A stretch of DNA of 64,000 bases from an uncultured bacterium (GTDB lineage: Bacteria > Patescibacteriota > Microgenomatia > Levybacterales > UBA12049): positions 106,814 to 170,813 of the forward strand of contig CAWGXL010000010.1 in the NCBI GenBank assembly GCA_963826535.1, written 5' to 3'. The notes beneath the pieces were generated by a model. It did no database searches, had not been told where the DNA came from, and saw nothing but the letters and a program-made list of their open reading frames with translations. Shown piece by piece: positions 1 to 64,000 of this stretch. The first letter of the stretch is position 1, and every line of letters starts with the position of its first letter. Both the position numbers and the translations under genes were made by a program.

Positions 1-392
1 CCCAATCCTGCCGGTGTGAGAAATGTTAGAAACCCGATGAGGAAACTTAATGTAAAAAATCCGATTAATTGCGGCAGTAACTGTGGATGTAAAAATATGA
101 CTGAAGATATAGTGAAATAATAACCAAGCCCATAAAATATTAAAGAAATTGTACTTATAAATATAAGAAAGGCAATGCTGGCTGGAGGATGTTTGGGCAA
201 TACAAAGTTTACGATTTTCAGAGCTTTATGTGGAAGTTTTTTTGTTATTCGTTGATTAAAAATATAAATAAGTCCTGCACCAAATATTAACGCGACAATA
301 ACAATTATTAATAATTGCGCAAATGCAAACCCCGGTAAAAAATATTTAAGTAAAAACGGAAGTGACAAAAGAGAGACAAATAAAGCACCCAT
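1..392 (-). CDS. Polytopic membrane protein, C-terminal part of a flippase-like (UPF0104/LPG-synthase-TM-like) protein; runs off window
   Basis: Minus-strand frame opens with ATG at ~390-392 and stays open to position 1. Hydrophobic TM segments throughout; ends in P-A-G-L-G, like the PxGxG motif of flippase-like domains. Not in the ORF track because it runs off the edge. Confidence 0.3.
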   Translation of the reverse strand, partial: MGALFVSLLSLPFLLKYFLPGFAFAQLLIIVIVALIFGAGLIYIFNQRITKKLPHKALKIVNFVLPKHPPASIAFLIFISTISLIFYGLGYYFTISSVIFLHPQLLPQLIGFFTLSFLIGFLTFLTPAGL

Positions 393-415
393 AACAAAAA
401 TTTCAAGCTCTATGA

Positions 416-786
416 TCAGTAAAGTTCCTGTATCTCTTTTGCTAACTCCCTTATCCGAAAAAGCCACAGCCCGTCCGATAATGAACCAAAATTTACCGGG
501 AATATATCTTTTTAATTCTGAAATTGCCCAGAGAAAAGTAGCCTGTTTAAATGGAATTTGGTACGACAGTTCCCGCAGCAGCTTAAACCAAATAAAGCTT
601 CGTAAAAAATAAAATATAATAAAACTTACAGTTCCGGCTGTAAGTAAAGATAAATTTACAGATCTTAAATTATTTATTAAATTTCCTGCTTGAGGCTGAA
701 TCAAAATCCAAACGAAATACAATGCTACTAGCGACAAAGGCCAACCGATCAAAAATTTCGCAACATTATACAGACTAGTCTTCACT
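416..786 (-). CDS. Membrane protein fragment (GTG start) directly upstream of the previous ORF; possibly the N-terminal part of the same gene separated by a TGA and a frame change
   Basis: Own translation of the minus strand: GTG at ~784-786, TGA at ~416-418, hydrophobic throughout. The two ORFs together resemble one UPF0104-type protein. Confidence 0.25.
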
Positions 787-844
787 GCTTGATTTTAACA
801 TATTTGAATTGGACTTATTGGTTTGTTAGAATGAGCATATGCTT

Positions 845-917
845 GCGCTCGTAGCTCAACGGATAGAGCACTTCGCTTCGGACGAAGGGGTTGGGGGTTC
901 GATTCCCTCCGAGCGCA
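845..917 (+). tRNA. tRNA-Arg (anticodon TCG)
   Basis: Cloverleaf read by hand. Acceptor GCGCTCG/CGAGCGC, D-arm TAGCTCAACGGATAGAGC, anticodon stem CTTCG/CGAAG with loop CTTCGGA (anticodon TCG), T-arm GGGGGTTCGATTCCCTC, discriminator A. No encoded CCA. Confidence 0.85.
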
Positions 918-1043
918 CTCATAGTGGTTGGGGAAAGAAAATTTTGCTTTGGTCGTTCTGTTCTTTCATAATAGGTGGGGGCTTGTGCCAATGTCCCGCT
1001 CGAGCGCGGCAAAATTCCTCCCCCCACAATCTATTTACTCCTT

Positions 1044-2057
1044 ATGAATAAAAAATTACTAAACAGGAACGAAGTAATACAAGGACCATCACCGAAAGTT
1101 TTGGAAACTTTAAAAAATTTTCCGTCAGAAAATGCCGCTTTGTATTTTGATGGTTATTTCGGATCGGCTTTGATTCCAAGATTGTCTAAAATATTCCAAC
1201 TTTCAGAAGAGCAAATTATTATTGGCTACGGACTGGAGGATATTTTTAGAACTATTTTTGATAGTTTAAGGCCGGAAAATGATGTCGTTCTTACTCACGA
1301 ATTTCATTACACCTACTACGACAAATATCTCAATTTTAAGAATATAAGATTGGAAAATTTTAGACTTATCGAAAATAAAAACGAGTTCATTTTTGATATT
1401 GACGACTGTATCTCAAAAATTGAAGAATCAAAGCCGAAAGTGATTTTAGTTACTTCACCAAATAATCCAACTGGAAATTCAATAAATCCTGCTAATTTTG
1501 AAAAAATTTTGAACAAAGCTAATAAAGCATCTCCAGTTATTTTAGATGAGGCTTATTTTGGATTTGATGATAACTATAACCTGCAAGACATTACTGCTTT
1601 ATTAGAAAAATACGATAATTTAATGATTTTGAGAAGTTTTTCCAAACTTTACGCACTTGCTGGCTTGCGTATTGGTTTTGCGTTGTGCGGGAAAAAAGTA
1701 AAAGACATTTTGCGTTATCAAAATTTTTATTTGGGCGGGAGTAGGCTTTTAGAGGAAATTGCAATCGCCGCACTTGAGTCAGGAAGTTATTACAAGGGTC
1801 TCTCTTCGGAAATTATTGCTGACAGACAAAAATTTATTACTGCAGTCGGAAAACTTAAAAATTTTAAGGTTTTCAATTCCAAGGCAAATTTTGTTTTAGT
1901 GAAATTAGAGAAAGGTGTAAAAAATACCCTGGAACAAGAGCTAGATAAAATGGACTTTTTAATTTCAAAATTTGTTTCCGATGATTTTATGCGAGTATCA
2001 ATTGGTTCAAAAGAGCATACAGAAAAATTTTTCGAAGTTTTAACTAAAATTGGCTAG
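1044..2057 (+). CDS. Class I/II PLP-dependent aminotransferase (histidinol-phosphate aminotransferase-like)
   Basis: Translation MNKKLLNRNEVIQGPSP...; motifs TSPNNPTGN, ILDEAYFGF and RSFSKLYALAGLRIGF (PLP-lysine in SFSK). Start moved to ATG ~1044 because the track ORF start at 975 overlaps the tRNA region. Confidence 0.75.
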   Translation: MNKKLLNRNEVIQGPSPKVLETLKNFPSENAALYFDGYFGSALIPRLSKIFQLSEEQIIIGYGLEDIFRTIFDSLRPENDVVLTHEFHYTYYDKYLNFKNIRLENFRLIENKNEFIFDIDDCISKIEESKPKVILVTSPNNPTGNSINPANFEKILNKANKASPVILDEAYFGFDDNYNLQDITALLEKYDNLMILRSFSKLYALAGLRIGFALCGKKVKDILRYQNFYLGGSRLLEEIAIAALESGSYYKGLSSEIIADRQKFITAVGKLKNFKVFNSKANFVLVKLEKGVKNTLEQELDKMDFLISKFVSDDFMRVSIGSKEHTEKFFEVLTKIG

Positions 2058-2189
2058 AAATTATTATTCCAGTTTTCTTTAAGTGAGCTAATACCTAAGA
2101 AAATCATAAGAATTTGCCGCCAAAAAGCTTAAAATTATGCAAAAACAATTCCCATATTAATTTTCGAAATTCGTGGTATAATTATATCA

Positions 2190-2414
2190 ATGACTGATAC
2201 AAAAAAAGCACAAAAGATTCTATTAATAGAAAAACTCCGCCTCGTAGAAAGCGAATTATTTCGTCTTGCCTCAAAATATGGAATAAAAACCATTGACGAG
2301 TTAGATAAACATATAGCCGAAGGAAAGTTGTCTGAAAAAGCTATCGGAGATGATTTGTTTATTTTTGATTCTCTCCTTTGCGAAAAAAGAGAAAATAGAA
2401 AAAGAGCTTTCTAA
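2190..2414 (+). CDS. Small hypothetical protein (74 aa), first gene of a two-gene small-protein module
   Basis: ORF track. A TATAAT-like -10 (ggtataatta) sits ~6 nt upstream of the ATG, so the transcript may be leaderless. Confidence 0.4.
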   Translation: MTDTKKAQKILLIEKLRLVESELFRLASKYGIKTIDELDKHIAEGKLSEKAIGDDLFIFDSLLCEKRENRKRAF

Positions 2415-2438
2415 ACATAATATAAAAAAGGCCGATGT

Positions 2439-2807
2439 ATGGAAAAATTTGCAGCATTTGCTCGGATTGCCGAAATTGAGTTCTCGGATATAGTTCTTTC
2501 AACCCAAGATTTGGGTCATAAATTACGCCTTTACCTCAAAGATAAGACATTTGTTGATTTCTTTCACACCTCTAAACTTGAAAAACGTAGATTTTCTATC
2601 CACTGGGAAAGAACACATGTTGACGGGTCTATCTATAGAATTGATAACACACCTGATAAAAAATGGACTAAAGTTAATACTTTTCCTGTTCATTTTCATA
2701 ACAAAATCTACGACAAAGTAGAAACTGCGCCATTCCATTTAAGCGAAAAGGCTTCATTGAAGACTGTTTTCAGAAAGTTTTTGATTTTCGTTAAAAGTAA
2801 AATATAA
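2439..2807 (+). CDS. Small hypothetical protein (122 aa); resembles small toxin-like proteins of two-gene modules but unverified
   Basis: ORF track; 25 nt downstream of the 74-aa gene, same strand. Confidence 0.4.
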   Translation: MEKFAAFARIAEIEFSDIVLSTQDLGHKLRLYLKDKTFVDFFHTSKLEKRRFSIHWERTHVDGSIYRIDNTPDKKWTKVNTFPVHFHNKIYDKVETAPFHLSEKASLKTVFRKFLIFVKSKI

Positions 2808-2808
2808 T

Positions 2809-3663
2809 ATGGAATTATCCTGGTTTGCATTCTCTGTTTTTGCCACACTGCTTTTTGGCGTATCAACAGCTTTTTATAAGCTACCATCAGCAAAGAATCA
2901 TAATCGGTTTGTTGCCACCTTTTGGGCGCTTATAATTTCGTTGGTTTTATCTATAGCATTTTTTCATTCTTATATTACCCTAAGTACACCGGAGATGATT
3001 TGGACTGCGTTACTTTGGGGAATTGCCTTCCCCTGCTTAATGCTTCTCCAAATGTACGCATTAAAACATGTTGATACCAACGTTTTATTTCCTATCACAA
3101 CGACAGCAAGTCTCATTATCACCGTACTCATAGGTATATTTTTCTTCAATGAACATATAACCCTCATTCAAACACTCGGCGTCATTCTTGCCATTTTAAC
3201 TTTATTTTTGTTCAGCTACAAAAGTGGGAAATTAAACTTTTCGAGTTTCTTGATTGGTGTTGGTTCTGGAATTATTTTCATTTCAGCTTTTAATAAAGTT
3301 TTGCAAAAAATTGTTGCGGATAAAATGGATATTCATGCTTTTCAAATTTATCAGTACCTATTTGCAACCATAATTGCGTTGTTGATTTTTCTAGTTCTTC
3401 ATCGTCGTGATTGGAAAACTCATATTTTATCCGGCGGATTAGGCATAGGGAGTTTGATAGGTATTTTTGGTTTCTTCGGTGCTTATTCGCTTTTTGTCGC
3501 TCTAACCAAAGGACCGTTTCCCTTGATTACCTCCATTCACTCGCTGTATATTTTAATAACAGCCCTTACCGCATTCTTTCTGTTCAAAGAGAAACTTACA
3601 ACAAAAAAGATTTTGCTACTACTTCTTGCCATCGTTGCAGTTATCCTTATCCGTATCGGGTAA
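2809..3663 (+). CDS. DMT superfamily (EamA-like) permease, ~10 TM
   Basis: 284 aa, two repeated 5-TM halves, typical EamA hydrophobicity pattern. Confidence 0.7.
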   Translation: MELSWFAFSVFATLLFGVSTAFYKLPSAKNHNRFVATFWALIISLVLSIAFFHSYITLSTPEMIWTALLWGIAFPCLMLLQMYALKHVDTNVLFPITTTASLIITVLIGIFFFNEHITLIQTLGVILAILTLFLFSYKSGKLNFSSFLIGVGSGIIFISAFNKVLQKIVADKMDIHAFQIYQYLFATIIALLIFLVLHRRDWKTHILSGGLGIGSLIGIFGFFGAYSLFVALTKGPFPLITSIHSLYILITALTAFFLFKEKLTTKKILLLLLAIVAVILIRIG

Positions 3664-3705
3664 AGACTATAAAAGAAAAAAATTTATTATGTAAGCTATA
3701 TATTT

Positions 3706-4635
3706 ATGTCTGAAATAATTCATCATCTTAAAAAAGATGTTAAACAAATTGAAATAGAAGGTGCTTATCTGGACGAACCCCTAGATGGTAATTTTATAGG
3801 CAAAATAAATGCCCCTTTTTTCAAAGGGGAGTTTCACTTTCTTGTTCGGACAAAAAAAAATAAAAAACTTTTTATTGAAAAATATCCTCGATTAACTCTA
3901 GATGGTGAAAATACATCTATAGACGATTCTCCTGAATTTATGAATGAGTACTTTGAAAGTAATCTGTTGAAAGTAATGATTGCAAGTGGAATTTTAAAAA
4001 AGGAAAAATTCTTGGCTCCCTCTATTAAATTATCTAACAATAAAGATATAGCTTATTATTCGGAATTTATTCCAAATACTATAAGTAGTTTGAATGTAGA
4101 ATTGGAAAAGTTTGAAAGGATAGCAGCGGCAAATAATATTTCCATAGAGGAAGCCAAATCGAAACTTAACTCCGATGAATTTGGATTGATGAATGGTAAG
4201 GCTGAAAAGATGACTTATAGTTTTCGGGAGGAATTAACGACGAAAGAAAACGCAGCGCCTTTGGCATTGCTGCAACTGATATCAGGAGCCGGAATCAGGA
4301 ATATGAGTAATTATAGATTCCAAATAGATAAAACACAAATAGAAGAACCCAAATTTAAAATCGTAATTATGGACCTGGCCGGAGGATTGGGAAATAGGCG
4401 TGATGAGCCTGGAATCATAGATGAGAATCTTTTGTCGAATTTAACCAGGGAAGATGTAATGGCATATTGGCCCAAAATAAAAACCTTTATTGAAGAAAAC
4501 GATTTAGTAAATAAAATTATTGATAAATTACCGGTGCCCCAAGAACTTAAGGACATTAAAAGAAATGAAGTTCTTAGTAATATTAACAATTTAGAAAATT
4601 TATTAGCTGCCGAATTCGCTGACAGAACAAAGTAA
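3706..4635 (+). CDS. Hypothetical protein (309 aa)
   Basis: Long ORF with coding-like composition; no motif recognised. Confidence 0.5.
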   Translation: MSEIIHHLKKDVKQIEIEGAYLDEPLDGNFIGKINAPFFKGEFHFLVRTKKNKKLFIEKYPRLTLDGENTSIDDSPEFMNEYFESNLLKVMIASGILKKEKFLAPSIKLSNNKDIAYYSEFIPNTISSLNVELEKFERIAAANNISIEEAKSKLNSDEFGLMNGKAEKMTYSFREELTTKENAAPLALLQLISGAGIRNMSNYRFQIDKTQIEEPKFKIVIMDLAGGLGNRRDEPGIIDENLLSNLTREDVMAYWPKIKTFIEENDLVNKIIDKLPVPQELKDIKRNEVLSNINNLENLLAAEFADRTK

Positions 4636-4732
4636 ACATAAAGCAAGCGTATTTTGCGCCTTTTACATTTACATTATTCTAGTTCTCTGATACAATAATT
4701 TTACACTTCATTTTTGTATTAATTACTATAAT

Positions 4733-6400
4733 ATGCTGCCATTACATAAAGCAATTACTAGAATAAAAATTGCATGGATTAAATTCCTTGTTTGCTTAAT
4801 ATTTTTTGGCTTTCTTCTTGTCATCCCGGAATATACATACGCCGCAGCTAATACCGAGATTTTAACGCAACCCTGGCTTCTTACTGCACCGCGTAATGCA
4901 ACCGAACGGTACCAATTGGTAGATCAAAATATTCTTAAAGGAACAACACTACTCAGGTTGACATACGACTTAAAAGGCACATGTCTTTTGGACGGAGACG
5001 CTTCAGCAATTATCTTCGATCAACCAATTAATAGATCGTGGAGATTTATATCACTTTCAAAGTACGGGAAAAATTGTCTAAACGGCGAGCAGACTGTATT
5101 TATTCCGCTCACACATTTTAAACAATTAGACATCTCAAAACCAGTCGGAACATTTCATATTCGAATTTGGCATAATCGCCCATACAATATAATCATAAAA
5201 AGGGCGATACTCTATGACTCATCTTTTTACCTATCACCATCTAATAATCTTACATTTAATACTCCAACCTTCATTCCAACCCCGACAAAAAATCTTGTCA
5301 CCGTTCTGTTCGCAACAACTCTTCCGACCTTTCCCCCTCCTATATTTACACCCATCCCAACACCAACAGTTATCCCAACACCAACAGATATACCTACGCC
5401 AACGCTCTTCTTGCCAACCCCGATTATATCGTCGCCAACTACCCCTCCAACACCCACAATTCCTCCTAACTTATTCTCTTCATCCCGTCCTTCATGGAGT
5501 ATTCAAAGCGTTTCATCGATGAAAGAGACCAAAGACAGAATCTGCCATCCAAGGCCGCAGGAATTTATTCAAAAGTGGGTTGAAAAAGCAGTTGATCTAG
5601 GAGTGAACTATATTTCCATTGAAACCCCCTATGAAAACCCGGCCTGCGGGGACGCCAATGCGTATACTAAAGCATGGATTGATGTTGCGCGAGCTAAAGG
5701 GGTAAAAATTTGGCACAGGCATATGCCGCTGGCGTTTGAAGGAATTTATAACACCCCAAAAAATGCAACTTTTAATTACTTACAAGTGATATCAGATTAT
5801 ATTAGAGCAAACCCAAGCTTTTTTGCTGAAGGGGATATTTTTACACCTATTCCCGAACCTCAAAATGGGGGAATTTATGGGGTAACATATTGTCCTCATT
5901 CTATTTGTATTTTCAAAAATGCAGCTGATTTCAATCTTTGGCTGAGAAATGCCATGGATTCATCAGAAACCGCTTTTACGTCCATTGGACTTGGAGGAAA
6001 AATGAAAATAGGATATTATGGTTTTGACGGATTTGTAGCATGGGGCGATAATAACCCGGATTGGGATGGAATTTTGGAAGATCAAACAGTCATTAAAATG
6101 GGTAATATAACTATCGATCATTATCCGGAGATTGTTGGTGATACGATGAGCAACGATTTAAGCGAACTTGAAGCCCGGTATCCGAACATCCCTATCATTA
6201 TTGGCGAGTGGGGTACAATCACAGGATCCAACCCCGAACTCCAGGCAAAGATCTCTATGCAAGCCGCGCGCAGGCCAAGTGTAGTTGGTTTCAATTACTG
6301 GCACATGGGAGTAGGGGGGCATGAGGAATTATTGCGCGAAGATTTTACGCTTAAAACTCAGTATGATGAAGTACAGAGTTTTTATAAAGGAACGTACTAG
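4733..6400 (+). CDS. Secreted protein: N-terminal signal/TM, a ~120-aa conserved N-domain, a Pro/Thr-rich linker, and a C-terminal TIM-barrel-like putative glycoside-hydrolase domain
   Basis: N-terminal hydrophobic segment. Linker PTPTVIPTPTDIPTPT...TPPTPTIPP. C-terminal IIIGEWG motif, similar to the clan GH-A nucleophile motif. The N-domain is paralogous to the next gene. Confidence 0.55.
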   Translation: MLPLHKAITRIKIAWIKFLVCLIFFGFLLVIPEYTYAAANTEILTQPWLLTAPRNATERYQLVDQNILKGTTLLRLTYDLKGTCLLDGDASAIIFDQPINRSWRFISLSKYGKNCLNGEQTVFIPLTHFKQLDISKPVGTFHIRIWHNRPYNIIIKRAILYDSSFYLSPSNNLTFNTPTFIPTPTKNLVTVLFATTLPTFPPPIFTPIPTPTVIPTPTDIPTPTLFLPTPIISSPTTPPTPTIPPNLFSSSRPSWSIQSVSSMKETKDRICHPRPQEFIQKWVEKAVDLGVNYISIETPYENPACGDANAYTKAWIDVARAKGVKIWHRHMPLAFEGIYNTPKNATFNYLQVISDYIRANPSFFAEGDIFTPIPEPQNGGIYGVTYCPHSICIFKNAADFNLWLRNAMDSSETAFTSIGLGGKMKIGYYGFDGFVAWGDNNPDWDGILEDQTVIKMGNITIDHYPEIVGDTMSNDLSELEARYPNIPIIIGEWGTITGSNPELQAKISMQAARRPSVVGFNYWHMGVGGHEELLREDFTLKTQYDEVQSFYKGTY

Positions 6401-6404
6401 AAGT

Positions 6405-6959
6405 ATGAAAACTATTGCAATATTAAGTTTAATTCTGATTTTAGCTGTTAGTTTTCTTTTCGTACTGCTTAAGAATAATACTGAACCGGACTCGGTTAAT
6501 TTAATAACAAATTGGCATTTAACAGGTAATAAATCGCAGGCTTTAAAGTCAAATATAAATTTGTCATCCCTAAAAGGAAAAAATACACTTCAAGTCTCGT
6601 ACAACCTCCATGGCCTCTGTTTACTTGGAGGCAGTGCTTCAGCAATAATACTTGAACAGGACAACATTCCATATTCTGTATCCCTTTCACAATATGGAAA
6701 AAATTGTTTTGATGGCGAGCAAACCACCTCTATTCCTCTCGAACATTTCAATGGACTTGATATCAACCGGAAACTTGAAAAAATTACTGCCAAATTTTGG
6801 TATCCGACATACTATTCCATCGACATAAAAAACGCCGCGGCCTTACGTGCAGTAGATAATGTCTTGGGCGAGTCAGTAAAACCCGATTACACGAAACACC
6901 GTAAAACCTTCCCCAACATCACCCCTATTAGAGAATTTCCTTATGCACCTCAAGAGTAA
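6405..6959 (+). CDS. Secreted protein carrying a paralog of the N-terminal domain of the upstream gene
   Basis: Start taken at MKTIAILSLILILAV (signal peptide), 5 nt after the upstream stop. Shared block LxVSYNLHGLCLLGGSASAIILEQ...SLSQYGKNCFDGEQTTSIPLEHFNGLDI against LRLTYDLKGTCLLDGDASAIIFDQ...SLSKYGKNCLNGEQTVFIPLTHFKQLDI. Confidence 0.55.
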   Translation: MKTIAILSLILILAVSFLFVLLKNNTEPDSVNLITNWHLTGNKSQALKSNINLSSLKGKNTLQVSYNLHGLCLLGGSASAIILEQDNIPYSVSLSQYGKNCFDGEQTTSIPLEHFNGLDINRKLEKITAKFWYPTYYSIDIKNAAALRAVDNVLGESVKPDYTKHRKTFPNITPIREFPYAPQE

Positions 6960-6986
6960 TAAATTATTTTGTATAATAATATCTTA

Positions 6987-7286
6987 ATGAATCAGTTGCT
7001 TTTTGTTTATGGATCATTAAGAGATCCACAAGTACAAACAGAAAATATTGGAAGAATAGTTGAAGGTACACCCGATGTACTCCTCGGTTACGGAAAGTTT
7101 GCTGTGAAAGTTGACGATATTGTCTACCCTATTTTAGTGCCTGTTTCAGAGAGTATTGTAGAAGGTGAAATTTTGAAATTAACTAAAGAAGAACTGAATA
7201 AAATAGATGTCTATGAAATTGATGCCTATAGAAGAATAAAGGTAAAGCTTAAGAGTGGAATTAATGCATGGGTATATGTAAAATAA
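6987..7286 (+). CDS. Gamma-glutamyl cyclotransferase-like (AIG2/GGCT fold) protein
   Basis: LFVYGSLRDP motif (YGSL) at the N-terminus, ~100 aa. Start set at MNQLLFVYGSL. Confidence 0.55.
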   Translation: MNQLLFVYGSLRDPQVQTENIGRIVEGTPDVLLGYGKFAVKVDDIVYPILVPVSESIVEGEILKLTKEELNKIDVYEIDAYRRIKVKLKSGINAWVYVK

Positions 7287-7295
7287 TTTTTTGAC

Positions 7296-8282
7296 TTATC
7301 CCTGCTTGGGGGCGTAGAGGGCTCCACGGGTCGTTCCGAGTTTTATAATAAATCGCGTCTTCAAAAGCATTTTTAGATCATAATGCAACGAACTAACTGG
7401 AACCTTTTGAAATCTTCTTTTGATAAAATCAAAAGAAACAAGTTTATGCTCTCTTATGATCGCAAGTATCTCTTGTCTTCGCGGAAGAAGAGTATCTTCA
7501 GGTCTTTCTTCCTTCCGGTTTTGCAATAATTTAATCACTTTCTCAGCGGAGGTAGCGACTGCATTTGTAAAAAATTCTACGAACTCTGTTATATCTTTTT
7601 TTGAAATACCAAGAGTTGAATAATATTCTTCCTGATGCTCATTCAAATATTCTTCAAGTATCGCAAGACCGCGAAATCCGAAACCAGAATTTTTTAACAA
7701 AAAAGCGCTCAAAAGTCTGCCGACCCTTCCGTTGCCATCAATAAAAGGATGTATCTTTTCGAACGCGAAATGTACTTGAGCCGCATTAATTACAGCATGC
7801 TCTTTGCTGGCTTTTGAAATCTTTATTAGTTTAGTCAACAGGTTTTTTAATTCATGAGGAGGAGGCGTAATATAAACAGCCACCCCTGCCTGGTTGAAAA
7901 TTGCCGAATGTTCAGTACGAAGTTGACCCACTTCAGCAGAAATTGCCTGCATAACCATTTTGTGAAGTTTAAGAATCAAAGGAATTGTTATATGTATTGC
8001 AGTTTTTGAGTGAATCCATTTTAGTGCACTTAAAATATTTAATATTTCTTTTTTTTCTATATTTCCACTGCTTCTTTTTATATTTTCAATTTCTTCAAAA
8101 CGCAATCTATTACCTTCGATACGTGCGGAAAATAGAGAGCTTTTTAGTAATGATTTGTGTCGAAGCGATTCTTCAATATGCGGTAATTGTGGAAGGAATT
8201 CAAATACTTTCTTTGCCGTTTCAATCCGAATGAGATTTTTTTGTATGATTCGATTGTTACGAAAAATATACTCTATGTTCAT
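7296..8282 (-). CDS. Fic family protein (AMPylase-type, class II with intramolecular inhibitory motif, C-terminal wHTH)
   Basis: Fic motif HPFIDGNGRVGR; inhibitory (S/T)xxxE(G/N) motif in SARIEGN; C-terminal winged-helix-like tail. Confidence 0.85.
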   Translation of the reverse strand: MNIEYIFRNNRIIQKNLIRIETAKKVFEFLPQLPHIEESLRHKSLLKSSLFSARIEGNRLRFEEIENIKRSSGNIEKKEILNILSALKWIHSKTAIHITIPLILKLHKMVMQAISAEVGQLRTEHSAIFNQAGVAVYITPPPHELKNLLTKLIKISKASKEHAVINAAQVHFAFEKIHPFIDGNGRVGRLLSAFLLKNSGFGFRGLAILEEYLNEHQEEYYSTLGISKKDITEFVEFFTNAVATSAEKVIKLLQNRKEERPEDTLLPRRQEILAIIREHKLVSFDFIKRRFQKVPVSSLHYDLKMLLKTRFIIKLGTTRGALYAPKQG

Positions 8283-8296
8283 ATTATTTTTTTAGC

Positions 8297-8336
8297 AGAT
8301 ATTGGAAGATATTACAAGATATTAGAAGATTTTAGA
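8297..8336. repeat. Four tandem 10-bp repeats (AGATATTgga/aca/aga, AGATTTTaga) in the lon-fic intergenic region
   Basis: Read directly. One-helical-turn periodicity, directly upstream of the minus-strand fic start. Confidence 0.6.
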
Positions 8337-8355
8337 ATAATTAAACTTTGGTAAA

Positions 8356-10716
8356 TCAACTCAACGCTGGTGAGGTATGTGCAAACGCGTGGCCATTGTG
8401 TGAACGCGGCTTTGGTAGCGGTTTGACAAGTGCGATTTCCAGGACCTCATCCATATGCGAGACAAATTTGAACTTCATATCGTTAAGTACCTCCTTGGGT
8501 ATATCTTCCAGATCTTTCTTGTTCTCCTTCGGCAATATAATCGTTCTAAGACCAGCTCGGTGAGCCGCAATCGCCTTCTCTTTTATTCCGCCGATTTCCA
8601 ATACTCTTCCGCGTAATGTTACCTCTCCTGTCATGCCGATTTTCCTATTAACTGGTATTTTTGAAAGCGCCGAAGCAATTGCTGTAGTAATCGCTATACC
8701 GGCCGACGGACCGTCTTTGGGCACTGCACCTTCGGGCACATGTACATGTACATCAATTTTTTGATAGAATTTTTCGTTTAAACTAAGCTTATCAGCACGT
8801 GCGCGGATGTATGACATAGCAGCTTGGCATGATTCTTTCATTACATCACCCAGCTGTCCTGTGAGAATTAATTGACCCTTGCCCGGCATTAGAGCTACTT
8901 CAATGAACAGTATATCGCCTCCTGCTTCTGTCCAGGCGAGTCCTGTTGACATACCTATTGTATTTTGTTTCTCAATCATTGTCGAAGTAAATTTGATTGG
9001 ACCCAGGTATTTTTGAACATCATCAGCTTTAATATTTATTTTTTTAGTTTCTCCTTCGGCTACTTTTTTGGCAACTTTACGAAAAACAGTCGCAATTTTT
9101 CGCTCTAAATTCCTTACTCCTGCCTCACGCGTATAGTGTTGGCCTATAAACTGAATTGCTTTATCGGTAAGATCGAGATTATCATTTTTCAAACCATGAT
9201 TTTCAAGCTGCTTCTTCACTAAGAAGTCTCGTGCAATCTTGAATTTCTCATCATGTGTGTATCCTGCAAATTGGATGATCTCGAGACGATCACGAAGAGC
9301 GGCTGGAATAGTGTCTAAAACATTTGCGGTTGTGATAAACATCACGTTGGACAAATCAAAAGGAACTTCTAAATAATGATCTGAAAACATAGAATTCTGT
9401 TCAGGATCAAGTGCTTCGAGGAGTGCCGAAGATGGATCCCCGCGGAAGTCCGAGCCGACTTTATCAATTTCATCGAGCATGAATACAGGATTTTTAGTAT
9501 TAGCGTCTTTTATACCCTGAATGATACGGCCGGGTAGCGCTCCAACGTATGTTCTTCTATGTCCTCGTATTTCTGCTTCATCTCGTATGCCACCCAAAGA
9601 AACTCTAACAAACTTGCGGCCTAGCGCGCGTGCAATTGATTTACCTATTGATGTTTTACCTACTCCGGGAGGTCCTACAAAACATAGGATAGGTCCTTTC
9701 ATTTTTCCGGATAATTTATGTACTGCAAGGTATTCAATAATGCGTTCCTTTGCTTTTTGCAAACCGTAATGATCTTCATCGAGAATTTTTTCTGCTGTTT
9801 TGATCTCGCTGTTGTCGCGGCTTTCACTGCTCCATGGCAAAGCAACCAAAAGATCAAGGTAATTGCGAATATAACCGGCTTCAGGGTTGAACTGGTTCAT
9901 ATTCTGCAATTTGTTCACTTCTTTCTTGGCTTTTTCCTCTACCTCATCAGGCATTTTTGCATCCTTTATTTTTTGCATATAGATCTTAATTTCCGAGGTC
10001 TCTTCTTTCTCGCCCAGTTCTTCTTCGATTGTTCTTAATCTTTCACGAAGCATAGCTTCTCTAGCACCTTTTTCAAACCTCTCCTGAGTCTTAGAAGCAA
10101 TTCGGCGTTCAATCTCAAGTATTTTAATTTCTTTTGCGAGTAGTTCGGTAAGTTTCTGTAATCTTTGCTTTACATTTGTCATTTCCAGAAGCTCTTGGCG
10201 TTCCATTGGTTTTAGATCGAGAGCTGAAGCAATAAGATCAGATAGTTCAGGCGCGGAATTTTCAGACATTATATTCATAAATAGCAAAAAGTCAGCTGAC
10301 TTGCCGAAGTTCATCGCTTTGCGGAATTCACTGGTCAAATGATTGCAGAGCGCGCGTATTTCTTCCGTGTCATCAACAATTTCAGGTATTTCAACAACTT
10401 TTGCCGTGAAGTAAGCGTCATGTTTTTCATAGGAAAGAATTTTTACGCGGCTCAATCCTCTTACCTGAGCATTTATTTCTCCATCAGTGCGTATCATTCT
10501 TTCAATTCTGGAAAGGGTTCCGATTGAATAAAGATCGCTGGGAGTTGGGTCATTTAACCGCGCATTTTTTTGAAGTACAAAACATACTATTCGTTCCTTT
10601 TGAAAAGCGGATTCAAGCGCGCTTAAACTTTTTGGTCGTCCGAAGGTTAAAACCGAATCTGTACTTGGGAAAATGATTCCATCTCGAATAGGTATTACAG
10701 GTACAATTTTTTCCAT
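8356..10716 (-). CDS. lon: ATP-dependent Lon protease
   Basis: 786 aa. Walker [10 protein letters not shown]; Lon proteolytic serine motif PKDGPSAG; N-terminal LON substrate-binding domain. Confidence 0.95.
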
Positions 10717-10830
10717 ATTTATTTTGTGATATTAGCAATCTAACATATCATCTGCTAGTTGTCAAGAGCATGCTTAATTACTTGTTTATTTAATCATTAT
10801 ATATCCAATATGTCAATCAAAGGAATACTA

Positions 10831-11996
10831 TTATAATCCTTCAGCGTATTGAGCAGGTATAATAACTGCCCGATCTCCATTAGACCAAAAGCAAGAGTCT
10901 GAAAAAATTGCTAAATCTTGAGGTTCATGATCCATAACTCCGAAGTTAGGAACATTTTCAGTTTGGTAATTAAGCAACCCAAACTGCGACTTTTTCAAAA
11001 GTCTATAATCTCCGTGTTCCAAATACGTACATTCATTACTTTTGCTCAATATTACAGCTAAATCACCAAGCATTACATCGGTTGGCAGACTACCTCTTGG
11101 CCTATCAGCTAGTAACAGACCATATGGTCCTTGTTTTGGAAGAATGCGTTGACTGCAATTCACTATTTCCCAAAAATCTGCAGCTACAAAATTTAATCTT
11201 ACTCCATCCGAAGGAGTGATACCAAATGCAAGATCAGATGTAATTACTGGAAAGTCAACGCCATCTGATGCCGGCAATGCGAAATTTTGTACTGGTTGTC
11301 TCATTTTAAACGGACGTAATTGATAAATCATAAATGGATTCAAACCTATTTCCATTTGGTAAAGCCATTTTGGATCAACTAATCCGCTTTTCTCAACTTC
11401 CTCATACGTCTTTACAGCCTCTTTAATTTCCTCTTTAGTAATATTGGTTGTCCAATTAATAATACTTATAAAGTCATCTTTACGGATTTGCGCAGAGGAT
11501 AAGTTCATTAACGGTCTTTCTTCTATATTCGCATAATTCATATCTATTTCCTCTAACTTATGCGGATGTCTAAGCATACTTCCCACAATAAGTGACCTTG
11601 ATTGCTCTTGCACCAAGACATGTGCCTCAGGAGTAAAGGGTTGACCCCAGTCTTCTGCGTGTCTGCGTAAATCCACACTTGCTGCTTTCCTTGTAATTAA
11701 ATTAATTGCGCTTTGTAATTCGTCTTCTGTAGTTACATTACGCTTTGTGGGAAGTACGTCTATATATCCATGCCAGTCGTAAAATGCGATCCTCGTACAA
11801 TTAAAGGTCCGCGCAAATCTCGAAAAGCAGCAGCTACTAGTCGGGGATTCCTTAAATCCTCATAGTAAAGGTAGCGTGATTTTGGAACAGGAAACCCCTT
11901 TTCAGCAAGCGCCCTATTTCCTTCAAGCTTACCTCCGCCGCGATTAATAGGAATTGGTGACCTCTCTACTCTACTACGTTCATGCTCAACAGGCAT
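10831..11996 (-). pseudogene. ATP-grasp-like protein split into two ORFs (78-aa N-part 11996..11760; 281-aa C-part 11676..10831, GTG start in track) by an apparent frameshift
   Basis: The C-part frame stays open upstream to ~11859 without a start codon and overlaps the N-part ORF. The N-part carries an ATP-grasp-like KLEGNRALAEKGFPVPKS motif. Frameshift, or a sequencing error, lies within ~11760-11859. Confidence 0.4.
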
Positions 11997-12081
11997 ATTT
12001 GAGCTAATTATAACAGATGAATGAAGTGTTTTGATATAGTATGTTACTATGGCTAATGGATTATTTTGGCAGCTTGACTTG

Positions 12082-12111
12082 CCTTATATAACCTTATATA
12101 ATCTTATATAG
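12082..12111. repeat. Three tandem 10-bp repeats (CCTTATATAA x2, TCTTATATAG) immediately upstream of the second fic gene; includes a TATAAT-like -10
   Basis: Read directly; ends 10 nt before the ATG at 12121. Confidence 0.6.
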
Positions 12112-12120
12112 TTCTGATAT

Positions 12121-13173
12121 ATGGCAAACTTTACTCTCAGATTAGAAAATCTTCCTAACGACATTTGGGCAAAAATAACACAAATTGAGGAGTTAAAAGG
12201 CAGATGGAGCGCAGGTGTTAACCTCAGTCCACAAACTTTGGGACGCTTAAAGCGGTCTGTCCTTATTACTTCAACTGGTGCCTCGACTCGTATTGAAGGG
12301 GCAAAGTTGTCTGATGAAGACATTGAAAAGATGCTTCGGGGTATTTCAATACAAAAGTTCAGCAATCGAGACGCGCAGGAAGTACAAGGGTATTATGAAT
12401 TGTTACTCAATGTTTTTGACGCTTGGGAAGATTTACATTTAAACGAAGGTCTTATTAAGCACTTCCATAAAGAGCTTCTAAAGTATGTAGAAAAAGACAA
12501 ACTTCATCGAGGTGAGTATAAAATGCAAGAAAACAAAGTGGAAATGATAGATGAGGCGGGAAATTCAATTGGAATACTTTTTGATACTTCACCAGCCTAC
12601 TTAACTCCAAAGGAAATGACCGAACTTGTCGAATGGACAAAGCAGGCATTGACGGAGAAAAAATATCATCCGTTACTTATTGTCGGTAATTTCATCGTTG
12701 AATTTTTGAATATCCATCCATTTCAAGATGGAAACGGAAGAATGTCTCGTATACTAACAAACTTGCTTTTATTGCAACAAGGTTACTTATATATGCCATA
12801 CATCTCCCATGAAAAACTTATTGAGGATAATAAACCTGAATATTATCTTGCACTTAGGCAAAGTCAAAAGACTTTCAAAACAGATAAACCCAATATTAAT
12901 CCATGGCTTAATTTTTTCTTGACTATTCTTTTGCAACAATCTCAGATGGCTTTTGGTTTACTTACTACGGAAAATATAGAAACTTTACTATCACCAAAAC
13001 AATTAGCAGTATGGGAATATTTACAAACAGTTGATGAGGCAACACCACAAAAAATAGCTGAAAAAGCTCATGTCGCACGTCCGACAGTCAATCAGGTATT
13101 AAATAAATTATTGGAGCTGAAAAAGGTAGAACGTATCGGAGAAGGTGCAGGAATTCGATATAGAAAAGTTTAG
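12121..13173 (+). CDS. Fic family protein (second paralog; class II, C-terminal wHTH)
   Basis: Fic motif [12 protein letters not shown]; inhibitory motif STRIEGA; C-terminal HTH-like tail. Confidence 0.85.
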
Positions 13174-14321
13174 TTTCGTTGCCTCAAAAATGCGGGGATA
13201 TCCCAATCGTCTTCGGGTTTTTCTTCTTTTTGACCTGGTTTAGTTTCATTTACATTCTCTGCCCCCTGTTGCGTAGTTGGTGTTTGGGGTGTTGTTGCGG
13301 TGGTGGTGATAGGATCAGCTTGCTTTATGTCCGGCTGATTTATGACGAATTGTTGTAAACGTTGTTTGGTTTGGTCGAAGCCGGTAGCGACAACAGTTAT
13401 GCGGATTTGGTCATGCATCGCTTCATCTATTGTGGCGCCAAAGATAATATTGGCATCCGGGTCAGCAGCTGAATTAATGATCTGCGACGCTTCATTAACC
13501 TCGTTCATTGTAAGATCCGGACCGCCAACGATATTATAAAGTACGCCACGCGCTCCCTCCATAGTAATTTCCAGAAGCGGGGATGCAATAGCGGAGCGTG
13601 CAGCAACTTGCGCACGATTCTCCCCATTTCCCGTTCCTATTCCCATAAGCGCTGATCCTGCTTCAGACATAATAGTGCGAACATCGGCAAAATCAACATT
13701 AATTAGACCGGGCCTTGTGATTATTTCCGATATACCTTGTACGCCTTGCATAAGTACAGAATCCGCGACTTTAAAAGCATCAACTAGTGATAATTTTCTG
13801 TCTACGACATCTAAAATACGTTGATTAGGAATGACTATAAGTGTATCAACTTTATCTTTTAGATTCTCAATTCCTTCTTCAGCAGCGACCATTCGCCTGG
13901 TACCTTCAAATATAAACGGTTTGGTGACAACTGCTATAGTGAGGGCGCCAACTTCTTTGGAGATATTGGCAACAATTGGCGCAGCGCCTGTTCCAGTACC
14001 GCCGCCCATTCCGGCTGTCAGGAAAACCATATCAGAGCCATCTAACATATGCTTGATCTTCTCTGTTGATTCCTCGGCAGCTTGTTTGCCAACTTCGGGA
14101 TCACCACCGCTTCCTAATCCTTTGGTGAAATTTTCACCGATCTGAATTTTGGAATCGGCTTTGTTGAGAAGAAGGGCTTGCGCGTCAGTATTGATACTTA
14201 CAAAATCAACGCCCTGGATATTCCCATGAGCAATCATTGAGCCAATTGCATTACAACCTCCGCCGCCAATACCGCAGACTCTTATTTTGGCAAAATTCGT
14301 GGATTGAGGTCGAATTAACAT
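13170..14321 (-). CDS. ftsZ: Cell division GTPase FtsZ
   Basis: Tubulin signature GGGTGTG, N-terminal GIGGGG; 383 aa with an acidic C-terminal tail. Stop overlaps the fic stop by 4 nt (convergent). Confidence 0.95.
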
Positions 14322-14519
14322 AGTTCGCTACATACTAGCAAATTAATATTGAGTTTGCAAGGAGTAGTCTCAACCGAAAAATACATAATTTATTTTTGAT
14401 ATACCAATATTGAATAATATTGTATAAGTGGTAAAAGCAGAAGAAATTGTTCGTTATACAGTTTGTTATATTCTGAATGATTGAACTTAGTTTCTACAAT
14501 TGCTATACTAATTTTCATT

Positions 14520-14840
14520 ATGCCAAGAAAACGTGACGAGGAATTTAAATCATTGATAAGAGAAATCGGAATACTCATTGATGCGAGAGCAAATACAACG
14601 GAGGTTATTTTAAGAGCAGAATTGGCGAGTAAAGAGGATATTAAAGATATGGTGAGAAAGAAAGATATTAAAGATATGGCGACCAAGGCTGATATTAAAG
14701 ATATGGTGAGGAAGGATGATATTAAGGATATGGCAACTAAACAAGACATTTTTCGATTAGAGAAAAAGATTGACGAAACAAAACTTTTGCAGAAGCAGGT
14801 AGATGAGATGAAAATAAGACTAGATCAGATAGAAGCTTAA
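14520..14840 (+). CDS. Small coiled-coil protein with 4.5 tandem 9-aa repeats (xxDIKDM[VA][RT]K)
   Basis: 27-bp DNA tandem repeat at ~14631-14745, in frame on the + strand. The antisense ORF 14390..14749 is a low-complexity shadow of the repeats. Start chosen at MPRKRDEE. Confidence 0.5.
   Translation: MPRKRDEEFKSLIREIGILIDARANTTEVILRAELASKEDIKDMVRKKDIKDMATKADIKDMVRKDDIKDMATKQDIFRLEKKIDETKLLQKQVDEMKIRLDQIEA
14631..14745. repeat. 27-bp tandem repeat (~4.3 copies) inside the coiled-coil protein gene
   Basis: aaagaggatattaaagatatggtgaga / aagaaagatattaaagatatggcgacc / aaggctgatattaaagatatggtgagg / aaggatgatattaaggatatggcaact. Confidence 0.8.
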
Positions 14841-14873
14841 TTGGCAAGTGTAAAATCTAGAAACTAAATCAAA

Positions 14874-16052
14874 TTAAATTTTTGATCTTCTAAACTTTTT
14901 TATATAGAAATAGGTAGCAACTACAATTATTGAAAAAATGTAGGAAATTATTCGCAAATACTCAAGCACTTGCGGAACCGGCGGATCCCAATTTCCCAGA
15001 TAAAGATATGGTGCGTAGGTTAAAAGTGCGAAAAAAGAAATTATGATACTCGGAAAAAAAACCACATATCTCTTAGATATTAGTGCGGCGATAAATAAAG
15101 CGTCTAGCAGATACCATGGTTGAAAATTGGTAAGTTGGGAAGCGTATATTATAGTACCGATCATAAGCAATAAAGACATAAAAAACATTAATTCCCAATT
15201 AATTTTTTTGTTTTTATGTTGCATGACGAGAATTATCAAGTAAACCGGCAAGAGTGCGGCTGTAGCAAATTTAATCCCAATTGATATTGCGAGTAAAATA
15301 AACGCGGTTAGATATTTTTTATTTATTAATCTATAAAGCGACCATGTAGCGAAGAAAAGCATTACCATATCCAAGTGTGCCGAGATTAGAGTTTCAATAA
15401 TAACAAGCGGGTTTAAGGCGAAAAAAAGCATACCCCAAATATAATTTTGCGGATTAATTTTTTTAAGAATTTTACCAATATAATAAGTTGTTCCTAAATA
15501 ACTTAATGCCAGAAGTAACTTGAATAAGAAAAATGTGGGAATAAATAAATTCATCCCGATAAAAGATAATGGAACTGTTAGCACAAGCCAAACAGGGCCA
15601 TATGGATAGACGCGGTGTGTCCAATGCATAAAGCTAAGCATAGGATCTCCGGGAAAATCCAGGGCTTTGTGTAAATACGGGTTCTGCTGATAATGGGTTA
15701 TGATTTTTGCATCAAACATATAATTGAATAGATCATGCGAAAATGCGTTGTAGGAAAACGTCAATATTATGGCTGTGATAATAATTAGCTTCCATGCGGT
15801 TTTTATACTAATTTTTTTTATGTAAGCAAAAATAAGAAAACCAAAATAAAAATTAAATAGAAATACAAGCAGGAAAATATATATTAGTGCAGAAAGCGGC
15901 CGGTTGAAATAACCGATGTATTGAAACGATTTAACTAACTCTCTTAAAGGCTCGATCCGTGAAAAAGTAAGACTTAAATCAATTTGTGTATATGAGTAAA
16001 AAAAGAAAGCTACTAAGATAAGTGCATAACTTATATATATTATTTTATTCAT
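14874..16052 (-). CDS. Polytopic membrane protein, putative lipid-linked-sugar-dependent (GT-C-like) glycosyltransferase, partner of the adjacent GT2
   Basis: 392 aa, at least 10 TM. Start overlaps the upstream GT2 stop by 8 nt, so the two are translationally coupled. Confidence 0.45.
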   Translation of the reverse strand: MNKIIYISYALILVAFFFYSYTQIDLSLTFSRIEPLRELVKSFQYIGYFNRPLSALIYIFLLVFLFNFYFGFLIFAYIKKISIKTAWKLIIITAIILTFSYNAFSHDLFNYMFDAKIITHYQQNPYLHKALDFPGDPMLSFMHWTHRVYPYGPVWLVLTVPLSFIGMNLFIPTFFLFKLLLALSYLGTTYYIGKILKKINPQNYIWGMLFFALNPLVIIETLISAHLDMVMLFFATWSLYRLINKKYLTAFILLAISIGIKFATAALLPVYLIILVMQHKNKKINWELMFFMSLLLMIGTIIYASQLTNFQPWYLLDALFIAALISKRYVVFFPSIIISFFALLTYAPYLYLGNWDPPVPQVLEYLRIISYIFSIIVVATYFYIKKFRRSKI

Positions 16053-16812
16053 ATTTTTTTGAAAGCGCGTTTTTTTTGATTATTAGTAGAGATCTTAATC
16101 CCTCTATAGAATCAAGAATGGGACTTACCCGGCGTGTTTCAACATAGAGCCAATTAACAGGTACTTCTCTTATTTTATAACCCTTAATTTGCGCGAGGTA
16201 TAATAACTCAACGTCAAACCCTGCAGTGACCGAAGATCCTTTAATATTATGAAAACCATTATGTATCTCCATTACTTTTGTAAAAATATCGTTTGCCGCT
16301 TTTCGTGTAAACATTTTAAACCCGCATTGTGTATCTTGAATATCTGTAAGTCCAATAAGGAAAGAACGCAAAAAAACCATTCCTTTTGCCATGAAAATCC
16401 GCGTCCAAGGAGCCCCTTTCCTCCGCGAATTTCTGGAACCGATTATAATGTCATACTTTTTGATATACGGCAATAATTTATCTAATTCTTCAATAGGCGC
16501 AGCCTGGTCCATGTCTATAAACAAAGTATATTCGCCGATCGTTTTGAGCATACCGGTCGTAACTGCCCCGGCTTTGCCAAAATGGGGATTTTGAATTAGG
16601 ATAAAATGCTTGTGTTCCTTTATAAAATCTTTGACAAACTTAGTACTTCCGTCTGTAGAACCATCGTCCACAATAATAACTTCATAAGAGAATTTTTTTT
16701 TGTCAAGGTAGTTTTTTATTTTTTCCAACACCCCTTTTTGCAGGTTGCCCATTTCATCAAAGCAGGGGATAACTACTGACAGGAAGATCTTGTTCACAGG
16801 TAAATTATACAA
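16045..16812 (-). CDS. GT2 family polyprenol-phosphate glycosyltransferase (Dpm1/GtrB-like)
   Basis: VVIPCFDE...IIVDDGSTDGS N-terminal GT-A motifs; 255 aa. Confidence 0.8.
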   Translation of the reverse strand: MYNLPVNKIFLSVVIPCFDEMGNLQKGVLEKIKNYLDKKKFSYEVIIVDDGSTDGSTKFVKDFIKEHKHFILIQNPHFGKAGAVTTGMLKTIGEYTLFIDMDQAAPIEELDKLLPYIKKYDIIIGSRNSRRKGAPWTRIFMAKGMVFLRSFLIGLTDIQDTQCGFKMFTRKAANDIFTKVMEIHNGFHNIKGSSVTAGFDVELLYLAQIKGYKIREVPVNWLYVETRRVSPILDSIEGLRSLLIIKKNALSKKYE

Positions 16813-16890
16813 TAAAATAACTCTTCAGAACACACTATGTATTATGGATTGTTTTGAGCTTGTAAATAGGTTAAAATATCATCAATTGAA

Positions 16891-16964
16891 GCCGCGTTCG
16901 TCTAGTGGCCTAGGACAGCTGATTCTCATTCAGCAGATCAGGGGTTCAAATCCCCTACGCGGTA
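16891..16964 (+). tRNA. tRNA-Glu (anticodon CTC)
   Basis: Hand fold. Acceptor GCCGCGT/ACGCGGT, anticodon stem GCTGA/TCAGC with loop TTCTCAT (anticodon CTC), T-arm AGGGGTTCAAATCCCCT. The overlapping + ORF 16745..16987 was rejected. Confidence 0.8.
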
Positions 16965-17054
16965 CAAAGCGATTGGATCTAGTCTAGTCCGTAATCTTAC
17001 ACCCCGTCCGATAGTAGTTTGATTTTTGCCTCTTTTTAATATATAATTCCCTTC

Positions 17055-17711
17055 ATGACAACAGGCGCAGAACACGACAGGCCTTCCGAGTGGTCAATTT
17101 ATCCAGGTATTCAAAAACTGATTGACCCAAGTTGGACACAGCACAAAGAAAGGCTCATAGGTGGAGGATTAACAACGCCAAGTCAGGTGTTGGGTTCTTT
17201 TTGTGAACCTCGAGACATGTTTCCTTCTGAATTGTTAAATAAATGGCGAAATATGGGATTAGTTCTTGACGTGGGCTGCGGAATCAATGTATATGGCAAG
17301 GGACCTCTTTCTACTCCAGTAGGACTAATTCCAAACGCATATGGAGTTGATCCTATTTTAGGGTTTACAAACTATGAATTAAAAGGCAGAACTATTCCTG
17401 CATACACTGAAGATTTACCATTTTACCAAGATAGCTTTGATCATTCGTTTTCATTAAGGGGTGTAGGTTGGTATGCTGGTTCAAGATTTAATCCTTATTG
17501 GTCACTTAATGAAATGATTCGTGTTACAAAACCAGGAGGATTTGTAAGTATTCTTTTAGGAAGCACAGTGGATGCAACAATTAAAAATAATACTCAACGA
17601 GTACAAGACGCTCTTGATCAAATCAAAAACGGAACGTTAGCAAGTAAAATAGATAGAATTGCTGACTATACACATGCCCCATCCCCTCAAATAGCTATTA
17701 GTTTAAAGTAA
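17055..17711 (+). CDS. Class I SAM-dependent methyltransferase
   Basis: Motif I VLDVGCG; post-II motif RVTKPGGFV. Noticeably higher GC than its neighbours. Confidence 0.65.
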   Translation: MTTGAEHDRPSEWSIYPGIQKLIDPSWTQHKERLIGGGLTTPSQVLGSFCEPRDMFPSELLNKWRNMGLVLDVGCGINVYGKGPLSTPVGLIPNAYGVDPILGFTNYELKGRTIPAYTEDLPFYQDSFDHSFSLRGVGWYAGSRFNPYWSLNEMIRVTKPGGFVSILLGSTVDATIKNNTQRVQDALDQIKNGTLASKIDRIADYTHAPSPQIAISLK

Positions 17712-17751
17712 AATAGGTTTTTAATTCCCTCTGGTAGTTAAGAATGAAGGA

Positions 17752-18474
17752 TTATTTATTACCACCTAACCCAACTTGATCAACCAAAACAGGTCGCTGT
17801 TCTTGATAATGTGGATGTTTATAGCCATTTCTTCCCCAAAATCCATCATCGCCTTTTTTCATCCCACTAAGAAATTTATGCTCTCTTTGAGACATTTCCC
17901 GCTGTGCTGCAAGAATTTTCTCATCATCATTATATGGAGTTTCAGTCGGAAGAAGATCAATAGCATATTCTTCTTCAAACATCTTTCCATAACAAAACTT
18001 TGCGCGATCTACAATGTAGTCCGCGCAAAGCACCAATACTTTCTTGCATCCATTCTTCTCAATAACATCTTTTTTAAGAAAGTATGCGTTACCGATGCTA
18101 TCCATTGATGAATCTTCGACTACTATATCTTCTTGAGGAACATCAAGGCCGAGTAAGAATTTCTGCATTTCACCTGCCTCCGTTGTCGGGGGAGTAAGAC
18201 CTTTTCTTTCCCAAGCAAGACTCCATCTGCCACTGAGCGCTATTTTTCTGGCAATATCTTTTTTATATAAATCTGATGCTATTTTTACTCGATTCTTAAC
18301 ATGTCCCGAAAGTCCCCAATTATCCCCAACAAAACCATAACCCGGAACAACAATAAGATCGTAATCTCCTTGCTGTAGCTGTTCTATGCCTTTTAGTACA
18401 CGAATATTTGAATACAGACCAGAACCTTCGAACTTTGTGGACTGTCTTGATGGAACTTCTTTAGTATCGTCCAT
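17752..18474 (-). CDS. DUF218 (YdcF/ElyC/SanA family) protein
   Basis: IVVPGYGFVGDN...KIALSGR pattern typical of DUF218; 240 aa. Confidence 0.55.
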   Translation of the reverse strand: MDDTKEVPSRQSTKFEGSGLYSNIRVLKGIEQLQQGDYDLIVVPGYGFVGDNWGLSGHVKNRVKIASDLYKKDIARKIALSGRWSLAWERKGLTPPTTEAGEMQKFLLGLDVPQEDIVVEDSSMDSIGNAYFLKKDVIEKNGCKKVLVLCADYIVDRAKFCYGKMFEEEYAIDLLPTETPYNDDEKILAAQREMSQREHKFLSGMKKGDDGFWGRNGYKHPHYQEQRPVLVDQVGLGGNK

Positions 18475-18508
18475 AGATGTTAACGGTATAACTGTTGGTT
18501 TTATATCT

Positions 18509-20470
18509 TTAGCTTCTCAGTCTATCAACAAACTTTTGCACTGCAGCATCATCTTTCTGGCCTTTAATAATTTGAATATAACTATTTATTGTTTCGGGAG
18601 TTGTCTCATCATTCCCATAAAGATCTATCATCTTTCTGCCAAAATCGGCTAAAACTTTAATTCCTTTTTGCGGGTCTGTAATTTGATAACCTCTTTCTTG
18701 CTCAACTATAACTCCACTCTTGAGCAGCTCGTATATTGTAGCAATTCCTGAATAATAGTATCCTTCACTACTATCACCTACCACTTTAGATTTATTTGCA
18801 ATTTTGTCGCATATTGTGCCTAATTTAGCTTGAAATTCTACGGCAGCGTCAATTGCCACTAAACCTTTTGTCCCCTCCTCATCTAGTAAGACCATGCTCA
18901 CAGTTTCGGCCTTGAGCGCTCCGGCAATATTTGCCTCAGGGCTAGTTCCGCCTGTCCTTTCGCTGACCATATTATCATCGGTTTCTGAAAGTACAGCATG
19001 TCCCAATTCATATCGCACGCTTTCTTCAATAGCTGCATGGACAAATCCTCTTTCATCAATGCTTATCGCAGGAAACATTTTTTTCAGCAAGGGAATTTGT
19101 AGAGTTTCGGCAGTGTCCCTAACTGCATTTGTGTATGTATTCACACTTCCTTGACCGGTCTCTCCCGGTGTATGAAAATATAGATTCGGACCAAAGGCAA
19201 ATGGTTGATACGTAACAATAGGTGGAGGAACGGTAAATGGTTCTTTAAGCGCATCTTCATGTTCATTAACTAATTCCTGAGCTATTTCTCTATAATGACT
19301 TACTCTACCTTCAATTCCTCTTGTTTCCTCAGTTTTTACTGCTACACGAATTTCAATATCAACTTTTTCAGCTTCTCCGGCAACAGTTTGACTAGATTGA
19401 GGAACAATAACAAGTGGACACTCTCCTTCTGTCATTTGCGCTTGTCTATTATATAATTTATCCCATTTATCATTTAATCTTGCAAGATCTTTTGTAGGCG
19501 AATTATATACTTTTGCCATTTGATCTAAATAATTTGGGATGCCACGGTAACTTGGCGGTAATTTATTTTCGCTGAGTAATGTCCTTGACCGGCCAGCCAA
19601 TAATTTTAATCTAGCTGCAGTTCTCGTTATTTCAAATGGAAACATTTTGCTATAGCTTTGTATGTCTATTTTGCCTTTTTTGCCCTTTAGTTCATAGGCA
19701 AATTGAGATCCATCATCGTCTCCGCGAGGTGTAGCAATTGACCCTGATGGTGTATCTGCATATTCTGTCTGTTTTATAAAACCTTGATCAATATACTTCC
19801 CTGATAAACCTGCGATATCAGTTACAAACATGAGCTCTTCTTTTGTGAAACCAATTTTATTTAGTTGCGCTTCTGAAAGTTTTGGTACCCAGCGGCGCAT
19901 CACGACTACTGATGATAATTGGCGCTCCGAAGAAGCAACAAGCAAACTTCTCCAAGCATCAGGATTTACTTTACGAAGCGGCTCAAGATCCGCAAATTGC
20001 CGAATGCGCAGTTTTTTCTCCATCTCTGACGGGTTTAACAGAAGTCCGCGAACTTGACTATATCCTTCCGTATCAGGTAAAGACGCAGCCCAGCCTTTAT
20101 ATTTTTCGTTTAATAATCCGCCTACATTCCGGTCCCATTGGGTTGTTACAGCTTTAGCCGAGGCATCAAATAAATCTTCAAGACCATGCACTTCCGGAAC
20201 AGCAGGATATTCTCCATCTTTTACTTTTAATCTTCCACGAATATCTCTTCCTAGAGTAATATATTCAGGAACTGGTGTGGGTTTCAATGAATCTAGGCGA
20301 TTTGTTGGATCAATTTTGATATCAGAGCCAAAAAGAGTTTCGCGTTTTCCTGAATGCATTGAATGATCGCCTTTTTGTTCCTCGCCCATTCTTAAGAGTA
20401 TATCAAGATCAATCCGAAAATTGCAAAATAATTGCATTAAGCTGGTTTCCAATTCAAAAATATAGTGCAC
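18509..20470 (-). CDS. Large hypothetical protein (653 aa), no recognised domain
   Basis: Long ORF 34 nt upstream of the DUF218 gene on the same strand (operon-like). Confidence 0.5.
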   Translation of the reverse strand: MHYIFELETSLMQLFCNFRIDLDILLRMGEEQKGDHSMHSGKRETLFGSDIKIDPTNRLDSLKPTPVPEYITLGRDIRGRLKVKDGEYPAVPEVHGLEDLFDASAKAVTTQWDRNVGGLLNEKYKGWAASLPDTEGYSQVRGLLLNPSEMEKKLRIRQFADLEPLRKVNPDAWRSLLVASSERQLSSVVVMRRWVPKLSEAQLNKIGFTKEELMFVTDIAGLSGKYIDQGFIKQTEYADTPSGSIATPRGDDDGSQFAYELKGKKGKIDIQSYSKMFPFEITRTAARLKLLAGRSRTLLSENKLPPSYRGIPNYLDQMAKVYNSPTKDLARLNDKWDKLYNRQAQMTEGECPLVIVPQSSQTVAGEAEKVDIEIRVAVKTEETRGIEGRVSHYREIAQELVNEHEDALKEPFTVPPPIVTYQPFAFGPNLYFHTPGETGQGSVNTYTNAVRDTAETLQIPLLKKMFPAISIDERGFVHAAIEESVRYELGHAVLSETDDNMVSERTGGTSPEANIAGALKAETVSMVLLDEEGTKGLVAIDAAVEFQAKLGTICDKIANKSKVVGDSSEGYYYSGIATIYELLKSGVIVEQERGYQITDPQKGIKVLADFGRKMIDLYGNDETTPETINSYIQIIKGQKDDAAVQKFVDRLRS

Positions 20471-20518
20471 TTTTATTCCTGAATATTTTTAAATTCTCTG
20501 ATATAATTTGCTATATAT

Positions 20519-21163
20519 ATGAATAAATCAACACGATATAATGCGATAATTGTATTAGGCGGCGGTCGGACCAACGAGGGAGATTTGACCCCTCTTTCTA
20601 TACAAAGATTAAATAAAGGAATTGAATTGTATAAAGAAGGTGTTTCAAATAAGGTAGTTGCTCTAGGTGGTCATTATAGTACATACAGCCCCCATGCTAC
20701 CCGGTTTCAAAAAACAGGAGCCTATTTGCGAGGCGAATATTTAATTAGAGGTGGTGTTTCCGCTTCTGATGTCATTTTTGTTGAAGATGGTAAAGACACA
20801 ATAGGGGAAGCATTTGCCTCAAGGCAAAAAATGAGAGCATTAGGTATAAGAAGCATAAGTTTGGTTACATCTGATAAGCACCTCGATAGAAGCCTTTTTA
20901 TTTTCAGAAGAATCTATGGCGAGCAATCCCAAATAGAAGGTATTGGAGTCCCAAGTGCCGATCTACTAAACAGTGAGGAAGAAGCAGAATACTTAGGGGT
21001 TGCAAAAAAGTTTTTTTCTAGATTACCCCATGAGATCCCTGACCCTAATCTTGATTCTTGGTATAGTGACCACTCTCAACTTTATCAAGAATACAAAACC
21101 ATACATGATAGATTTCATCTACCCGGAAATGAATCTCAAGCTTATATGGGTGTGAGAAAATAA
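20519..21163 (+). CDS. DUF218 (YdcF-like) protein, second paralog
   Basis: AIIVLGGG...VVALGGH pattern; divergent from the 653-aa gene. Confidence 0.55.
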   Translation: MNKSTRYNAIIVLGGGRTNEGDLTPLSIQRLNKGIELYKEGVSNKVVALGGHYSTYSPHATRFQKTGAYLRGEYLIRGGVSASDVIFVEDGKDTIGEAFASRQKMRALGIRSISLVTSDKHLDRSLFIFRRIYGEQSQIEGIGVPSADLLNSEEEAEYLGVAKKFFSRLPHEIPDPNLDSWYSDHSQLYQEYKTIHDRFHLPGNESQAYMGVRK

Positions 21164-21250
21164 ACAATGTAAGAAGATATACACGAAGTACGTATTCCAT
21201 ACCTCGTAAGGTAATATATGATAGATTGTTTGAAGGAGGTGAATTAAAAA

Positions 21251-21913
21251 ATGAAAGCAGCACAAATCAAAAATTATGGCGGCACAGATGCGATTGAGAT
21301 TAATTCAAATGCTCAAAAGCCACCATTGCAGCAAGGACAAATTTTAGTTGACGTTCATGCATCAAGCCTTAATCGAATGGATTCCGTAGTCCGTAACGGA
21401 TACTTACAAAAAATGATGCCATTCCCTTTCCCAATTACTCTAGGTGGAGATTTTTCAGGCGTTGTTACAGAAATTGGAAAAGGTGTAACTGATTTTAAAG
21501 TAGGTGATGAGGTATATGGAAATGCCGGAGTATATAAAGGTGGTTCAGGCTCACTTGCGGAATTTGTAGCATCAAAAAATGAAAATACTTATCTTAAACC
21601 AACATCTCTTGATTTTACTCAGTCAGCTGCACTTCCATTAGTTGGAGCAAGTGCATTACAAGGAATTGAAGAAGAATTGAAAGTTCAGCCGGGGCAAAAA
21701 ATTCTTATTCAAGGAGGCGCAGGTGGAATTGGATCCCTTGCAATCCAAATTGCAAAAATGCATGGTGCCTATGTCGCAACAACAGTTGGGACTGATGATG
21801 TTGAGTTTGTTAAAAATCTTGGAGCAAATGAAGCCATTGATTATAAAAAACAAAATGTAGCACAAGTTTTGGTAGTGGGTCAATTTGAAGGAGTGGAAAT
21901 TCACATGATATAA
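21251..21913 (+). pseudogene. Quinone oxidoreductase / zinc-type MDR dehydrogenase, N-terminal ~206 codons, interrupted at ~21870 by a mobile element. The ORF reads through into the element IR before stopping.
   Basis: GroES-like N-domain and Rossmann motif GGAGGIGS. The sequence ...IDYKKQNVAQVL is followed by element-derived VVGQFEGVEIHMI*. Confidence 0.75.
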
Positions 21914-21920
21914 TTAGTTT

Positions 21921-22650
21921 ATGTTGAGTAAGAGTGATATTTTGGAAGAAGTAATCCGAACCGCAAAGGAAAACGGAGGAATACCTCTTGGGAGAGGCAG
22001 GTTTGAGAAAGAAACAGGCATAAAACCGTATGATTGGGAAAAGTATTGGGTTCGACTTAGTGACGCACAAATAGAAGCGGGATTCACTCCTAATAAGCTC
22101 ACCACTGCATATACTGATGAATTTTTAATCAAAAAAATGATTGAACTTATTCGCAAACTCGGAAAATTTCCAGTTTACGGAGAATTAAAACTAGAAGCAC
22201 GCAGCAATCCAGAGTTTCCAGAAGCTAGGAGTTTTTTTCGAGACTAAGGAGCAAAAACGAAAACTAACAACAAAACTAATTGAATACTGTAAAGATAAGA
22301 GTAACTATTCAGATATTATAAATCTATGTCAGCTTGTTCTAGAAGATTTACCACAAAGAGAAATATCCGAATCTGATACATCTGTTCAATATGGAGAGGT
22401 TTATCTTTTTAAATCTGGTCGATATTATAAAATTGGGAGAACAAATGATTTGGTACGAAGAGGTACAGAAATTAAAATTCAATTACCAGAAAAAGTAGAT
22501 TTAATTCATTCAATTAAAACTGATGATCCGAGTGGGATAGAGTCTTATTGGCATAGACGGTTTCAATCGAAGTGCATGAATAATAGTGAGTGGTTTGATT
22601 TAAGCTCATCTGATGTAAAAGCATTTAAACGTTGGAGAAAAATTGTTTGA
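21921..22650 (+). pseudogene. GIY-YIG (T5orf172/MUG113-type) nuclease-domain protein, split by a +1 frameshift at a T7 homopolymer (~22231-22237)
   Basis: ORF 21921..22247 ends just after tttttttcga. The +1 frame then continues without a start as KLTTKLIEY...GEVYLFKSGRYYKIGRTNDLVRRG...ESYWHRRF...SEWFDL (the T5orf172 pattern) to the stop at 22650. The track lists only the TTG-start tail, 22450..22650. Confidence 0.6.
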
Positions 22651-22656
22651 ATTTTG

Positions 22657-23511
22657 TTAATAACCTGAATCAGTTAATTTTATAATATCCTCAATTTTCA
22701 ATGCTTTCGTTGCAACTCCAACGGCCATCGCAGGTGTGATGCCAAGATTTCTTATTTGATTTAATGTTTTATGTGGTCTGCAAAAGTTGTAATACATAAA
22801 ATGCAGCGCAACAGCAGCCTTTAGATTTTCAATCTTTTTTGAAAAAGCATTTGTCAATCTGGTAAATCTACGCATATTCATTCTCATTGTTAAGTTTTGC
22901 CTCTCAATATAGCTTGTCGAAATTTTCTTTGCATCCGGTTGTCCTTGCATTATCTCTATTTCAGTTCCAATACATTCAGCAGGGCTGTATCTTTTCTCAT
23001 CTTCTTTTTGTTGCTTGCCATATATTTTAATTAACATGGCGTAATCAACTTCAGAACCAATCGCGTCTTCTACCGCTTGTAAATAAACTTTATGCCCATC
23101 TGTTGTAAGTTGAACACGATTAGCTAATCTGCTTTTTAGGTCATTCATAAAAGCCATACCATACTCTGCATCTCTTAATCCAACAAGCCAAGATGGAACG
23201 AGTTTGGTGTCAGCGTCTAATGATGTCCACGTCCAAACATTGCCATAACCAAAATTACCTTTGTATTCTTCGGGTACGTTTTTCTCTTTCGCATAACAGA
23301 ACGACCATATTTCATCACATTGGATATTTTTACATGGAAGCTTACGAAGTGTAGTATCTTGATACTCAGCACATGCTCCACCAACGCTCAATAATAATCG
23401 TGTAACTGTACCCTTTGCAACTCCAGTCATCCGGCAAGTTGACCTAATTGAATTACCCTCCACTAATGCTGAAATTACTTGTGTTTTCTCCTCAAGATTT
23501 AATGCATTCAC
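22657..23511 (-). CDS. IS1 family transposase (fused InsA-like HTH + InsB-like DDE domain)
   Basis: 284 aa. N-terminal HTH (TCRMTGVAKGTVTRLL); CDEIWSFCYAK resembles IS1 InsB DEQWGYVG; lies inside the IS1-like IR-bounded element. Confidence 0.7.
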   Translation of the reverse strand: MNALNLEEKTQVISALVEGNSIRSTCRMTGVAKGTVTRLLLSVGGACAEYQDTTLRKLPCKNIQCDEIWSFCYAKEKNVPEEYKGNFGYGNVWTWTSLDADTKLVPSWLVGLRDAEYGMAFMNDLKSRLANRVQLTTDGHKVYLQAVEDAIGSEVDYAMLIKIYGKQQKEDEKRYSPAECIGTEIEIMQGQPDAKKISTSYIERQNLTMRMNMRRFTRLTNAFSKKIENLKAAVALHFMYYNFCRPHKTLNQIRNLGITPAMAVGVATKALKIEDIIKLTDSGY

Positions 23512-23524
23512 ACTGTTATTATAC

Positions 23525-23536
23525 TTGAGCGCTCAA
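23525..23536. promoter_or_regulatory. Perfect 12-bp palindrome ttgagcgctcaa ~14 nt upstream of the transposase start; candidate operator
   Basis: Read directly from the sequence. Confidence 0.35.
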
Positions 23537-23588
23537 GCATTGTCAAGATTAGATTTCCTCAAATTCAGTATCAACATAAGGTATTTTT

Positions 23589-23616
23589 TGTCCCATCTAT
23601 CTGGGACAGTTTTTGG
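23589..23616 (+). terminator. Hairpin tgtccca-tctatc-tgggaca flanked by T-runs (terminator-like) in the tnp / replication-relaxation intergenic region
   Basis: 7-bp perfect stem, 6-nt loop, followed by gttttt on the + strand. Confidence 0.35.
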
Positions 23617-23848
23617 CTTTACCTGATACTAAATTAATCCTCTTTTCAGGCTAATTTCGCCTTGATTCTTGATCCATAGGTGTGCTATTATCCTTTATAA
23701 ATATATGGGTGGGGACCCCGGCATATATTACTAATTAATTCCCACTGTCCACAACTGCTTCAAGAATAACAAATACCATTCTTAACTATACATATACAGT
23801 ATCTGTAATAATTCATAGATCAAAAAAAATAATAAACAATAAAATAAC

Positions 23849-24700
23849 ATGTCTAAAAAAATCATAACAAAAAAACAAGAAACGATACTCACATTAATCC
23901 TGATATTCAGATTTATCAATAGTAAACAGATACAACAATTCTTAGGACACAAGGATCATAGAAGAATAAATAGTTGGTTAAAAGATTTAGCGGAGAAACA
24001 ATATATCATCAGAGAATATAAACCAGTGTTTGGCACATTAACAAAACCTGCTGTCTGCTATTTATCATTGCTCGGCAGACAGTACATACGAGATACTCTG
24101 TATTTCATGAACAATACATACCTTGTAAGATTACGGGGCGATAAAGAAAGATCAAAGTCATTCAGAATACGATGTCAGTTGATTGCTGATTTTTACCTCA
24201 TTATCTTTGCAGGGAAAGAGAAAGAGTTAGTCACCTCCATAGAAGAATATTTAAAAGAGGGGGTAACAATAAAATCCAATATTCATCAGTTTTTTACTCC
24301 TGCATTTTACAGTGAACTTGAATTTGTACTCCTTTCTCACCTAAAGCCTGACGCGTATGTCTATAAACAGACAAAAACAGGAATCACTCATTCATGTATC
24401 TTTGTGCTTGATGCATATATTCCTCGTCTTATGTTGCAATATACCCTCAAACGTATTTTTCAGGCATTAGATGAAGAGAATTGGGAAGATGATGGGATTG
24501 CATCGCTCCACCTCTATTTTGTCTGTCCGAATAATATGGTGATTATATATTTAAGAAAGCTTCTCAAATCATTCATGGAACGCTATTATGGCAACATACC
24601 ACTCTTGTTTCATTTTGCGACAATAAATCAGTTGTATAAAAGGAAAACGGAAAAGTCTGTTAAAACCGATTGGATTACTGTTTCATCAAATGATGAATAG
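23849..24700 (+). CDS. Replication-relaxation family-like protein (plasmid-type HTH protein)
   Basis: 283 aa. N-terminal ILTLILIFRFINSKQIQQFL resembles the wHTH of replication-relaxation (PF13814-like) proteins. Weak call, by pattern only. Confidence 0.4.
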   Translation: MSKKIITKKQETILTLILIFRFINSKQIQQFLGHKDHRRINSWLKDLAEKQYIIREYKPVFGTLTKPAVCYLSLLGRQYIRDTLYFMNNTYLVRLRGDKERSKSFRIRCQLIADFYLIIFAGKEKELVTSIEEYLKEGVTIKSNIHQFFTPAFYSELEFVLLSHLKPDAYVYKQTKTGITHSCIFVLDAYIPRLMLQYTLKRIFQALDEENWEDDGIASLHLYFVCPNNMVIIYLRKLLKSFMERYYGNIPLLFHFATINQLYKRKTEKSVKTDWITVSSNDE

Positions 24701-24959
24701 CCCTCTTTGAGTTTTTGCCGATTTGCAAATTTTATTCAGAGCAATTGGATAGGTCATATGATGTTGAAGATATGGAGTTTCTTTTTACTGCATATGAGAA
24801 AGTAACTATTAATGGGATAATGGTTAATAAATGGAGGATAATTAAGGAAAAATAGAAATATGAAACAAGTAGAATCTAAATATTTACATTGTGCTAATAA
24901 CTTGAATTAAAGTTTGCTTTTTTAATACATATGTTTATAATATTATGTATTAAAAAGAC

Positions 24960-25373
24960 ATGAATAGAGCTGAATTTAAACGACTCTCGTTTTTAAGATT
25001 AAAGGAAGCAAAATTGTTGAATGATGAAAGATGCTATTCAGGAGCTTACTATTTGAGTGGATATGCAGTTGAATGTGCATTGAAAGCATGTATTGCCAAA
25101 AAAACTAAAAAAAGTGAATTTCCTGACTTAAAAGCTGTTCAAGCAAGTCACGTTCATGATTTAATATCATTAATAAGATCTGCTGGACTTGAACTTGATT
25201 TAAATAGTAAAATAAGCACAGATCGTACTTTTGGAAGTTATTGGACAACTGTTAAAGATTGGTCAGAAAAAGCAAGATACAGAACTTATAATCAGACTGA
25301 AGCTCAAGATTTACTTCAAGCAATTTCTGATCCAACGAGAGGAGTATTATTATGGATTCAACATTATTGGTAG
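24960..25373 (+). CDS. HEPN domain protein (PF05168-like, of the type that pairs with nucleotidyltransferases)
   Basis: YLSGYAVECALKACIAKK and SHVHDLISL helices typical of HEPN; 137 aa; overlaps the next gene by 22 nt. Confidence 0.6.
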   Translation: MNRAEFKRLSFLRLKEAKLLNDERCYSGAYYLSGYAVECALKACIAKKTKKSEFPDLKAVQASHVHDLISLIRSAGLELDLNSKISTDRTFGSYWTTVKDWSEKARYRTYNQTEAQDLLQAISDPTRGVLLWIQHYW

Positions 25374-25738
25374 AAAAATATATTAATCAAGGGAAAATTT
25401 TTATTCGTAATTTAGATGCGAATAATATTAAAGTGGATGCTGCACTATGGTTTTATGATTCCGATTCGAAAACATGGAAATTAATAATAGCAACGCCCAA
25501 GTATGACCAAGAAGGGGCTCTTAAAGTGTATCAACAAATCGAAAATTATCTACCACATGAAGGTGAAAATCATATTTCCCTACAAGATATTTCTGTAGTG
25601 AGCCCGCATGATTATTTAATATCTATATTAAGAAGTGCTATTAAAACACCAGTGGATGCAATTGCTGATATAAAATTTAATGACAATACAATTAATAACA
25701 AGTATATTGAAGGAGCCTATATTTACCGACTTACATAA
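25352..25738 (+). CDS. Unknown 128-aa partner protein co-transcribed with the HEPN gene; lacks the GSx(n)DxD motif of minimal nucleotidyltransferases
   Basis: ORF track; overlapping start, same strand. Confidence 0.5.
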   Translation: MDSTLLVEKYINQGKIFIRNLDANNIKVDAALWFYDSDSKTWKLIIATPKYDQEGALKVYQQIENYLPHEGENHISLQDISVVSPHDYLISILRSAIKTPVDAIADIKFNDNTINNKYIEGAYIYRLT

Positions 25739-25747
25739 ATGGTAAAA

Positions 25748-26524
25748 TTATATTAGCTTATTAGCATCCACAGAGTAACCACATGCTTTAAGCTCTTTTA
25801 TTAAATCAAATTTCCATCTTCCATTTAATTCATAAGGCACATATAGTACACCTGAGTAGTCAGTTGGCATTTCGAATTTTTCATCAGGCTTATACAGCGC
25901 CAAAACATTTTCTCTACCTAATTTTCCGATAAAATATCCAAGTTCAAACACGACATTTTGCCTAGCTCTTGATTTAGCATTTTCTATTTTATCTACACGT
26001 TCGTACCCAATATCATCTGGACTGAGTAACACAATGGCAAAGCCAACATCTGAATAGTCAGAGAATTTTTCTATTGTAGTCCGCCCCTTATTAGGTTGTT
26101 CATGTAAAATAATTGCTGTTAATTCTAGCTTCTCTAATGTTCTAGCAACAGATTGTTTCATTTCTTCATCATGTCCATGAACCACGAAAACATTCTTTTT
26201 AGATCTGCTTTCTACCAATTTCGGTTCTTTTTTAGTTTGAATCGGGCTAAAAATTTTTAATTCTTCAATCATTGTTTTAAAAAGATTTAACATTTGATTT
26301 TTTCCAGATATCCATTTTTCTTGATAGTATTCCTCAGTTGATGGATAAATTCTCGGGAAAAAATCTATATCTTTCAAATCTTTTAGATACTTACTGTCAT
26401 TACCAAATATTTTTCGTATTATCATTTCTGATCTACGAGTTAAAGCATCTAATTTATGTTCATCTCTATTTTGTAGTTCATCTAGATCTTTAAGCAGGCT
26501 TTGAATTAGTTCAATATTGTTCAT
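25748..26524 (-). CDS. TIR-like nucleotide-binding protein (COG4271-type): helical N-terminal region plus C-terminal TIR-like domain with a conserved glutamate
   Basis: Motifs KNVFVVHGHDEE, AIVLLSPDD and NVVFELGYFIGKLGRENV match the TIR-like family seen in Thoeris/CBASS-type effectors; 258 aa. Confidence 0.6.
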   Translation of the reverse strand: MNNIELIQSLLKDLDELQNRDEHKLDALTRRSEMIIRKIFGNDSKYLKDLKDIDFFPRIYPSTEEYYQEKWISGKNQMLNLFKTMIEELKIFSPIQTKKEPKLVESRSKKNVFVVHGHDEEMKQSVARTLEKLELTAIILHEQPNKGRTTIEKFSDYSDVGFAIVLLSPDDIGYERVDKIENAKSRARQNVVFELGYFIGKLGRENVLALYKPDEKFEMPTDYSGVLYVPYELNGRWKFDLIKELKACGYSVDANKLI

Positions 26525-26558
26525 ATTTTTATAGCATTTTCCTGAAACGAAATAAGGA

Positions 26559-26780
26559 TTATTTTTTCTTCCAACGTGCTTTTGCAGCTTTCCTTGCTAT
26601 TTTTTTCCTCTCGTCGGAAGTTAATTTTGCTTTACGGGCTGGTCCACCTTTTAGACCACCAAGTCTTCCTAGTGCTTGAGCATGAGGATTTTTCTCATGT
26701 GTAGCCTCTTTTGTTATCTTACTTGCGAGTTTATTTATATCCATGAGGAAATGGTAGCATAGATATTCATGAGCGGTCAA
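26559..26780 (-). CDS. Small basic protein with a KGG-type/lysine-rich tail (GGLKGGPARKAKLTSDERKKIARKAAKARWKKK), possible nucleic-acid-binding or stress protein
   Basis: ORF track; likely true start at MDINKLASK; located inside the mobile element. Confidence 0.4.
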   Translation of the reverse strand: MTAHEYLCYHFLMDINKLASKITKEATHEKNPHAQALGRLGGLKGGPARKAKLTSDERKKIARKAAKARWKKK

Positions 26781-26812
26781 GGAGTGCTAACTGAAATTGA
26801 CCCACTACCCAA

Positions 26813-27136
26813 GTTTTAAAAGATTATGATGCAGTTTTCGATACAGCAGGCGGAGAAGGAACAAATAAACTTTTCGCGGTCCTTAAAAAAGGCGGAAAAC
26901 TAGTCTCAATGGCCAGTCAACCGGATCAAGGACTCGCCAAAAAACATGAAGTAACAGCTTCTACTCAAGTCACTGCAGCAAGCGCTACTCAATTAAAGAG
27001 ATTAGCTGAATTAGTTGATAGAGGAAAAGTAAAAGTGCAAATTGAAAAAACTTTCCCCCTCACAGAGATAAAACAAGCATTTGAGTATTTCGAAACACAA
27101 CACCCGAGAGGAAAAATAGTCGTAAAAGTAAAATAA
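26813..27136 (+). pseudogene. C-terminal fragment of the interrupted quinone oxidoreductase
   Basis: In-frame translation from just after the element IR/TSD reads (P)TTQVLKDYDAVFDTAGGEGTNKLFAVLKKGGKLVSMASQ...HPRGKIVVKVK, a typical MDR/Qor C-terminus. An in-frame TGA lies immediately upstream inside the IR. Confidence 0.75.
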
Positions 27137-27313
27137 ATTTAAAATCCAGAAATTGAAAGTAATGTATATATTGCCAAAGACAGAAGTATTTTTTTAAAGC
27201 TCCAATGACGACCGTATTGGCTCCAATTCCAATAGTTTGCCTCATAAATTTCTTAGGATTTTTTTTATTTCTGTTTTATGCTACAATAGAACTAAAGAAA
27301 GGAGAGGCAACCA

Positions 27314-27511
27314 ATGAAAGGTACAGTAAAAACAAAAATGGATAAAGGTTATGGATTTATTAGTCGCGAAGGCGAAGAAAAAGATCTTTTTTTCCATTCC
27401 AATGATTTAAAAGGAGTAACCTTTGATGAAATTCAAGTTGGTGACACAGTCACATTTGAAGTAGTCAACGGTGAAAAAGGCGCAAGTGCAAAAAACGTAA
27501 CACGCGTCTAG
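27314..27511 (+). CDS. Cold-shock protein (CspA family)
   Basis: GTVKTKMDKGYGFI...VTFEVVNGEKGASAKNV, an RNP1-like cold-shock domain. RBS aaggagag upstream; long 5' leader. Confidence 0.9.
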   Translation: MKGTVKTKMDKGYGFISREGEEKDLFFHSNDLKGVTFDEIQVGDTVTFEVVNGEKGASAKNVTRV

Positions 27512-27530
27512 TAATTAATGAGTTACTCTT

Positions 27531-27562
27531 AAAAGCTCATTGAAAGATGAGCTTTTATGTTT
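27531..27562 (+). terminator. Rho-independent terminator after csp
   Basis: Stem aagctcat / atgagctt with loop tgaaag, followed by ttttatgttt. Confidence 0.6.
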
Positions 27563-27622
27563 AAAAGCAACAGTTATAATTAAATTACATCCTAACTTCG
27601 ACACACGGACTAACAGGTTAGA

Positions 27623-28009
27623 CTAGGTTAGATATTTTTTAACGAAATTATCTGCTTCTATCTCCTGATGTTTTATTTCTGTTTTTGTCTGCAAAAACCC
27701 AATCGAGTTACGGTGGTTTAACACCACATGTCCTACTTCATGAAGAATTGTATTTCTAATTTGTGTTTCGTTTTGATTTAATAATTCATCGGAAATGAAT
27801 ATTAAATGACCTTTTTTTATATCTGACCCTTTAAATGTAAATGCCCAGGAGTCGTCAGGTGAAGAAATAAACCATACGGTCTTGCATACTTTTTCGATAA
27901 CGCTTGAAGGTAGAAAGAGCAAGGCCTTGCATACTTGCTCACGAATAAAAAAATTCCCTATAAGTTTATTTCCGAGTGCCTTTTTTACTTTTTTTATTGT
28001 CCAATTCAT
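27623..28009 (-). CDS. Putative zinc metallopeptidase (HExxH; ImmA/IrrE- or SprT-like)
   Basis: ILHEVGHVVLNH motif; 128 aa. Confidence 0.45.
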   Translation of the reverse strand: MNWTIKKVKKALGNKLIGNFFIREQVCKALLFLPSSVIEKVCKTVWFISSPDDSWAFTFKGSDIKKGHLIFISDELLNQNETQIRNTILHEVGHVVLNHRNSIGFLQTKTEIKHQEIEADNFVKKYLT

Positions 28010-28038
28010 CTGAATAATAAATTTTAATATATTTCAAG

Positions 28039-28428
28039 TTAATTAGAAAAATGATGTATTACTAAGTTTTTAGTATTTGAAGACAAGTCTTGCATGTCGC
28101 TTAACTCATCCCAAGTGAAATATTCTATTTTATCGTGCTTCTTCTCTATAGTCCTTGGCATACCTGATATTATTTCTGCTCTATACCAAACATAACCCAT
28201 CTCATGTCCATCTTCTAAAAAATCTTTCCTTCCAATTTCGCCTACTATATTAACCTCAACCCCTAACTCTTCAGCTACTTCTCTTTTTGCAGTAGATGTA
28301 GGGTTTTCTCCGGGTTCTATTTTACCGCCTGGAGTTTCCCATTGTTGTCTTTCAGATGTATTTCTGTGGAGCAAGAGTATTTTTCCTTGTTTGTTTTCTA
28401 TAACGCATCCGGCAAGTTGTATCTTCAT
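28039..28428 (-). CDS. NUDIX hydrolase
   Basis: Nudix box GGKIEPGENPTSTAKREVAEELGVEV. Confidence 0.85.
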   Translation of the reverse strand: MKIQLAGCVIENKQGKILLLHRNTSERQQWETPGGKIEPGENPTSTAKREVAEELGVEVNIVGEIGRKDFLEDGHEMGYVWYRAEIISGMPRTIEKKHDKIEYFTWDELSDMQDLSSNTKNLVIHHFSN

Positions 28429-28514
28429 TTCTTAGTAGAATTATAGCATTTATTTTAATTCGATTGGCTTTAAGATGCATCACAAGACCTACAATTCTTT
28501 GCTATAATAACCTG

Positions 28515-29087
28515 ATGCAAGTTTACCTCGTGCGGCATACTGAATATTTAAATCCTGGAAATATTTTCGCATTCCATTTGCCTTTTTTCCTATCAGAAGA
28601 CGGTAGAAAAAAAGCGCAAAAAATTGGTTCATGGTTTAAGGAGAAGCAGTTACTTCATATACCTATTTATTCCAGTCCTATTGTAAGAGCATTACAAACG
28701 GCAGAGATTATTGCGAGTATTACTAATTCATTTGTAACTGTTGATAAACGGCTTGAAGAAACTACAAGTACAAATATGCAAGGCGTAAAAGAACCACTGG
28801 AAAATTCTTGGATAACTGATGAAGATGACAAGGACCGTGAATCTAGTAACTCCATATTACATAGAATAATAAATATTTATCATGAAGTATTAAATAAAAA
28901 TAAAAATTTTATTTTTGTTTCTCACCGCGAACCAATAACATTACTTTATTATCATCTTATAAAAAAAGATCCTCCCAAATATTTTGGGGACCCTAAAAAT
29001 ATAGATATGGTCATTCGCAAAGGTGAAATAGTTGAATTAAATGTTACTAAAGACAATATTAATTCAATTAATAGAATAACTCTTTAG
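28515..29087 (+). CDS. Histidine phosphatase family protein (phosphoglycerate mutase-like/SixA-like)
   Basis: VYLVRHTE (RHG-type motif variant); start moved to MQVYLVRH. Confidence 0.55.
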   Translation: MQVYLVRHTEYLNPGNIFAFHLPFFLSEDGRKKAQKIGSWFKEKQLLHIPIYSSPIVRALQTAEIIASITNSFVTVDKRLEETTSTNMQGVKEPLENSWITDEDDKDRESSNSILHRIINIYHEVLNKNKNFIFVSHREPITLLYYHLIKKDPPKYFGDPKNIDMVIRKGEIVELNVTKDNINSINRITL

Positions 29088-29154
29088 AACATGGTAAATT
29101 CAGGTTGAGAAGATAAACCGTTTAACCCATTATCGACTTGTCACCGCAATCGTT

Positions 29155-31128
29155 TTAGGGGGTTGGAGACAAAGAAATTGTCGTGGTCAAAGTTATAGTT
29201 GGTGTTAATGTCGAAGTCGGTGTATTCGTTAGTGTTGGCGAAAGAGGTGGGGCGAGAGTTATTATTGGGCTTGGTGTTGTTGAAGGAGTTGGAGTAATAG
29301 TTATAGTTGGTGAAATACCTGAACATCCGACCCCTGGCCGCTTCCAGCCGGCATACTCAATAAATCCGCGGCCCGGGGAATCAAAAACATCAAAGAGACG
29401 TGAAATGTTTGAGGGATATGGTTTATGATCCATTTCTTGTTGAGTTATGGGTCCCCAGTCATTTTCTGTGGCGTTTACATAATTAGGTGAGAGATTGCGA
29501 ATTTCAATGTCACCATTGCGATCTATAATATCCGTAAAGGCATCAACTTCACTATTGCCTTTGATATTTATACCGTCAAGCTTGTTGAAGCAGATTAAGC
29601 TGGTTATGATTAACGCATCGGATTTTTGTATCGCAATTCCGCTTTGGCCATTAGACACAATCCTACTGAGTTCAATCTCTACATCAGAATCCTTAAAAAC
29701 AAGCCCGCTTTTACCATTGACATCAATTGTGCTATTTTTGATAACTACATGGGAATCTAGGACTTCTATCCCCTCATTTTTGTTACTAATTATAGTAGTA
29801 TCATCAAGATGGATTGAGTCTTTGAAGCGTTTGAATTGCATCCCTCTTCCATTATTTTGAATCAGGTCGTGCTGATAGAAAAGATCAAAAGATACACCAC
29901 CGATAGCAAGCAGCCTGACCCCAATATCTATATTAGCTTCAAAGCGGGAATCCCTGTCTTTCCAAAAACCTGTAGCACCGGCACGGATAAATCCATCAAC
30001 TCCGGCGGTATTCTCAAGGACCTCAAACAACCGGGTACTCAATTCAACATTACCACGGACATCAAGTTGCCAGGCAGTACCATTTTGTTTCATAGATTCG
30101 CTGTCAAGGTTTATTTTCAATGCTACACCTTGAAGAGGCATTGTCTTAAGCGTAAATCCTGCTTTAGAATGAAGGTTATATTGGTTGTCAGAGAAATTTT
30201 TCTCACCTTCAAGCAGAAACCGGGTTTCAAGTCCTGTTTGTCCACCTAGCCATTGGTTGTTTAGAATCTCCCATTTGATCTTGCCGGTGTGCTGAATTTC
30301 TTCAAAAAAGCTGCCTCTGCCTCTTGTAGTTGCATGGACGTTTCCGCTGTAAGTTACAGAAATATCTCCGGCTCCCTGACCAAAGCTCAACTTCGCAGCG
30401 GTTTCAACACCTAGTTTCTTGAGTGGATTACCAAATTTATTACCCCTAAACTCGTAATCTCCTCCGACAGAAGCATTCAGTTCCAATCCATAAACATTTA
30501 GATTTTCAAACTCACTATCACTCAATGTAAAGTCCATCTTTCCTTTATTACTTGCATTTAAGACCAATCCTTTCCTCGCATTAAGAAATTTAAGATCTGT
30601 AAGGTGAAAGTTTGGATCATCCCCTTTCTGTGCAACGATGTGTAGTCCTTCGCGCAGAAAATTACGGAATTCAATACTGCCTATATCAAATTTTTTAGCT
30701 GTAACAAAAATCGCCCTGACAACATTACCACGCCCGTCAATTACTTTGCGGCTACGTGTGGCACTCGAAATAATAGTGCCGTCGTGCTTGATCTCAGGAA
30801 GAATTCCATCCAACTGTACATCAACCTCTAGAAAAATAAAATGAAGCTTTCCTTCCCCGGGTGTTCCTAGAACTTGTACCTGCTCAGCAGTAGTTAACAA
30901 TCTACCAAGATTACCTTCGCTAAGTAATATTGCCTCGCGCAGCGTTAGCTTGTTATCAGCTATGTTGTTATCTTGGTTCCCATTAACCCGTGCAGTGAAA
31001 TTATTCGTTTGTGCAAATGCGGTAAAAACACGAGGATTCAGGTTGAAGATGCTATACAATATTAATACTACTAATATTGTAACGCTAAGTGAAAGCCAAA
31101 TTTTGCTCTTACTCTTCATACTTTCCAA
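29155..31128 (-). CDS. Secreted/cell-surface protein: N-terminal TM/signal, right-handed parallel beta-helix repeats, and a C-terminal Thr/Pro-rich tail
   Basis: N-terminal MESMKSKSKIWLSLSVTILVVLILY. Repeated NxxGxxxGIxI-type PbH1-like segments (IEVLDSHVVIKNSTIDVNGKSGLVFKDSDVEI...). C-terminal ITITPTPSTTPSPIITLAPPLSPTLTNTPTSTLTPTITLTTTISLSPTP. The antisense ORF 29183..29428 was rejected. Confidence 0.6.
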   Translation of the reverse strand: MESMKSKSKIWLSLSVTILVVLILYSIFNLNPRVFTAFAQTNNFTARVNGNQDNNIADNKLTLREAILLSEGNLGRLLTTAEQVQVLGTPGEGKLHFIFLEVDVQLDGILPEIKHDGTIISSATRSRKVIDGRGNVVRAIFVTAKKFDIGSIEFRNFLREGLHIVAQKGDDPNFHLTDLKFLNARKGLVLNASNKGKMDFTLSDSEFENLNVYGLELNASVGGDYEFRGNKFGNPLKKLGVETAAKLSFGQGAGDISVTYSGNVHATTRGRGSFFEEIQHTGKIKWEILNNQWLGGQTGLETRFLLEGEKNFSDNQYNLHSKAGFTLKTMPLQGVALKINLDSESMKQNGTAWQLDVRGNVELSTRLFEVLENTAGVDGFIRAGATGFWKDRDSRFEANIDIGVRLLAIGGVSFDLFYQHDLIQNNGRGMQFKRFKDSIHLDDTTIISNKNEGIEVLDSHVVIKNSTIDVNGKSGLVFKDSDVEIELSRIVSNGQSGIAIQKSDALIITSLICFNKLDGINIKGNSEVDAFTDIIDRNGDIEIRNLSPNYVNATENDWGPITQQEMDHKPYPSNISRLFDVFDSPGRGFIEYAGWKRPGVGCSGISPTITITPTPSTTPSPIITLAPPLSPTLTNTPTSTLTPTITLTTTISLSPTP

Positions 31129-31249
31129 ATTAGTATAGCAAAAACTATCCCACCGAAGTCAAGTAAATGATATTTATATTTAAATGCAAATTGGTTCAAA
31201 TCTATTTTGTTTTTTTAATTTATTAAAACGATTTGCTATAATTACAATA

Positions 31250-32239
31250 ATGGAATTAAAAATTGTCAAACCAGACACTTTCAAGATTTTAACTTCCACA
31301 AAGAAAATTGTTGAAAACCTAAAGTTTATAACAATAAATGAAGCTCAATTAGATGAAACCACAAATAAGTTATTATTTAAGCTAGACAATGGAGTATATG
31401 CTGCCGAAATGGGTGTTGGAATCACCGGAAACTATGAAAATGACGTTCAATTAGTTTTTCTTGAAGATGTAGTTAATTTTTGCTTCTGGGTTGAAAAAGA
31501 TAAACCTCCTTGGCATGTAGAATATTTACATAGAAATTTTCTTACAGGAGGCTGGTTCTCACTATTAAGTTGCTTTCAAAGAGCGCTTGCAAATAATATC
31601 CCAATTCTTGACGCCAATTTTTTATCGTCATTAACATTAACGAAAGTTAAAGAAATATTTAAAGGTGAATCTAATATTGATATTCCGCTTGTCGAAAAAA
31701 GACTGGAAAATTTAAAAGAAGCAGGACAAGTTTTACAAAGTAAATATAGTGGTAAATTTATTAACGCATTAGAAAGTACTAACTATGATGCCCTAGATTT
31801 AGTCAAACTAGTTTATGATAATTTCAAATCATTTCAAGATAAAACAATCCTTGATGGAAAAGAGATTTACTTCTTAAAACGAGCACAAATGTTTACGCAA
31901 GACTTATCTTATCTGACACAGAATTATAAAGATAAGCCAATTAAAAATTTACAAATATTAACTGCTTCTGCTGATTACAAACTGCCTCAAATGCTAAGAA
32001 AGTATGGAGCAATTAATTACTCTGAAGAATTATCTAAGCAAGTAGACAATTATATTCTTATTCCGGCAGGAAGTAGAGAAGAGATCGAAATACGAGCTGT
32101 AACAATCTGGTGCGTAGAGTTAATAAGACAAAAACTAGAAAAGTTCACTGCGGCAGAAATTGATAATGCGTTATGGTTGATTAGTCAAGACCAAACTAAC
32201 GTCAAACCATTTCATAGAACATACACTATTTTTTACTAA
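31250..32239 (+). CDS. DUF2419/Qng1-like protein (putative queuosine-salvage nucleoside hydrolase family)
   Basis: NFCFW and ADYKLPQMLRKYG blocks resemble DUF2419; start chosen at MELKIVKPD. Moderate, memory-based call. Confidence 0.45.
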   Translation: MELKIVKPDTFKILTSTKKIVENLKFITINEAQLDETTNKLLFKLDNGVYAAEMGVGITGNYENDVQLVFLEDVVNFCFWVEKDKPPWHVEYLHRNFLTGGWFSLLSCFQRALANNIPILDANFLSSLTLTKVKEIFKGESNIDIPLVEKRLENLKEAGQVLQSKYSGKFINALESTNYDALDLVKLVYDNFKSFQDKTILDGKEIYFLKRAQMFTQDLSYLTQNYKDKPIKNLQILTASADYKLPQMLRKYGAINYSEELSKQVDNYILIPAGSREEIEIRAVTIWCVELIRQKLEKFTAAEIDNALWLISQDQTNVKPFHRTYTIFY

Positions 32240-32287
32240 AATCTTATAAAAACAATCTATTTAATTCCTATTGGTTACTATAGATAG

Positions 32288-33049
32288 CTAAGAATCACTA
32301 TTAATGGGACGTGTGGTTTTTTTGCCGAGTAAAATATGAGAAATAATTGTACCAATAATATTGATTAGAAAACCGAGAAGGATATAACTGATAAATCTGG
32401 CAACAATAAATACCCCAATACCCGCATAGGTTTGCGGTGTTGTGGTAGAGATTGATCCTCCGAGCAAAGATTCAAAAATCCACAGCATACTTAACGGGAT
32501 GTTGTTAAATTTTGGATTATCATGTTCAAAAATATAAACAAGTGCTCCGAGAATAATCACGGTAAAAACAAGCGTAAAAAAGTAAATCTGTAAATTAAGT
32601 CGGATAATTGCTGCTTTTTCATCTTTTGAGTGTCTTTCCAGATGTTCAAAACGAACAACTTTTGCCAATCGTACCATTCTGAGAAAACGAAGAATGCGTA
32701 AAGCCCTAAGCGATTTTAATGGAGTCAGATTGGTAAGATGAAGCAATGTAGGTAGGACAGAAATAAGATCAATAAAACCAAAGAAGCTGAAAATATACGA
32801 TAATTTTTTAGGACTTCCTATGATACGACAAATATATTCAATCAAAAAGATGAAAACCGATACATATTCAATTATTAAAAAAAATTGATTATATTGCGAG
32901 AACTCAGTTACCGACTCAAGAATTATGGAGATAATGGAGATTATTATTACAATTGAGAGCGAATCATTGATGATGACAAAAAGCCTTGAGGTTGGTTCAT
33001 AAAACGCTTTGTTGCAAAAGAAAAATACAGTACGCTGTACGCTTTTCAT
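32288..33049 (-). CDS. Voltage-gated-type cation channel subunit (6-TM, S4 sensor + pore; BacNaV/ion_trans family-like)
   Basis: S4 helix LRALRILRFLRMVRLAKVVR with Arg at every third position. Pore region MLWIFESLLGGS resembles the NaChBac FxxxTxESW filter. S5/S6 flank it. Confidence 0.6.
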   Translation of the reverse strand: MKSVQRTVFFFCNKAFYEPTSRLFVIINDSLSIVIIISIISIILESVTEFSQYNQFFLIIEYVSVFIFLIEYICRIIGSPKKLSYIFSFFGFIDLISVLPTLLHLTNLTPLKSLRALRILRFLRMVRLAKVVRFEHLERHSKDEKAAIIRLNLQIYFFTLVFTVIILGALVYIFEHDNPKFNNIPLSMLWIFESLLGGSISTTTPQTYAGIGVFIVARFISYILLGFLINIIGTIISHILLGKKTTRPINSDS

Positions 33050-33124
33050 ACCTATGATTTAATTATAGCAACAATTTCTAGAACTTGGGTAGTTTGTGTA
33101 ATACTCTACAAAATAGTATAATTC

Positions 33125-34138
33125 TTGAGCATGGAAATGGAACGCTTACTAGGACTCACAATATCATCTTTTTTCATTACTGCAATTTTACTCGTTCCCT
33201 TCATAGACTTCCTCTACAAAATAAAACTCAAAAGACACGTTCAAGTTACCCGCGACATGTTCAACAAAAGAACACCGTTATTTGATAAATATAACGCCTG
33301 GAAAGTAGGTACTCCTTTCGGCGGTGGATTATTAATTATTCTAGTTGCTACAGTATGGACTTTTTGGGCATATGGAATTCTAAACATCACGGTTAAGCCC
33401 GCCGAAATTTTTGTGATTTTCTTTTCTTTTATAAGTTTTGGCTTGCTTGGCTTTTATGATGATTTAAAAAAATTGATAGATCGCAGAGACGGATTTTTCG
33501 GACTTCGTTTTCGTTACAAATTTATTCTTCAATGGATACTCGCCTTAATTATTGCTTTTGTATTTTACTTCCAGCTAAATTATGATTTCATATTCATACA
33601 TGGCATAGGGATTATAAATATAGGATTGCTTTTTATCCCCTTTGCCGCGATAGTAATTGTATCATTCGTCAATGCCTTTAATATTACCGACGGGCTAGAT
33701 GGTCTTGCATCGGGACTTTTTCTAATTTGTCTGGTCGCCTTTCTAATTATCAATCAACAACTGGATCAGACCCTGGGTATATTTCTGGCCGTACTTCTTG
33801 GTTGTGTTGCCGCATTTCTTTACTTCAATATCTATAAAGCCAGGCTCTGGTTGGGAGATGTTGGCTCACTTGCGCTCGGTGCCGTATTGGCAGTGACCGG
33901 ATTGCTTACCGGGAAAGCCTTAGCTCTTGTAATTATTGGTGGTATATTCGTAATTGAAGTAGGCTCCTCCCTTATACAATTATTAGCGAAAAAATATTTA
34001 GGCAGAAAAATTTTCCCGGTTGCTCCGCTTCATCTATACCTGCTGAAAAGAGGCTGGGAAGAGCCAAAAATAGTTATGCGTGCCTGGCTAATAGGCTTCT
34101 TCCTCGCAATCTTAGGTATCTTTATAGCGTTTATCTAA
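33125..34138 (+). CDS. mraY: Phospho-N-acetylmuramoyl-pentapeptide transferase MraY
   Basis: NAFNITDGLDGLASG motif; ~10 TM; 337 aa. Confidence 0.9.
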   Translation: MSMEMERLLGLTISSFFITAILLVPFIDFLYKIKLKRHVQVTRDMFNKRTPLFDKYNAWKVGTPFGGGLLIILVATVWTFWAYGILNITVKPAEIFVIFFSFISFGLLGFYDDLKKLIDRRDGFFGLRFRYKFILQWILALIIAFVFYFQLNYDFIFIHGIGIINIGLLFIPFAAIVIVSFVNAFNITDGLDGLASGLFLICLVAFLIINQQLDQTLGIFLAVLLGCVAAFLYFNIYKARLWLGDVGSLALGAVLAVTGLLTGKALALVIIGGIFVIEVGSSLIQLLAKKYLGRKIFPVAPLHLYLLKRGWEEPKIVMRAWLIGFFLAILGIFIAFI

Positions 34139-34152
34139 GGGCATCAATAGTC

Positions 34153-35280
34153 ATGAAAAATGTTGATATTATACTCCTCAGTGTGGTTATATTTCTGACG
34201 TTTTTCGGTTTGCTTATGATTTATGATGCATCATCAGTGCGCGCTTTCATTGATTTCAACGGAGACAAATACCATTTCTTGCGGGATCAAGCTATGTGGG
34301 TAACTTTAGGATTTATCGTACTCTTTGTTTTTAATTATTTTGACTATCATAAATTATATAACTTAGCCTTGCCGCTATTAATCATAGCTCTTGGTTGCCT
34401 TCTTTTAGTTTTTTTACCCGGAATTGGTGCCGGTGCGCAAGGTGCCAATCGGTGGATAGATCTGTATTTTGTGAGATTTCAACCCGCCGAACTTACGAAG
34501 TTATCACTAGCGATTTATCTGGCAGCTTGGTTTTCTAACAAAGAAAAGGGGAGGTTTCTCGCATTTTCTTTATTACTAGGCGCTGTTTTACTCCTTGTCT
34601 TACTGGAACCGGATTTGGGAACAGCTTCAATTATTCTTGCTGAAGCGATTATAATATATTTTCTTTCCGGTGGGAGTATAAAACATTTTATAATTTCACT
34701 TCCCATTATCGGACTGCTTTGGTTTGTAATTATAAAAATAGAACCATATCGCTTGGCGCGCTTGACTAGTTTTCTCAATCTAAATAATTCACTGGATGGC
34801 ATTGACTATCACCTAAAACAAATACTCATTGCTTTAGGTTCCGGCGGACTTTTCGGCCTTGGCATCGGGAATTCACGGCAAAAATATGGCTTTCTCCCCG
34901 AAAGTATGACCGATGCAATTTTTCCGATAATCGCTGAAGAGCTGGGCTTTATAGGTGCGAATATTCTATTGCTATTATTTATTATAGTTATTTGGCGGGG
35001 TTTTGTTATAGCTATGCATGCAAAAGAAAAATTTGGCCAACTATTAGCAGCAGGTATAATCTCTTTCATCGGAGTCCAGATAATAATAAACCTGGGAGCA
35101 ACAACATTACTTTTCCCCCTCACAGGTGTACCTTTACCGTTCGTTTCCTATGGCGGATCCGCTCTTATTGTCGACATGGCAGCAATAGGAATATTGCTAA
35201 ATATTTCAAAGCAGAAATCTAAAGTTGTATACCAAAATAAAACTCAGTTGTCATCCCGGTTGAAGCGGCAGCGAAAATAA
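34153..35280 (+). CDS. ftsW: SEDS-family peptidoglycan glycosyltransferase FtsW/RodA
   Basis: 375 aa, 10 TM; SEDS architecture and position between mraY and murG. Confidence 0.85.
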   Translation: MKNVDIILLSVVIFLTFFGLLMIYDASSVRAFIDFNGDKYHFLRDQAMWVTLGFIVLFVFNYFDYHKLYNLALPLLIIALGCLLLVFLPGIGAGAQGANRWIDLYFVRFQPAELTKLSLAIYLAAWFSNKEKGRFLAFSLLLGAVLLLVLLEPDLGTASIILAEAIIIYFLSGGSIKHFIISLPIIGLLWFVIIKIEPYRLARLTSFLNLNNSLDGIDYHLKQILIALGSGGLFGLGIGNSRQKYGFLPESMTDAIFPIIAEELGFIGANILLLLFIIVIWRGFVIAMHAKEKFGQLLAAGIISFIGVQIIINLGATTLLFPLTGVPLPFVSYGGSALIVDMAAIGILLNISKQKSKVVYQNKTQLSSRLKRQRK

Positions 35281-35284
35281 TTAT

Positions 35285-36424
35285 ATGAAAATAGCAATTG
35301 TCGGCGGGCATCTCAGCCCTGCCTTAAGCGTTATCGAGGCAGTACCAAAAGACACCCAAATTTTATTCATTGGCAGGAAATACGCGCTGGAAGGAGACAA
35401 AGCATATTCACTTGAATATCAAAAAATTACCTCGCTCGGCATAACCTTTGTGGATTTAGCAAGCGGCCGTTTGCAGCGCAAATTTACAAAACACACTATT
35501 AATTCTCTTTTCACATTGCCCGGGGCTTTTTATCAATCTATCAAAATCTTAAATAATTACAAGCCTGATTGTGTAGTTTGTTTTGGTGGATACTTACAAA
35601 TTCCTCTAGTACTTGCCGCTTTATTTCATCACATTCCGGTGATTACTCACGAACAAACCAGAAAAGCCGGACTAGCCAATAAAATAATATCTCCTGTTGC
35701 TTCAACTATTTGTATCTCCTGGCAGGAATCAGCCAAATATTTTCCTTCCGGCAAAACAATTCTCACCGGTTTGCCTCTCAGAAAAGAATTTTTCAAAAAA
35801 ATCCACCTTCCTCCCTCAATAGTTAAGGGGGAAAGGAGGATTTTAGACAAAACCATTTATGTTACCGGCGGAAGTCTAGGTGCCCACGCTATTAATTTAT
35901 TAGTCGAAGGTGCGTTAGTTAAATTGCTTGAAAAATTTTACATAATTCATCAGACAGGCGATGCTAAGGAATTCAATGACTATGAACGGCTTAAAAAGAT
36001 CAAAGATCAGCTTCCTCTGGAATTACGTAGCAAATACAAACTTGTCAAATTCATTGACCCAGATCAGATTCCCCAAACCATAGCTGAGTCTGATTTAGTC
36101 ATTTCGCGTTCAGGTATGAATACCGTTGCTGAACTCATATATTTAGAAAAGCCGTGCATATTGATTCCACTGCCGCATGGCCAAGCCAATGAACAGCTTG
36201 ATAATGCTCTTTTCGCCCAAAAACTTGGTTTGGGACAGGTTTTAAATCAAACTGAACTTACATCTGAAATGCTCTATTCACAAATTGTCGAGTTTGCTGC
36301 TAAACTAGATAAAGCTATCATCAGCGCACGAAGTTTTCAAAAACTGATAAATCATGATTCTGCGCAAAAAATTATTGAGATCGTCAAAAAAACCGTCAAT
36401 CAAAAAAACCAACAGAAAGAATAG
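35285..36424 (+). CDS. murG: Undecaprenyl-PP-MurNAc-pentapeptide-UDP-GlcNAc GlcNAc transferase MurG
   Basis: N-terminal IAIVGGHLSPAL (G-loop); GT-B GT28 fold; 379 aa. Confidence 0.85.
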   Translation: MKIAIVGGHLSPALSVIEAVPKDTQILFIGRKYALEGDKAYSLEYQKITSLGITFVDLASGRLQRKFTKHTINSLFTLPGAFYQSIKILNNYKPDCVVCFGGYLQIPLVLAALFHHIPVITHEQTRKAGLANKIISPVASTICISWQESAKYFPSGKTILTGLPLRKEFFKKIHLPPSIVKGERRILDKTIYVTGGSLGAHAINLLVEGALVKLLEKFYIIHQTGDAKEFNDYERLKKIKDQLPLELRSKYKLVKFIDPDQIPQTIAESDLVISRSGMNTVAELIYLEKPCILIPLPHGQANEQLDNALFAQKLGLGQVLNQTELTSEMLYSQIVEFAAKLDKAIISARSFQKLINHDSAQKIIEIVKKTVNQKNQQKE

Positions 36425-36833
36425 GAATAGAATAAGAAAATTATCAGTCCTATTAATTCCATTCTGTATTTTATTGTGCGTAATTTGTGTGTGGCTTCTG
36501 TTTGTTTTGAATGACATACTACACAAACCACTTTTTATTAGTCCGTTAACATTACCTGTGTCCCTTGTTCCAAGCGAAGAAGATAAATTTCAATTAAAAC
36601 TGGAAACTTTACTAAATGAGAAAAATATTACATATTCAACTATAACTAAGCTTTCTGGCTCAAACTATAAATTAAAATTAGAAGATTCAGGAATTGTAAT
36701 TATTTCTTCGGATAAAGATCTAAACTCAGAAATATCCTCTTTACAATTTATACTCTCTCGGCTTACAATGGAAGGTAAACAGTTCACACTGCTTGATTTG
36801 CGTTTTGATAAACCGGTCATTGTTTTAAAATAA
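36354..36833 (+). CDS. Small bitopic division protein, FtsQ/DivIB-like by position (basic N-tail, one TM, short periplasmic domain)
   Basis: Located between murG and ftsA. The true start may be downstream of the murG stop (the track start overlaps murG by 70 nt). Confidence 0.35.
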   Translation: MILRKKLLRSSKKPSIKKTNRKNRNRIRKLSVLLIPFCILLCVICVWLLFVLNDILHKPLFISPLTLPVSLVPSEEDKFQLKLETLLNEKNITYSTITKLSGSNYKLKLEDSGIVIISSDKDLNSEISSLQFILSRLTMEGKQFTLLDLRFDKPVIVLK

Positions 36834-36837
36834 ATAT

Positions 36838-38127
36838 ATGAATGAAGGGAAAATAGTTGTCGGCATTGACGTCGGCACTTATAAGATCGTTACAATAATA
36901 GCCAAAGTGATGGAAGATGTGGTTAATGTTTTAGGTGTTTCCGAGGTAAAATCATTAGGAATTCGCAAAGGTCAGATTGTAGACATAGAAGAGGCAGTTT
37001 CGGCAATTAATTCCTCAGTTGAAGCAGCTGAAAGGATGGCTGGCTATAATGTTTCTCACGTAGTAGCTTCAATTGGCGGCAGCCAAATTGAAAGTCAAAA
37101 TTCCCGAGGGGTAGTAGCAGCCTCAGCACCCCAGGGAGAAATAACATTGAGTGATTTGGCACGCGTAATTGATGCGGCAAAAGCAATATCTATACCTTCA
37201 ATTCGCGGGATTATCCACGTATTACCGCGAAATTATATCGTAGATGGACAAGAAGGAATCAAGGATCCTGTCGGAATGTCCGGAATAAGGCTTGAAGTAG
37301 ATACACATATTGTGACGGCTAATAGTGTTGCTGTCCGCAATCTTGAAAAAGCGTTTTCAGAAGTAGGTGTTGATGTTGATAGTTTCGTCTTTAGCGGTTA
37401 TGCCAGCTCGCTATCCGTACTAAATGATACCGAAAAAGAATTAGGCGTCGTTTTAGTTGATATCGGCGCCGGGACAACTGACATTTCGATTTATACCGAA
37501 GGATCGGCATCTTATTCATCTGTATTGGCAATTGGCAGCCGGCATGTAACTAATGATTTAGCCATTGGCCTTAGGATTTCTCTGGAAAGTGCTGAAAAAA
37601 TTAAATTATTTTTATCGCAAAACCAAAGTAAAAAAACAATTACAACCAGTGATCAACCTAAAGAGACTAAACCTTCAGATGAGTTAGATTTAACAACCTT
37701 AAGTTTACCTGAAGAAATCACAAAAGTCTCACAAAAAACACTGGTTGAAGGCATAATCCGTCCAAGACTAAATGAAATTTTCACCATGATCGGCTTAGAA
37801 ATCAAAAAAAGCGGCCTCGGCGGCCAAACTCCTGCCGGAATAGTTATAACCGGTGGAGGGTCATTGACTGTAGGCTTAAAAGAAGCTGCCAGACGCACGC
37901 TTGCCATGCCGGTTCGTATCGGTGTACCAATCAATGTCAAAGGAATAGTTGACGAGGTAGAGCATCCCGCCTTTTCGACTTGTTTAGGCCTTACTATTTA
38001 CGGCAGCCAAAACACATCGGCTAGGACATCCTCTTCCTTTAATTTTAATATGGCCAAAGGTTATATGTCGGGAACCGGGAAAGTATTCAAAAAAATAATA
38101 GAAATCTTCAAGTCTTTTATCCCCTAA
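36838..38127 (+). CDS. ftsA: Cell division protein FtsA (actin-like ATPase)
   Basis: VVGIDVGTYKIVTIIAKV N-terminal phosphate-1 motif; DIGAGTTDISIY phosphate-2; 429 aa. Confidence 0.9.
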   Translation: MNEGKIVVGIDVGTYKIVTIIAKVMEDVVNVLGVSEVKSLGIRKGQIVDIEEAVSAINSSVEAAERMAGYNVSHVVASIGGSQIESQNSRGVVAASAPQGEITLSDLARVIDAAKAISIPSIRGIIHVLPRNYIVDGQEGIKDPVGMSGIRLEVDTHIVTANSVAVRNLEKAFSEVGVDVDSFVFSGYASSLSVLNDTEKELGVVLVDIGAGTTDISIYTEGSASYSSVLAIGSRHVTNDLAIGLRISLESAEKIKLFLSQNQSKKTITTSDQPKETKPSDELDLTTLSLPEEITKVSQKTLVEGIIRPRLNEIFTMIGLEIKKSGLGGQTPAGIVITGGGSLTVGLKEAARRTLAMPVRIGVPINVKGIVDEVEHPAFSTCLGLTIYGSQNTSARTSSSFNFNMAKGYMSGTGKVFKKIIEIFKSFIP

Positions 38128-38156
38128 GATATTATTCAGGTTTAATTTCGTGGAAT

Positions 38157-39224
38157 TTATAGAATTAATTCTGAAGGATACTTTTGCGAGTCTGATTTAT
38201 ATGCGGAACCTTTTGAAAAGGCGGTCAGATTTGAATAATGTATCATATCTTGAGAAAGCTTAATAAAATCGCTGGATTCTTTCCCAAAATATACTTCATT
38301 TTTATTGAATTCTGTTTGCGATGAAGGTTTTATAAACAAATCAAGAAAATTCATTCCATTTAGGCAACACGCATAAATCCACGCGGGTGGACGAGGATTT
38401 ATTTCATATAAATAGAACTCTCCATCTGTTGTTCGAATTGTCTCAAATTCAATGACACAATCATTCAGGTCAATATTTTTACAAAAAGACTCGACCTTTT
38501 TTAGCATATCCGTGCTTAATTTCAATTTACCGAACCATGTTGCTCCATTTCCATCCATACCAATTTTTTCCATCTCTAAATAAGCAACAACCTCTCCTTG
38601 TTTATAAGCTACTAAGCCATTTATAAATTCCCCTACGATTTCTTTTTGAACAATACAATGAATTTCCTTATTATTCCATATATTACAAATTCTCTTTATC
38701 GCTGCATCTAATTCTTGTTTGTTAGTTGCTCGTATTGCTCCTTTTGTTAGCCCTTTAACAAATACAGGATAGCTAACTTCATCCGCAAATTCTTCACCCT
38801 CTTTAATTGAAGTAATGATCCTTGTTTTAGGATTTGCGAATTGATTATATGTAATATTCTCTAAATTAGTCTTCCTTATTTTTCTGAGTATTTCAATATT
38901 TGGAGCAATTAAATTAAATTTTAGAAAATCAAGCTTTTCACGTATAAAGGAAAATAAGATTGTTGTTTCGTCGTAACAGGGGACAATATACTCAATATCA
39001 TATGCCTTTTTTAAAGTACTTAGTTTTTTGACTAGACTGTCTAGATTTAAATTTCGTATTTCTTCAAGCACAACTGTTTTTTCAAAAAGATCTGATGAGG
39101 TTATAAAGGGTGTGTCATCAGCGCCATATACAGTATGTCCCGCTGCTTTTAGACTTCTAGCCACACCGATTCCTGCTTGTGGACTATCAATAACTTTTAA
39201 ATCAGTAACTAAAAACTTTGCCAT
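38157..39224 (-). CDS. ATP-grasp fold ligase
   Basis: EINPRP motif and KxxxG-rich central domain; 355 aa; last gene of a 4-gene minus-strand operon. Confidence 0.6.
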   Translation of the reverse strand: MAKFLVTDLKVIDSPQAGIGVARSLKAAGHTVYGADDTPFITSSDLFEKTVVLEEIRNLNLDSLVKKLSTLKKAYDIEYIVPCYDETTILFSFIREKLDFLKFNLIAPNIEILRKIRKTNLENITYNQFANPKTRIITSIKEGEEFADEVSYPVFVKGLTKGAIRATNKQELDAAIKRICNIWNNKEIHCIVQKEIVGEFINGLVAYKQGEVVAYLEMEKIGMDGNGATWFGKLKLSTDMLKKVESFCKNIDLNDCVIEFETIRTTDGEFYLYEINPRPPAWIYACCLNGMNFLDLFIKPSSQTEFNKNEVYFGKESSDFIKLSQDMIHYSNLTAFSKGSAYKSDSQKYPSELIL

Positions 39225-39225
39225 A

Positions 39226-40278
39226 TTAATTTATTAATATTTCTGGAATCTTAGTAATAAAATTTGATGCTTGAGATAGGGAATATGCCCCAACTCTTGA
39301 TAGTAGCATTTTATCACCGACCTCTGGTGTTCCAGTAACAAGGTAATTTTCTGCAATTTTATCAACTTGCATGCAGGAATTACCGAATATATTAATAAAA
39401 ACAGGTTGCCCTTTCTGTTTTTCTGCTTTGTATTCAATGCTATATTTTTTTTCCCAGTAACATGGAAAGTGCATAATATTTGCATCAATAACGACATCAA
39501 TATTTCCACCATCAAGTTCTTTCTTTGAAACAATTGTTGTTTCTAAGTCAAAAGCGTTTTCAACGAGGTTACGACCTACTTCTGAGATAATTAGTATATT
39601 TTTGGGCACTAAACTATTAACAATTTTGGGCAATTCCTGATACATTGCTTTTTGGTAGATTATTTCATCAGCTCCAGGCAATCCTCCTCCGATATCTAAA
39701 TACTCCAGCTCTAAGTTATGTTCTTTAATAAGTTCGTTAAACTTTTCTAGTATAAGGGAATAGTTAACAACAGAAAAGTTATTTGTGGAAAAGTGAAAAT
39801 GGAACCCCTTCAATTTATTCCCAAGCTGTTTAATAACTTTTTTTACTCCCTTTGACTCAACATCATATCCAAACCTATTCCAAATTCCTGGTTTGTTGAT
39901 AAATAGACGTAAGCCAATGGTAATTTTGTCGGTATATTTTTTATCTAAATTTGCAATGAGTTCAATATCAGTATCATTATCAATATTTAAAAACAAGCGC
40001 TCAACACCAGAATTAATAATATCTTTAACTAACGCCACTGACTTTGAAGGGCCATTTAAAACTAAGTGCTTTATATGATATTTCTTAACTAATTCCCATT
40101 CATAATCGGAAACAATTTCAAATGAACAATGTTGATTAATCGTTTCTAAAACAGGCTCCGAAAAGTTCGTTTTTACAGAATAAAAAATTCTGAAATTGAT
40201 TTCTTGCGACACAAAAGCCTCATTAAGCTTTTTAATGTTCTGTTCTACTGCATGTTTTTTAAACAAAAACTTTGCCAT
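39226..40278 (-). CDS. PLP-dependent decarboxylase of the Orn/DAP/Arg (alanine racemase-fold, LysA/carboxynorspermidine decarboxylase-like) family
   Basis: FYSVKTN (the YxVKAN PLP-lysine motif); 350 aa; 1-nt gap to the ATP-grasp gene. Confidence 0.65.
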   Translation of the reverse strand: MAKFLFKKHAVEQNIKKLNEAFVSQEINFRIFYSVKTNFSEPVLETINQHCSFEIVSDYEWELVKKYHIKHLVLNGPSKSVALVKDIINSGVERLFLNIDNDTDIELIANLDKKYTDKITIGLRLFINKPGIWNRFGYDVESKGVKKVIKQLGNKLKGFHFHFSTNNFSVVNYSLILEKFNELIKEHNLELEYLDIGGGLPGADEIIYQKAMYQELPKIVNSLVPKNILIISEVGRNLVENAFDLETTIVSKKELDGGNIDVVIDANIMHFPCYWEKKYSIEYKAEKQKGQPVFINIFGNSCMQVDKIAENYLVTGTPEVGDKMLLSRVGAYSLSQASNFITKIPEILIN

Positions 40279-40420
40279 ATCTAAAAAATATTCTTTGTTT
40301 TATAATATTCGTAGTCTTTGCCTATTGCATAAAATTCTCTATATTCATACAAGGGAGCAAAATCTAAGTTTATATTTCCTAATTCATATGGGCTTTTTTT
40401 ATTAGAAAAGTGAACTTCCC

Positions 40421-41128
40421 CTAGAGGAGGCATAATGGCAAGACTCCCCCCATCATTCGATCATTATAAAACGGAGAAGTATATTTTCCAACGGAATTTA
40501 CAAAAACCAGCGCGAACGCATTTTCATAGCTACGAGCAATGCATAATTCTCTATAATACTTCTTTTCTAAAGAGAATGAATACCTTGCCTGCAAAGCATT
40601 TCCGCCAATTCCCCAAAAACTTGGAACAACGATCAAATCAATCTTATTTATATAATGTCTAAATACTTCCGGAAGAATAAGATCCCAACAAATTGCCATA
40701 CCTACTTTTATATCTCCAACATTGAAAACAGGATACTCATTGCTTGATTTACAAATATAATTTTCGTTATAAATTAACGCTTTTTTAGAATATTCTGCAA
40801 GAATTTTCCCGTTTTTTAGTGACCATGTCATATTTTTATATTCTTTGTCATGTAAGACTATTGCGGAACCAAATATAAATGTGGTCTTGGGATAGGAAGT
40901 AGATAGCTTCAATAATTCTTCTTTTACGTTAATTTTCGAAAGTTGTTTTTTGTAACCCACAAAGGCTTCAAGATTTAGCGAACCAGAGAATGTATATTCA
41001 GGAAAGATAACAAGATCAGAATGCTTAATTTTTTTTTTATTTGTATACAAAAGGTTACTAATATTATTTAGATTAAATCTAATGTCATTAAATTTTGGTA
41101 AACTTTGAAAATATGCAATGCTTAACAT
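40421..41128 (-). CDS. Carbon-nitrogen hydrolase (nitrilase superfamily) protein
   Basis: Catalytic triad context DLVIFPEY (Glu) and GMAICWD (Cys); 235 aa. Confidence 0.7.
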   Translation of the reverse strand: MLSIAYFQSLPKFNDIRFNLNNISNLLYTNKKKIKHSDLVIFPEYTFSGSLNLEAFVGYKKQLSKINVKEELLKLSTSYPKTTFIFGSAIVLHDKEYKNMTWSLKNGKILAEYSKKALIYNENYICKSSNEYPVFNVGDIKVGMAICWDLILPEVFRHYINKIDLIVVPSFWGIGGNALQARYSFSLEKKYYRELCIARSYENAFALVFVNSVGKYTSPFYNDRMMGGVLPLCLL

Positions 41129-41131
41129 ACG

Positions 41132-42187
41132 TTAAATAAAATATGAACGATCAATTACTAATTTAGGTTTACGATCCGGCATCTTCAATGGCCGATTTAT
41201 AAGAAGGGGAATATACCCTCTCCGACAACTTTCACCTCTTATACGCTTCTCATCAATATCTCTCACCCATCGGGCACCGTGCCCCAATTCTTTTGCGACT
41301 TTTTCAGGAGATTGTTTTTGATACCACAACCTTCTTATTATTGGATCAATGATTGTTGCATCTACTCTATCACCTCCATAATGCGAAGAATCAGCTATAT
41401 TAAGTTCGCTTACCAAGGGTTTACGTTGTTGAATATAATTAGGCACTCCAATATCTCTAGCCAATGCGTAAACTTCCACTTTATAGAGATCACTGAGGGG
41501 TGCTATATTACCTGCTGGTCCTCCTATCGAATAAGCTGCAAGAATATACTCTGACCCATTAGTTGACCCAACTGAAATTAAATCGTTCTCTTCTGCCATC
41601 GAGTAAAGATTATTTGCTCGTATTCGCGGCAACTGACTACTTCTTGACCATATTTTTCTATATGGTTTTCGAGATGCTTCATATTGATCACCTATATCAA
41701 TATAATCATAATTCAATTTTAAGTCACTACACATCTGTTTTGCGTATTGAATATCAACCCACTCTGCAGGAGTTCCTTTGTAATCCTCAACATTAACATT
41801 AGGATTTCCTTGTCCCATTATTACAGTTTTTAGTTCTGTTCCTTTCTGTTTTGAATATCCCTGAAGCAATCTCGTAATTACCGCAGAATCTAATCCACCA
41901 GAAAGAGCAACAACAAATCCATCACATTTTGGCTTGCTAAATCCGGTAAAGTCAACAAGAGATTTATCCAGATAACTGAATAACGCCTTTACATAAGCCT
42001 CTGTAATATGAATATTCTCAACCCGTACTCTACTATTAAAATTTACCTCTCTCTCGTTGGGTATAGGAAACCATGTACTCGTCTCACTCGAAGGGGAAGC
42101 CAACTTTGTGCGCTCCGCATTTTGTAAATGCATCATATCATTTGAATGTTGTAAAGAACTATCGTAAAGGTAATTTTCTATTTGCAT
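41132..42187 (-). CDS. nadE: NAD+ synthetase-family PP-loop ATP pyrophosphatase (NadE-like) with a ~100-aa N-terminal extension
   Basis: PP-loop VVALSGGLDSAV; 351 aa; 3-nt gap to the downstream CN-hydrolase gene. Confidence 0.65.
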   Translation of the reverse strand: MQIENYLYDSSLQHSNDMMHLQNAERTKLASPSSETSTWFPIPNEREVNFNSRVRVENIHITEAYVKALFSYLDKSLVDFTGFSKPKCDGFVVALSGGLDSAVITRLLQGYSKQKGTELKTVIMGQGNPNVNVEDYKGTPAEWVDIQYAKQMCSDLKLNYDYIDIGDQYEASRKPYRKIWSRSSQLPRIRANNLYSMAEENDLISVGSTNGSEYILAAYSIGGPAGNIAPLSDLYKVEVYALARDIGVPNYIQQRKPLVSELNIADSSHYGGDRVDATIIDPIIRRLWYQKQSPEKVAKELGHGARWVRDIDEKRIRGESCRRGYIPLLINRPLKMPDRKPKLVIDRSYFI

Positions 42188-42501
42188 AATGTAAAAAGTA
42201 TATTGCGTTATTATACCATATTCTCGAAAAACAAGTAATTATATAATAAATTAATAAAAATATAGTATTTACAATAAATAAATATTACATTTAAATATTA
42301 CGTTTATTAAAAATTAAACAAACTTATAGTAATAATTTTAGCGTCTGTTTCAGTAAAATGTTAATGTATATAATTTCAATTATAGGCTTGCAAATTTCAA
42401 AAAAAGGTGTATAATTCTAGCACTCAATATTATAAGTCTTACATCTGCCCCTTATCGAATTTAAAAACGAAAAACTGCCAACATAAGTACTTGTAAGGAG
42501 T

Positions 42502-44433
42502 ATGACAACTTATAGAAATTATAAATTAACTGAAGATTCAACCGGAAAAAAAGCTCATTTTAAAAATAAAAATTTAAAAAATAAAAATCTGGCAGTATTT
42601 GTGCATGGATTTACAGGTGATTACTTATCTACTTGGGGAAAGTTTCCGCAATTTCTAACTAACGATCCAAGATTATCCCACTACGATTTTCTGTTTTGGG
42701 GTTATTCAAGTAATTTACTTACTTCAAAAGATAATTTTATTTCGGATAACATCAAACAGCTTTTTATACAACTTCTTAATAAACATAAGACCAATCAACA
42801 TATAGATGTGGTAGCCCAGAGTCTGCAAACAGAGTTGAAATACATCGAGGATTATGAAAATATTACCCTAATAGGACATAGTCTTGGAGGACTTATTATA
42901 AGATCATATATTATCCAAAATCTAATTGAACGCAAAAAGGAAAATCTGGACAGGATCAATAAAATAAACCAAATTATTTTATTCGGAACACCCAACGAAG
43001 GGATAGATATGGCAAATAACAAATTACTAAGCAGTTTCAATAATCAAATATATGATGTCGGATCATACAATGAATTTATCAATACTTTGAGAGAAGAATG
43101 GATAGAGTTGGTATTTAAGGATAAAAATTTAGGCTTTACTACTTTAATGGTTGCGGGAGAAGATGATTATTTTGTCCCTTTTAAACAAGTAACGAAATAT
43201 TTCCGTGATTCAAGAGAGGTAACTCAGGGTGATCATACAACAATGGTAAAGCCTAAATCAGTTAATGATCTATCTTACAAAATTGTCGCAAATAATCTAT
43301 TAAAGGTTAGCCAAAATAAAAATTCGCCTGAAGAAGGTCATTCTATTCCTAGGCAGATATATCCATCAAGTGAATATTTAAAGACAGAATTAGATAAAAT
43401 TAGAAAATTGATAGCCAGCAGAGGATTGGATGATGAAGATTGGTCCTGTGCTGTTTCTTCACAATACTTTTTGGTTAGACTCGCCCGGCTTTTAAAGATT
43501 ACCGATACATCAGAGTACCTTAATCTTCTGGACTTATTTTTAAAAAGTTTTTATATGAGAGTAGATAATTCGATTATATTGTCTGAGGATAAAATTCTTA
43601 TTACACCTGTGGAGGCTAGACGAATGAAACAATTTATGATTGAGGAAGACAAGAGGGATGATTACTTTACTCGATACAGCAAAACCACAGCAAATAATTT
43701 AGATACGGAGTTACTTCAAGATAATTATCATTATGGGCTTGTAGCTCAAATTAGCAGGGCGAGAGAATTTCCAGATAGTTCAACGCTAAGATTGATACAA
43801 GGACTAGCAATGCAGAGACTACTTTACAGGAATGAGAAAAAACCTATTGATGATCATGGAGGATGGTATCCACAAAGGCTCCCGTGGCTCACTGCCAGAA
43901 TACTCATATCGCTTAAGAATTCGGACTATGAAGTCAGGAGTGATAAAGAATATATTGAAAAGACAGCTTCTAAAGCTATAGATTATTTAATCAGGTCTAT
44001 CTACCAGGATAAGTATTGGAGAAGTGGTGCCGGAGAATGGGTATCGGATTTGGAGTCAACTGCATTATGCCTTGAGGCGATTGATGAGTGGGGGAAAATA
44101 AAAGAGTACGAACATAAAATACTTCCGATAATAAAACATTTTTTGGCATTAGAAAATGAGTGGCTGGAACATCCGTCCTTTGATTCTGAAGAAGAATCAA
44201 ATGCAACCCTCGCTTCTGTCACTCTCTTATGCAATATTCTCATAATCATACATAATAATTTTAAAGAAGAAATTGCCATTGATTATAAAAAATACCTTGA
44301 TTATCTCGCGAGCGTCTTTGATTATATGGTTAAATCCTCTGCTTTGGTGGTCCGTCAATACAATACAATGCCACAGATAACTTTTTATATTACTCGATTT
44401 GTCTTGGCGCTTGATAGCTCATTAGTCAGATAA
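42502..44433 (+). CDS. Alpha/beta-hydrolase (DUF676/PGAP1-like lipase fold; nucleophile elbow GHSLGG) fused to a ~370-aa C-terminal helical-repeat domain
   Basis: AVFVHGFTGD oxyanion region and LIGHSLGGLI. C-terminal repeats with GGW/SGAGEW-type motifs reminiscent of alpha/alpha-toroid proteins. Preceded by a ~310-bp, >85% AT intergenic region. Confidence 0.55.
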   Translation: MTTYRNYKLTEDSTGKKAHFKNKNLKNKNLAVFVHGFTGDYLSTWGKFPQFLTNDPRLSHYDFLFWGYSSNLLTSKDNFISDNIKQLFIQLLNKHKTNQHIDVVAQSLQTELKYIEDYENITLIGHSLGGLIIRSYIIQNLIERKKENLDRINKINQIILFGTPNEGIDMANNKLLSSFNNQIYDVGSYNEFINTLREEWIELVFKDKNLGFTTLMVAGEDDYFVPFKQVTKYFRDSREVTQGDHTTMVKPKSVNDLSYKIVANNLLKVSQNKNSPEEGHSIPRQIYPSSEYLKTELDKIRKLIASRGLDDEDWSCAVSSQYFLVRLARLLKITDTSEYLNLLDLFLKSFYMRVDNSIILSEDKILITPVEARRMKQFMIEEDKRDDYFTRYSKTTANNLDTELLQDNYHYGLVAQISRAREFPDSSTLRLIQGLAMQRLLYRNEKKPIDDHGGWYPQRLPWLTARILISLKNSDYEVRSDKEYIEKTASKAIDYLIRSIYQDKYWRSGAGEWVSDLESTALCLEAIDEWGKIKEYEHKILPIIKHFLALENEWLEHPSFDSEEESNATLASVTLLCNILIIIHNNFKEEIAIDYKKYLDYLASVFDYMVKSSALVVRQYNTMPQITFYITRFVLALDSSLVR

Positions 44434-44519
44434 ATACTACCTTCCTCAATACTTTTTACTTATTTCATACATTTTGGTACTTGAAATTTCCTCATTAAAT
44501 TAGGTATTATTACAGCAAT

Positions 44520-45329
44520 ATGAGTTGGGGTAAGAAATTAGCGCAAATTTGGATAAATTATGTTCCGCCGGCAAGACCTTCTTACGCCGAACTATGTATT
44601 TATACGGAATATCTTCGTGAGATTCAAAAAAGTTTAAAAAGAAGAGTAGAACTGCTTATTTTAGGATCAACTGCAGAATTTAGAGATTGGGGATTTGAAC
44701 AGTTTCTTAATGTTACTGTTATTGATTATAGCTATGATTATTATTTAGAGTCTGGCAGGGGCACAAAACATAAAAATTTAAACGAGAGGATGGTTCATAA
44801 AAGATGGCAAGATATGGATTTCGAAAATAAATTTGATGTAATTATTGGCGATATGGTAATTGGAAATTTACCGCCGCACGATGTACAAAATTTTCTAGAG
44901 AGAGCCTCTCAGGCACTTACTAAAAATGGGCTTTTTATGACGAAAAGTGTATTTAAAAATGGTAAAAAAACTCCAAACATCGAAGAATTACTGAAAGATT
45001 ATTATTCGCTTCATAGTCATCATCACCCTCTTACAAAAATGCTTTATGGTTTGCTCCTTACATGTAGAGATCCCCATCAGGAACTTTTAAATTTTCAAAA
45101 GTTGTGGGGCAAGTTAGAAAAAGCACACAAGAGCGGATTTCTCAAAAGTGAAACTATGGAAATATTTTCGAAACTAGGATGGAAAGACATTGTGAAATTC
45201 CAATTCAATATACCGGATTTTGATAATTGGGAAAATATGATAAAAAAATCTTTTAATGGGTTTAAAAAAGAATATTGCGGAGATGTTTATAGCCAGAATA
45301 TTCCAGTTTATATAATATACAACTCATAG
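44520..45329 (+). CDS. Putative SAM-dependent methyltransferase-like protein
   Basis: LLILGSTAEF and DVIIGDMVIGNL resemble MTase motifs I and post-I. Weak call. Confidence 0.35.
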   Translation: MSWGKKLAQIWINYVPPARPSYAELCIYTEYLREIQKSLKRRVELLILGSTAEFRDWGFEQFLNVTVIDYSYDYYLESGRGTKHKNLNERMVHKRWQDMDFENKFDVIIGDMVIGNLPPHDVQNFLERASQALTKNGLFMTKSVFKNGKKTPNIEELLKDYYSLHSHHHPLTKMLYGLLLTCRDPHQELLNFQKLWGKLEKAHKSGFLKSETMEIFSKLGWKDIVKFQFNIPDFDNWENMIKKSFNGFKKEYCGDVYSQNIPVYIIYNS

Positions 45330-45330
45330 T

Positions 45331-46083
45331 TCATAATAAATGAGATCCTCCATTCATATATATAATATTCCCGTTGAGAAATTTTGATTTGTCCTCTATT
45401 ATCATCAGCACGACATTCGCAATATCTTCGGTCGTAGATATTCTACCCAGAGGGTTTTTCTTCGCAAAGAAATCCCATGTTTCACGATCCCTACCTCCGA
45501 TTTTATCCCATATCGCTGTTTGCGTGGGGCCGGGTCCAATCGCATTTGTACGAATTCCATATTTACCAAGATATAGGGCCATTGATTTCATAAATGCTAT
45601 TACTCCTGCTGTTCCAACACTATATGCGGTATCTTCTGCTGTTGGCCTTTCACCCATCGCTGAGACAATAATGATCAGATTTGCATTCTCTCGCCCTTTC
45701 ATTAGGGGCAATGAGTATTTCGTAGTCAGAAAATTACCATTGATTTTAGTCTCAACGACGGATAACCATTCTTTAAAAGATAAAACTTCAATATTTTTAG
45801 GTATATGGATCCCAGCATTATTAACTAAGACATTAAGATGTCCAAAATCAGATTTGATACGTTTAAATGCTAGTTTTACACTTTCCCTAGATCTCACATC
45901 AAGCTTTATCATGCGGGCATCAAAGCCTTTCTTAATTAACTCCTTAACAGTCTCCTTCCCCAGTTTTTCATTTGTATAATATGTTACATATACCACGTAG
46001 CCTTTTTCAGCTAGCTTTCTTGCAATAGATTTACCTATTCCTTGTGATGAGCCGGTAATTAATGCTGTCTTAATATTCTTCAT
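45331..46083 (-). CDS. SDR family (short-chain dehydrogenase/reductase) oxidoreductase
   Basis: TGSSQGIGKSIA (TGxxxGIG) and NNAGI motifs; 250 aa. Confidence 0.8.
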   Translation of the reverse strand: MKNIKTALITGSSQGIGKSIARKLAEKGYVVYVTYYTNEKLGKETVKELIKKGFDARMIKLDVRSRESVKLAFKRIKSDFGHLNVLVNNAGIHIPKNIEVLSFKEWLSVVETKINGNFLTTKYSLPLMKGRENANLIIIVSAMGERPTAEDTAYSVGTAGVIAFMKSMALYLGKYGIRTNAIGPGPTQTAIWDKIGGRDRETWDFFAKKNPLGRISTTEDIANVVLMIIEDKSKFLNGNIIYMNGGSHLL

Positions 46084-46176
46084 ACAGTAATTCAGTAAGG
46101 ATTATAGCATCAGTTTGTCGACTGTGCTACAGTAGGAATTGCTTCTAGTTTTGTTGTTTAGGTATAATCAACCTGT

Positions 46177-47691
46177 ATGGGTGTAATCCAAAAACATTGG
46201 TTGCTAATTATTACGGTTTTATTATTAATAATTCTCTACTTTGCAACTCGTCTCTATAATATTCTTGGGTTACCCATATTCACCGATGAAGCAATTTACA
46301 TCCGCTGGTCCCAAATTGCCCTTAACGATGCAGCCTGGCGTTTTATTTCACTTACCGACGGCAAGCAGCCAATGTACGTATGGATCGCTATGCCTCTTCT
46401 TAAATTTGTCGAAGATCCGCTACTTGCCGGAAGACTTGTATCTGTCTTAGCGGGATTTTTTACAACAATTGGTATATTTTTTCTAACTAAGGAAATATTT
46501 AAAAACCAAAAAACATCCTTTCTGGCATGTCTAATCTATATTTTATTCCCATTCGCGCTGGTATATGACCGTTTAGCCCTCTACGACTCGCTTGTTGCAA
46601 TGTTTATAGTCTGGTCACTCTACTTTGAAGTCTTACTGGCAAAATACGTTAGACTTGATCTGGCTCTTATCCTGGGGATGATAATTGGAGCCGGCATGCT
46701 CACGAAAAGCAGTGCTGAATTTGCACTTATCCTATTGCCATTTTCACTCTTACTTTTTGACATTAAAGCTAAATATCGTAAACAAAGACTAGTTTCTTGG
46801 ATTATATATGCAGCAGTTTCTGCGATCCTCGCAAATATTATATATATGGTTTTGCGGCTCTCACCCTTCTTTTACATCATCGATCAAAAGAATCATGTCT
46901 TCATTTATACGATCGAAGAATGGATCAAGCAGCCATTTGCTTCACTATTTAATAATTTAAATCTTTTTGAGAGTTGGTTGATAGAATACACAACTATTCC
47001 TTTCTTAATACTTGTCATCGCCGCATTTTTAATACGCTCTAAATTTAAAAACGAAAAAACACTTTTATATTTATGGTTTCTTATTCCGCTAATAAGTACT
47101 GCTTTTTTCGGAAAACAAGTTTATCCAAGATTCCTGTTATTTATGATTGTACCGCTCATACCTATAGCTGCATACACTTTGTTTTTTCTCTTTGAAAAAA
47201 CTAGATACTTCTGGCTAAAAGCACTAATATTCATGAGTTTTATTTTAATGTTTCTATTAAATGATTATTATATTATCAATGATTTTAATAAAGCATTAAT
47301 ACCGGAAGCAGATAAGGGACAATTTATTTCTGGCTGGCCATCAGGTATCGGAGTTACCGAAACCGTGACGTTTCTAAAGGAGGAAGGTAAAAACAAGAAA
47401 ATATTCGTCGGAACCCAAGGGACATTTGGTCTTATGCCTTATTCTCTGGAAATATTTCTAAATAAAAATCCCAACATCAAAATAGCAGGGTACTGGCCGA
47501 CCAATGACACACCACCAAAAGAAGTGTTAAGTAATGCTTCAAAAATGCCAACCTATTTCGTTTTCTATCAAGCCTGTCCCTCCTGCAGTGCTATAGGTAT
47601 AGCCCCCGAATCCTGGCCTGTTAAGGAGATTTTTCAGATAAAAAAGATAGAGAAAAACAGTTTTTACACTCTCTACCAAATTAATCCCTAA
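46177..47691 (+). CDS. GT-C membrane glycosyltransferase, ArnT/PMT (GT39/GT83)-like
   Basis: First-loop PIFTDEAIY (DE motif) after TM1; ~12 TM; 504 aa. Confidence 0.65.
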   Translation: MGVIQKHWLLIITVLLLIILYFATRLYNILGLPIFTDEAIYIRWSQIALNDAAWRFISLTDGKQPMYVWIAMPLLKFVEDPLLAGRLVSVLAGFFTTIGIFFLTKEIFKNQKTSFLACLIYILFPFALVYDRLALYDSLVAMFIVWSLYFEVLLAKYVRLDLALILGMIIGAGMLTKSSAEFALILLPFSLLLFDIKAKYRKQRLVSWIIYAAVSAILANIIYMVLRLSPFFYIIDQKNHVFIYTIEEWIKQPFASLFNNLNLFESWLIEYTTIPFLILVIAAFLIRSKFKNEKTLLYLWFLIPLISTAFFGKQVYPRFLLFMIVPLIPIAAYTLFFLFEKTRYFWLKALIFMSFILMFLLNDYYIINDFNKALIPEADKGQFISGWPSGIGVTETVTFLKEEGKNKKIFVGTQGTFGLMPYSLEIFLNKNPNIKIAGYWPTNDTPPKEVLSNASKMPTYFVFYQACPSCSAIGIAPESWPVKEIFQIKKIEKNSFYTLYQINP

Positions 47692-47745
47692 CAATAAACT
47701 TATTAATTAATTTAATATTCATTTTTTGATAGAGAAGCTTTACAT

Positions 47746-49311
47746 ATGTTATGGTTTTGGAAAAATAAAATTAAGTTTCTCACGCTGTTTTTGCTTTTAA
47801 TTGCAGCTATACCTTCGATTATTCCGCTTTTCCATAAAGGGTTTTTTGTAACTGACGATGGCGAATGGATGATCATACGCTTCGCGGCATTTTATTCTGC
47901 ATTACGCGATGGTCAATTTCCTGTCCGTTTTCTACACACGCTAAACTCCGGTTATGGCTATCCTGTCGGGACATTTTTATATCCGGGATTTATGTATTTT
48001 GCTATTCCTATTCAAATCATTACATCAAACTTTGTCGACACGATAAAAATAATTTTCGGATTATCATTGATCGGGTCAACGCTTTTTACCTATTTATGGT
48101 TAAGCAAATTCTTTTCAAAAACCGCGAGCGTTATTGGCGCAATAGTTTCTCTTTATTTGCCCTATCATTTGTATGACATTTATACACGTGGTTCAGTTGG
48201 AGAAGTATTAGCATTTGCATGGATCCCATTTATATTTTGGATGATTGAAAGAAAGAGTATTTTTTACCCGGCAATTGGAATAACATTTCTTATTCTTTCT
48301 CATAATACCATTGCTGCGCTATTCCTCCCCATAATTATTTTTTATCTGGCATTAAAAATTTATTCAGATAGAAAAAAATGGCCAATACATATGCAGGCTT
48401 TTATGTTAGCAGCTGGGATCGGGATGGCAGTGTTTTTCATCGGGCCTGCATTTTTTGAGCTGCAACTTACCAAATTTACGCAAGTAAAAGTATCAAACCC
48501 ATTTTCATATTTTGCAGACATAAATTTAATTGGTCCTGTTTCCATTTTTATTTTTATAATTGCAATAGTTACTTACCTTTTTAAAAGAAACAAAATAAAA
48601 AATTACAAAAATATTTTAATTATGTTTTTTATAATAACTGCTATCAGTTTATTTCTAAGCACGTCATACAGTACAGATATTTGGAAAATAACCAGCACAT
48701 CATGGATACAATTTCCATTTAGAATTTTGTCTATTCTTATTTTTTCTATATCATTCCTTACAGCATTTGTTCTCACCGAAATAAAAGGGACAATGAGAAC
48801 ATTTTTATTATTTTTAATTATTATTCTACTGGTTATGTCAGCTCTTCCATTTAGCACTCCAAAGGAGTTTCTTGATAAAGGTGAGTCCTTCTATTATACG
48901 AATGCTGCAACAACAACAGTTCAAGATGAATATATGCCGGTTTGGGTAAAGCAAAAATACCTTCAAATGCCGGAAAATAAAGTTGATATAATAAATGGGC
49001 AAGGTAGTGTTAGGGATATTCTATATAACAATAAACAAATATCATTCTCAGCTGATATTGGGAAAAATGCGTTTATTCAAGTTAATACAATTTATTGGCC
49101 CGGATGGAACGCATATGTTGATGAAAAACTAGTACCAATTTCATATGACAATCCAAAAGGCGTGATGAGACTAAATGTTTCATCAGGGAATCATTTGATA
49201 AAATTGAAATTTAGTGAAACTCCACCTCGTTTAACAAGCGATGCTTTGTCTTTAGCAAGCTTGATAATAATCTTATTTGTTTGTATAAAAAGAAGATATG
49301 AATACTTTTAA
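47746..49311 (+). CDS. YfhO-like GT-C membrane protein (large polytopic N-domain, TDDGEW loop motif, C-terminal beta-rich domain YWPGWNAYVDEK)
   Basis: 521 aa; paralogous to the next gene. Confidence 0.55.
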   Translation: MLWFWKNKIKFLTLFLLLIAAIPSIIPLFHKGFFVTDDGEWMIIRFAAFYSALRDGQFPVRFLHTLNSGYGYPVGTFLYPGFMYFAIPIQIITSNFVDTIKIIFGLSLIGSTLFTYLWLSKFFSKTASVIGAIVSLYLPYHLYDIYTRGSVGEVLAFAWIPFIFWMIERKSIFYPAIGITFLILSHNTIAALFLPIIIFYLALKIYSDRKKWPIHMQAFMLAAGIGMAVFFIGPAFFELQLTKFTQVKVSNPFSYFADINLIGPVSIFIFIIAIVTYLFKRNKIKNYKNILIMFFIITAISLFLSTSYSTDIWKITSTSWIQFPFRILSILIFSISFLTAFVLTEIKGTMRTFLLFLIIILLVMSALPFSTPKEFLDKGESFYYTNAATTTVQDEYMPVWVKQKYLQMPENKVDIINGQGSVRDILYNNKQISFSADIGKNAFIQVNTIYWPGWNAYVDEKLVPISYDNPKGVMRLNVSSGNHLIKLKFSETPPRLTSDALSLASLIIILFVCIKRRYEYF

Positions 49312-51043
49312 AAAGTTTTTACCTATAATTATTATTTTAATCTTGTTGTATTGGGCAATAAAACCTTTATTTATGCCGGGATTTTTTCCGATCCATGATG
49401 ACGAGCAAGTGGGGAGATTGTACGATTTACATCTGGATGTAATATCAGGGCATTTGCCGCCTAGGCTCTCGCAAAATTTGGGGTATGGATATGATTATCC
49501 ACTTTTTAATTTTTATCCATCTTTTATTTATTACGTTGCCGAAATATATCATCTCTTAGGTTTTTCTTATATAACGTCAATAAAATTAATGATTGCAACC
49601 GGATTTATCCTTGCTGCATTGGCTATGTATGTCCTTTCAAAAGAATATTTTGGAAAATTAGCAGGTGTAATATCATCATTAGTTTATACGTATTCTTCCT
49701 ATCATAGTGTTGATGTATATGTTCGGGGAGCATTGCCGGAGTTCTGGTCATTTGTTTTTTTACCGGCAGTATTTTGGAGTTTTACAAAGCTGGCGAAAAA
49801 GCCTGGAGATTTTTTCACAGTAATTTCAGGAATATTTTTGGCAGCATTTGTGTTAACGCATAATCTAATTGCCATGATGAGTGCTCCCTTTATCGTCTGT
49901 TTTCTTATTTATCTTTATTTTGTTACAAAAGACAAAAAACGATTTGTTTTATCAGCAATTTTTTCAGGAATAATAGGTGTCTGTTTATCCGCATATTTTT
50001 GGCTGCCTGCCATTTTAGAAAAACAATACACAATGGTAAGCGTGCTAACAACTGAGTTAGCAGATTACGCAATACATTTCGTTTATCCTATTCAGTTTTG
50101 GTACTCACCATGGGGATATGGAGGATCAACCGTAGGGATGGGAGATGGACTCTCATTTCAAATTGGTAGAATATATTTTCTTTGTCTAATTGCAGTTTGT
50201 ATTTATGCCTTTATGCTATTAAAAAAACAGAGAAAGACAGCAATATTGTTGCTTTTGCTTCTTGGTCTTTTTATCTTTTCGCTTTTTATACAAACCTCAC
50301 ACTCTAAGTTTATTTGGGATGCACTGCAATCGTTGCTGGCGTATATTCAATTTCCCTGGAGATTCTTGGTGCTTAGTTTTTTTATAGCTTCGTTTGCTCT
50401 TGGAGCACTTTTTGCAACCCCCTTTCCGCTTTATAAAAAGAAAAATTTTGTATATTTACAATATGTTTTAGGAATATTTGTTGTATTCGTTGTTATTTAT
50501 AAAGCTTCTACGATTTTTAATCCATCAACATACCTTATTAATGTGAGAGATCAAGATTATACTAGTCAGGATGTAATGCGATGGAAAACAAGCAACATGG
50601 CATTTGAGTATGTACCAATAGGAATAGCTACGAAAAAATCAGCAAGAGGTAATACTGTTGTTGACATCAAAGAATCTCAAATAGCGAATGGGCCATTTTC
50701 AGTTATTTACGGAAATATGAAGATAAAAGTAACAAAAGACATTCCCCAGGAAAAATCAGCAATAGTAACCGTTAAAAAAGACGGAATATTGCAATTCAAT
50801 GTTTATACATTTCCTGGATGGCAAGTCTTCGTAAATAATAAAGAGCGGGCTTATTCCGCAAACAATTCCTTGAGATTGTTGAGAATTACCTTGGCTGAAG
50901 GCGAGCATGTAGTTGTTGCTAAATTTAATGATACGCCTGTCAGAATTGTAGGAAATTCGCTTTCAGCTATCACAATTATAGGAATTTTGCTATTTGGGGT
51001 TTATTATATGGTTTTACCAACTATGAAGAAAATAAGGAAATAG
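49298..51043 (+). CDS. YfhO-like GT-C membrane protein, tandem paralog (HDDEQ loop, GYGYDYP, C-terminal YTFPGWQVFVNNK)
   Basis: 581 aa; start overlaps the upstream stop by 14 nt. Confidence 0.55.
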   Translation: MNTFKKFLPIIIILILLYWAIKPLFMPGFFPIHDDEQVGRLYDLHLDVISGHLPPRLSQNLGYGYDYPLFNFYPSFIYYVAEIYHLLGFSYITSIKLMIATGFILAALAMYVLSKEYFGKLAGVISSLVYTYSSYHSVDVYVRGALPEFWSFVFLPAVFWSFTKLAKKPGDFFTVISGIFLAAFVLTHNLIAMMSAPFIVCFLIYLYFVTKDKKRFVLSAIFSGIIGVCLSAYFWLPAILEKQYTMVSVLTTELADYAIHFVYPIQFWYSPWGYGGSTVGMGDGLSFQIGRIYFLCLIAVCIYAFMLLKKQRKTAILLLLLLGLFIFSLFIQTSHSKFIWDALQSLLAYIQFPWRFLVLSFFIASFALGALFATPFPLYKKKNFVYLQYVLGIFVVFVVIYKASTIFNPSTYLINVRDQDYTSQDVMRWKTSNMAFEYVPIGIATKKSARGNTVVDIKESQIANGPFSVIYGNMKIKVTKDIPQEKSAIVTVKKDGILQFNVYTFPGWQVFVNNKERAYSANNSLRLLRITLAEGEHVVVAKFNDTPVRIVGNSLSAITIIGILLFGVYYMVLPTMKKIRK

Positions 51044-51063
51044 GCTTCAATAGGATAAATATT

Positions 51064-52533
51064 ATGTTTAAGCACCCAACTTTTAAAAAAATAATACATA
51101 GCGAATTGGCATTTTTTGCCTCATTGTATGGTCTAATCCTATGTATTTTTTATAACGCATTTCATATAAATTTTTTTGCTGATGATTATTTTTTTCTTAA
51201 AATAAGCAGAGCGCAAACTATTGGCGATTTTATTCATTTATATTCACCAGTTAGAGATTATTCGTATAAGCCTTTAGGCGGCGAAACTTTTTATTTTATA
51301 CTGCATCAATTAAATAATAACGTAGTATTAGGTCATTTAATTATGTTTATAACTTATTTTGTTGGAATTTTCTACTTATACAAAATAATAATTTTTATGA
51401 CTAATAATAAAAACCTATCTAAGCTGGTAGTTCTTCTTTACGGAGTTAGTTTTATTCATGTTTTTCAACTCTATTGGTTCGGAACATATCAAGAAATTGC
51501 ACTTTTTTGTTTTTTAACTATATCTTTTTACGAATTTATTAGAAAAAAATATATTCTGAGTGTCTTGTTTTTTGTTTTTGCCTGTTTATGTAAAGAAACT
51601 GCTGTCTTGTATGTACCATTCTTATTTTTGTTGACTCTTTTTAGAGATAAAGGAAAAATAATAATCAAAAATTATTATCCCTTGGGGATTTTTGTAATTT
51701 TCACGGCAGTATTTTGGTTGATTTATAAAACAGGATTAGATCATGTCACAAGTCTTGATAATTATAAAATAAATTGGAACTTGAAACTACTGTTGAATAA
51801 TTTTATGTGGTACGGTCTTTGGGGTGTGGGTTTTCCAAATTTCATGCCTGATTATTTTACAAGTATTTTTTCAAAACCTCTTCCTGTATTTTGGGATATC
51901 ATTAAAAGTCATGATATAAAAATTTATTTTAATCAACTAATTATTTATTTGTTTTTATTTATTGGTTCTTTAGCGGTGTATCTATTTTTCTATAAAAAAG
52001 AGCTTAAAAAATATACTTTTTTATTAGTTTTTTCACTTTTTGGTTTTTTACTATTTCTAGGTCCAATACTTTTTTTTACTCATAAATGGATGATCAGGCT
52101 AACTATACCGTTAGTTTTTATTAGTTTTTTTCAAGCCTATTTTCTTGTTGATTTATTTCGTAAAAATATGCTAACCAAAGCAATAGCAATCATTCTCATT
52201 GCTCTCTATTTCAGTTGGAATTTTTATGGTATAAAAACGCATGAATCGTCAAGTTTATATCTTTTGGAAAATGATATTTATATTAAGGCAAACGAATATT
52301 TCTCGATACACAAAAATCAAATAGAAAGTAAAAGATACATTTATTTTAAAGATGATATTAAAAATAAAAATGATATTTTTAAAAATTCTCAAAAACTTAA
52401 ATTGAGTTTTCATGATCAAAGTTTTCTTGATCATTTTTTCCCCGGTTACAAGATGACTGCTGTATATAATTTTGAAACTTCTAAAATACCTTCAAATTCA
52501 TTCATTATTAATTCTAGTTCAATTTTTAATTAG
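51064..52533 (+). CDS. Polytopic membrane protein, putative GT-C glycosyltransferase (FFADDYFF loop motif)
   Basis: 489 aa, >10 TM. Confidence 0.45.
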   Translation: MFKHPTFKKIIHSELAFFASLYGLILCIFYNAFHINFFADDYFFLKISRAQTIGDFIHLYSPVRDYSYKPLGGETFYFILHQLNNNVVLGHLIMFITYFVGIFYLYKIIIFMTNNKNLSKLVVLLYGVSFIHVFQLYWFGTYQEIALFCFLTISFYEFIRKKYILSVLFFVFACLCKETAVLYVPFLFLLTLFRDKGKIIIKNYYPLGIFVIFTAVFWLIYKTGLDHVTSLDNYKINWNLKLLLNNFMWYGLWGVGFPNFMPDYFTSIFSKPLPVFWDIIKSHDIKIYFNQLIIYLFLFIGSLAVYLFFYKKELKKYTFLLVFSLFGFLLFLGPILFFTHKWMIRLTIPLVFISFFQAYFLVDLFRKNMLTKAIAIILIALYFSWNFYGIKTHESSSLYLLENDIYIKANEYFSIHKNQIESKRYIYFKDDIKNKNDIFKNSQKLKLSFHDQSFLDHFFPGYKMTAVYNFETSKIPSNSFIINSSSIFN

Positions 52534-52619
52534 TGTTAAGAACTTAATAAAGTAAGAAGTGACATGGTATATAGCTATTTAGATTGTCTCTCAAGCTGTT
52601 CTGCTATAATTTAGTTATT

Positions 52620-53339
52620 ATGAGTTTCAAGCTTCCTGAAATGTCTATATTTTTCCCTTTTTGGAATGAAGAAGCAAATATTGCGCAGGTTGTTTCAAAA
52701 GCAATCCCTGTTGCTGAAAAAGTAGCATCAAAATGGGAGATAGTCATGGTTGATGATGGATCAGCAGATGATACATTAAAGATCGCTAAAAAACTTGCAA
52801 CCAAAGATAAGAGGCTAAAGATTGTATCATTGCATCCTAATAGGGGCTATGGTGCTGCTATTAAAGCGGGACTTGAAAAAGCAAGGTATGAATACATAGT
52901 TTTTACAGATGGAGACGGCCAATTTGATTTCTCAGAAGTGGGTAAGTTCGTTGAATTAATTAAGGAGGCAGACATGGTCATAGGCTTCAGGAAAAAAAGA
53001 AACGATGCCAATCTCTTCAAAAGGCTACTACTCATGAATCTGCTCAAAGTTTGGGATTTGGTTCTTTTTCGTTTTTATTTCCGGGATATAGATTGCGGAT
53101 TCAAAATGCTCACTAGAAATGGCTTAGATAAAATCAGCCCCCTTCGCTCAGAAGGAGCCATAATTACTACGGAAATTTTGGCAAAAGCTAAAAAAAAGAA
53201 ATTAAAGATCAAGGAAGTTGGTGTCAGTCACTACCCAAGAATTTACGGAGCACAATCAGGCGCTAATTTCCCCGTCATTCTTCGGGCAGTTTTAGAAAGC
53301 TTTCAACTATGGTACGATTTACATTATGGAAGAACTTGA
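52620..53339 (+). CDS. GT2 polyprenol-phosphate glycosyltransferase (Dpm1/ArnC-like)
   Basis: FPFWNEE...IVMVDDGSADDT...YIVFTDGDGQFD motifs. Start uncertain (track ORF begins 52584). Confidence 0.75.
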   Translation: MSFKLPEMSIFFPFWNEEANIAQVVSKAIPVAEKVASKWEIVMVDDGSADDTLKIAKKLATKDKRLKIVSLHPNRGYGAAIKAGLEKARYEYIVFTDGDGQFDFSEVGKFVELIKEADMVIGFRKKRNDANLFKRLLLMNLLKVWDLVLFRFYFRDIDCGFKMLTRNGLDKISPLRSEGAIITTEILAKAKKKKLKIKEVGVSHYPRIYGAQSGANFPVILRAVLESFQLWYDLHYGRT

Positions 53340-54783
53340 TCTCGCGATAGTCACCAAACGCTCCATGAGTGGTGTTTTTGCATTGGTTTCACGCTCCTTT
53401 CTTGTGCAGATTCTAGCAATTGTTAGTAATTTTGTCTTAACTATCTATCTTGAGCCGTCGATGTTTGGTATTTTCTTTGCGGTATCTGCAATAAATGTCT
53501 TCCTCGCCTATTTTCAAGATGTCGGTCTCGCCGCGCTCATTATCCAAAAAAAACTAGAACCGACGCTTGTGGAGCTCCGCACCACATTTACAATACAACA
53601 AATTCTGGTTCTCTCAATTGTTATTCCTGTTTTTCTTTTTGCAACAAACATTGCCGCATTTTTTCATTTGAATCAAGATGGGTTGTATGTACTGTACGCG
53701 TACTTGGCTTCTTTTATTCTTTCTTCCCTGAAAACAATTCCTACCGCGCTTCTTGAAAGAAAGTTGGAATTTCAAAAATTAATCATTCCACAAATTGCTG
53801 AAAGTATTCTGTACAGTGTGGCACTGATTATTTTTGCTGTTATGGGCTATGGTGTGATGACATTTACTATCGCAATTCTTCTGAGAAGTATCATCGGACT
53901 TCCGCTGATTTATATGGTACAACCATGGGATATAGGTGTGGCGTTTAATAAACGCTTAGTAAAAGAACTTCTTACTAGAGGTTCTCCATTTCAAGGAAAC
54001 AGTATCTTGGGATTGGTGAAAGATGATTTATTAAATTTATATATCGCGTCTGTATTACCACTGACACAAGTTGGATATATAGGATTTGCACAAAAATGGG
54101 CGTTCATGCCGCTGCGACTTGTGATGGATAATGTCATCAAAGTTACGTTCCCGTCCTTTAGTAGATTACAACATGATAAAGAAGCATTAAGAAAAGTTAT
54201 AGAAAAATCTCTATATCTCATCTCGTTCTTTATTTTTCCTATTGTCGCAGGCTTTATCACCTTTTCAGCTCAGTTAATTGCATTTATTCCCCGTTACGAA
54301 AAATGGGAACCGGCGATTATTGCTCTTATGTTTTTTTCACTGAATGTGCTTTTCGCCTCAATTACTGTTCCGTTAACAAATTTTCTCAACGCGATAGGTA
54401 AAGTGAATATCACACTGAGCTATATGGTTTTTTGGACGATACTTTCCTGGGTACTGACGGTGTTTTTCATACAGAAATTCGGATATAATGGAGTTGCCGC
54501 AGCTTCAGCCATTGTTGCAGCAAGTGTATTATTGATTCTGTATCCAGTTAAAAAAGAAATTAATTTTTCATTTATTGCTCCCATTTGGAAGCAATTTATA
54601 GCAGCGCTAATTATGGGATTATTTGCTTTCGCCACCCGGGAATTTGTACACTCGTTATTGCAATTAGGAATTCATATTATATTGTCTTGTACTGTTTATT
54701 TGGGAATATTATTTCTTATCTCAAAAGATGATCTTTTCAAAACGATAAGCTTTATCAGGAAAACAATAAGAAAAGAAAAATGA
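53326..54783 (+). CDS. Wzx-like oligosaccharide flippase (polysaccharide biosynthesis protein family)
   Basis: 485 aa, ~12-14 TM, MOP-superfamily pattern. Confidence 0.65.
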   Translation: MEELDLAIVTKRSMSGVFALVSRSFLVQILAIVSNFVLTIYLEPSMFGIFFAVSAINVFLAYFQDVGLAALIIQKKLEPTLVELRTTFTIQQILVLSIVIPVFLFATNIAAFFHLNQDGLYVLYAYLASFILSSLKTIPTALLERKLEFQKLIIPQIAESILYSVALIIFAVMGYGVMTFTIAILLRSIIGLPLIYMVQPWDIGVAFNKRLVKELLTRGSPFQGNSILGLVKDDLLNLYIASVLPLTQVGYIGFAQKWAFMPLRLVMDNVIKVTFPSFSRLQHDKEALRKVIEKSLYLISFFIFPIVAGFITFSAQLIAFIPRYEKWEPAIIALMFFSLNVLFASITVPLTNFLNAIGKVNITLSYMVFWTILSWVLTVFFIQKFGYNGVAAASAIVAASVLLILYPVKKEINFSFIAPIWKQFIAALIMGLFAFATREFVHSLLQLGIHIILSCTVYLGILFLISKDDLFKTISFIRKTIRKEK

Positions 54784-55697
54784 AAAAACTTTTTATTTCA
54801 ATTCTCAATTATAATGGTGAGAAAGATACAAGAGCATGCTTGGAGTCTTTATCAGCCTGTATTACGGATGGGATTGATCTTAGGGTGGTTGTCATTGATA
54901 ATAATTCTATCGATGGATTTTCTACGAAGGAAGGTGATTTTCCAAAACTAAAACTAGCTATTATAAAAAACTTCAGCAATGAAGGATTCTCTGGGGGACA
55001 TAATAAAGGGATAACATTAGCTCTCAAAAATAATGCAGATTATATAATGGTCCTCAATAACGATACAATTGTCGATAGTCATTTCATTGTTAATTTGGTT
55101 ACGGTATTGGAGGAGGAAAGTTCCATCGGAGTAGTCATCCCAAAGATCTACTTTGCCAAAGGACATGAATTTCACAAAGGTAAATACAAGCAGGAAGAGT
55201 TAGGAAAAGTCATTTGGTATGCAGGAGGTTTTACTGACTGGAACAACATACAGAGCGTTCACCGCGGAGTTGATGAAGTTGATCGTAGTCAATACGATAA
55301 AATTGAATCTACAGAATTCGCGACCGGTTGCTGCATGCTTTTCAAACGGGAAGTTTTGGAAAAAGTCGGTTTATTTGATGAAAGATATTTTCTATACTAT
55401 GAAGACGCAGATTTATCACAACGTATAAAGAAAGCAGGATTTAAGATTTTTTATGTTCCCACCGCAATGTTGGTTCATTTTAACGCATCTTCTTCAGGAG
55501 GGCCGGGCAATAAATTGCATGATTACTTTTTGACCCGAAACCAAATGCTTTTCGGCATGTCATATGCTCCCCTTAGGTCCAAAATTGCCTTAATAAAACA
55601 AAGTTTACATTTACTCGTGAATGGTAGACCTTATCAAAAGATTGCCATTAGAGATTATTATTTGCATAAATTTGGAAAGGGGTCATTTTTCAAATGA
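54780..55697 (+). CDS. Glycosyltransferase family 2
   Basis: ISILNYNGEKDT...VVVIDNNSIDG; 305 aa. Confidence 0.8.
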   Translation: MKKLFISILNYNGEKDTRACLESLSACITDGIDLRVVVIDNNSIDGFSTKEGDFPKLKLAIIKNFSNEGFSGGHNKGITLALKNNADYIMVLNNDTIVDSHFIVNLVTVLEEESSIGVVIPKIYFAKGHEFHKGKYKQEELGKVIWYAGGFTDWNNIQSVHRGVDEVDRSQYDKIESTEFATGCCMLFKREVLEKVGLFDERYFLYYEDADLSQRIKKAGFKIFYVPTAMLVHFNASSSGGPGNKLHDYFLTRNQMLFGMSYAPLRSKIALIKQSLHLLVNGRPYQKIAIRDYYLHKFGKGSFFK

Positions 55698-56455
55698 GCA
55701 AGATTTCAGCAATCATTATAACTAAAAATTCCGAAAATCTAATTGCCGATTGCATAGAATCAATCAGCGGACTGGCGGATGAAATAATTGTTATTGATGA
55801 TGCTTCTACCGACCGTACAGCCGATTTAGCCAAACGCCTAGGCGCCCGTGTAGAGATCCATCCTCAGACACATGTTGACTTCGCCGAAAAACGCAACCTC
55901 GGATTAAAAAAAGCCAAAAACAAATGGATTCTTTATATTGATGCCGACGAAAGAGTTTCTTCGGAATTAAAAGAGTCCATCTTGGAAGTTATAAATCTAC
56001 GTAAACCTGAATATCAAGCCTTCAAAATTCGCCGCAAAAACTTTTATTTTGGCTCCCACCCTTGGCCGTATATAGAAAAATTGGAAAGATTGTTTAATAA
56101 ATCTTCGTTAAAAGGCTGGCAGGGAAAAGTGCACGAGACGCCTTTGTTCGATGGAAAGATTAGTGAATTAAATGGTTACTTACTGCATTACACACACAGA
56201 GATTTAACTTCTATGGTAAACAAAACCATATCCTGGTCCAAAATCGAAGCAGAATTGCGCTACAAATCGCATCACCCTCCTGTGTATTGGTGGCGTTTTC
56301 CCCGTGTCATGCTTACAGCTTTTTATAATTCATATGTCCAACAAAAGGGATACAAGGCCGGAACAGTCGGGCTAATCGAAAGTACTTACCAGGCTTTCAG
56401 CATATTTATTACCTACGCACGCCTCTGGGAAATGCAACAGAAGAAAGACCAATAA
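55694..56455 (+). CDS. Glycosyltransferase family 2
   Basis: ISAIIITKNSEN...IIVIDDASTDRT...YIDADE (DXD motif); 253 aa. Confidence 0.8.
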   Translation: MSKISAIIITKNSENLIADCIESISGLADEIIVIDDASTDRTADLAKRLGARVEIHPQTHVDFAEKRNLGLKKAKNKWILYIDADERVSSELKESILEVINLRKPEYQAFKIRRKNFYFGSHPWPYIEKLERLFNKSSLKGWQGKVHETPLFDGKISELNGYLLHYTHRDLTSMVNKTISWSKIEAELRYKSHHPPVYWWRFPRVMLTAFYNSYVQQKGYKAGTVGLIESTYQAFSIFITYARLWEMQQKKDQ

Positions 56456-56549
56456 CATATTGAAATCTTCAGAGCAGATTATACACTTCGAGTAGTTTTA
56501 GTACCATGGGGTAAATCTAAAGTAGAATTTTATTATGACTTCCGGAAAG

Positions 56550-56834
56550 CTATTTAACTTTTACAAAGAACATATTTTTAAACCAAGTCTTTGCCTCATG
56601 AATTGTTAGTCTTTTCTTAGCAAAATAAAACAAATAAACAAGCTCTATTATACCACCAGTATGTATAATCATGAAGAATATAAACCAATTTCTCTGATTA
56701 AGTCGCGCGCTTCGCCAAAGAACAATACCCGACCAAAGAAGAGACCAAAATAAGATAATATAATATAGCCAAGAAGGAACTCCATTAGGACTCATATATA
56801 GAAACATGGTAACATGAGGAATATGCATATGCAA
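56550..56834 (-). CDS. Small membrane protein (2 TM), hypothetical
   Basis: ORF track; it is the only minus-strand gene inside the + strand glycosylation locus. Confidence 0.4.
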   Translation of the reverse strand: MHMHIPHVTMFLYMSPNGVPSWLYYIILFWSLLWSGIVLWRSARLNQRNWFIFFMIIHTGGIIELVYLFYFAKKRLTIHEAKTWFKNMFFVKVK

Positions 56835-56862
56835 GAGCCGCGAAAATTGGTAAAATCAAACT

Positions 56863-57975
56863 ATGCGTATAGGAATTTACGACCCATATCTTAATTCGCT
56901 TAGCGGTGGTGAAAAATACATGTTAACAGCCGCAGCCTGTCTTTCGTATAAATATAAAGCCACAATCTTCTGGGATGATCCGAAAGTGCTTGAAATGGCT
57001 CAACGAAAACTTCGCATCGATCTTAGCAAAACAATAGTAAAACCAAATATTTTTTCCTCAAAAGTGTCTGTAGTAAGTCGATTATTAGAAACCGCGAAAT
57101 ATGATCGCCTCATTTTTTTAAGTGATGGAAGCATACCCTTGACCCTGGCAAAAAAAACAATTCTCCATTTTCAATTTCCGGTTGAATGGGTGAAAGTAGA
57201 CGATATAAGAACAAAAATAAAATTATTAAAAATTAGTAGTATCATCTGTAACTCAATATTTACGAAAAAATTTATTGACAAAAAGTTTAATATAAACAGT
57301 AAAGTTCTTTATCCGCCCTGCGTAAATTCTGATGATATTGATAAGTTTTCCATGCAAATTAAGTTTAATGAAAAGAAAAACATTATTTTAACAGTCGGTA
57401 GATATAGCCCTCTGCCTGCCCGTCCGGCAGGCGGGCCTAAAGGAGGAAGTATAAAGAAACAAGAAGAAATGATCAAAGTATTCCAAAAAATGGTTGATAA
57501 CGGATTAAATAATTGGAAACTTTATGTCGCAATAAGTTTCTTAAAAGAAAATGAAAAATATTTAGAGGAAGTCGAAAAAACTATAAAAAATTACCCCATA
57601 AAAATTATAAAAAATAGTAATTTTAGTGAACTGGAAAAACTATATAGCGACGCAAAAATATATTGGCATGCTGCAGGTTTTGGAGAAGACCTGGAGAAAC
57701 ACCCTGAAAGAGCCGAGCATTTCGGTATAACGACAGTCGAGGCAATGGCACATAAAGTAATCCCAGTCGTATATGCCCGTGGCGGTCAGCCGGAAATAGT
57801 TGACAACAACATCAACGGTTTTCTTTGGGAAACAGAACAAGAATTAATGCAAAAAACAAAAAAAATAATTACAGACAACTTACTCATGGAACAGATGGGA
57901 AATTTAGGGTTAAAAAAAGCCAGATTATATACATCTGAAAGATTCTGTGAAGAATTACAAAAAATAATTAAATGA
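56863..57975 (+). CDS. Glycosyltransferase family 4 (GT-B, group 1)
   Basis: EHFGITTVEAMAHKVIPVV (EX7E motif); 370 aa. Confidence 0.8.
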   Translation: MRIGIYDPYLNSLSGGEKYMLTAAACLSYKYKATIFWDDPKVLEMAQRKLRIDLSKTIVKPNIFSSKVSVVSRLLETAKYDRLIFLSDGSIPLTLAKKTILHFQFPVEWVKVDDIRTKIKLLKISSIICNSIFTKKFIDKKFNINSKVLYPPCVNSDDIDKFSMQIKFNEKKNIILTVGRYSPLPARPAGGPKGGSIKKQEEMIKVFQKMVDNGLNNWKLYVAISFLKENEKYLEEVEKTIKNYPIKIIKNSNFSELEKLYSDAKIYWHAAGFGEDLEKHPERAEHFGITTVEAMAHKVIPVVYARGGQPEIVDNNINGFLWETEQELMQKTKKIITDNLLMEQMGNLGLKKARLYTSERFCEELQKIIK

Positions 57976-60368
57976 AATTATCTAAATATTTACCAATTCT
58001 TTTTTTAATAATTACGATTCTTTTATTTTTCTACCCTCTTTCTTTGTATGGTAAACTGCCAATCCCGGCAGATACAATAGTAGGCTTATACCACCCTTTT
58101 AGAGACATTTATGCGAAAGATTATCCACGTGGTATTCCCTTCAAAAATAGTTTGATTACTGACCCTGTCCGTCAGCAATATCCCTGGAGATTCTTTTCCG
58201 TTCATACAGAGGAAAATTTTGCCCTGCCGCTTTGGAACCCATACAGCTTGGCAGGGTCGCCTCTTCTTGCCAACTTTCAATCTGCATCATTTTATCCCCT
58301 AAATATTCTGCTTCTTCTTCCCACTTTTAGCAAATGGTGGAGCTTGCTTATTCTGCTTCAGCCATTATTAGCAGGTATATTTATGTACTTTTACCTAAAA
58401 GAAATAAAACTAAACATTTATTCCTGTTTTCTTGGCGGACTAACATATGCATTTTGCGGATTCTCAATAGCTTGGCTTGAATGGGGAACTATAGGACATG
58501 TAGCATTATGGTTGCCTTTAGTATTGCTATGTATTGATAAAATCTTTTACCAATTTAATAAGTCAGTTAAACCAGCCGGAGTAAGTTTACAACTTGCCCC
58601 GAAACATTTATTGAAAGTGTCACATTTAAAAAACCGTTCTGAGGCAGGTTACAAACCTGCTCTGGCGAAATTAATATCTCAAAATTATATCTGGCCGTTA
58701 GTTTTCATATTTTCATTAACCTCTTCGTTCTTCGCCGGGCACTTACAGACGTTTTTCTATCTATTTATTATTTCTCTTCTATATTTCTTTGCTCGCTGGT
58801 TACAGTTTGGTAGAAAAAATAAACCATTTCTTATATTCTTGCTTCTTAATTCTTGCTTCTTAATTCTTACCTCCATACAATGGCTTCCAACGCTTCAACT
58901 TATTCTCCAAAGCGCCCGCGATGTGGATCAGATACCATTACAAAACGAAGGTTGGTTCTTGCCAACCCAACATCTCATCCAATTTTTCGCGCCTGATTTC
59001 TTTGGAAACCCGACAACGCTCAATTACTGGGGAGTATGGAATTATGGTGAATTTATTGCTTATATCGGTATTTTACCCTTAATAATGGCCTGCTTTGCTT
59101 TATTTTACAGGTATGATAAAAAAACTCTCTTTTTTGGTTCAATTTTTTTTCTCTCTCTCCTTTTTGCCTTGCCATCTTGGTTTGCGAAGCTGCCCTTTGA
59201 GTTAGGAATTCCATTTCTAAATACTGCTCAGCCCACTAGGCTTTTATTCCTAACTGACTTCGCATTATGCATTTTGGCAGTACTTGGACTTGATTATTTT
59301 ATCCGTACTAAACAAAAAAATAAAATAATTTATCCTTTAGTTTTTATTTTTCTCATCTATGTTGCACTTTGGTTTTTTGTATTAAACCCCCAACTTAAAC
59401 CTTCAGAAGTCACTACGCAAAATATAGACGTAGCCAAAAACAATCTTTATATCCCCACGCTAATTTTTTGCCTGAGTCTGGCAACTATTTTACTATCACT
59501 TTTAATAAAAAGAAAAAATTTACAAATTGTTTTTTTGAGTATCTTAATTTGTTTAACTTTACTTGATTTATTTCGATTTGCATACAAATTTACTCCATTT
59601 AGTGACGAAAAATATCTTTATCCGCGGGTTTCTAGTCTCTCTGCGCTTTATAAACATTCGGGTATATCCCGTGTTATGACAACTGATTCTAGAATATTAC
59701 CGCCAAATTTCTCGGTCATGTATCACATACAAAGTATTGATGGTTACGACCCGTTATATCTAAGAAGATACGGAGAATTAATTGTGGCAATGGAAAGAAA
59801 TGCACCTGATATTAATCCCCCATTCGGATTCAATAGAATAATTACACCTCACAACTACGATTCAAGAATTGCGGACTTGCTTGGCGTAAAATACGTGCTC
59901 AGCTTGACCGACCTCTCATCTCCAAAATTAAGAAAAGTATATGAGGAAGGCCAAACCAAAATCTATGAAAATAAAAACTCCTACGAACGTGTCTTTTTTG
60001 TAGACCGGATTTATGACTCGTCAAGTAAGGAGGATTCAATAAATGCAATGTTTGATAAAAATATTGATTTAAAACACACAGCAGTAGTAGAAGATTGGAA
60101 TTACAATAAAAATATTTTCAAAAATCAAGACAATAAAGCAGAGGTTGCCAAGTATAGGAACAATGAAATAATAATAAAAACCAGTAGTAGCGATGAAGGA
60201 TTCTTAGTCCTTACAGACACATTCTATCCGACCTGGCATGCTAAAATATGCGAAACATCTCAAAATAACTGTAAAGAGACAAAAATTTATCGTACAGATT
60301 ACAATTTCCGGGGAATAATAGTCCCAGCTGGTGAAAATAACATTGTATTTTATATAACGATGCTATAA
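57972..60368 (+). CDS. YfhO-like GT-C membrane protein (798 aa), third paralog; C-terminal FYPTWHAKI motif
   Basis: Multi-TM N-domain, C-terminal soluble domain. Contains an 18-bp direct duplication cttgcttcttaattcttg cttcttaattcttacc at ~58840-58875. Confidence 0.55.
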   Translation: MKLSKYLPILFLIITILLFFYPLSLYGKLPIPADTIVGLYHPFRDIYAKDYPRGIPFKNSLITDPVRQQYPWRFFSVHTEENFALPLWNPYSLAGSPLLANFQSASFYPLNILLLLPTFSKWWSLLILLQPLLAGIFMYFYLKEIKLNIYSCFLGGLTYAFCGFSIAWLEWGTIGHVALWLPLVLLCIDKIFYQFNKSVKPAGVSLQLAPKHLLKVSHLKNRSEAGYKPALAKLISQNYIWPLVFIFSLTSSFFAGHLQTFFYLFIISLLYFFARWLQFGRKNKPFLIFLLLNSCFLILTSIQWLPTLQLILQSARDVDQIPLQNEGWFLPTQHLIQFFAPDFFGNPTTLNYWGVWNYGEFIAYIGILPLIMACFALFYRYDKKTLFFGSIFFLSLLFALPSWFAKLPFELGIPFLNTAQPTRLLFLTDFALCILAVLGLDYFIRTKQKNKIIYPLVFIFLIYVALWFFVLNPQLKPSEVTTQNIDVAKNNLYIPTLIFCLSLATILLSLLIKRKNLQIVFLSILICLTLLDLFRFAYKFTPFSDEKYLYPRVSSLSALYKHSGISRVMTTDSRILPPNFSVMYHIQSIDGYDPLYLRRYGELIVAMERNAPDINPPFGFNRIITPHNYDSRIADLLGVKYVLSLTDLSSPKLRKVYEEGQTKIYENKNSYERVFFVDRIYDSSSKEDSINAMFDKNIDLKHTAVVEDWNYNKNIFKNQDNKAEVAKYRNNEIIIKTSSSDEGFLVLTDTFYPTWHAKICETSQNNCKETKIYRTDYNFRGIIVPAGENNIVFYITML

Positions 60369-60381
60369 CGAAATAATTAAT

Positions 60382-61335
60382 ATGAATCTAAGTATAATTA
60401 TCCCAAATTACAACGGTGAAACTTTGTTGAAAAAAAACTTACCGCAAGTTTTCGATGCTGTTAAAAAATATAAACATGGTACAGTAGAAATAATTATCCC
60501 CGATGATCCTTCAGATGATAAATCAAAGGAAATCATTAAAAATTTTATTAATAATATAAAAGAAAAAAATATAGTCGGTAAAACAATTGCAAATATCGAT
60601 AAGGATCAAGCTGGATTTTCCAAAAATGTAAATCGTGGCGTCAGTTTAGCTCGAGGTGACATTCTTATCCTTCTAAATACAGATGTCTGCCCAAAGGAAG
60701 ATTTTCTGAGTACATTGCTGCCTCATTTTACCGATAAAAATGTTTTTGCTGTTGGCTGTATGGACGAAAGCATAGAGGGAGACCAAAAAATCTTGCGCGG
60801 CAGAGGAGTGGGTATTTGGAAAAAAGGTTTTTTACTTCATGCGAAAGGTGAAACCGATAAGAAAAATACGCTTTGGGCGAGCGGTGGCAGTAGCGCATTC
60901 AGTAAAAAAATTTGGGATGAACTGGGTGGTTTGGACGAAATTTACAATCCGTTTTATTGGGAGGATAATGACCTATCTTACCGCGCGTTAAAATCAGGAT
61001 ATAAAATCATTTTTGAAAACAAAAGCATTGTAATTCATGAACACGAAAAAGGTACTATAAAGACTATGATTGACCCTTCTAAAATAAAAAAAATAGCATA
61101 CAGAAATCAGTTTATATTTATTTGGCTAAATATCACCGACAAAGATTTGTTATTTTCTCATATAGTATGGCTGCCCTATCACTTTATAACTGCCCTTATG
61201 AGACATGATTGGTACTTTTATTATGGTTTCTTCGCGGCATTTCAAAAAATAAATGAAGTGCTAAAAAAGAGAAAAATATACACGAAACAATTCATAAGAA
61301 CAGATAAAGAAATCTTATCAGAATTTAAAATATGA
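60382..61335 (+). CDS. Glycosyltransferase family 2
   Basis: LSIIIPNYNGE...DD motif...WEDNDL; 317 aa. Confidence 0.8.
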   Translation: MNLSIIIPNYNGETLLKKNLPQVFDAVKKYKHGTVEIIIPDDPSDDKSKEIIKNFINNIKEKNIVGKTIANIDKDQAGFSKNVNRGVSLARGDILILLNTDVCPKEDFLSTLLPHFTDKNVFAVGCMDESIEGDQKILRGRGVGIWKKGFLLHAKGETDKKNTLWASGGSSAFSKKIWDELGGLDEIYNPFYWEDNDLSYRALKSGYKIIFENKSIVIHEHEKGTIKTMIDPSKIKKIAYRNQFIFIWLNITDKDLLFSHIVWLPYHFITALMRHDWYFYYGFFAAFQKINEVLKKRKIYTKQFIRTDKEILSEFKI

Positions 61336-62048
61336 AATTATCAATTATCATGCCGGTTTTTAACGAAGAGAATACTGTAGGAGAAATACTAAATAGAGTA
61401 AATAAAGCAGAAATACCGAATATTGAAAAAGAAATTATCATCATAAATGATGGATCTACAGACAATTCTCATAATATTATTAAAAAAGAAATAGAGAAAA
61501 TAAAAAATGCTATTTATATAACCCACAAAGAAAACCTAGGAAAAGGAGCAGCAATAAAAACAGGTATCAAATCTGCCACCGGTGATTATATTATCATTCA
61601 AGACGCAGACCTGGAGTATAACCCGCAAACTTATAAATATTTACTAACACCTATAATCCAAAAGAAAACAGAAGTTGTTTATGGCACCAGATTAAAGCGC
61701 CTTCCCAATTTTTCAAGAGATGAAAAAAGCATCCATTTTTTTCTTCATTATATGGGAAATAAAGCGCTTAGTTTTTTAACCAGCATCCTCTATGGCCAAT
61801 GGCTTACCGACATGGAGACTTGCTATAAAATATTTCCAAGAAAGGCTGTTATTGATATGAAATTAAATGCTCGCGGTTTTGAATTTGAACCTGAAATTAC
61901 GGCAAAGCTATTTAAAAAAGGATATAAAATAGTTGAGTTGCCAATATCTACTGTTCCCAGGGGTTACAATGAGGGAAAAAAATTGCATACAATTAGAGAC
62001 GGAGTAAAAGCACTATGGTCACTGGTTAAATATCGATTTGTTGATTAA
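61332..62048 (+). CDS. GT2 polyprenol-phosphate glycosyltransferase (Dpm1-like)
   Basis: LSIIMPVFNEE...IIINDGSTDNS...IIQDADLEYNP; 238 aa. Confidence 0.8.
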   Translation: MKLSIIMPVFNEENTVGEILNRVNKAEIPNIEKEIIIINDGSTDNSHNIIKKEIEKIKNAIYITHKENLGKGAAIKTGIKSATGDYIIIQDADLEYNPQTYKYLLTPIIQKKTEVVYGTRLKRLPNFSRDEKSIHFFLHYMGNKALSFLTSILYGQWLTDMETCYKIFPRKAVIDMKLNARGFEFEPEITAKLFKKGYKIVELPISTVPRGYNEGKKLHTIRDGVKALWSLVKYRFVD

Positions 62049-62057
62049 ATTAAAAGA

Positions 62058-63554
62058 ATGAGTATGAATATTTCTGAAAAATTTCGATTAAATTTTCCGC
62101 TTCTTCTCTCTTTAGTTTTTATTTATATAATTTCTGTTTGGCTAAGATTAGCTTTTCTTGACACAAATTTGTTCTTTGGTCCTGAACAGGGAAGAGATTT
62201 TTTGGTAATTAAGGAATTTGTTTTGCAACATAAATTGACACTGATTGGACCAAAAACGGATATAGGGGGTATATTTCATGGACCGGTATATTACTATTTT
62301 ACATCAATACCATTTGCAATGAGTCAAGGTGACCCTCTTTTTTCGTCAAAGTTTTTAATTTTCTTTAATTGTGTGACAGTATTTTTTATCTATCTTTTAG
62401 GTAAACGTCTTCACAACCGTTCTACAGGTATTATAGCAGCAATTTTATTTGCTTTCTCTTTCAACGCGATTGTTTACGCGCGTTGGCTTTCAAATCCTCC
62501 ATTATCTATACCATTGGTCACAATGGCAATGTTTTTTTTAATAGACTTTCTTAAAGGTAACAAAAAGAGCTTAATTGGTTACTCAATTTGTTTTGGATTG
62601 CTTAGTCAAGTAGAATTTTTAAACATATTATTTTTTTCGGCTATCACACTAGGTGTTATTGTTGTATTTTTTAATCATTTTAGAAAAACATCATCGGCTT
62701 TTTTATTCTTTAATTTTCTTATTGCTTCAGTGCTGTGTGTCGGTTCATATATTTTGTTTGACATAAGACATCAGTTTCTTATTACGAATAATATTTTAAA
62801 CCTTCTCAATGGACAAACAGGATTTCATATCTCTTTATTATCTGCAGTGCAAAAAAGCGGTTTGGAGTTTTTTCATTCATTTACGACAACTATTTTACCC
62901 CTTGGGGGACCTTGGAGTTTTTTGCTTTTGTTTTTTGCGGTTGGGCTGCTTCTAGTTCGCTCCAAAAAGCAGAAAGAGTATGTTCTTGTAATATTGTGGT
63001 TATTTGTTCCGTTGATTCTACTTATTATTCTGCGTCACGATGTTCTGGAGCATTTTTTTGTCTCACTAATTCCTGCTTTTATTCTCATCACCGCACTGGT
63101 GGTTGAATCAGTATTAAGAAAATCTTTACCGATTGGAATAGTTATTGCAATTGTATTGATTGGTGTACAGCTAGTTGCCTGGAAAAATACAATTCCACAA
63201 AATAATAATATTTTTTTTCAGGCAACACAACCGGAACTTCGCTATTCCAATGAATTGGAAACTATAGATCGGATTTACCAAGAATCAGGTAAAAATTCAT
63301 TTGCAATTCAATCATATACGATTCCATATTGGAGTCAACAGGGTTGGGAATATTTATTCTGGAGCTATGGTGAAAGAAAATATGGAAGATCACCTGTTAG
63401 TCAAAAAGATACAAAAAAATTATTTGTTATTATTCAAGATGATTCAAATTCAAAATATCAACAGGAATGGCTTAAGAACACTGTCAGTAAGTGGGGATCA
63501 GTGACTCAAACTTTTCGCTATGGCGTTTTGACTATTCGGGAGTTGCGATTATAG
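62058..63554 (+). CDS. GT-C membrane glycosyltransferase (ArnT/PMT-like; FGPEQGRDF loop)
   Basis: 498 aa, ~12 TM. Confidence 0.55.
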   Translation: MSMNISEKFRLNFPLLLSLVFIYIISVWLRLAFLDTNLFFGPEQGRDFLVIKEFVLQHKLTLIGPKTDIGGIFHGPVYYYFTSIPFAMSQGDPLFSSKFLIFFNCVTVFFIYLLGKRLHNRSTGIIAAILFAFSFNAIVYARWLSNPPLSIPLVTMAMFFLIDFLKGNKKSLIGYSICFGLLSQVEFLNILFFSAITLGVIVVFFNHFRKTSSAFLFFNFLIASVLCVGSYILFDIRHQFLITNNILNLLNGQTGFHISLLSAVQKSGLEFFHSFTTTILPLGGPWSFLLLFFAVGLLLVRSKKQKEYVLVILWLFVPLILLIILRHDVLEHFFVSLIPAFILITALVVESVLRKSLPIGIVIAIVLIGVQLVAWKNTIPQNNNIFFQATQPELRYSNELETIDRIYQESGKNSFAIQSYTIPYWSQQGWEYLFWSYGERKYGRSPVSQKDTKKLFVIIQDDSNSKYQQEWLKNTVSKWGSVTQTFRYGVLTIRELRL

Positions 63555-63573
63555 TTTTTTTTGGATAAAAAAG

Positions 63574-64000
63574 ATGAAAAAGCTTTTTAATACAAAGATG
63601 ATATTAATCTATGTCGTCCTTATAGCGGCATTTTTGCGGTTTTATCAGCTTGGGATAAATCCGCCTTCATTAACCTGGGATGAGACAGCATGGGGATACA
63701 ATGCCTATTCGATAGGGATTGACGGACGTGATGAGTTTGGAAGATTGCTGCCATACGACTATCTTGAATCATTTGGAGATTTTAAGCCTCCAATGTATGC
63801 TTATTTAAGTGTGGTTCCCGTTAAGATTTTTGGTCTTAATGAATTTTCGACCCGCTTTGCTTCAGCATTTTTTGGAACACTCACAGTATTAGTTACGTAT
63901 TTTTTGGTCAAAGCTCTGTTTTCATTAAACCAGAAAAAAAATCAAAATTCAAAAAATTCATTGGAAATTGGGAATTGGAAAATGGAAGCACCAATTATAG
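63574..64000 (+). CDS. GT-C ArnT/PMT_2-like glycosyltransferase, N-terminal part (runs off window)
   Basis: Own translation MKKLFNTKMILIYVVLIAAFLRFYQLGINPPSLTWDETAWGYNAYS (the DExxY-type first-loop motif). Not in the ORF track because it has no stop within the window. Confidence 0.6.
   Translation, partial: MKKLFNTKMILIYVVLIAAFLRFYQLGINPPSLTWDETAWGYNAYSIGIDGRDEFGRLLPYDYLESFGDFKPPMYAYLSVVPVKIFGLNEFSTRFASAFFGTLTVLVTYFLVKALFSLNQKKNQNSKNSLEIGNWKMEAPII

Follow-up and report, generated by a model that had tools for sequence, protein, structure and literature searches.

The type VII system HepT/MntA, which is the closest described relative of the arrangement reported here, consists of a small HEPN protein and a small alpha/beta partner encoded in a tight two-gene operon, occurs also in fused forms, and has a wide and patchy distribution that includes mobile elements; all of these features are shared by the gene pair analyzed below. 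Other HEPN proteins act without a partner. AbiV is a lactococcal abortive-infection protein encoded by a single gene, and HepS of Gifsy-1, which together with Tha represents the prophage HEPN abortive-infection RNases, works solo, has the canonical R100-H105 motif, and is held inactive by its own tetramer. Here, we describe a locus within a 64,000-nucleotide stretch of DNA from an uncultured patescibacterium (the window), in which a HEPN gene, an overlapping gene encoding a 128-aa partner, and a convergent gene encoding a TIR-domain protein are carried by a single transposon (Table 1). A first-pass annotation had proposed that the three genes form one mobile defense module. We present evidence that the HEPN and partner genes are an autonomous pair and that the TIR gene is unrelated to them. 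The account that we consider probable is one in which two independent modules are passengers of an IS1-family transposon, one a cassette of a HEPN RNase toxin and its partner inhibitor, the other a stand-alone TIR gene.

Table 1. Features of the transposon and its insertion site, in window coordinates.
Feature	Coordinates	Strand	Description or evidence
Zinc-type alcohol dehydrogenase/quinone oxidoreductase gene, 5' part	21251..21870	+	ADH_N and start of ADH_zinc_N
Target-site duplication, left copy	21863..21870	.	8 bp, CAAGTTTT
IS1-family transposon with passenger genes	21871..26809	.	4,939 bp; bears all three genes; repeats and duplication
Left terminal inverted repeat	21871..21886	+	16 bp, GGTAGTGGGTCAATTT
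T5orf172/MUG113 (GIY-YIG-like) passenger gene	21921..22650	+	MUG113 1.6e-11; +1 frameshift at ~22247
IS1-family DDE transposase	22657..23511	-	284 aa
Replic_Relax-like protein	23849..24700	+	283 aa; divergent from transposase gene; passenger or accessory
HEPN-domain protein	24960..25373	+	137 aa; predicted RNase toxin; ORF list and PF05168
HEPN/partner overlap	25352..25373	+	22 nt; HEPN stop region with partner start
Partner protein	25352..25738	+	128 aa; family without annotation; predicted to be a protein that inhibits HEPN, as antitoxin or sensor
TIR-domain protein	25748..26524	-	258 aa; ~105-aa N-terminal region and CAP12/PycTIR-type TIR domain
Lysine-rich protein	26559..26780	-	73 aa; adjoins right repeat
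Right terminal inverted repeat	26794..26809	-	perfect reverse complement of left repeat
Target-site duplication, right copy	26810..26817	.	8 bp, CAAGTTTT
Same zinc-type dehydrogenase gene, 3' part	26810..27136	+	ADH_zinc_N_2 positions 76-134

The overlap of the HEPN and partner genes, which the first-pass annotation had put at about 22 nt, is exactly 22 nt and likely couples the translation of the two proteins. An identical overlap is present in 68 of 79 scored pairs, the remainder being largely attributable to the choice of start in the longest open reading frame, and it recurs in copies residing on Acinetobacter and Deinococcus plasmids, in a Klebsiella phage, and in E. coli prophages. Eighty HEPN loci were checked for a partner; four of these end at contig ends, and in every one of the 76 assessable loci, bacterial and archaeal, the partner gene lies directly 3' of the HEPN gene. 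Pairwise protein distances in the two families are correlated (r=0.84; Mantel 0/999), with the partner diverging faster than HEPN (0.64 vs 0.48), and in one protein (P0074) HEPN and partner are fused in a single chain. No third gene is conserved near the pair: the largest cluster of neighbors covers 9 of 83 loci, all from related cyanobacteria, and the 169 Pfam families matched by 124 immediate neighbors are each found in three loci or fewer. The HEPN and partner genes are, then, a self-contained, strictly conserved, autonomous two-gene module, and one that does not correspond to a named system. Its layout is the generic one of type II-like toxin-antitoxin loci, a compact, co-inherited operon found in varied contexts and on mobile elements. 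The pair is situated mostly among housekeeping genes and seldom in defense islands, a setting more in keeping with a selfish toxin-antitoxin cassette than with a dedicated defense system. Our literature searches returned no reports of toxicity, RNase activity, binding or phage resistance for any family member, and no papers on the E. coli protein accessions of the pair.

The HEPN assignment, made earlier from the sequence by eye, is borne out by profile search. The window protein scores 24.5 bits with PF05168 (HEPN-T), for which the gathering score is 22, and a match to this model is common to 63 of its 64 relatives (top E-value 1.1e-9); a profile search of the PDB for relatives of solved structure gave nothing meaningful. 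In the family alignment the invariant polar residues are R13, E38, K42, H66, R106 and Y107, with R106 conserved at 99%. The canonical Rx4-6H RNase motif is absent from the family, there being no conserved histidine 4 to 6 residues past R106; an invariant histidine, H66, is located instead on the N-terminal side of this arginine. This pattern fits what has been described as an alternative active site in HEPN-T domains of the AF0298/AbiV type (PMC3710099): the motif retains its basic residue (R106 in the window protein) and lacks its histidine, a second, strongly conserved histidine lies N-terminal to it (H66), and an acidic residue is found in helix 2 (E38). The same work describes a Cpin_6617 HEPN-T family in which the domain is joined to a "dyad of ferredoxin domains"; this might be the family studied here. 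The active site would have R106 at the canonical arginine position, H66 supplied by the preceding insert, and E38 from helix 2. The resemblance to AbiV itself is limited: weak matches to PF18728 (HEPN_AbiV) were obtained for 4 of 64 family members, sequence similarity to AbiV is marginal, and the HEPN gene here, unlike abiV, has an obligatory overlapping partner.

The absence of Rx4-6H means that the HEPN protein could be non-catalytic. It has to be considered, then, that HEPN is catalytically dead, and that the pair is a complex without toxicity that binds RNA or nucleotides, or that the partner is the toxin; there are HEPN-T members, the sacsin HEPN among them, that bind nucleotides instead of cleaving RNA. 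We regard this as improbable. The six polar HEPN residues are invariant across phyla, which suggests catalysis, whereas the partner has no conserved polar residues, a distribution that we count in favor of HEPN as the toxin. Additionally, the only disrupted copy that was seen, a single case among 190 near-identical E. coli copies, had lost HEPN by a frameshift and retained an intact partner, and the patchy, mobile distribution of the pair speaks against a housekeeping role. On its residue pattern, the HEPN protein is predicted to be an RNase toxin that employs an alternative active site of the AF0298/AbiV type.

The partner belongs to a family that a word-indexed homolog search, with two relatives recovered, barely reveals; an exhaustive profile search showed it to be large, with no fewer than 3,125 clusters when grouped at 50% identity. 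The first-pass annotation had remarked that the partner lacks the nucleotidyltransferase motif expected of HEPN/MNT pairs, and this holds for the window protein, for which neither Pfam nor NCBIfam nor PADLOC gives a nucleotidyltransferase match, as well as for its relatives, 0 of 88 of which match a nucleotidyltransferase family in Pfam or any PADLOC model. Of the catalytic motifs of minimal nucleotidyltransferases (PF01909 or PF18765), G[SG] is missing from the family and neither DxD nor the third carboxylate is conserved; D36-S-D38 of the window protein is not kept among its members, and the residues that are conserved (L, G, A, W and Y) are hydrophobic or glycine rather than polar. The structure of the partner was modeled by AF2 with a pLDDT of 91, and the predicted fold is closest to that of the minimal nucleotidyltransferases, a further likeness to HepT/MntA. 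Foldseek comparison of the model with the PDB gave nothing significant (top E-value 0.19), nor did a PDB profile search with the family give anything meaningful. Alignment of the family with an MNT alignment by hhalign yielded a probability of 0.8%, although the latter, built from the MNT encoded at one of the loci, is narrow (65-78% identity) and makes for a weak test. The fold of the partner may go back to a minimal nucleotidyltransferase whose catalytic residues have been lost.

These observations bear on a reading in which the partner, though highly diverged, is still active as a nucleotidyltransferase and neutralizes HEPN by covalent modification, as in type VII HepT/MntA with the gene order reversed. 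Y107 of HEPN is invariant; the partner, for its part, lacks catalytic residues. The missing motifs, the lack of Pfam matches and the negligible profile similarity to MNT make neutralization by AMPylation unlikely, and we judge an active enzyme to be distinctly improbable. We infer rather that the partner silences HEPN by binding to it, with no enzymatic activity of its own.

The HEPN/partner pair is present in at least 578 species genomes, and is repeatedly found on mobile elements. On Acinetobacter plasmid pAJ4131 it lies near a BrnT/BrnA module, with one gene in between, and a Deinococcus plasmid and Klebsiella phage Kp4864-1 also bear it. In E. coli, lambdoid prophages of 190 of 5,426 complete genomes (3.5%), many of them O157:H7 prophages, carry the pair between the replication and nin genes, with WP_001038620.1 as the HEPN allele and WP_000520499.1 as the partner allele.

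The most likely function of the pair is that of an RNase toxin and its protein inhibitor, operating in a toxin-antitoxin or abortive-infection capacity. In this mechanism, the partner would bind and silence the HEPN protein without enzymatic activity; its loss, degradation, or displacement by a phage product would in turn release the HEPN RNase, and the cassette would serve either as a toxin-antitoxin unit resembling type II or in abortive infection. A related proposal holds that the partner is mainly a phage sensor, restraining the HEPN RNase until a phage protein binds, in the manner of sensor-effector abortive-infection systems such as the fused CapRel or HepS/Tha rather than of labile-antitoxin addiction. 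The single-chain fusions, the extra C-terminal domains of some partners (e.g. DUF3800), and the faster evolution of the partner all favor it, as does the accessory-gene site occupied by the pair in E. coli prophages, since a similar site, between replication and antirepressor, has been described for the solo HEPN defense gene hepS (PMC13043305). Most chromosomal copies, however, lie outside defense islands, and the proposal overlaps the toxin-inhibitor account, from which it differs only in the mode of toxin release; we hold it to be a minority possibility and rather doubtful. A broader and somewhat less doubtful conjecture, still tentative, is that the pair is an unrecognized and widespread two-component abortive-infection system, in which an MNT-derived pseudo-enzyme has become the phage-sensing gatekeeper of an RNase with an AbiV-like alternative site, and which extends from Patescibacteria and archaea to the prophages of Shiga-toxin E. 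coli. With an allele present in E. coli prophages, the question can be put to a direct test in a standard host.

The TIR gene is convergent to the partner gene and, as had been observed in the first-pass annotation, immediately downstream of it, with 9 nt between the stop codons. Its product matches the CAP12/Pycsar TIR family PF10137 at 129.6 bits (cut-off 24.7; E-value 7.9e-38), in agreement with the earlier TIR-like assignment, and contains the motifs cited in its support, FVVHGHDEE from residue 113 and VVFELGYF from residue 191. The protein aligns to the Cap12 structures 9lmq and 7un8 through NVVFE(L/F)G, in which E194 corresponds to a Cap12 glutamate. We take the equivalent glutamate of Cap12 and TIR-STING to be catalytic, and E194 is hence the putative catalytic residue. 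With the NCBIfam Cap12 models the score is 33 bits, well below the cut-off of 450. The PADLOC model PDC-S35 covers residues 1-257 of 258 with an E-value of 2.3e-84. PDC-S35 comes from a set of 145 candidates that were predicted by "guilt-by-embedding" (10.1101/2024.01.29.577857); a literature search for PDC-S35 returned no papers. The combination of genes had been thought to be unnamed, which holds for the HEPN/partner pair but not for the TIR gene, already catalogued singly under this label. No CD-NTase, pyrimidine cyclase, SAVED, STING or ThsA gene was found among the open reading frames of the element or its flanks, which argues that the TIR gene is not part of a CBASS, Pycsar or Thoeris system. 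Nor is any gene conserved beside TIR relatives in most of 81 loci, a DNA-methylase-like gene lying upstream in 9. Judged from its full-length model match, the TIR gene is a stand-alone, single-gene defense candidate and a PDC-S35 member, and its product is presumably an NAD+-consuming effector controlled by its own N-terminal region.

The proposal that the three genes form one integrated system, in which for example the TIR protein makes or consumes a nucleotide signal that controls HEPN and its partner, draws on their tight packing on one mobile element and the short gap between the convergent stop codons. A neighborhood survey runs counter to it. The three genes were never co-localized elsewhere: a TIR gene was found within ~6 kb of none of 82 other HEPN-pair loci, and neither HEPN nor partner was found at any of 81 loci of TIR relatives (~350 kb in total). 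A candidate made up of one gene accounts for the whole length of the TIR protein, the pair is found by itself in prophages, on plasmids and among housekeeping genes, and related transposons bear other cargo. The TIR gene is therefore unrelated to the HEPN pair and stands beside it as cargo. We regard a single three-gene system as extremely improbable and not worth further pursuit.

The element that carries both modules has precise boundaries, defined by its terminal inverted repeats and the duplicated target site. Excision of the element together with one copy of the duplication restores the reading frame of the interrupted dehydrogenase gene (...VAQVLKDYDAVFDTAGGE...), the 3' frame of which is open from 26801; the site of insertion was a zinc-dehydrogenase gene, and the recipient genome one of low GC, probably of Patescibacteria. 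The transposase scores 24.9 bits with Pfam DDE_Tnp_IS1 (cut-off 24.1) and 58.6 with NCBIfam transpos_IS1 (7.7e-16), the latter under the cut-off of 100, and relatives at 70-83% identity bear the source name IS1 family, among them transposases in Patescibacteria at 81-83%. The genes had been described as riding on an "IS1-bounded element". They do ride on a mobile element; this is, however, a single transposon with cargo and one transposase, not a segment flanked by IS copies, for no second IS copy was found and direct or inverted repeats of 40 nt or more are absent across the window. A scan for promoters and terminators gave no excess over shuffled sequence.

Three related elements (L169, L170 and L171) end in the same repeats, are each flanked by an 8-bp duplication of their own and carry different cargo, so that four independent insertions of this transposon family have been seen. 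The 73-aa protein is 60-77% identical to the repeat-adjoining open reading frame of all three, and on this similarity its gene is a conserved backbone gene of the family. A homolog of the Replic_Relax-like protein (32% identity) occupies the same position in L171; the window protein scores 23.5 bits with PF13814, just under the 25.3 cut-off. The T5orf172/MUG113 gene, whose open frame resumes from 22249 after the frameshift, is probably a pseudogene. The family appears, from the relatives found, to be specific to Patescibacteria, in which an IS1-type transposon would move toxin-antitoxin and defense genes as interchangeable cargo.

Comparison with known systems places each part of the locus. 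The transposon shares with IS1-family insertion sequences a DDE_Tnp_IS1 transposase, inverted repeats starting with GGT and 8-bp duplications; it differs in its size of 4.9 kb, its five passenger genes, and a transposase encoded by a single open reading frame. The TIR protein resembles Cap12 and PycTIR effectors in its PF10137 domain and NVVFE(L/F)G glutamate motif, and PDC-S35 in being a single gene with an end-to-end model match. For the HEPN pair, the multi-gene PADLOC candidate PDC-M28 was considered and rejected: all 64 HEPN relatives match PDC-M28A (top 1.7e-11), but the matches are weak, at 31 bits for the window protein, and the lack of PADLOC matches among partner relatives likewise indicates that the pair is not PDC-M28, on which a literature search returned no papers. 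The pair shares with HepS a lambdoid prophage accessory slot downstream of the replication genes, and with HepS and Tha the expected cleavage of RNA upon phage attack; it differs from HepS in having a separate partner and a non-canonical site. Finally, the pair differs from HepT/MntA in its reversed gene order, HEPN being the first gene both in the window and at each of the 76 loci, in a HEPN protein that belongs to PF05168 rather than DUF86 and lacks Rx4-6H, and in a partner devoid of the GSx(n)DxD motif, of a Pfam nucleotidyltransferase match and of similarity to the MNT profile. The HEPN/partner pair thus represents a sister arrangement whose partner family was never annotated, and if the partner descends from a nucleotidyltransferase and is catalytically dead, an enzymatic antitoxin would here have been turned into a binding or sensing one.

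Three adjacent ORFs had been proposed in a first-pass annotation to form one mobile defense module: a HEPN gene, an overlapping partner gene and a TIR gene convergent with the partner. The ORF positions and the estimated overlap of ~22 nt were borne out, as the HEPN and partner ORFs share exactly 22 nt; the stop codons of the partner and TIR ORFs lie 9 nt apart. Profile searches also upheld the domain assignments. The HEPN ORF exceeds its Pfam threshold (24.5 bits versus 22), and the TIR ORF matches the CAP12/Pycsar TIR domain strongly (129.6 bits), with FVVHGHDEE and VVFELGYF starting at residues 113 and 191. The partner, described as lacking the expected nucleotidyltransferase motif, indeed matches no profile in Pfam, NCBIfam or PADLOC and belongs to a family without catalytic motifs.

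Coordinates of features in the window and in comparison loci
Feature	Location	Coordinates	Strand	Details
HEPN ORF	window	24960-25373	+	137 aa; Pfam PF05168
Partner ORF	window	25352-25738	+	128 aa; no match in Pfam, NCBIfam or PADLOC
TIR ORF	window	25748-26524	-	258 aa; Pfam PF10137
IS1-family transposon	window	21871-26809		4,939 bp
Dehydrogenase, N-terminal part	window	21251-21913 (ORF)		gene portion 21251-21870
Dehydrogenase, C-terminal part	window	26801-27136 (open frame)		gene portion 26810-27136
T5orf172/MUG113 gene	window	21921-22650		+1 frameshift near 22247
27-nt tandem repeats	window	14618-14752		within overlapping ORFs at 14390-14840
657-aa protein	window	29155-31128	-	Thr/Pro-rich tail
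Related element	L169	4786-6861		2,076 bp; no cargo
Related element	L170	5284-7908		2,625 bp; Panacea-domain pair
Overlapping gene pair	L170	7023-7863		SocA_Panacea-domain gene and 102-aa gene
Related element	L171	3696-6859		3,164 bp; Replic_Relax-like gene and one more gene
Partner-DUF3800 fusion	L084	4001-5383		460 aa
Methylase-like and TIR genes	L099	2898-4928		example locus

The three genes are carried by a transposon with perfect 16-bp inverted terminal repeats (GGTAGTGGGTCAATTT) and an 8-bp target duplication (CAAGTTTT). It cleanly splits a gene for a zinc-type alcohol dehydrogenase/quinone oxidoreductase, and its excision in silico restores ...VAQVLKDYDAVFD... at the junction. That the repeats are perfect and the duplication is intact suggests that the element inserted recently. 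Besides the HEPN pair and the TIR gene, the element encodes a Replic_Relax-like protein, a 73-aa basic protein, and one IS1-family transposase; it also holds a GIY-YIG-like T5orf172/MUG113 gene that includes a homing-endonuclease-associated repeat and is frameshifted, so that it may be a pseudogene or reflect a sequencing error. The earlier description of an IS1-bounded element was right in placing the genes on a mobile element and wrong in implying two flanking IS copies. Transposases at 81-83% identity are common in Patescibacteria, and three related elements (L169, L170 and L171) have identical repeats, each with its own 8-bp duplication. Together with the window element they represent four independent insertions of this IS1-type family in Patescibacteria metagenomes, sharing a backbone of transposase and small basic protein. 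The L170 cargo is probably a Panacea-type toxin-antitoxin pair, and the family is one in which toxin-antitoxin or defense cargo is exchangeable. Elsewhere in the window, a 27-nt unit occurs in four to five tandem copies (a 9-aa repeat, roughly KDIKDMxxK), and a 657-aa protein with a low-complexity tail (…TPTPSTTPSPIITLAPPLSPT…) has the look, from its sequence, of a secreted or surface protein.

The proposal of a single three-gene system was refuted by gene neighborhoods. This TIR gene is present at none of 82 other HEPN-pair loci, and neither HEPN nor partner occurs at any of 81 loci encoding TIR relatives (L085-L165). Since there is no co-occurrence in either direction, the genes are neighbors in the window by coincidence, as cargo of one element. 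The TIR gene corresponds to a candidate that is already in a catalogue, with an end-to-end match to the PADLOC PDC-S35 models (E 2.3e-84); PDC comprises 145 candidates predicted from genes that lie within BREX, DISARM and type I restriction-modification systems (10.1101/2024.01.29.577857). At 9 of the 81 TIR loci the gene immediately upstream, in the same orientation, is DNA-methylase-like (DPPF motif), which fits this origin; no other conserved neighbor was found there. The TIR domain aligns with solved Cap12 proteins through NVVFE(L/F)G, placing E194 at the glutamate position, and no cyclase, CD-NTase or ThsA gene lies near it.

The HEPN and partner genes form a single conserved unit. A word-indexed search recovered only two partner relatives; in both cases a 137-aa HEPN gene comes first, with the identical 22-nt overlap, and one of the two has no TIR gene downstream. 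Scanning one genome per species placed HEPN relatives at at least 578 loci, and an exhaustive profile search (E<=1e-3) yielded a partner family of 3,125 representatives at 50% identity. Among the best 80 HEPN loci, 4 end at a contig edge; in all 76 others a partner homolog begins within the HEPN 3' end, and 68 pairs have the exact 22-nt overlap. The HEPN and partner distance matrices are correlated (r=0.84; 0/999 permutations as high), with faster divergence in the partner. The two are fused in a single chain in one protein (P0074), and some partners, among them P0124 and P0035, bear C-terminal extensions. On Deinococcus plasmid NZ_CP140099.1 (L084), a partner domain with C-terminal DUF3800 retains the 22-nt overlap with the upstream HEPN gene.

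Hosts of HEPN relatives include cyanobacteria, Planctomycetota, Acidobacteriota, Bacteroidota, Chloroflexota, Nitrospirota, a Bacillus, a Gottesmanbacteria genome and three archaeal lineages. The pair is also found on a 13.9-kb Acinetobacter plasmid near a BrnT/BrnA module, and in Klebsiella phage Kp4864-1. Of 5,426 complete E. coli genomes, 190 carry it in lambdoid prophages, as one allele (>=99% identity throughout) between replication genes and ybcN/ninE/rusA. RefSeq labels the partner 'hypothetical protein'. No conserved third gene was found around HEPN-pair loci. The 124 immediate neighbors, for the most part housekeeping genes, matched 169 Pfam families, each in at most three loci.

Invariant or near-invariant residues of the HEPN family are R13, E38, K42, H66, R106, Y107 and two cysteines. 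With no conserved histidine after R106, the canonical Rx4-6H motif is absent. The same variant, in which the basic residue is retained, the motif histidine is gone and a second conserved histidine lies in the helix 2-3 insert, was described in AF0298-type HEPN-T proteins and AbiV and suggested to be an alternative RNase site (Anantharaman et al., PMC3710099); a few family members match AbiV weakly. Conserved partner residues are hydrophobic, aromatic or glycine, a pattern more in keeping with a binding protein than with an enzyme. The partner's AlphaFold model is confident (pLDDT 91.2, pTM 0.84; 88 sequences), and its next-ranked fold matches include 1ylq and many Pol-beta-type nucleotidyltransferases, with BolA, KH and ferredoxin-like folds scoring just below. 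Foldseek gave no significant match to the model, and hhalign detected no similarity between the partner family and an MNT alignment. We therefore label the predicted fold MNT-like, with homology unproven and catalytic motifs absent.

Most likely, the HEPN protein would be an RNase toxin, and the partner, produced from the same mRNA by coupled translation, would bind and silence it. The toxic role is placed on HEPN because the invariant polar residues lie there rather than in the partner, and because of the module's mobility and patchy distribution. Release could follow loss of a labile antitoxin; the housekeeping surroundings in most genomes favor a selfish toxin-antitoxin cassette. Alternatively, a phage product could act on the partner, a trigger favored by the HEPN-partner fusions, the partner's fast evolution and the prophage location.

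Literature searches brought up no account of the partner family or the pair, although the type given in a single line of PMC3710099 as 'HEPN-T (Cpin_6617), fused to a dyad of ferredoxin domains' may be this one. Identity with PADLOC PDC-M28 was rejected, as no PADLOC model matches the partner. HepT/MntA was likewise rejected: its partner is a nucleotidyltransferase, whereas ours is not recognizable as one, the gene order here is reversed, and the Rx4-6H motif is missing. The active-site pattern resembles that of AbiV/AF0298, and the prophage location that of HepS. The pair would work most like a HEPN toxin-antitoxin module.

Follow-up and report, generated by a model that had tools for sequence, protein, structure and literature searches.

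An operon of four genes, encoding a NadE-like PP-loop ATPase, a CN-hydrolase, a PLP-dependent decarboxylase and an ATP-grasp ligase, was analysed in DNA from an uncultured bacterium. Sequence comparison supports a dedicated amidating pathway rather than ordinary NAD synthesis. The chances are about even that the operon is one self-contained pathway, in which two building blocks are joined and their carboxylates are then stripped or masked.

The window (the whole stretch of DNA analysed, 64,000 nt) carries the four open reading frames on the minus strand, as placed by an earlier note on this DNA, whose coordinates were confirmed. The features are as follows, the genes being given in their order from 5′ to 3′ (NadE-like, CN-hydrolase, decarboxylase, ATP-grasp).

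41132–42187, minus strand: NadE-like PP-loop ATP pyrophosphatase, 351 aa, predicted adenylating/amidating subunit (Pfam NAD_synthase, 1e-22)
40281–41128, minus strand: nitrilase-superfamily (CN_hydrolase) gene, predicted glutaminase subunit, 282 aa when repaired (Pfam CN_hydrolase, 2.7e-12)
39226–40278, minus strand: alanine-racemase-fold PLP decarboxylase of a putative FslC/FigC-like branch, 350 aa (Pfam Orn_Arg_deC_N, 9e-17)
38157–39224, minus strand: predicted ATP-grasp carboxylate-amine ligase of the CPS-like/PylC-like type, 355 aa (ATPgrasp_Ter, 3e-4; PRK12767, 3e-11; Foldseek)
42188–42501, no strand assigned: AT-rich intergenic region of 314 nt upstream of the operon, likely promoter region (consensus matches)

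The genes form one operon, with intergenic gaps of 3, 2 and 1 nt once a frameshift in the hydrolase gene is repaired, and a sequence scan gave no convincing terminator inside it. The 314-nt upstream region is shared with a divergently transcribed gene at 42502 and has promoter-like sites on the minus strand at 42458–42429 and 42364–42335 (consensus matches only). The operon adjoins mraY-ftsW-murG-ftsQ-ftsA (the dcw cluster), converging on ftsA, with which it is not co-transcribed. No second nadE was found within the 64-kb window. Comparison of the four proteins with the PADLOC models of anti-phage defence systems returned nothing beyond one chance-level match.

The NadE-like protein and the CN-hydrolase

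The NadE-like protein has, by its AF2 model (pLDDT 87.5), a NadE fold, and the top 50 Foldseek matches in the PDB were all NadE (2e18, TMt 0.84). The PP-loop SGGLDS is at residues 96–101, and the ATP, PPi and Mg residues listed in Table S4 of De Ingeniis et al. (2012; PMC3376133) are retained (S96, D100, S101, R190, E213, K236 and P257). Most NaAD-contact residues are lost. In alignments at about 24% identity, in which the mapping may be off by a position, the replacements from P. horikoshii numbering to the window were Asn105 to S184, Tyr139 to A218, Leu183 to E261, Glu192 to H269 and Lys241 to C321; Thr141 to S220 was the only conservative change in the NaAD site. Asp145 (ATP ribose in Table S4) and Ser180 (MgII in Table S4) are also replaced, by G223 and L258. 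In the 11 species of Table S4 (PMC3376133) the replaced residues vary little or not at all, and the NaAD-site replacements are conserved family-wide in the NadE-like alignment. The substrate loop (GGPAGN, 222–227) is remodelled, and every member of the family carries the replacement loop (A/S)(F/Y)SxGGPxG.

The earlier note had given the protein an N-terminal extension of about 100 aa. Measured against P. horikoshii NadE, the extension is about 65–70 aa, and it is also present in a wider group of long NadE-like proteins. Within it only residues ~30–60 are conserved (WFPIPxEGEVN, with WFPIP at 39–43), and a winged-helix RRE was not predicted there by AF2. At the other end a conserved tail (~315–351; GExCRRxY...INR...IDRSYF) runs about 35 residues beyond the Pfam domain.

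The NadE-like protein is placed outside canonical NadE by sequence comparison. In a NJ tree of 271 columns, a simple distance method, canonical short NadE was split from all long NadE-like forms with a bootstrap of 95/100, and the cassette clade was recovered at 73/100. Scores against full-length NadE equivalogs were far under the cut-off (80 vs 255 bits for NF010587; 36 vs 250 for NF001979). The domain model TIGR00552 was passed (71.6 vs a cut-off of 63.65 bits), and annotation pipelines would therefore name the protein NAD synthase. The view in the earlier note that the genes do not serve ordinary NAD synthesis thus draws support from the tree, the equivalog scores and the strict linkage described below.

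The hydrolase open reading frame as listed (235 aa, ending at 40421) is broken by a one-base frameshift in a run of six G at 40445–40450. With one G added, the frame runs on to 40281 and encodes a protein of 282 aa, which aligns over residues 1–282 at 56–62% identity to intact relatives of 281–286 aa and has its catalytic triad (E44/K115/C147) intact. For this genome there are three possibilities: the pathway runs on free ammonia, it no longer works, or the frameshift is an artefact of sequencing. The 3-nt gap to the NadE-like gene (TAA CGT ATG) was as described before, and wherever a CPR contig includes both genes they are direct neighbours. The hydrolase scored 45 bits against the fused NAD synthase model NF010588 (N-terminal half) and 44 bits against deaminated-glutathione amidase; its best PDB relative was an archaeal Nit protein (7e-4), and none of the NADS glutaminase domains in the PDB matched it at E<=0.01. 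Since it is not specifically NADS-G-like, the hydrolase could act on a pathway intermediate instead of as a glutaminase. The spacing, the intact triad and the C-terminal tail of the NadE-like protein suggest a glutaminase role, an extended C-terminal loop, to which that tail may correspond, being the signature of glutamine-using NAD synthetases (PMC3376133).

The earlier note had described the pair as a split, order-reversed NAD synthetase. The split and the adjacency hold; the arrangement is not unusual, since a type C two-subunit NAD synthetase is known and is active in Thermus thermophilus (De Ingeniis et al., 2012; PMC3376133), and the order NadE then hydrolase also occurs in archaeal housekeeping-like contexts. 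In these, sister long NadE-like genes adjoin a CN-hydrolase gene together with an AsnC regulator and adenylate kinase. As in type C, a single-domain NadE-fold synthetase gene stands beside a separate nitrilase-superfamily subunit, with PP-loop and ATP/PPi/Mg residues intact and a possibly equivalent C-terminal tail. Unlike type C, most NaAD-contact residues are replaced, the tree sets the synthetase apart from canonical NadE, the hydrolase cannot clearly be assigned to the NADS glutaminase type, and the pair is always joined to the decarboxylase and the ATP-grasp ligase.

The decarboxylase and the ATP-grasp ligase

Assignment of the decarboxylase to the LysA family was correct as to the fold; score and motif comparison places it more precisely in a FslC/FigC-like branch. 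The best NCBIfam match was FslC (1e-28), at 100 bits against a cut-off of 500, so that the protein is no FslC equivalog. The best PDB match was 7kh2, N-citrylornithine decarboxylase (3.7e-27), with the best ODC/DAPDC at ~1e-12; by these E-values FslC/FigC is nearer than ODC/DAPDC by about 14 orders of magnitude. The PLP lysine (K36), glycine loop (GGG, 197–199) and catalytic C302 are conserved in all loci, the last within the family-invariant motif GNSCMQ(V/I)D; in the FigC clade this cysteine is supplied across the dimer. The residue after the catalytic Cys is Met, as in FigC (C-M-Q); the same position holds Glu in DAPDC and Asp in ODC, where it meets the free distal amine. N-citrylornithine decarboxylase itself was considered as the identity of the enzyme and rejected: the citrate-binding H357 and R387 of FigC correspond to V305, a position held by V or I throughout the family, and to Q336, and the acyl group is therefore not expected to be citrate. 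Members of the FigC clade (SbnH, AcsE, BtrK and MccE) act on conjugated amino acids (PMC7857480).

The ligase is weakly matched by sequence (ATPgrasp_Ter, 3e-4; PRK12767, 3e-11), and its AF2 model (pLDDT 86) has a clear ATP-grasp fold. Foldseek returned the CPS-like 2pn1 (1.8e-18), then biotin carboxylases, PurT and PylC (4ffl/4ffr), and a profile of the family matched PurD, CPS and biotin carboxylase at 1e-5 to 1e-6. The nucleotide/Mg motif E274-I-N276-P-R278 is present; E274, N276, R278 and K157 are invariant or nearly so in the family alignment. PylC and the uncharacterised CPS-like family of PRK12767 and PDB 2pn1 were thus the best structural neighbours, although identity is only 15–19%, all NCBIfam scores are far below the cut-off and no other pyl genes are present. 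PylC, of pyrrolysine biosynthesis, acylates the epsilon-amine of lysine, giving the kind of product that an FslC-like decarboxylase would accept.

Occurrence and linkage of the four genes

Searches for related loci recovered about 25 non-redundant ones, all of which have the same four genes in the same order; the proteins are 42–72% identical across loci, a conservation far beyond chance. The loci are almost all labelled Patescibacteria (CPR) and are very rare: about 10 species carry the cassette among 185,579 GTDB representatives, and homologues of the NadE-like protein numbered 28 at 90% clustering in 5.8 billion proteins, with nine clusters at E<1e-30 among 1.84 billion representatives. The linkage is strict and exclusive. 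Only the four families recur around one another, and the flanks are unrelated between loci (Fic/transposase/toxin, TrwC relaxase, MarR/TerC, sortase/PEGA, IleRS/HAD, ParE-MazE/RecR, SHMT and, in the window, the dcw cluster). No transporter, regulator or resistance gene accompanies the cassette; secreted natural products usually come with such genes, and their lack counts against the pathway proposed below. No PqqD-like gene or conserved small open reading frame was found beside it in 16 non-redundant CPR loci.

In one population the NadE-like gene has a premature TGA in 22 contigs, the other three genes being intact; that this is tolerated argues against an essential housekeeping role for the NadE-like gene. 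In a distant lineage (NadE-like protein 30% identical) the decarboxylase gene is divergent from ATP-grasp and NadE-like genes in that order, and the hydrolase is missing. The decarboxylase and the ligase, which the earlier note had proposed to be functionally tied to the NadE-like gene, were linked to it in every relative found, including this reordered lineage. Of the two outcomes that the earlier note had named as fatal to its idea, clustering with housekeeping NadE and loss of linkage in relatives, neither was thus observed.

Chitinophagales have the order PqqD, ATP-grasp, FslC-like decarboxylase, without NadE. Because the ATP-grasp and decarboxylase genes are kept there, the ligase-decarboxylase pair appears to be the core and amidation an added module. 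A small PqqD-family protein (31–33 bits vs a cut-off of 23.4) precedes this module in 8 of 10 Bacteroidota loci, and its presence in Chitinophagales hints that these relatives act on a peptide rather than on a free metabolite. The ATP-grasp proteins of CPR and Chitinophagales are only ~27% identical.

Proposed pathway and rival explanations

In the proposed pathway the ATP-grasp enzyme would join a carboxylate to an amine through an amide bond, the amine being most plausibly, by analogy with PylC, that of the side chain of a diamino acid (ornithine, lysine or diaminopimelate). The decarboxylase, judged from its closest relatives, would remove the alpha-carboxyl of the N-acylated amino acid. 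The NadE-derived enzyme would adenylate a remaining carboxylate for conversion to a carboxamide, with ammonia that the neighbouring nitrilase-type subunit would probably release from glutamine, as happens in two-subunit NAD synthetase. The favoured order is ligation, decarboxylation and then amidation, and the last two steps might be exchanged. The expected product, inferred like the substrates, would be small, would carry an amide but hardly any carboxylates or none, and may resemble a polyamine.

An ATP-grasp enzyme and a PP-loop glutamine amidotransferase make amidated di- or pseudo-peptides in the NAGGN (AsnO and Ngg) and dapdiamide (DdaH and DdaF) pathways. These resemble the cassette in combining an ATP-grasp amide-bond former with an adenylating amidotransferase that turns carboxylate into carboxamide; they differ in that their amidotransferases are of the asparagine-synthetase type, with an N-terminal Ntn glutaminase domain, whereas the cassette has a NadE-type enzyme and a separate nitrilase-type subunit, and in that they include no decarboxylase. 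The ligate-then-decarboxylate logic may be likened to that of FigA/FigC and BtrJ/BtrK. In the rhizoferrin pathway of FigA/FigC (FslA/FslC), N-citrylornithine is made and is then the substrate of N-citrylornithine decarboxylase (PMC7857480). Shared with it are side-chain-amine ligation followed by decarboxylation, as proposed here, and a decarboxylase by far most similar to FigC, with C-M-Q in common; the cassette ligase, however, is of the ATP-grasp type and not a NIS synthetase, there is an extra amidation module, and no siderophore transporter is present. In butirosin biosynthesis BtrJ (ATP-grasp) and BtrK (alanine-racemase-fold decarboxylase) act on the carrier protein BtrI, and pair an ATP-grasp enzyme with a decarboxylase of the same clade, a likeness taken from the literature (PMC7857480) rather than from direct sequence comparison. 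Unlike butirosin, the cassette comes with no carrier protein gene and no other aminoglycoside genes.

It is quite unlikely that the first two genes are a genuine type C glutamine-dependent NAD synthetase, with the decarboxylase and ATP-grasp genes an unrelated module (e.g. of polyamine or lysine metabolism) in the same operon. Such a synthetase would agree with the known and active separate nitrilase-like subunit (PMC3376133), the NadE fold and ATP site, the passing of the TIGR00552 cut-off, the archaeal sister genes beside CN-hydrolase and the lack of another nadE in the 64-kb window. It is opposed by the replacement of invariant NaAD-site residues and by a linkage that is strict at all loci and kept in the reordered lineage without the hydrolase; it also fits poorly with a cassette found in very few genomes even within Patescibacteria, mobile between unrelated contexts and tolerant of a premature stop in one population.

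Somewhat less improbable, and still unlikely, is modification of a ribosomal peptide or carrier protein, with the ATP-grasp enzyme adding an amino acid to a scaffold on which decarboxylation and amidation would follow, as in BtrI/BtrJ/BtrK and scaffold-peptide pathways. PqqD domains bind peptides as chaperones and are characteristic of RiPP systems, and the position of PqqD ahead of the distant Chitinophagales module would fit, as would the lack of export or regulatory genes; but the 16 CPR loci have neither a PqqD-like gene nor a conserved small open reading frame, the low ATP-grasp identity means that substrates may differ, and the NadE-like extension is not predicted to be a winged-helix RRE. 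BtrK, which belongs to the same clade as FigC, has a glutamylated carrier protein as its decarboxylation substrate (PMC7857480), and this also speaks for a scaffold. The dcw neighbourhood in the window raises a further reading, to which we give little credence: that its enzymes modify peptidoglycan, either the stem peptide or a recycled muropeptide, by amidating D-Glu/DAP, decarboxylating peptide-bound DAP to lysine and adding a side-chain amino acid by means of the ATP-grasp enzyme. ATP-grasp ligases (D-Asp ligase) and PP-loop amidotransferases (AsnB/LtsA type) tailor peptidoglycan elsewhere in bacteria, N-acylated diamino acids are substrates of the decarboxylase clade, and sortase genes lie within a few kb at two other loci. 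However, a cell-wall neighbourhood is seen at no other locus, in the window the operon runs towards ftsA and does not share its transcript, and no Mur-ligase-like or lipid II-related gene co-occurs.

A more specific form of the self-contained amidating pathway, put forward tentatively and with more doubt than confidence, is an undescribed route, largely of CPR/Patescibacteria, whose product would be a cationic amide free of carboxylates, made from two amino acids and standing in for a polyamine; for this route NadE would have been recruited from NAD synthesis to a new substrate. Each enzymatic step (amide bond formation, decarboxylation and amidation) would remove one carboxylate and thus drop one negative charge. 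If true, the NadE family would gain its first assigned role other than in NAD/NMN synthesis, and the cassette would join the small number of dedicated biosynthetic pathways known from such reduced genomes.

Organisation and distribution of the cassette

In the window, all four cassette genes are on the minus strand. Their open reading frames (ORFs) and Pfam matches were as follows.

Cassette ORFs in the window
42187..41132, minus strand: NadE-like protein, 351 aa; NAD_synthase (1e-22, residues 85-314)
41128..40421 as listed, minus strand: CN-hydrolase, 235 aa; CN_hydrolase (2.7e-12)
40278..39226, minus strand: decarboxylase, 350 aa; Orn_Arg_deC_N and Orn_DAP_Arg_deC (9e-17)
39224..38157, minus strand: ATP-grasp protein, 355 aa; ATPgrasp_Ter, sub-threshold match only

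NCBIfam agreed with Pfam on all four proteins. Full-length equivalog cut-offs were all missed widely, and the sole cut-off passed was that of the nadE domain TIGR00552 (71.6 vs 63.65 bits). The listed hydrolase ORF stops early, its remaining ~50 codons running on in another frame to 40281. Inserting a single G into the G6 stretch at 40445-40450 restored a hydrolase of 282 aa that reads ...DRMMGGSLAIMPPLGEV..., exactly as relatives do, and is 56-62% identical to intact homologues across residues 1-282; the frameshift is either genuine or a homopolymer error. With the hydrolase repaired, the intergenic gaps are 3, 2 and 1 nt, the first of them (TAA CGT ATG) being the 3-nt NadE-like/hydrolase spacing given in the earlier note. 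The fused NAD synthase model NF010588 was matched at positions 6-208 by the hydrolase and at 262-435 by the NadE-like protein; the gene order is thus reversed with respect to the fused enzyme, as that note had also stated. Promoter-like matches occur in the 314 nt of AT-rich sequence upstream of the operon, a scan of the sequence gave no convincing internal terminator, and the operon converges on ftsA, the end of an mraY-ftsW-murG-ftsQ-ftsA (dcw) cluster.

The first 16 nt of the decarboxylase and ATP-grasp genes of the window are identical (ATATGGCAAAGTTTTT; window 40265-40285 and 39211-39231) and both proteins start MAKFL, a common start absent from relatives (e.g., the contig L001); the start region may have been duplicated or converted locally, or the identity may be due to chance. 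Two genes occupy window 42502-45329. The first, the divergent neighbour, encodes a 643-aa protein with an N-terminal alpha/beta-hydrolase domain matching the Lamassu effector model LmuA (8e-12) and a long C-terminal half without an assigned family, and is followed by a gene for a 269-aa SAM methyltransferase with a weak match to the MADS model mad2 (3e-7). Judged by these matches the two genes may form a small defence island; the pair is not kept beside the cassette at other loci.

Among 5.8 billion protein clusters, the NadE-like protein had only 28 relatives and the ATP-grasp protein 78, and the only organism names on them were 'Patescibacteria group bacterium' and, for a single protein (P0106, 31% identical), 'archaeon'. 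Loci were collected by exact protein look-ups (L001-L016), by a scan of 185,579 species genomes (L017-L025) and by a scan of JGI metagenomes (L042-L050). Gene content and order were identical on all recovered contigs, as far as each contig reaches, with one variant (L005) carrying a two-gene insertion; the CN-hydrolase measured 281-286 aa, the decarboxylase 336-355 aa and the ATP-grasp protein 351-367 aa. The decarboxylase and ATP-grasp genes, which the earlier note had placed in one operon with the NadE-like gene, were linked to it at all cassette loci. When the ORFs of all loci were clustered, the four cassette families were the only recurring ones, and the flanks were unrelated (Fic/transposase/YafQ, TrwC relaxase, MarR/TerC, sortase/PEGA, IleRS/HAD, ParE-MazE/RecR, SHMT and, in the window, the dcw cluster). 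The four genes are a unit and, since only these families recur between unrelated flanks, a self-contained and probably mobile one. It is very rare, with about 10 occurrences in the 185,579 species representatives and nine contigs in 241 million metagenome records.

The cassette corresponds to no curated NCBIfam family. A defence system was rejected, as no PADLOC defence-system match was obtained, and so was a phage-borne origin: IMG/VR held no relative and the PHROG matches were to generic NAD synthetase and nitrilase families. Phage matches to the NadE-like protein were likewise generic cyanophage or pelagiphage NAD synthetases, and plasmid matches to the ATP-grasp protein (Streptomyces, Halorussus), with no decarboxylase or amidotransferase nearby, gave no functional clue. 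P0105, a 499-aa protein on a 4.2-kb JGI contig, was rejected as Rosetta-stone evidence for a decarboxylase-ATP-grasp fusion. Its junction falls at a 'PCY' tripeptide common to both proteins, with ~80 residues of each deleted (the C-terminus of the decarboxylase, the N-terminus of the ligase), so that a deletion or assembly chimera is more likely than a functional fusion.

In the L005 variant the two extra genes lie between those for the decarboxylase and the ATP-grasp protein (L005:13128-15326). One encodes 468 aa: its N-terminal half weakly resembles a 2OG-Fe(II) oxygenase (17 bits, under the cut-off), and pentapeptide repeats are fused to it. The second encodes 262 aa without a family. Three contigs with cassettes 46-50% identical to the Patescibacteria ones (L019, L020 and L024) are labelled Woesearchaeota, Pseudomonadales or Gammaproteobacteria, and are probably mis-binned short contigs and not true hosts.

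The NadE-like protein and the hydrolase

The AlphaFold model of the NadE-like protein (pLDDT 87.5) had NAD (or NMN) synthetases as all of its top 50 PDB matches, the best being P. horikoshii 2e18 (TM 0.84 on target). Ligand residues tabulated for 11 species (Table S4 of De Ingeniis et al., PMC3376133) were carried to the NadE-like protein via alignments of ~24% identity, so that single positions may be shifted by one. The ligands of ATP, pyrophosphate and Mg are retained (S96, D100, S101, R190, E213, K236 and P257). Residues invariant or nearly so across the 11 species are replaced, most of them in the deamido-NAD (NaAD) site or loop: from P. horikoshii to the window, Asn105 to S184, Tyr139 to A218, Asp145 to G223, Asp149 to N227, Ser180 to L258, Leu183 to E261, Glu192 to H269 and Lys241 to C321, with Thr141 to S220 as the sole conservative change. 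Asp149 is Asp in only 6 of the 11 species, and Asp145 and Ser180 are listed under ATP ribose and MgII, respectively (PMC3376133), which means that the ATP site, too, is partly altered. A replacement loop, (A/S)(F/Y)SxGGPxGx(I/V)AP, is invariant in the family and one residue shorter than the canonical GYFTKxGDGxxDxxP. Despite the possible shifts, the overall pattern of these alignments stands, with an adenylation site that is kept and a NaAD site that is lost.

In a neighbour-joining tree, canonical short NadE was split from all long forms (95/100), with the cassette clade at 73/100; the protein thus does not cluster with housekeeping NadE, the comparison for which the earlier note had called. 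No canonical nadE is present within the 64-kb window. The N-terminal extension, put in that note at ~100 aa, is instead ~65-70 aa, of which ~30 residues are conserved (WFPIPxEGEVN), part of the motif being common to other long NadE-like forms. A tail of ~35 residues after the Pfam domain is also conserved; an extended C-terminal loop is a reported signature of glutamine-using NAD synthetases (PMC3376133).

The repaired hydrolase has the nitrilase-superfamily triad (E44, K115 and C147) and is distant from all solved structures, the top match being an archaeal Nit protein (7e-4). Its scores against the glutaminase half of NAD synthetase (45 bits) and deaminated-glutathione amidase (44 bits) were equal. 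By analogy it would be the ammonia donor to the NadE-like protein, a role suggested by the tight coupling of the two genes and the precedent of two-subunit (type C) NAD synthetase, and not by its own sequence.

Both genes are damaged at some loci. In the population represented by L007-L009 the NadE-like gene has a premature in-frame TGA (...GNEM*IAIMGQGN; L007:7559-8578, also L008 and L009), several samples together giving 22 contigs with the truncated product; at this site the residue in relatives is K, R or E. Recoding of TGA was rejected, since a further gene of this locus terminates in TGA and neighbours are full length under the standard code; the in-frame TGA thus looks like a real premature stop. 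The hydrolase gene is disrupted in the window, in L005 and in L009 (one of three sister contigs); the remaining three cassette genes are otherwise intact at the TGA-bearing loci. The decarboxylase and ligase genes were intact in 16/16 non-redundant loci compared; in the later metagenome contigs L042 and L044 the ligase aligns in two pieces. Because the amidating genes are damaged at some loci where the decarboxylase and ligase stay intact, the data fit, in small numbers, amidation as a dispensable add-on and a NadE-like gene that is not essential.

The decarboxylase, the ATP-grasp protein and distant arrangements

The decarboxylase has the PLP lysine (K36), the glycine loop, the EVGR motif and the catalytic cysteine (C302). 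Its closest solved relative by far is FigC/FslC (3.7e-27, vs ~1e-12 for ODC and DAPDC), with which it has C-M-Q in common from the catalytic cysteine onward. GNSCMQ(V/I)D is invariant in the loci of Patescibacteria (CPR), and the Chitinophagales homologues described below have GPLCMNID. At the same place DAPDC has C-E and ODC has C-D, where the free distal amine is bound. FigC/FslC is an N-citrylornithine decarboxylase; SbnH, AcsE, BtrK and MccE belong to its clade, whose members all decarboxylate an already conjugated amino acid (PMC7857480). The citrate contacts of FigC, H357 and R387 (PMC7857480), are V305 and Q336 in the cassette enzyme, so that the acyl group is not citrate and probably bears no free carboxylates.

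Sequence evidence on the ATP-grasp protein was weak, its family profile finding PurD, CPS and biotin carboxylase. The model (pLDDT 86) matched the uncharacterised 'CPS-like' 2pn1 (1.8e-18), with biotin carboxylases, PurT and PylC next, and K157 and an E274-x-N276-x-R278 motif are conserved. PylC acylates the epsilon-amine of lysine, and a PylC-type product would, by analogy, be the kind that an FslC-like decarboxylase accepts.

A profile search of 1.84 billion representatives gave only nine clusters at E<1e-30. NadE-like bit scores ran from 589 to 323 in the family and then fell sharply to P0113 (142 bits), a 307-aa relative encoded 7 nt after a 374-aa ATP-grasp gene that is divergent from a 408-aa decarboxylase gene; this locus has no hydrolase gene. 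On a metagenomic contig of 46% GC (L039:1814-5201, = L040) the decarboxylase gene is divergent from ATP-grasp and NadE-like (307 aa) genes, without a CN-hydrolase, and the 320-380-aa proteins around them had no Pfam match.

ATP-grasp homologues of Chitinophagales/Bacteroidota (27-29% identity) adjoin an FslC-like decarboxylase of 452 aa (FslC 241 bits, lysA 216 bits). These proteins match ATPgrasp_Ter above cut-off, a small PqqD-family protein precedes them in 8/10 loci (31-33 bits vs a cut-off of 23.4), and the module has neither a NadE-like nor a hydrolase gene. Its flanks vary (a LytTR two-component system or a urea-transporter-M23 fusion), and the module may encode an uncharacterised system that modifies peptides or builds on a scaffold. 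Because ligase and decarboxylase are kept there without the other two genes, these two appear to form the core, and the amidating genes a module added to it.

Other long NadE-like proteins (~100-113 bits) adjoin a divergent AsnC-type regulator. The gene is followed in L041 by those for a 289-aa CN-hydrolase and an adenylate kinase, and in L038, a housekeeping neighbourhood of an archaeon (TBP, MCM and RFC nearby), by one for an uncharacterised 189-aa protein. Genes of this type are probably ordinary two-subunit NAD synthetases of little-studied archaea, with the same NadE-to-hydrolase order.

Distant loci
L027:7577-10499, L034:7703-10526, also L028-L033, L035 and L037: PqqD, ATP-grasp and FslC-like decarboxylase module; decarboxylase 452-463 aa
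L041:1028-4120 and L038:7410-9585: long NadE-like proteins, 341-345 aa; canonical loop missing to varying degrees

Proposed pathway, alternatives and meaning

In the proposed pathway the ATP-grasp enzyme would couple a carboxylate onto a diamino acid at its side-chain amine, the FslC-like decarboxylase would strip the alpha-carboxyl from the conjugate, and the NadE-derived synthetase with its nitrilase-type subunit would amidate a remaining carboxylate, glutamine-dependently. Such a route would yield a small amide bearing few carboxylates or none. We give this general scheme an even chance; the more specific reading, a polyamine-like product, is tentative and rather doubtful.

A genuine type C NAD synthetase accompanied by an unrelated passenger module is improbable: the NadE-like, ATP-grasp and decarboxylase triad is kept in two gene orders, which would be difficult to account for if the three did not act together. 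A peptide or carrier protein as the target of modification would suit the PqqD partner of the Chitinophagales module, but neither a PqqD gene nor a conserved small ORF (precursor peptide) was found beside the CPR cassettes, and we regard this reading as unlikely. The dcw neighbourhood, found in this window alone, would favour tailoring of peptidoglycan stem peptides, to which we assign a low probability.

Returning to ligation, decarboxylation and amidation of a small molecule, the NAGGN and dapdiamide pathways offer known examples of an ATP-grasp enzyme paired with a PP-loop amidotransferase. The split NadE and hydrolase singled out by the earlier note is present here, but the same arrangement, a split NadE with a nitrilase-like subunit, had already been published as type C (PMC3376133), and FigA/FigC and BtrJ/BtrK follow the same ligase-decarboxylase logic (PMC7857480). 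In the literature searched, all three features were not found together around a NadE-type enzyme without a NaAD site. On sequence grounds the cassette appears to be a CPR-restricted pathway built from a repurposed NadE and familiar enzyme superfamilies.

The cassette would show the NadE scaffold reused beyond NaAD/NaMN with a separate nitrilase-type ammonia donor, and would bring an ATP-grasp ligase into the 'ligate then decarboxylate' logic known from FigA/FigC and BtrJ/BtrK. Current or expected annotations as 'NAD+ synthase' and 'diaminopimelate decarboxylase' would lead to NAD and lysine biosynthesis being wrongly credited in metabolic reconstructions. With their minimal genomes, Patescibacteria are believed to produce very little of their own; in such genomes a strictly conserved, horizontally mobile pathway of four enzymes would point to a metabolite that is unobtainable from hosts or used in host interaction.

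Follow-up and report, generated by a model that had tools for sequence, protein, structure and literature searches.

Gene content and organization of the locus

Positions 46177 to 64000 of the window – the whole 64,000-nucleotide stretch of DNA that was analysed – contain 14 co-directional genes and one small antisense gene, tightly packed according to the ORF calls. By class, the co-directional genes (A to N) comprise seven GT-C membrane glycosyltransferases, five GT2 enzymes, one GT4 enzyme and one flippase, as follows.

A, 46177–47691, + strand: GT-C of the PMT_2 (ArnT/PMT-like) type, 504 aa, about 10 TM helices
B, 47746–49311, + strand: GT-C of the YfhO/PTPS_related superfamily, 521 aa
C, 49298–51043, + strand: GT-C, paralogue of B, 581 aa, with a D34-D35 loop
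D, 51064–52533, + strand: predicted GT-C fold protein lacking a Pfam model, 489 aa
E, 52584–53339, + strand: soluble Dpm1/ArnC/GtrB-like GT2, overlapping F by 14 bp
F, 53326–54783, + strand: Wzx-type MOP flippase, 485 aa, about 12 TM helices
G, 54780–55697, + strand: cytoplasmic GT2, WbbL/rhamnosyltransferase-like
H, 55694–56455, + strand: cytoplasmic GT2, 253 aa
DUF5652 gene, 56550–56834, − strand: small membrane protein, 94 aa
I, 56863–57975, + strand: cytoplasmic GT4 (GT-B fold)
J, 57972–60368, + strand: YfhO-family GT-C, 798 aa, about 11 TM helices and a large C-terminal extracytoplasmic domain
K, 60382–61335, + strand: cytoplasmic GT2, paralogue of G
L, 61332–62048, + strand: soluble Dpm1-like GT2, 238 aa, directly upstream of PMT-type GT-C genes
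M, 62058–63554, + strand: GT-C of the PMT_2 type, 498 aa, with a conserved D47
N, 63574–64000, + strand: PMT/PMT_2-type GT-C, about 560 aa when complete, cut by the window end after its first 142 aa

The ORF positions given in a preliminary description of this region agree exactly with the ORF calls, and its count of at least six GT-C genes rises to seven, with the other classes as it had them. The 13 successive gaps from A to N are 54, −14, 20, 50, −14, −4, −4, 407, −4, 13, −4, 9 and 19 bp, and the genes are operon-packed in that neighbours overlap by 4–14 bp; E probably starts at the ATG at 52620. The only long gap holds the antisense DUF5652 gene (Pfam 59.6 bits against a cut-off of 23.4), which divides the cluster into two transcription units. 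This small gene had been overlooked in the preliminary description. The gene order can be read as three sub-modules: A-B-C-D with E and F, a conserved core G-H-(DUF5652)-I-J-K, and L with M and N, beyond which more PMT-type genes follow past the window end.

Families of the encoded proteins

Family and function assignments of the cluster proteins rest on homology or predicted fold. Pfam matches exceed the gathering cut-offs for A, J, M, N, F and all of the GT2 and GT4 genes. By sequence, the GT-C proteins fall into four types: PMT_2 for A, M and N, YfhO for J, PTPS_related/YfhO-like for B and C, and divergent PMT_2-like for D. Acidic residues directly after the first TM helix are kept across every GT-C family of the cluster (D40/D41 in alignment A1, D37/D38 in alignment A2, D36/E37 in alignment A3, and D34/D45/D64 in J).

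The ArnT/PMT-like character proposed earlier for A, M and N is borne out by Pfam. A matches PMT_2 at 49.3 bits and M at 31.4 bits (cut-off 26.1), and N matches both PMT (32.1 bits) and PMT_2 (29.9 bits). A has a D37-E38 motif after the first TM helix, and N has a 'WDE' loop (D36, E37) and a 'DFKPP' motif; the N family profile matches ArnT 5ezm weakly (E 0.011). Of the three genes described as YfhO-like, J is a clear member (YfhO, 83.6 bits against 28.5) with D34, D45, D64 and R67 conserved in 72 orthologues, whereas B and C fit PTPS_related and the YfhO superfamily better than YfhO proper. B scores slightly below the PTPS_related cut-off (24.6 against 26.4 bits), and C reaches 20.5 bits with a similarly sub-threshold PMT_2 match; the two are 26% identical over about 550 aa (BLASTP E 1e-42 to 1e-45). 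B has a 'GFFxTDDGEW' loop (D37, D38), of which D38 is invariant in alignment A2, a C-terminal beta-sandwich (413–489) and a last TM helix. More than 800 homologues of B were found, and many of them, close ones included, bear precomputed PF10131 or PF09586 annotations. The Foldseek list of its AF2 model (pLDDT 90) is headed by GT-C structures only, with STT3, AglB, PglB and AftD as best matches (E 1e-4, probability 1.0).

D gave no match in the Pfam search, and its NCBIfam match to AZOBR_p60025 ('cell surface glycopolymer formation', 32 bits) is below cut-off. It has a 'FFADDYFF' loop (D40, D41) and an invariant K177-E178 pair in alignment A1, and its AF2 model (pLDDT 93, pTM 0.92) matches only GT-C structures, all with probability 1.00: STT3, ALG12, PglB, Pmt4 and ArnT. 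In hhalign comparisons the D family aligns with those of N (E 3e-5) and B (E 1e-5), and 16 of its 58 distant relatives match PMT_2. D, described earlier as a membrane protein with a DDxxF loop, is thus predicted from its model to be a GT-C fold enzyme and a divergent PMT_2 relative. Pfam and Foldseek together place the membrane proteins suspected to be glycosyltransferases within the GT-C families and not outside them.

Two Dpm1-like GT2 enzymes had been noted, and both probably act as polyprenyl-phosphate-sugar synthases, because their nearest solved relatives are ArnC, the Pyrococcus Dol-P-Man synthase and GtrB. E (GT2, 100 bits) has as best PDB matches ArnC 9bhc (2e-13), GtrB 5ekp and PfDPMS 5mlz, and as best NCBIfam matches PgfS, AglJ, ArnC and PpgS, all below cut-off. 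L (GT2, 124 bits) matches ArnC 9hwj (2e-14) and PfDPMS 5mlz (2e-13) over its full length, and in NCBIfam AglJ (113 bits), ArnC, PpgS and a Dol-P-hexose transferase. No TM helix is predicted in E or L, unlike CsbB, GtrB and ArnC, which have TM anchors. A natural fusion protein, P0356, joins an N-terminal L-type GT2 domain (50% identical to L, 6e-60) to a C-terminal D-type GT-C, supporting a coupling of donor synthase and GT-C.

The flippase, the GT4 and the three further GT2 proteins are as first described, each with its Pfam match. F matches Polysacc_synt_3 (150 bits), Polysacc_synt (65) and MurJ (37), with sub-threshold NCBIfam matches to a MOP flippase (119 bits) and an O-glycosylation flippase (98 bits). 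G matches Glyco_tranf_2_3 and GT2, has a sub-threshold TIGR01556 rhamnosyltransferase match (77 bits), and gave no helix in TM prediction. H (77 bits) and K (79 bits; E 8e-10 against G) match GT2, and I matches Glycos_transf_1 (67.5 bits), its best NCBIfam matches – BshA, EpsE and SdgB – being far below cut-off. Since the NCBIfam equivalog scores all lie far below their cut-offs, we claim no orthology to any characterised enzyme.

Conservation in related genomes

The host is an uncultivated, ultrasmall CPR bacterium of the Microgenomatia, resembling Levy- and Roizmanbacteria. Using J as the anchor gene, we collected 80 related loci, 41 of them fully flanked and derived from Levy-, Gottesman- and Roizmanbacteria. 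A comparison of locus architecture, proposed earlier as a check, showed the order F-G-H-I-J-K (Wzx-GT2-GT2-GT4-YfhO-GT2) to be kept in 35 of the 41 fully flanked loci. H and I are present in all 41, K in 40, and a C-type gene in 30, whereas orthologues of A (41–49% identity) head the cluster in five. At least 35 of the 80 loci have a DUF5652 gene in this very spot, immediately before the GT4 gene and with the same orientation. N-like ORFs number 113 across the 80 loci, often in two to five tandem copies, and locus L007 encodes orthologues of M (same position, 82% identical) and of N (complete, 561 aa, 87% identity). Related loci have a median of seven GT-C-like and two Dpm1-like genes per 22 kb, with additional GT-C families (GT87, DUF2079 and PMT_2) in the same position. 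The cluster of the closest complete genome continues for at least 6 kb beyond the window end. The density of GT-C genes is not a matter of chance: related genomes have kept this arrangement too. The enzyme families themselves are known, and the cluster is notable chiefly for its size and its conservation across a poorly known CPR lineage.

Proposed role and comparison with known systems

The cluster almost certainly makes or modifies a glycan of the cell surface. Considering what was observed – which genes are present, their families and folds, the conserved gene order and the L-D fusion – we think it likely that the locus represents the greater part of an envelope-glycan assembly supercluster conserved in Microgenomatia, an enlarged multi-component transmembrane glycosylation system. 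Combining a GT-A enzyme, a flippase (GtrA or Wzx) and a GT-C has well-established precedents in teichoic acids, rhamnose polysaccharides and O-antigens (PMC8035078). Here, E and L would transfer single sugars from nucleotide-sugar donors to polyprenyl phosphate on the inner side of the membrane, and F, which is translationally coupled to E, would carry the lipid-linked sugar or an oligosaccharide to the outer face. G, H, I and K may assemble a lipid-linked or membrane-anchored glycan core, and the GT-Cs, at least seven, would use polyprenyl-P-sugars to extend and decorate a surface glycoconjugate outside the membrane. The acceptor may be a protein, a glycolipid or a wall polymer, the last of which the preliminary description does not mention; we favour a glycopolymer, either wall-associated or anchored in the membrane, and some glycoproteins are possible further targets. 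The glycan backbone pathway is incomplete as seen, because neither a priming phosphoglycosyl transferase, Wzy, a chain-length regulator or an LCP ligase, nor LtaS/Tag or nucleotide-sugar genes were found in the locus, the rest of the window or the recurrent families of the related loci; outside the locus, the window has a single Glycos_transf_4 protein, the MraY of its dcw cluster. Neither a GacJ-like partner nor a flippase of the GtrA type came to light.

We consider it rather unlikely that the main role is protein O-glycosylation, as by actinobacterial Ppm1/Pmt or Streptococcus mutans Pgf, with L making polyprenyl-P-hexose and M, N, the tandem paralogues and perhaps A modifying Ser/Thr in the Pro/Thr-rich linkers of exported proteins. 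N and its relatives do pass the cut-off of PF02366, the true PMT model, and share an invariant loop-1 'DE' motif, but of the model's 245 positions the match takes in just the first 100 or so, and the full-length N orthologue has no PMT_4TMC domain. The window holds two exported proteins with long Pro/Thr tracts (4733–6400 and 29155–31128), yet the clusters of relatives show no link with Pro/Thr-rich ORFs, which number 3 among the 1308 ORFs of the 80 loci. E and a third Dpm1-like GT2 (the 16045 gene) score best against PgfS; such a role nevertheless leaves the most conserved core – Wzx, the three non-Dpm1 GT2s, the GT4 and the YfhO-type enzymes – unexplained.

The missing priming enzyme would no longer be needed if the product were a membrane-anchored lipoglycan resembling lipomannan or LAM, which we regard as quite doubtful. 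The GT4 and GT2 enzymes would then glycosylate a scavenged glycerolipid at the inner membrane face, the MOP protein would flip it, and the GT-Cs would elongate and branch it with polyprenyl-P-sugars. The idea derives from enzyme classes, those of PimA/PimB (GT4), Ppm1 (Dpm1-like GT2) and PimE/MptA/MptB/MptC (GT-C) being the same, and elsewhere in the window (14874–16812) a GT87/MptA-like protein is encoded together with a Dpm1-like GT2 of its own. GT87 genes also appear within related clusters. Against this, I has no specific similarity to PimA or glycolipid synthases in NCBIfam, nor have these organisms any known lipid-anchor chemistry.

An ER- or archaeal-like pathway, in which cytoplasmic transferases build an oligosaccharide on polyprenyl-PP, the flippase acts like RFT1, the GT-Cs lengthen the glycan outside in the manner of ALG3/9/12/6/8, and an STT3-like B, C or D transfers it en bloc to protein, appears improbable. 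Its class inventory is there (a GT4, GT2s, two DPM1/ALG5-like synthases, a MOP flippase and many GT-Cs), and STT3, AglB, PglB and ALG12 are the best structural matches of B and D; however, TM-scores are just 0.4–0.5, and ArnT, Pmt4 and AftD share the same Foldseek lists, so that these matches reflect the generic GT-C_A fold. The WWDxG motif is absent from all cluster proteins, the STT3 model TIGR04154 scores 15 bits against a cut-off of 450, and the priming transferase is absent. Modification of membrane lipid against cationic antimicrobial peptides is extremely improbable: PMT_2 is the ArnT family model and E and L resemble ArnC, but the ArnT equivalog scores 14.6 bits against 567, there are no ArnA, ArnB or ArnD-type genes, CPR bacteria are generally considered monoderm and without lipid A, and seven GT-Cs with GT2, GT4 and Wzx would be left unaccounted for.

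For the envelope-glycan system that we favour, the closest known counterparts are the three-component glycosylation systems of Gram-positive wall polymers, above all Streptococcus pyogenes GacI/J/K/L and CsbB/GtcA/YfhO from Bacillus, Listeria and Staphylococcus (PMC8035078). They share with this locus a GT-A polyprenyl-P-sugar synthase, a flippase and a PMT_2- or YfhO-type GT-C, with the synthase gene adjoining those of flippase and GT-C; GacIJKL also shares the lack of a TM segment in the synthase and the Wzx type of the flippase. Where those systems have one of each, at least seven GT-Cs of four sequence types and two synthases are present here, with a conserved antisense DUF5652 gene and no GtrA/GtcA flippase, GacJ (DUF2304) partner or acceptor-polymer backbone genes identified. 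S. mutans Pgf (PgfS, PgfM1, PgfE, PgfM2) similarly combines a Dpm1-like GT2 with GT-C membrane proteins, and PgfS is the best NCBIfam match of E and the 16045 gene, yet at 75 bits against a cut-off of 500; the locus has no PgfE-type epimerase and no adhesin substrate linkage. The ALG/Agl pathway with STT3/AglB has the same enzyme-class inventory, and B and D have STT3, AglB and ALG12 as structural neighbours, but the WWDxG motif, STT3 family membership and a priming enzyme are lacking, and the likeness is that of the shared GT-C fold only. The mycobacterial and corynebacterial machinery (Ppm1 with Pmt, PimE, MptA-C, EmbA-C and AftA-D) likewise has many GT-Cs fed by a Dpm1-like synthase and working with cytoplasmic GT4 and GT2 enzymes. 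It differs in showing no detectable orthology (equivalog scores far below cut-off), in its arabinose (DPA) pathway genes, absent here, and in its hosts, the present one being a CPR bacterium with a genome of about 1 Mb. Both have GT87-type enzymes, here in the window and in related clusters, and both have fusions of a synthase with a membrane protein, there in Ppm1 and here in P0356.

Gene content and packing of the cluster

Fourteen open reading frames, all on the forward strand, extend from position 46177 to the end of the window (genes A–N), with successive spacings from A to N of 54, −14, 20, 50, −14, −4, −4, 407, −4, 13, −4, 9 and 19 bp. The packing is operon-like with only one long gap (about 407 bp, between H and I), whose sole gene lies on the opposite strand, encodes a DUF5652 protein, and is absent from the preliminary description.

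Genes of the cluster: name, start or coordinates, strand and family match
A, 46177, +, Pfam PMT_2 (49 bits)
B, 47746, +, PTPS_related (24.6 bits, slightly below the 26.4 cut-off)
C, 49298, +, PTPS_related (20.5 bits, cut-off 26.4) and PMT_2 (17 bits), both sub-threshold
D, 51064, +, no Pfam match
E, 52584, +, Pfam GT2
F, 53326, +, Polysacc_synt_3 (150 bits; Wzx/MOP)
G, 54780, +, Pfam GT2
H, 55694, +, Pfam GT2
DUF5652 gene, 56550-56834, −, in the H–I gap, Pfam DUF5652 (59.6 bits); small membrane protein of 94 aa
I, 56863, +, Glycos_transf_1 (GT4)
J, 57972, +, YfhO (83.6 bits, gathering cut-off 28.5)
K, 60382, +, Pfam GT2
L, 61332, +, Pfam GT2
M, 62058, +, PMT_2 (31 bits)
N, 63574, truncated by the window end, +, PMT (32 bits) and PMT_2 (30 bits)

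The Pfam matches bear out one GT4 protein (I), one Wzx-like flippase (F) and three GT2 proteins (G, H and K) besides the Dpm1-like pair E and L. The listed start of E is the TTG at 52584, but the ATG at 52620 is more likely because E orthologues are about 240 aa long. The exact 498-aa product of M is missing from the protein collection while those of its neighbors are present, which suggests that M was annotated there with a start other than 62058. A promoter and terminator scan returned fewer promoter-like sites than were found in shuffled controls. The H–I gap was also considered as a pseudogene remnant of an extra YfhO-like gene present in relatives, and this was rejected because the gap holds an intact DUF5652 gene.

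Membrane transferases and their putative donor synthases

At least six GT-C membrane transferases had been proposed from the sequence, and we recognize seven: A, J, M and N by Pfam, B and D by comparison of AF2 models using Foldseek, and C by paralogy. A, M and N match PMT_2 or PMT above cut-off, in keeping with their earlier designation as ArnT/PMT-like, and J matches YfhO; these Pfam families belong to the GT-C clan. The designation YfhO-like, originally given to B, C and J, holds for J at 83.6 bits – the only one to pass the YfhO (PF09586) gathering cut-off – whereas B and C are GT-C proteins that fall below the cut-off of every model. A crude hydropathy count gives 10-12 transmembrane (TM) helices in A, B, C, D, J and M, against about 8-13 or more expected of a polytopic GT-C protein. 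All seven GT-C proteins have conserved acidic residues directly after TM1, including an acidic pair in the first extracytoplasmic loop of A (D37-E38), B (D37-D38), C (D34-D35), D (D40-D41) and N (D36-E37). Across the family alignments of D, B and N (A1, A2 and A3, respectively) the conservation of these loop residues is either complete or at least 90%; in J, D34, D45 and D64 are kept across 72 orthologues, and D47 of M is conserved.

PDB searches by sequence alone with A, D, J, and the A1 and A2 profiles gave no meaningful match, and structure prediction was therefore needed. AF2 models both B and D as all-helical bundles in the membrane, and Foldseek matches these models to STT3, AglB, PglB, ALG12, AftD, ArnT and Pmt4 with a probability of 1.0 and TM-scores of 0.4-0.5. 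The D model is confident (pLDDT 93, pTM 0.92) and all of its high-probability matches are GT-C enzymes (STT3, ALG12, PglB, Pmt4, ArnT, DPY19 and ALG6); D is the DDxxF-loop membrane protein of the preliminary description. Homologues of D make up a Microgenomatia family in which an 'FFxDDYFFLK' loop is near-invariant; an exhaustive HMM search recovers 358 representative clusters at E ≤ 1e-30, PMT_2 is matched by 16 of the 58 more distant relatives, and profile-profile comparison gives remote links to the N family (E-value 3e-5) and the B family (E-value 1e-5). On this homologue, model and profile evidence D is a divergent PMT_2-like GT-C protein, and represents a GT-C subfamily for which Pfam has no model. 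B has over 800 homologues, of which many carry precomputed PF10131/PF09586 assignments, and D38 is invariant within its 'GFFxTDDGEW' loop. Its model (pLDDT 90) matches STT3, AglB, PglB, AftD, ALG12, Emb and ArnT, and has a C-terminal beta-sandwich and last TM helix. C is assigned to GT-C because it is a clear paralogue of B (E-value 1e-42), and thus none of the proteins left unsettled by Pfam (B, C and D) classifies outside GT-C.

The designation of E and L as Dpm1-like is supported by their closest solved structures, which are ArnC, the Pyrococcus Dol-P-Man synthase (DPMS) and GtrB, the match of L to the solved synthases spanning its full length. E and L are paralogous (28% identity), with zero predicted TM helices, and their best NCBIfam neighbors – PgfS, AglJ, ArnC, PpgS and Dol-P-hexose transferase – all score below cut-off. 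E adjoins C, D and F, and L is directly upstream of M and N. A 698-aa protein from the representative library, P0356, is a natural fusion in which the N-terminal domain is 50% identical to L (6e-60) and the C-terminal part is a D-family GT-C, a Rosetta-stone link supporting a synthase-transferase partnership. The adjacent Dpm1-like synthases and the fusion P0356 indirectly suggest that the GT-C enzymes of the locus may use polyprenyl-phosphate-linked sugar donors.

A separate GT-A/GT-C pair lies beside a tRNA-Glu gene, the GT-C candidate overlapping the GT2 gene and lying downstream of it.

Separate glycosyltransferase pair (14874-16812)
16045-16812, −, third Dpm1/PgfS/ArnC-like GT2, Pfam GT2 (85 bits)
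14874-16052, −, GT87-type candidate, 392 aa, about 10-12 TM helices, no Pfam match; weak match to the GT87-type alpha-1,6-mannosyltransferase MptA (TIGR03459, 42 bits, E-value 4.5e-11)

With this pair, the window holds eight probable GT-C genes (of roughly 60 genes) and three Dpm1-like genes.

Genomic context and conservation

The remainder of the window is bacterial – with Lon, FtsZ, FtsA, MraY-FtsW-MurG and two tRNAs. GC content is about 35%, and homologues carry the names Roizman-, Levy- and Gottesmanbacteria or Patescibacteria. A horizontally acquired island was considered and rejected, as the GC content of the locus (0.30-0.36) matches values elsewhere in the window and the conservation of the cluster is vertical. 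Other features include a probable mobile or defense patch (22657-26524), two Fic/DOC-domain proteins flanking Lon and an ORF without a family match, and two DUF218 (SanA/YdcF-like) genes flanking a large ORF.

Other features of the window
2439-2807, TumE-toxin-like ORF
7296-8282, −, Fic/DOC-domain protein
8356-10716, Lon protease
12121-13173, +, Fic/DOC-domain protein, also with a weak MarR-like winged-helix match
17752-18474, −, DUF218 gene
18509-20470, soluble 653-aa ORF without a family match
20519-21163, +, DUF218 gene
22657-23511, IS1-like transposase fragment
23849-24700, Replic_Relax-like ORF
24960-25373, HEPN-domain ORF
25748-26524, protein with a CAP12/Pycsar-type TIR effector domain (130 bits)

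Comparison of locus architecture used 80 related loci retrieved with J as anchor, 41 of which have full 10-kb flanks. BLASTP mapping gives the general order (B)-C-E-F-(GT2′)-G-H-(YfhO′)-I-J-K-L-N-N-N, and the core F..G..H..I..J..K is kept in 35 of the 41 fully flanked loci, which have a median of seven GT-C-like and two Dpm1-like genes per 22 kb. This conserved arrangement spans Levy-, Roizman- and Gottesmanbacteria.

The GTDB representatives do not include the window genome, and the closest of the related loci is 68% identical; the genes beyond position 64000 were therefore inferred from the closest complete genome, a Levybacteria chromosome (L007) with the same order C-D-E-F-G-H-I-J-K-L-M-N. 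Its N product is 561 aa long and is followed by a further PMT-type gene, a GT2 gene and two more polytopic proteins, and the window therefore ends at least 6 kb before the cluster does.

Many relatives have an extra YfhO-like gene between H and the DUF5652 gene (about 29% identical to J; e.g. L006:6181-8547) and an extra GT2 gene between F and G (about 33% identical to H; e.g. L012:5927-6841), neither of which occurs in the window or in L007; between G and H, L007 instead encodes a 658-aa, 13-TM protein without a Pfam match. GT-C content therefore varies at fixed slots. The variable periphery of related loci also includes GT87, DUF2079 and PMT_2 genes, 11-13-TM proteins without a Pfam match, methyltransferases, an epimerase and a second GT4. 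At least 35 of the 80 related loci also have the DUF5652 gene antisense and immediately upstream of GT4, the same site and orientation as here. Its product might assist or regulate the soluble synthases, or the gene may do no more than mark the boundary between two operons.

Proposed function and relation to known glycosylation systems

The envelope is the interface through which the obligately epibiotic CPR/Patescibacteria attach to and feed on their hosts, and to our knowledge it is almost uncharacterized. Searches of the literature for GT-C enzymes or for glycosylation in CPR turned up neither this cluster nor any other GT-C cluster from CPR, and a Microgenomates genome paper goes no further than a count of '29 glycosyl transferases'. 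The eight GT-C genes among about 60 in the window, together with conservation over three lineages, point to a substantial surface glycan. The locus offers testable entry points into CPR envelope biology: E and L are small soluble synthases whose products could be identified in vitro, P0356 pairs a donor with a transferase, and D is a target without a Pfam model.

The best-supported model is that of an enlarged multi-component system for transmembrane glycosylation, in which E and L would make polyprenyl-P-monosaccharides, F would flip a lipid-linked sugar, G, H, I and K would be cytoplasmic enzymes working on a lipid-linked or membrane-anchored core, and the GT-C enzymes, acting outside the membrane, would lengthen and decorate the product. 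It builds on the genes observed, their assignment to families and folds, the synteny shared with relatives and the L–D fusion, and we infer the donor chemistry, the cargo of F and the acceptor.

Microgenomatia genomes are roughly 1 Mb. A more speculative and rather improbable extension is that a conserved 25-30 kb Microgenomatia supercluster runs its GT-C battery on only two polyprenyl-P-sugar donors to assemble a large lineage-specific surface glycoconjugate stepwise and extracytoplasmically, as a bacterial counterpart of ER-lumenal ALG extension or mycobacterial LAM, with DUF5652 partnering the soluble synthases in the membrane or regulating them. The variable slots (the extra YfhO-like gene, GT87, DUF2079 and tandem PMT-like paralogues) would then supply glycan diversity that serves host recognition or the evasion of phages.

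A protein O-glycosylation system has some support, as N matches PMT with an invariant DE motif and the window encodes two exported Pro/Thr-rich proteins.

Exported Pro/Thr-tract proteins
4733-6400, +, 555 aa, N-terminal TM or signal segment, 'TPIPTPTVIPTPT...' linker
29155-31128, −, 657 aa, beta-helix (NosD-like), PT-rich C-terminal tail

These are possible substrates, though 15-40 kb away from the cluster, and physical linkage of such proteins to the cluster in relatives was rejected, with only 3 of 1308 ORFs in the 80 related loci being Pro/Thr-rich. Moreover, protein O-mannosyltransferases (GT39, PMT) have a full-length PMT domain and the C-terminal module PMT_4TMC, whereas the matches of N and its full-length L007 orthologue reach only positions 2-107 of the 245 in the PMT model, and PMT_4TMC was reported for neither.

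The Wzx/Wzy-dependent pathway requires a priming PGT, Wzx, Wzy and a chain-length regulator or ligase, of which only Wzx is found here. No Bac_transf or WecA-type enzyme other than MraY is present in the window, and neither the window nor the recurrent families of related loci include Wzy_C, LCP, a priming PGT, LtaS/Tag or nucleotide-sugar genes; with no GtrA or GacJ homologue found either, this argues against a complete textbook pathway. Assembly of a LAM-like lipoglycan would account for the missing primer, an analogy drawn from enzyme classes only.

An ER-like LLO/OST pathway is suggested by STT3 and ALG12 as top structural matches, but these fold matches are generic at TM-scores of 0.4-0.5. 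The WWDxG motif of STT3/AglB/PglB (GT66) is absent from every locus protein and the TIGR04154 score is 15 bits (cut-off 450); the likeness is at the fold level only. ArnT-like (GT83) lipid modification is very unlikely, with NF009784, the equivalog of the lipid A Ara4N transferase ArnT, at 14.6 bits against a cut-off of 567, an E-value of only 0.011 for the N-family profile against ArnT (5ezm), and no arnA-, arnB- or arnD-like genes in the window.

The enlarged transmembrane system most closely resembles GtrABX, CsbB-GtcA-YfhO and GacIJKL, although the synthases of those systems are anchored by C-terminal TM helices or a GacJ-like partner, and E and L have no predicted TM helix. No DUF2304/GacJ homologue was found, and the DUF5652 protein is a candidate membrane partner. 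No GtrA-family protein was detected within the window, nor were acceptor glycopolymer backbone genes (LTA, WTA, rhamnan or O-antigen) recognized there. As in those systems, a GT-A protein, here a putative polyprenyl-P-sugar synthase, is encoded with GT-C enzymes. The 14-bp overlap of E with the Wzx-type gene F recalls the GacI-GacK-GacL arrangement, where the flippase is proposed to be a Wzx-type protein (PMC8035078). Every component comes from known families and the operating logic is already known; the locus is a lineage-conserved and unusually GT-C-rich instance of that logic rather than a new mechanism.
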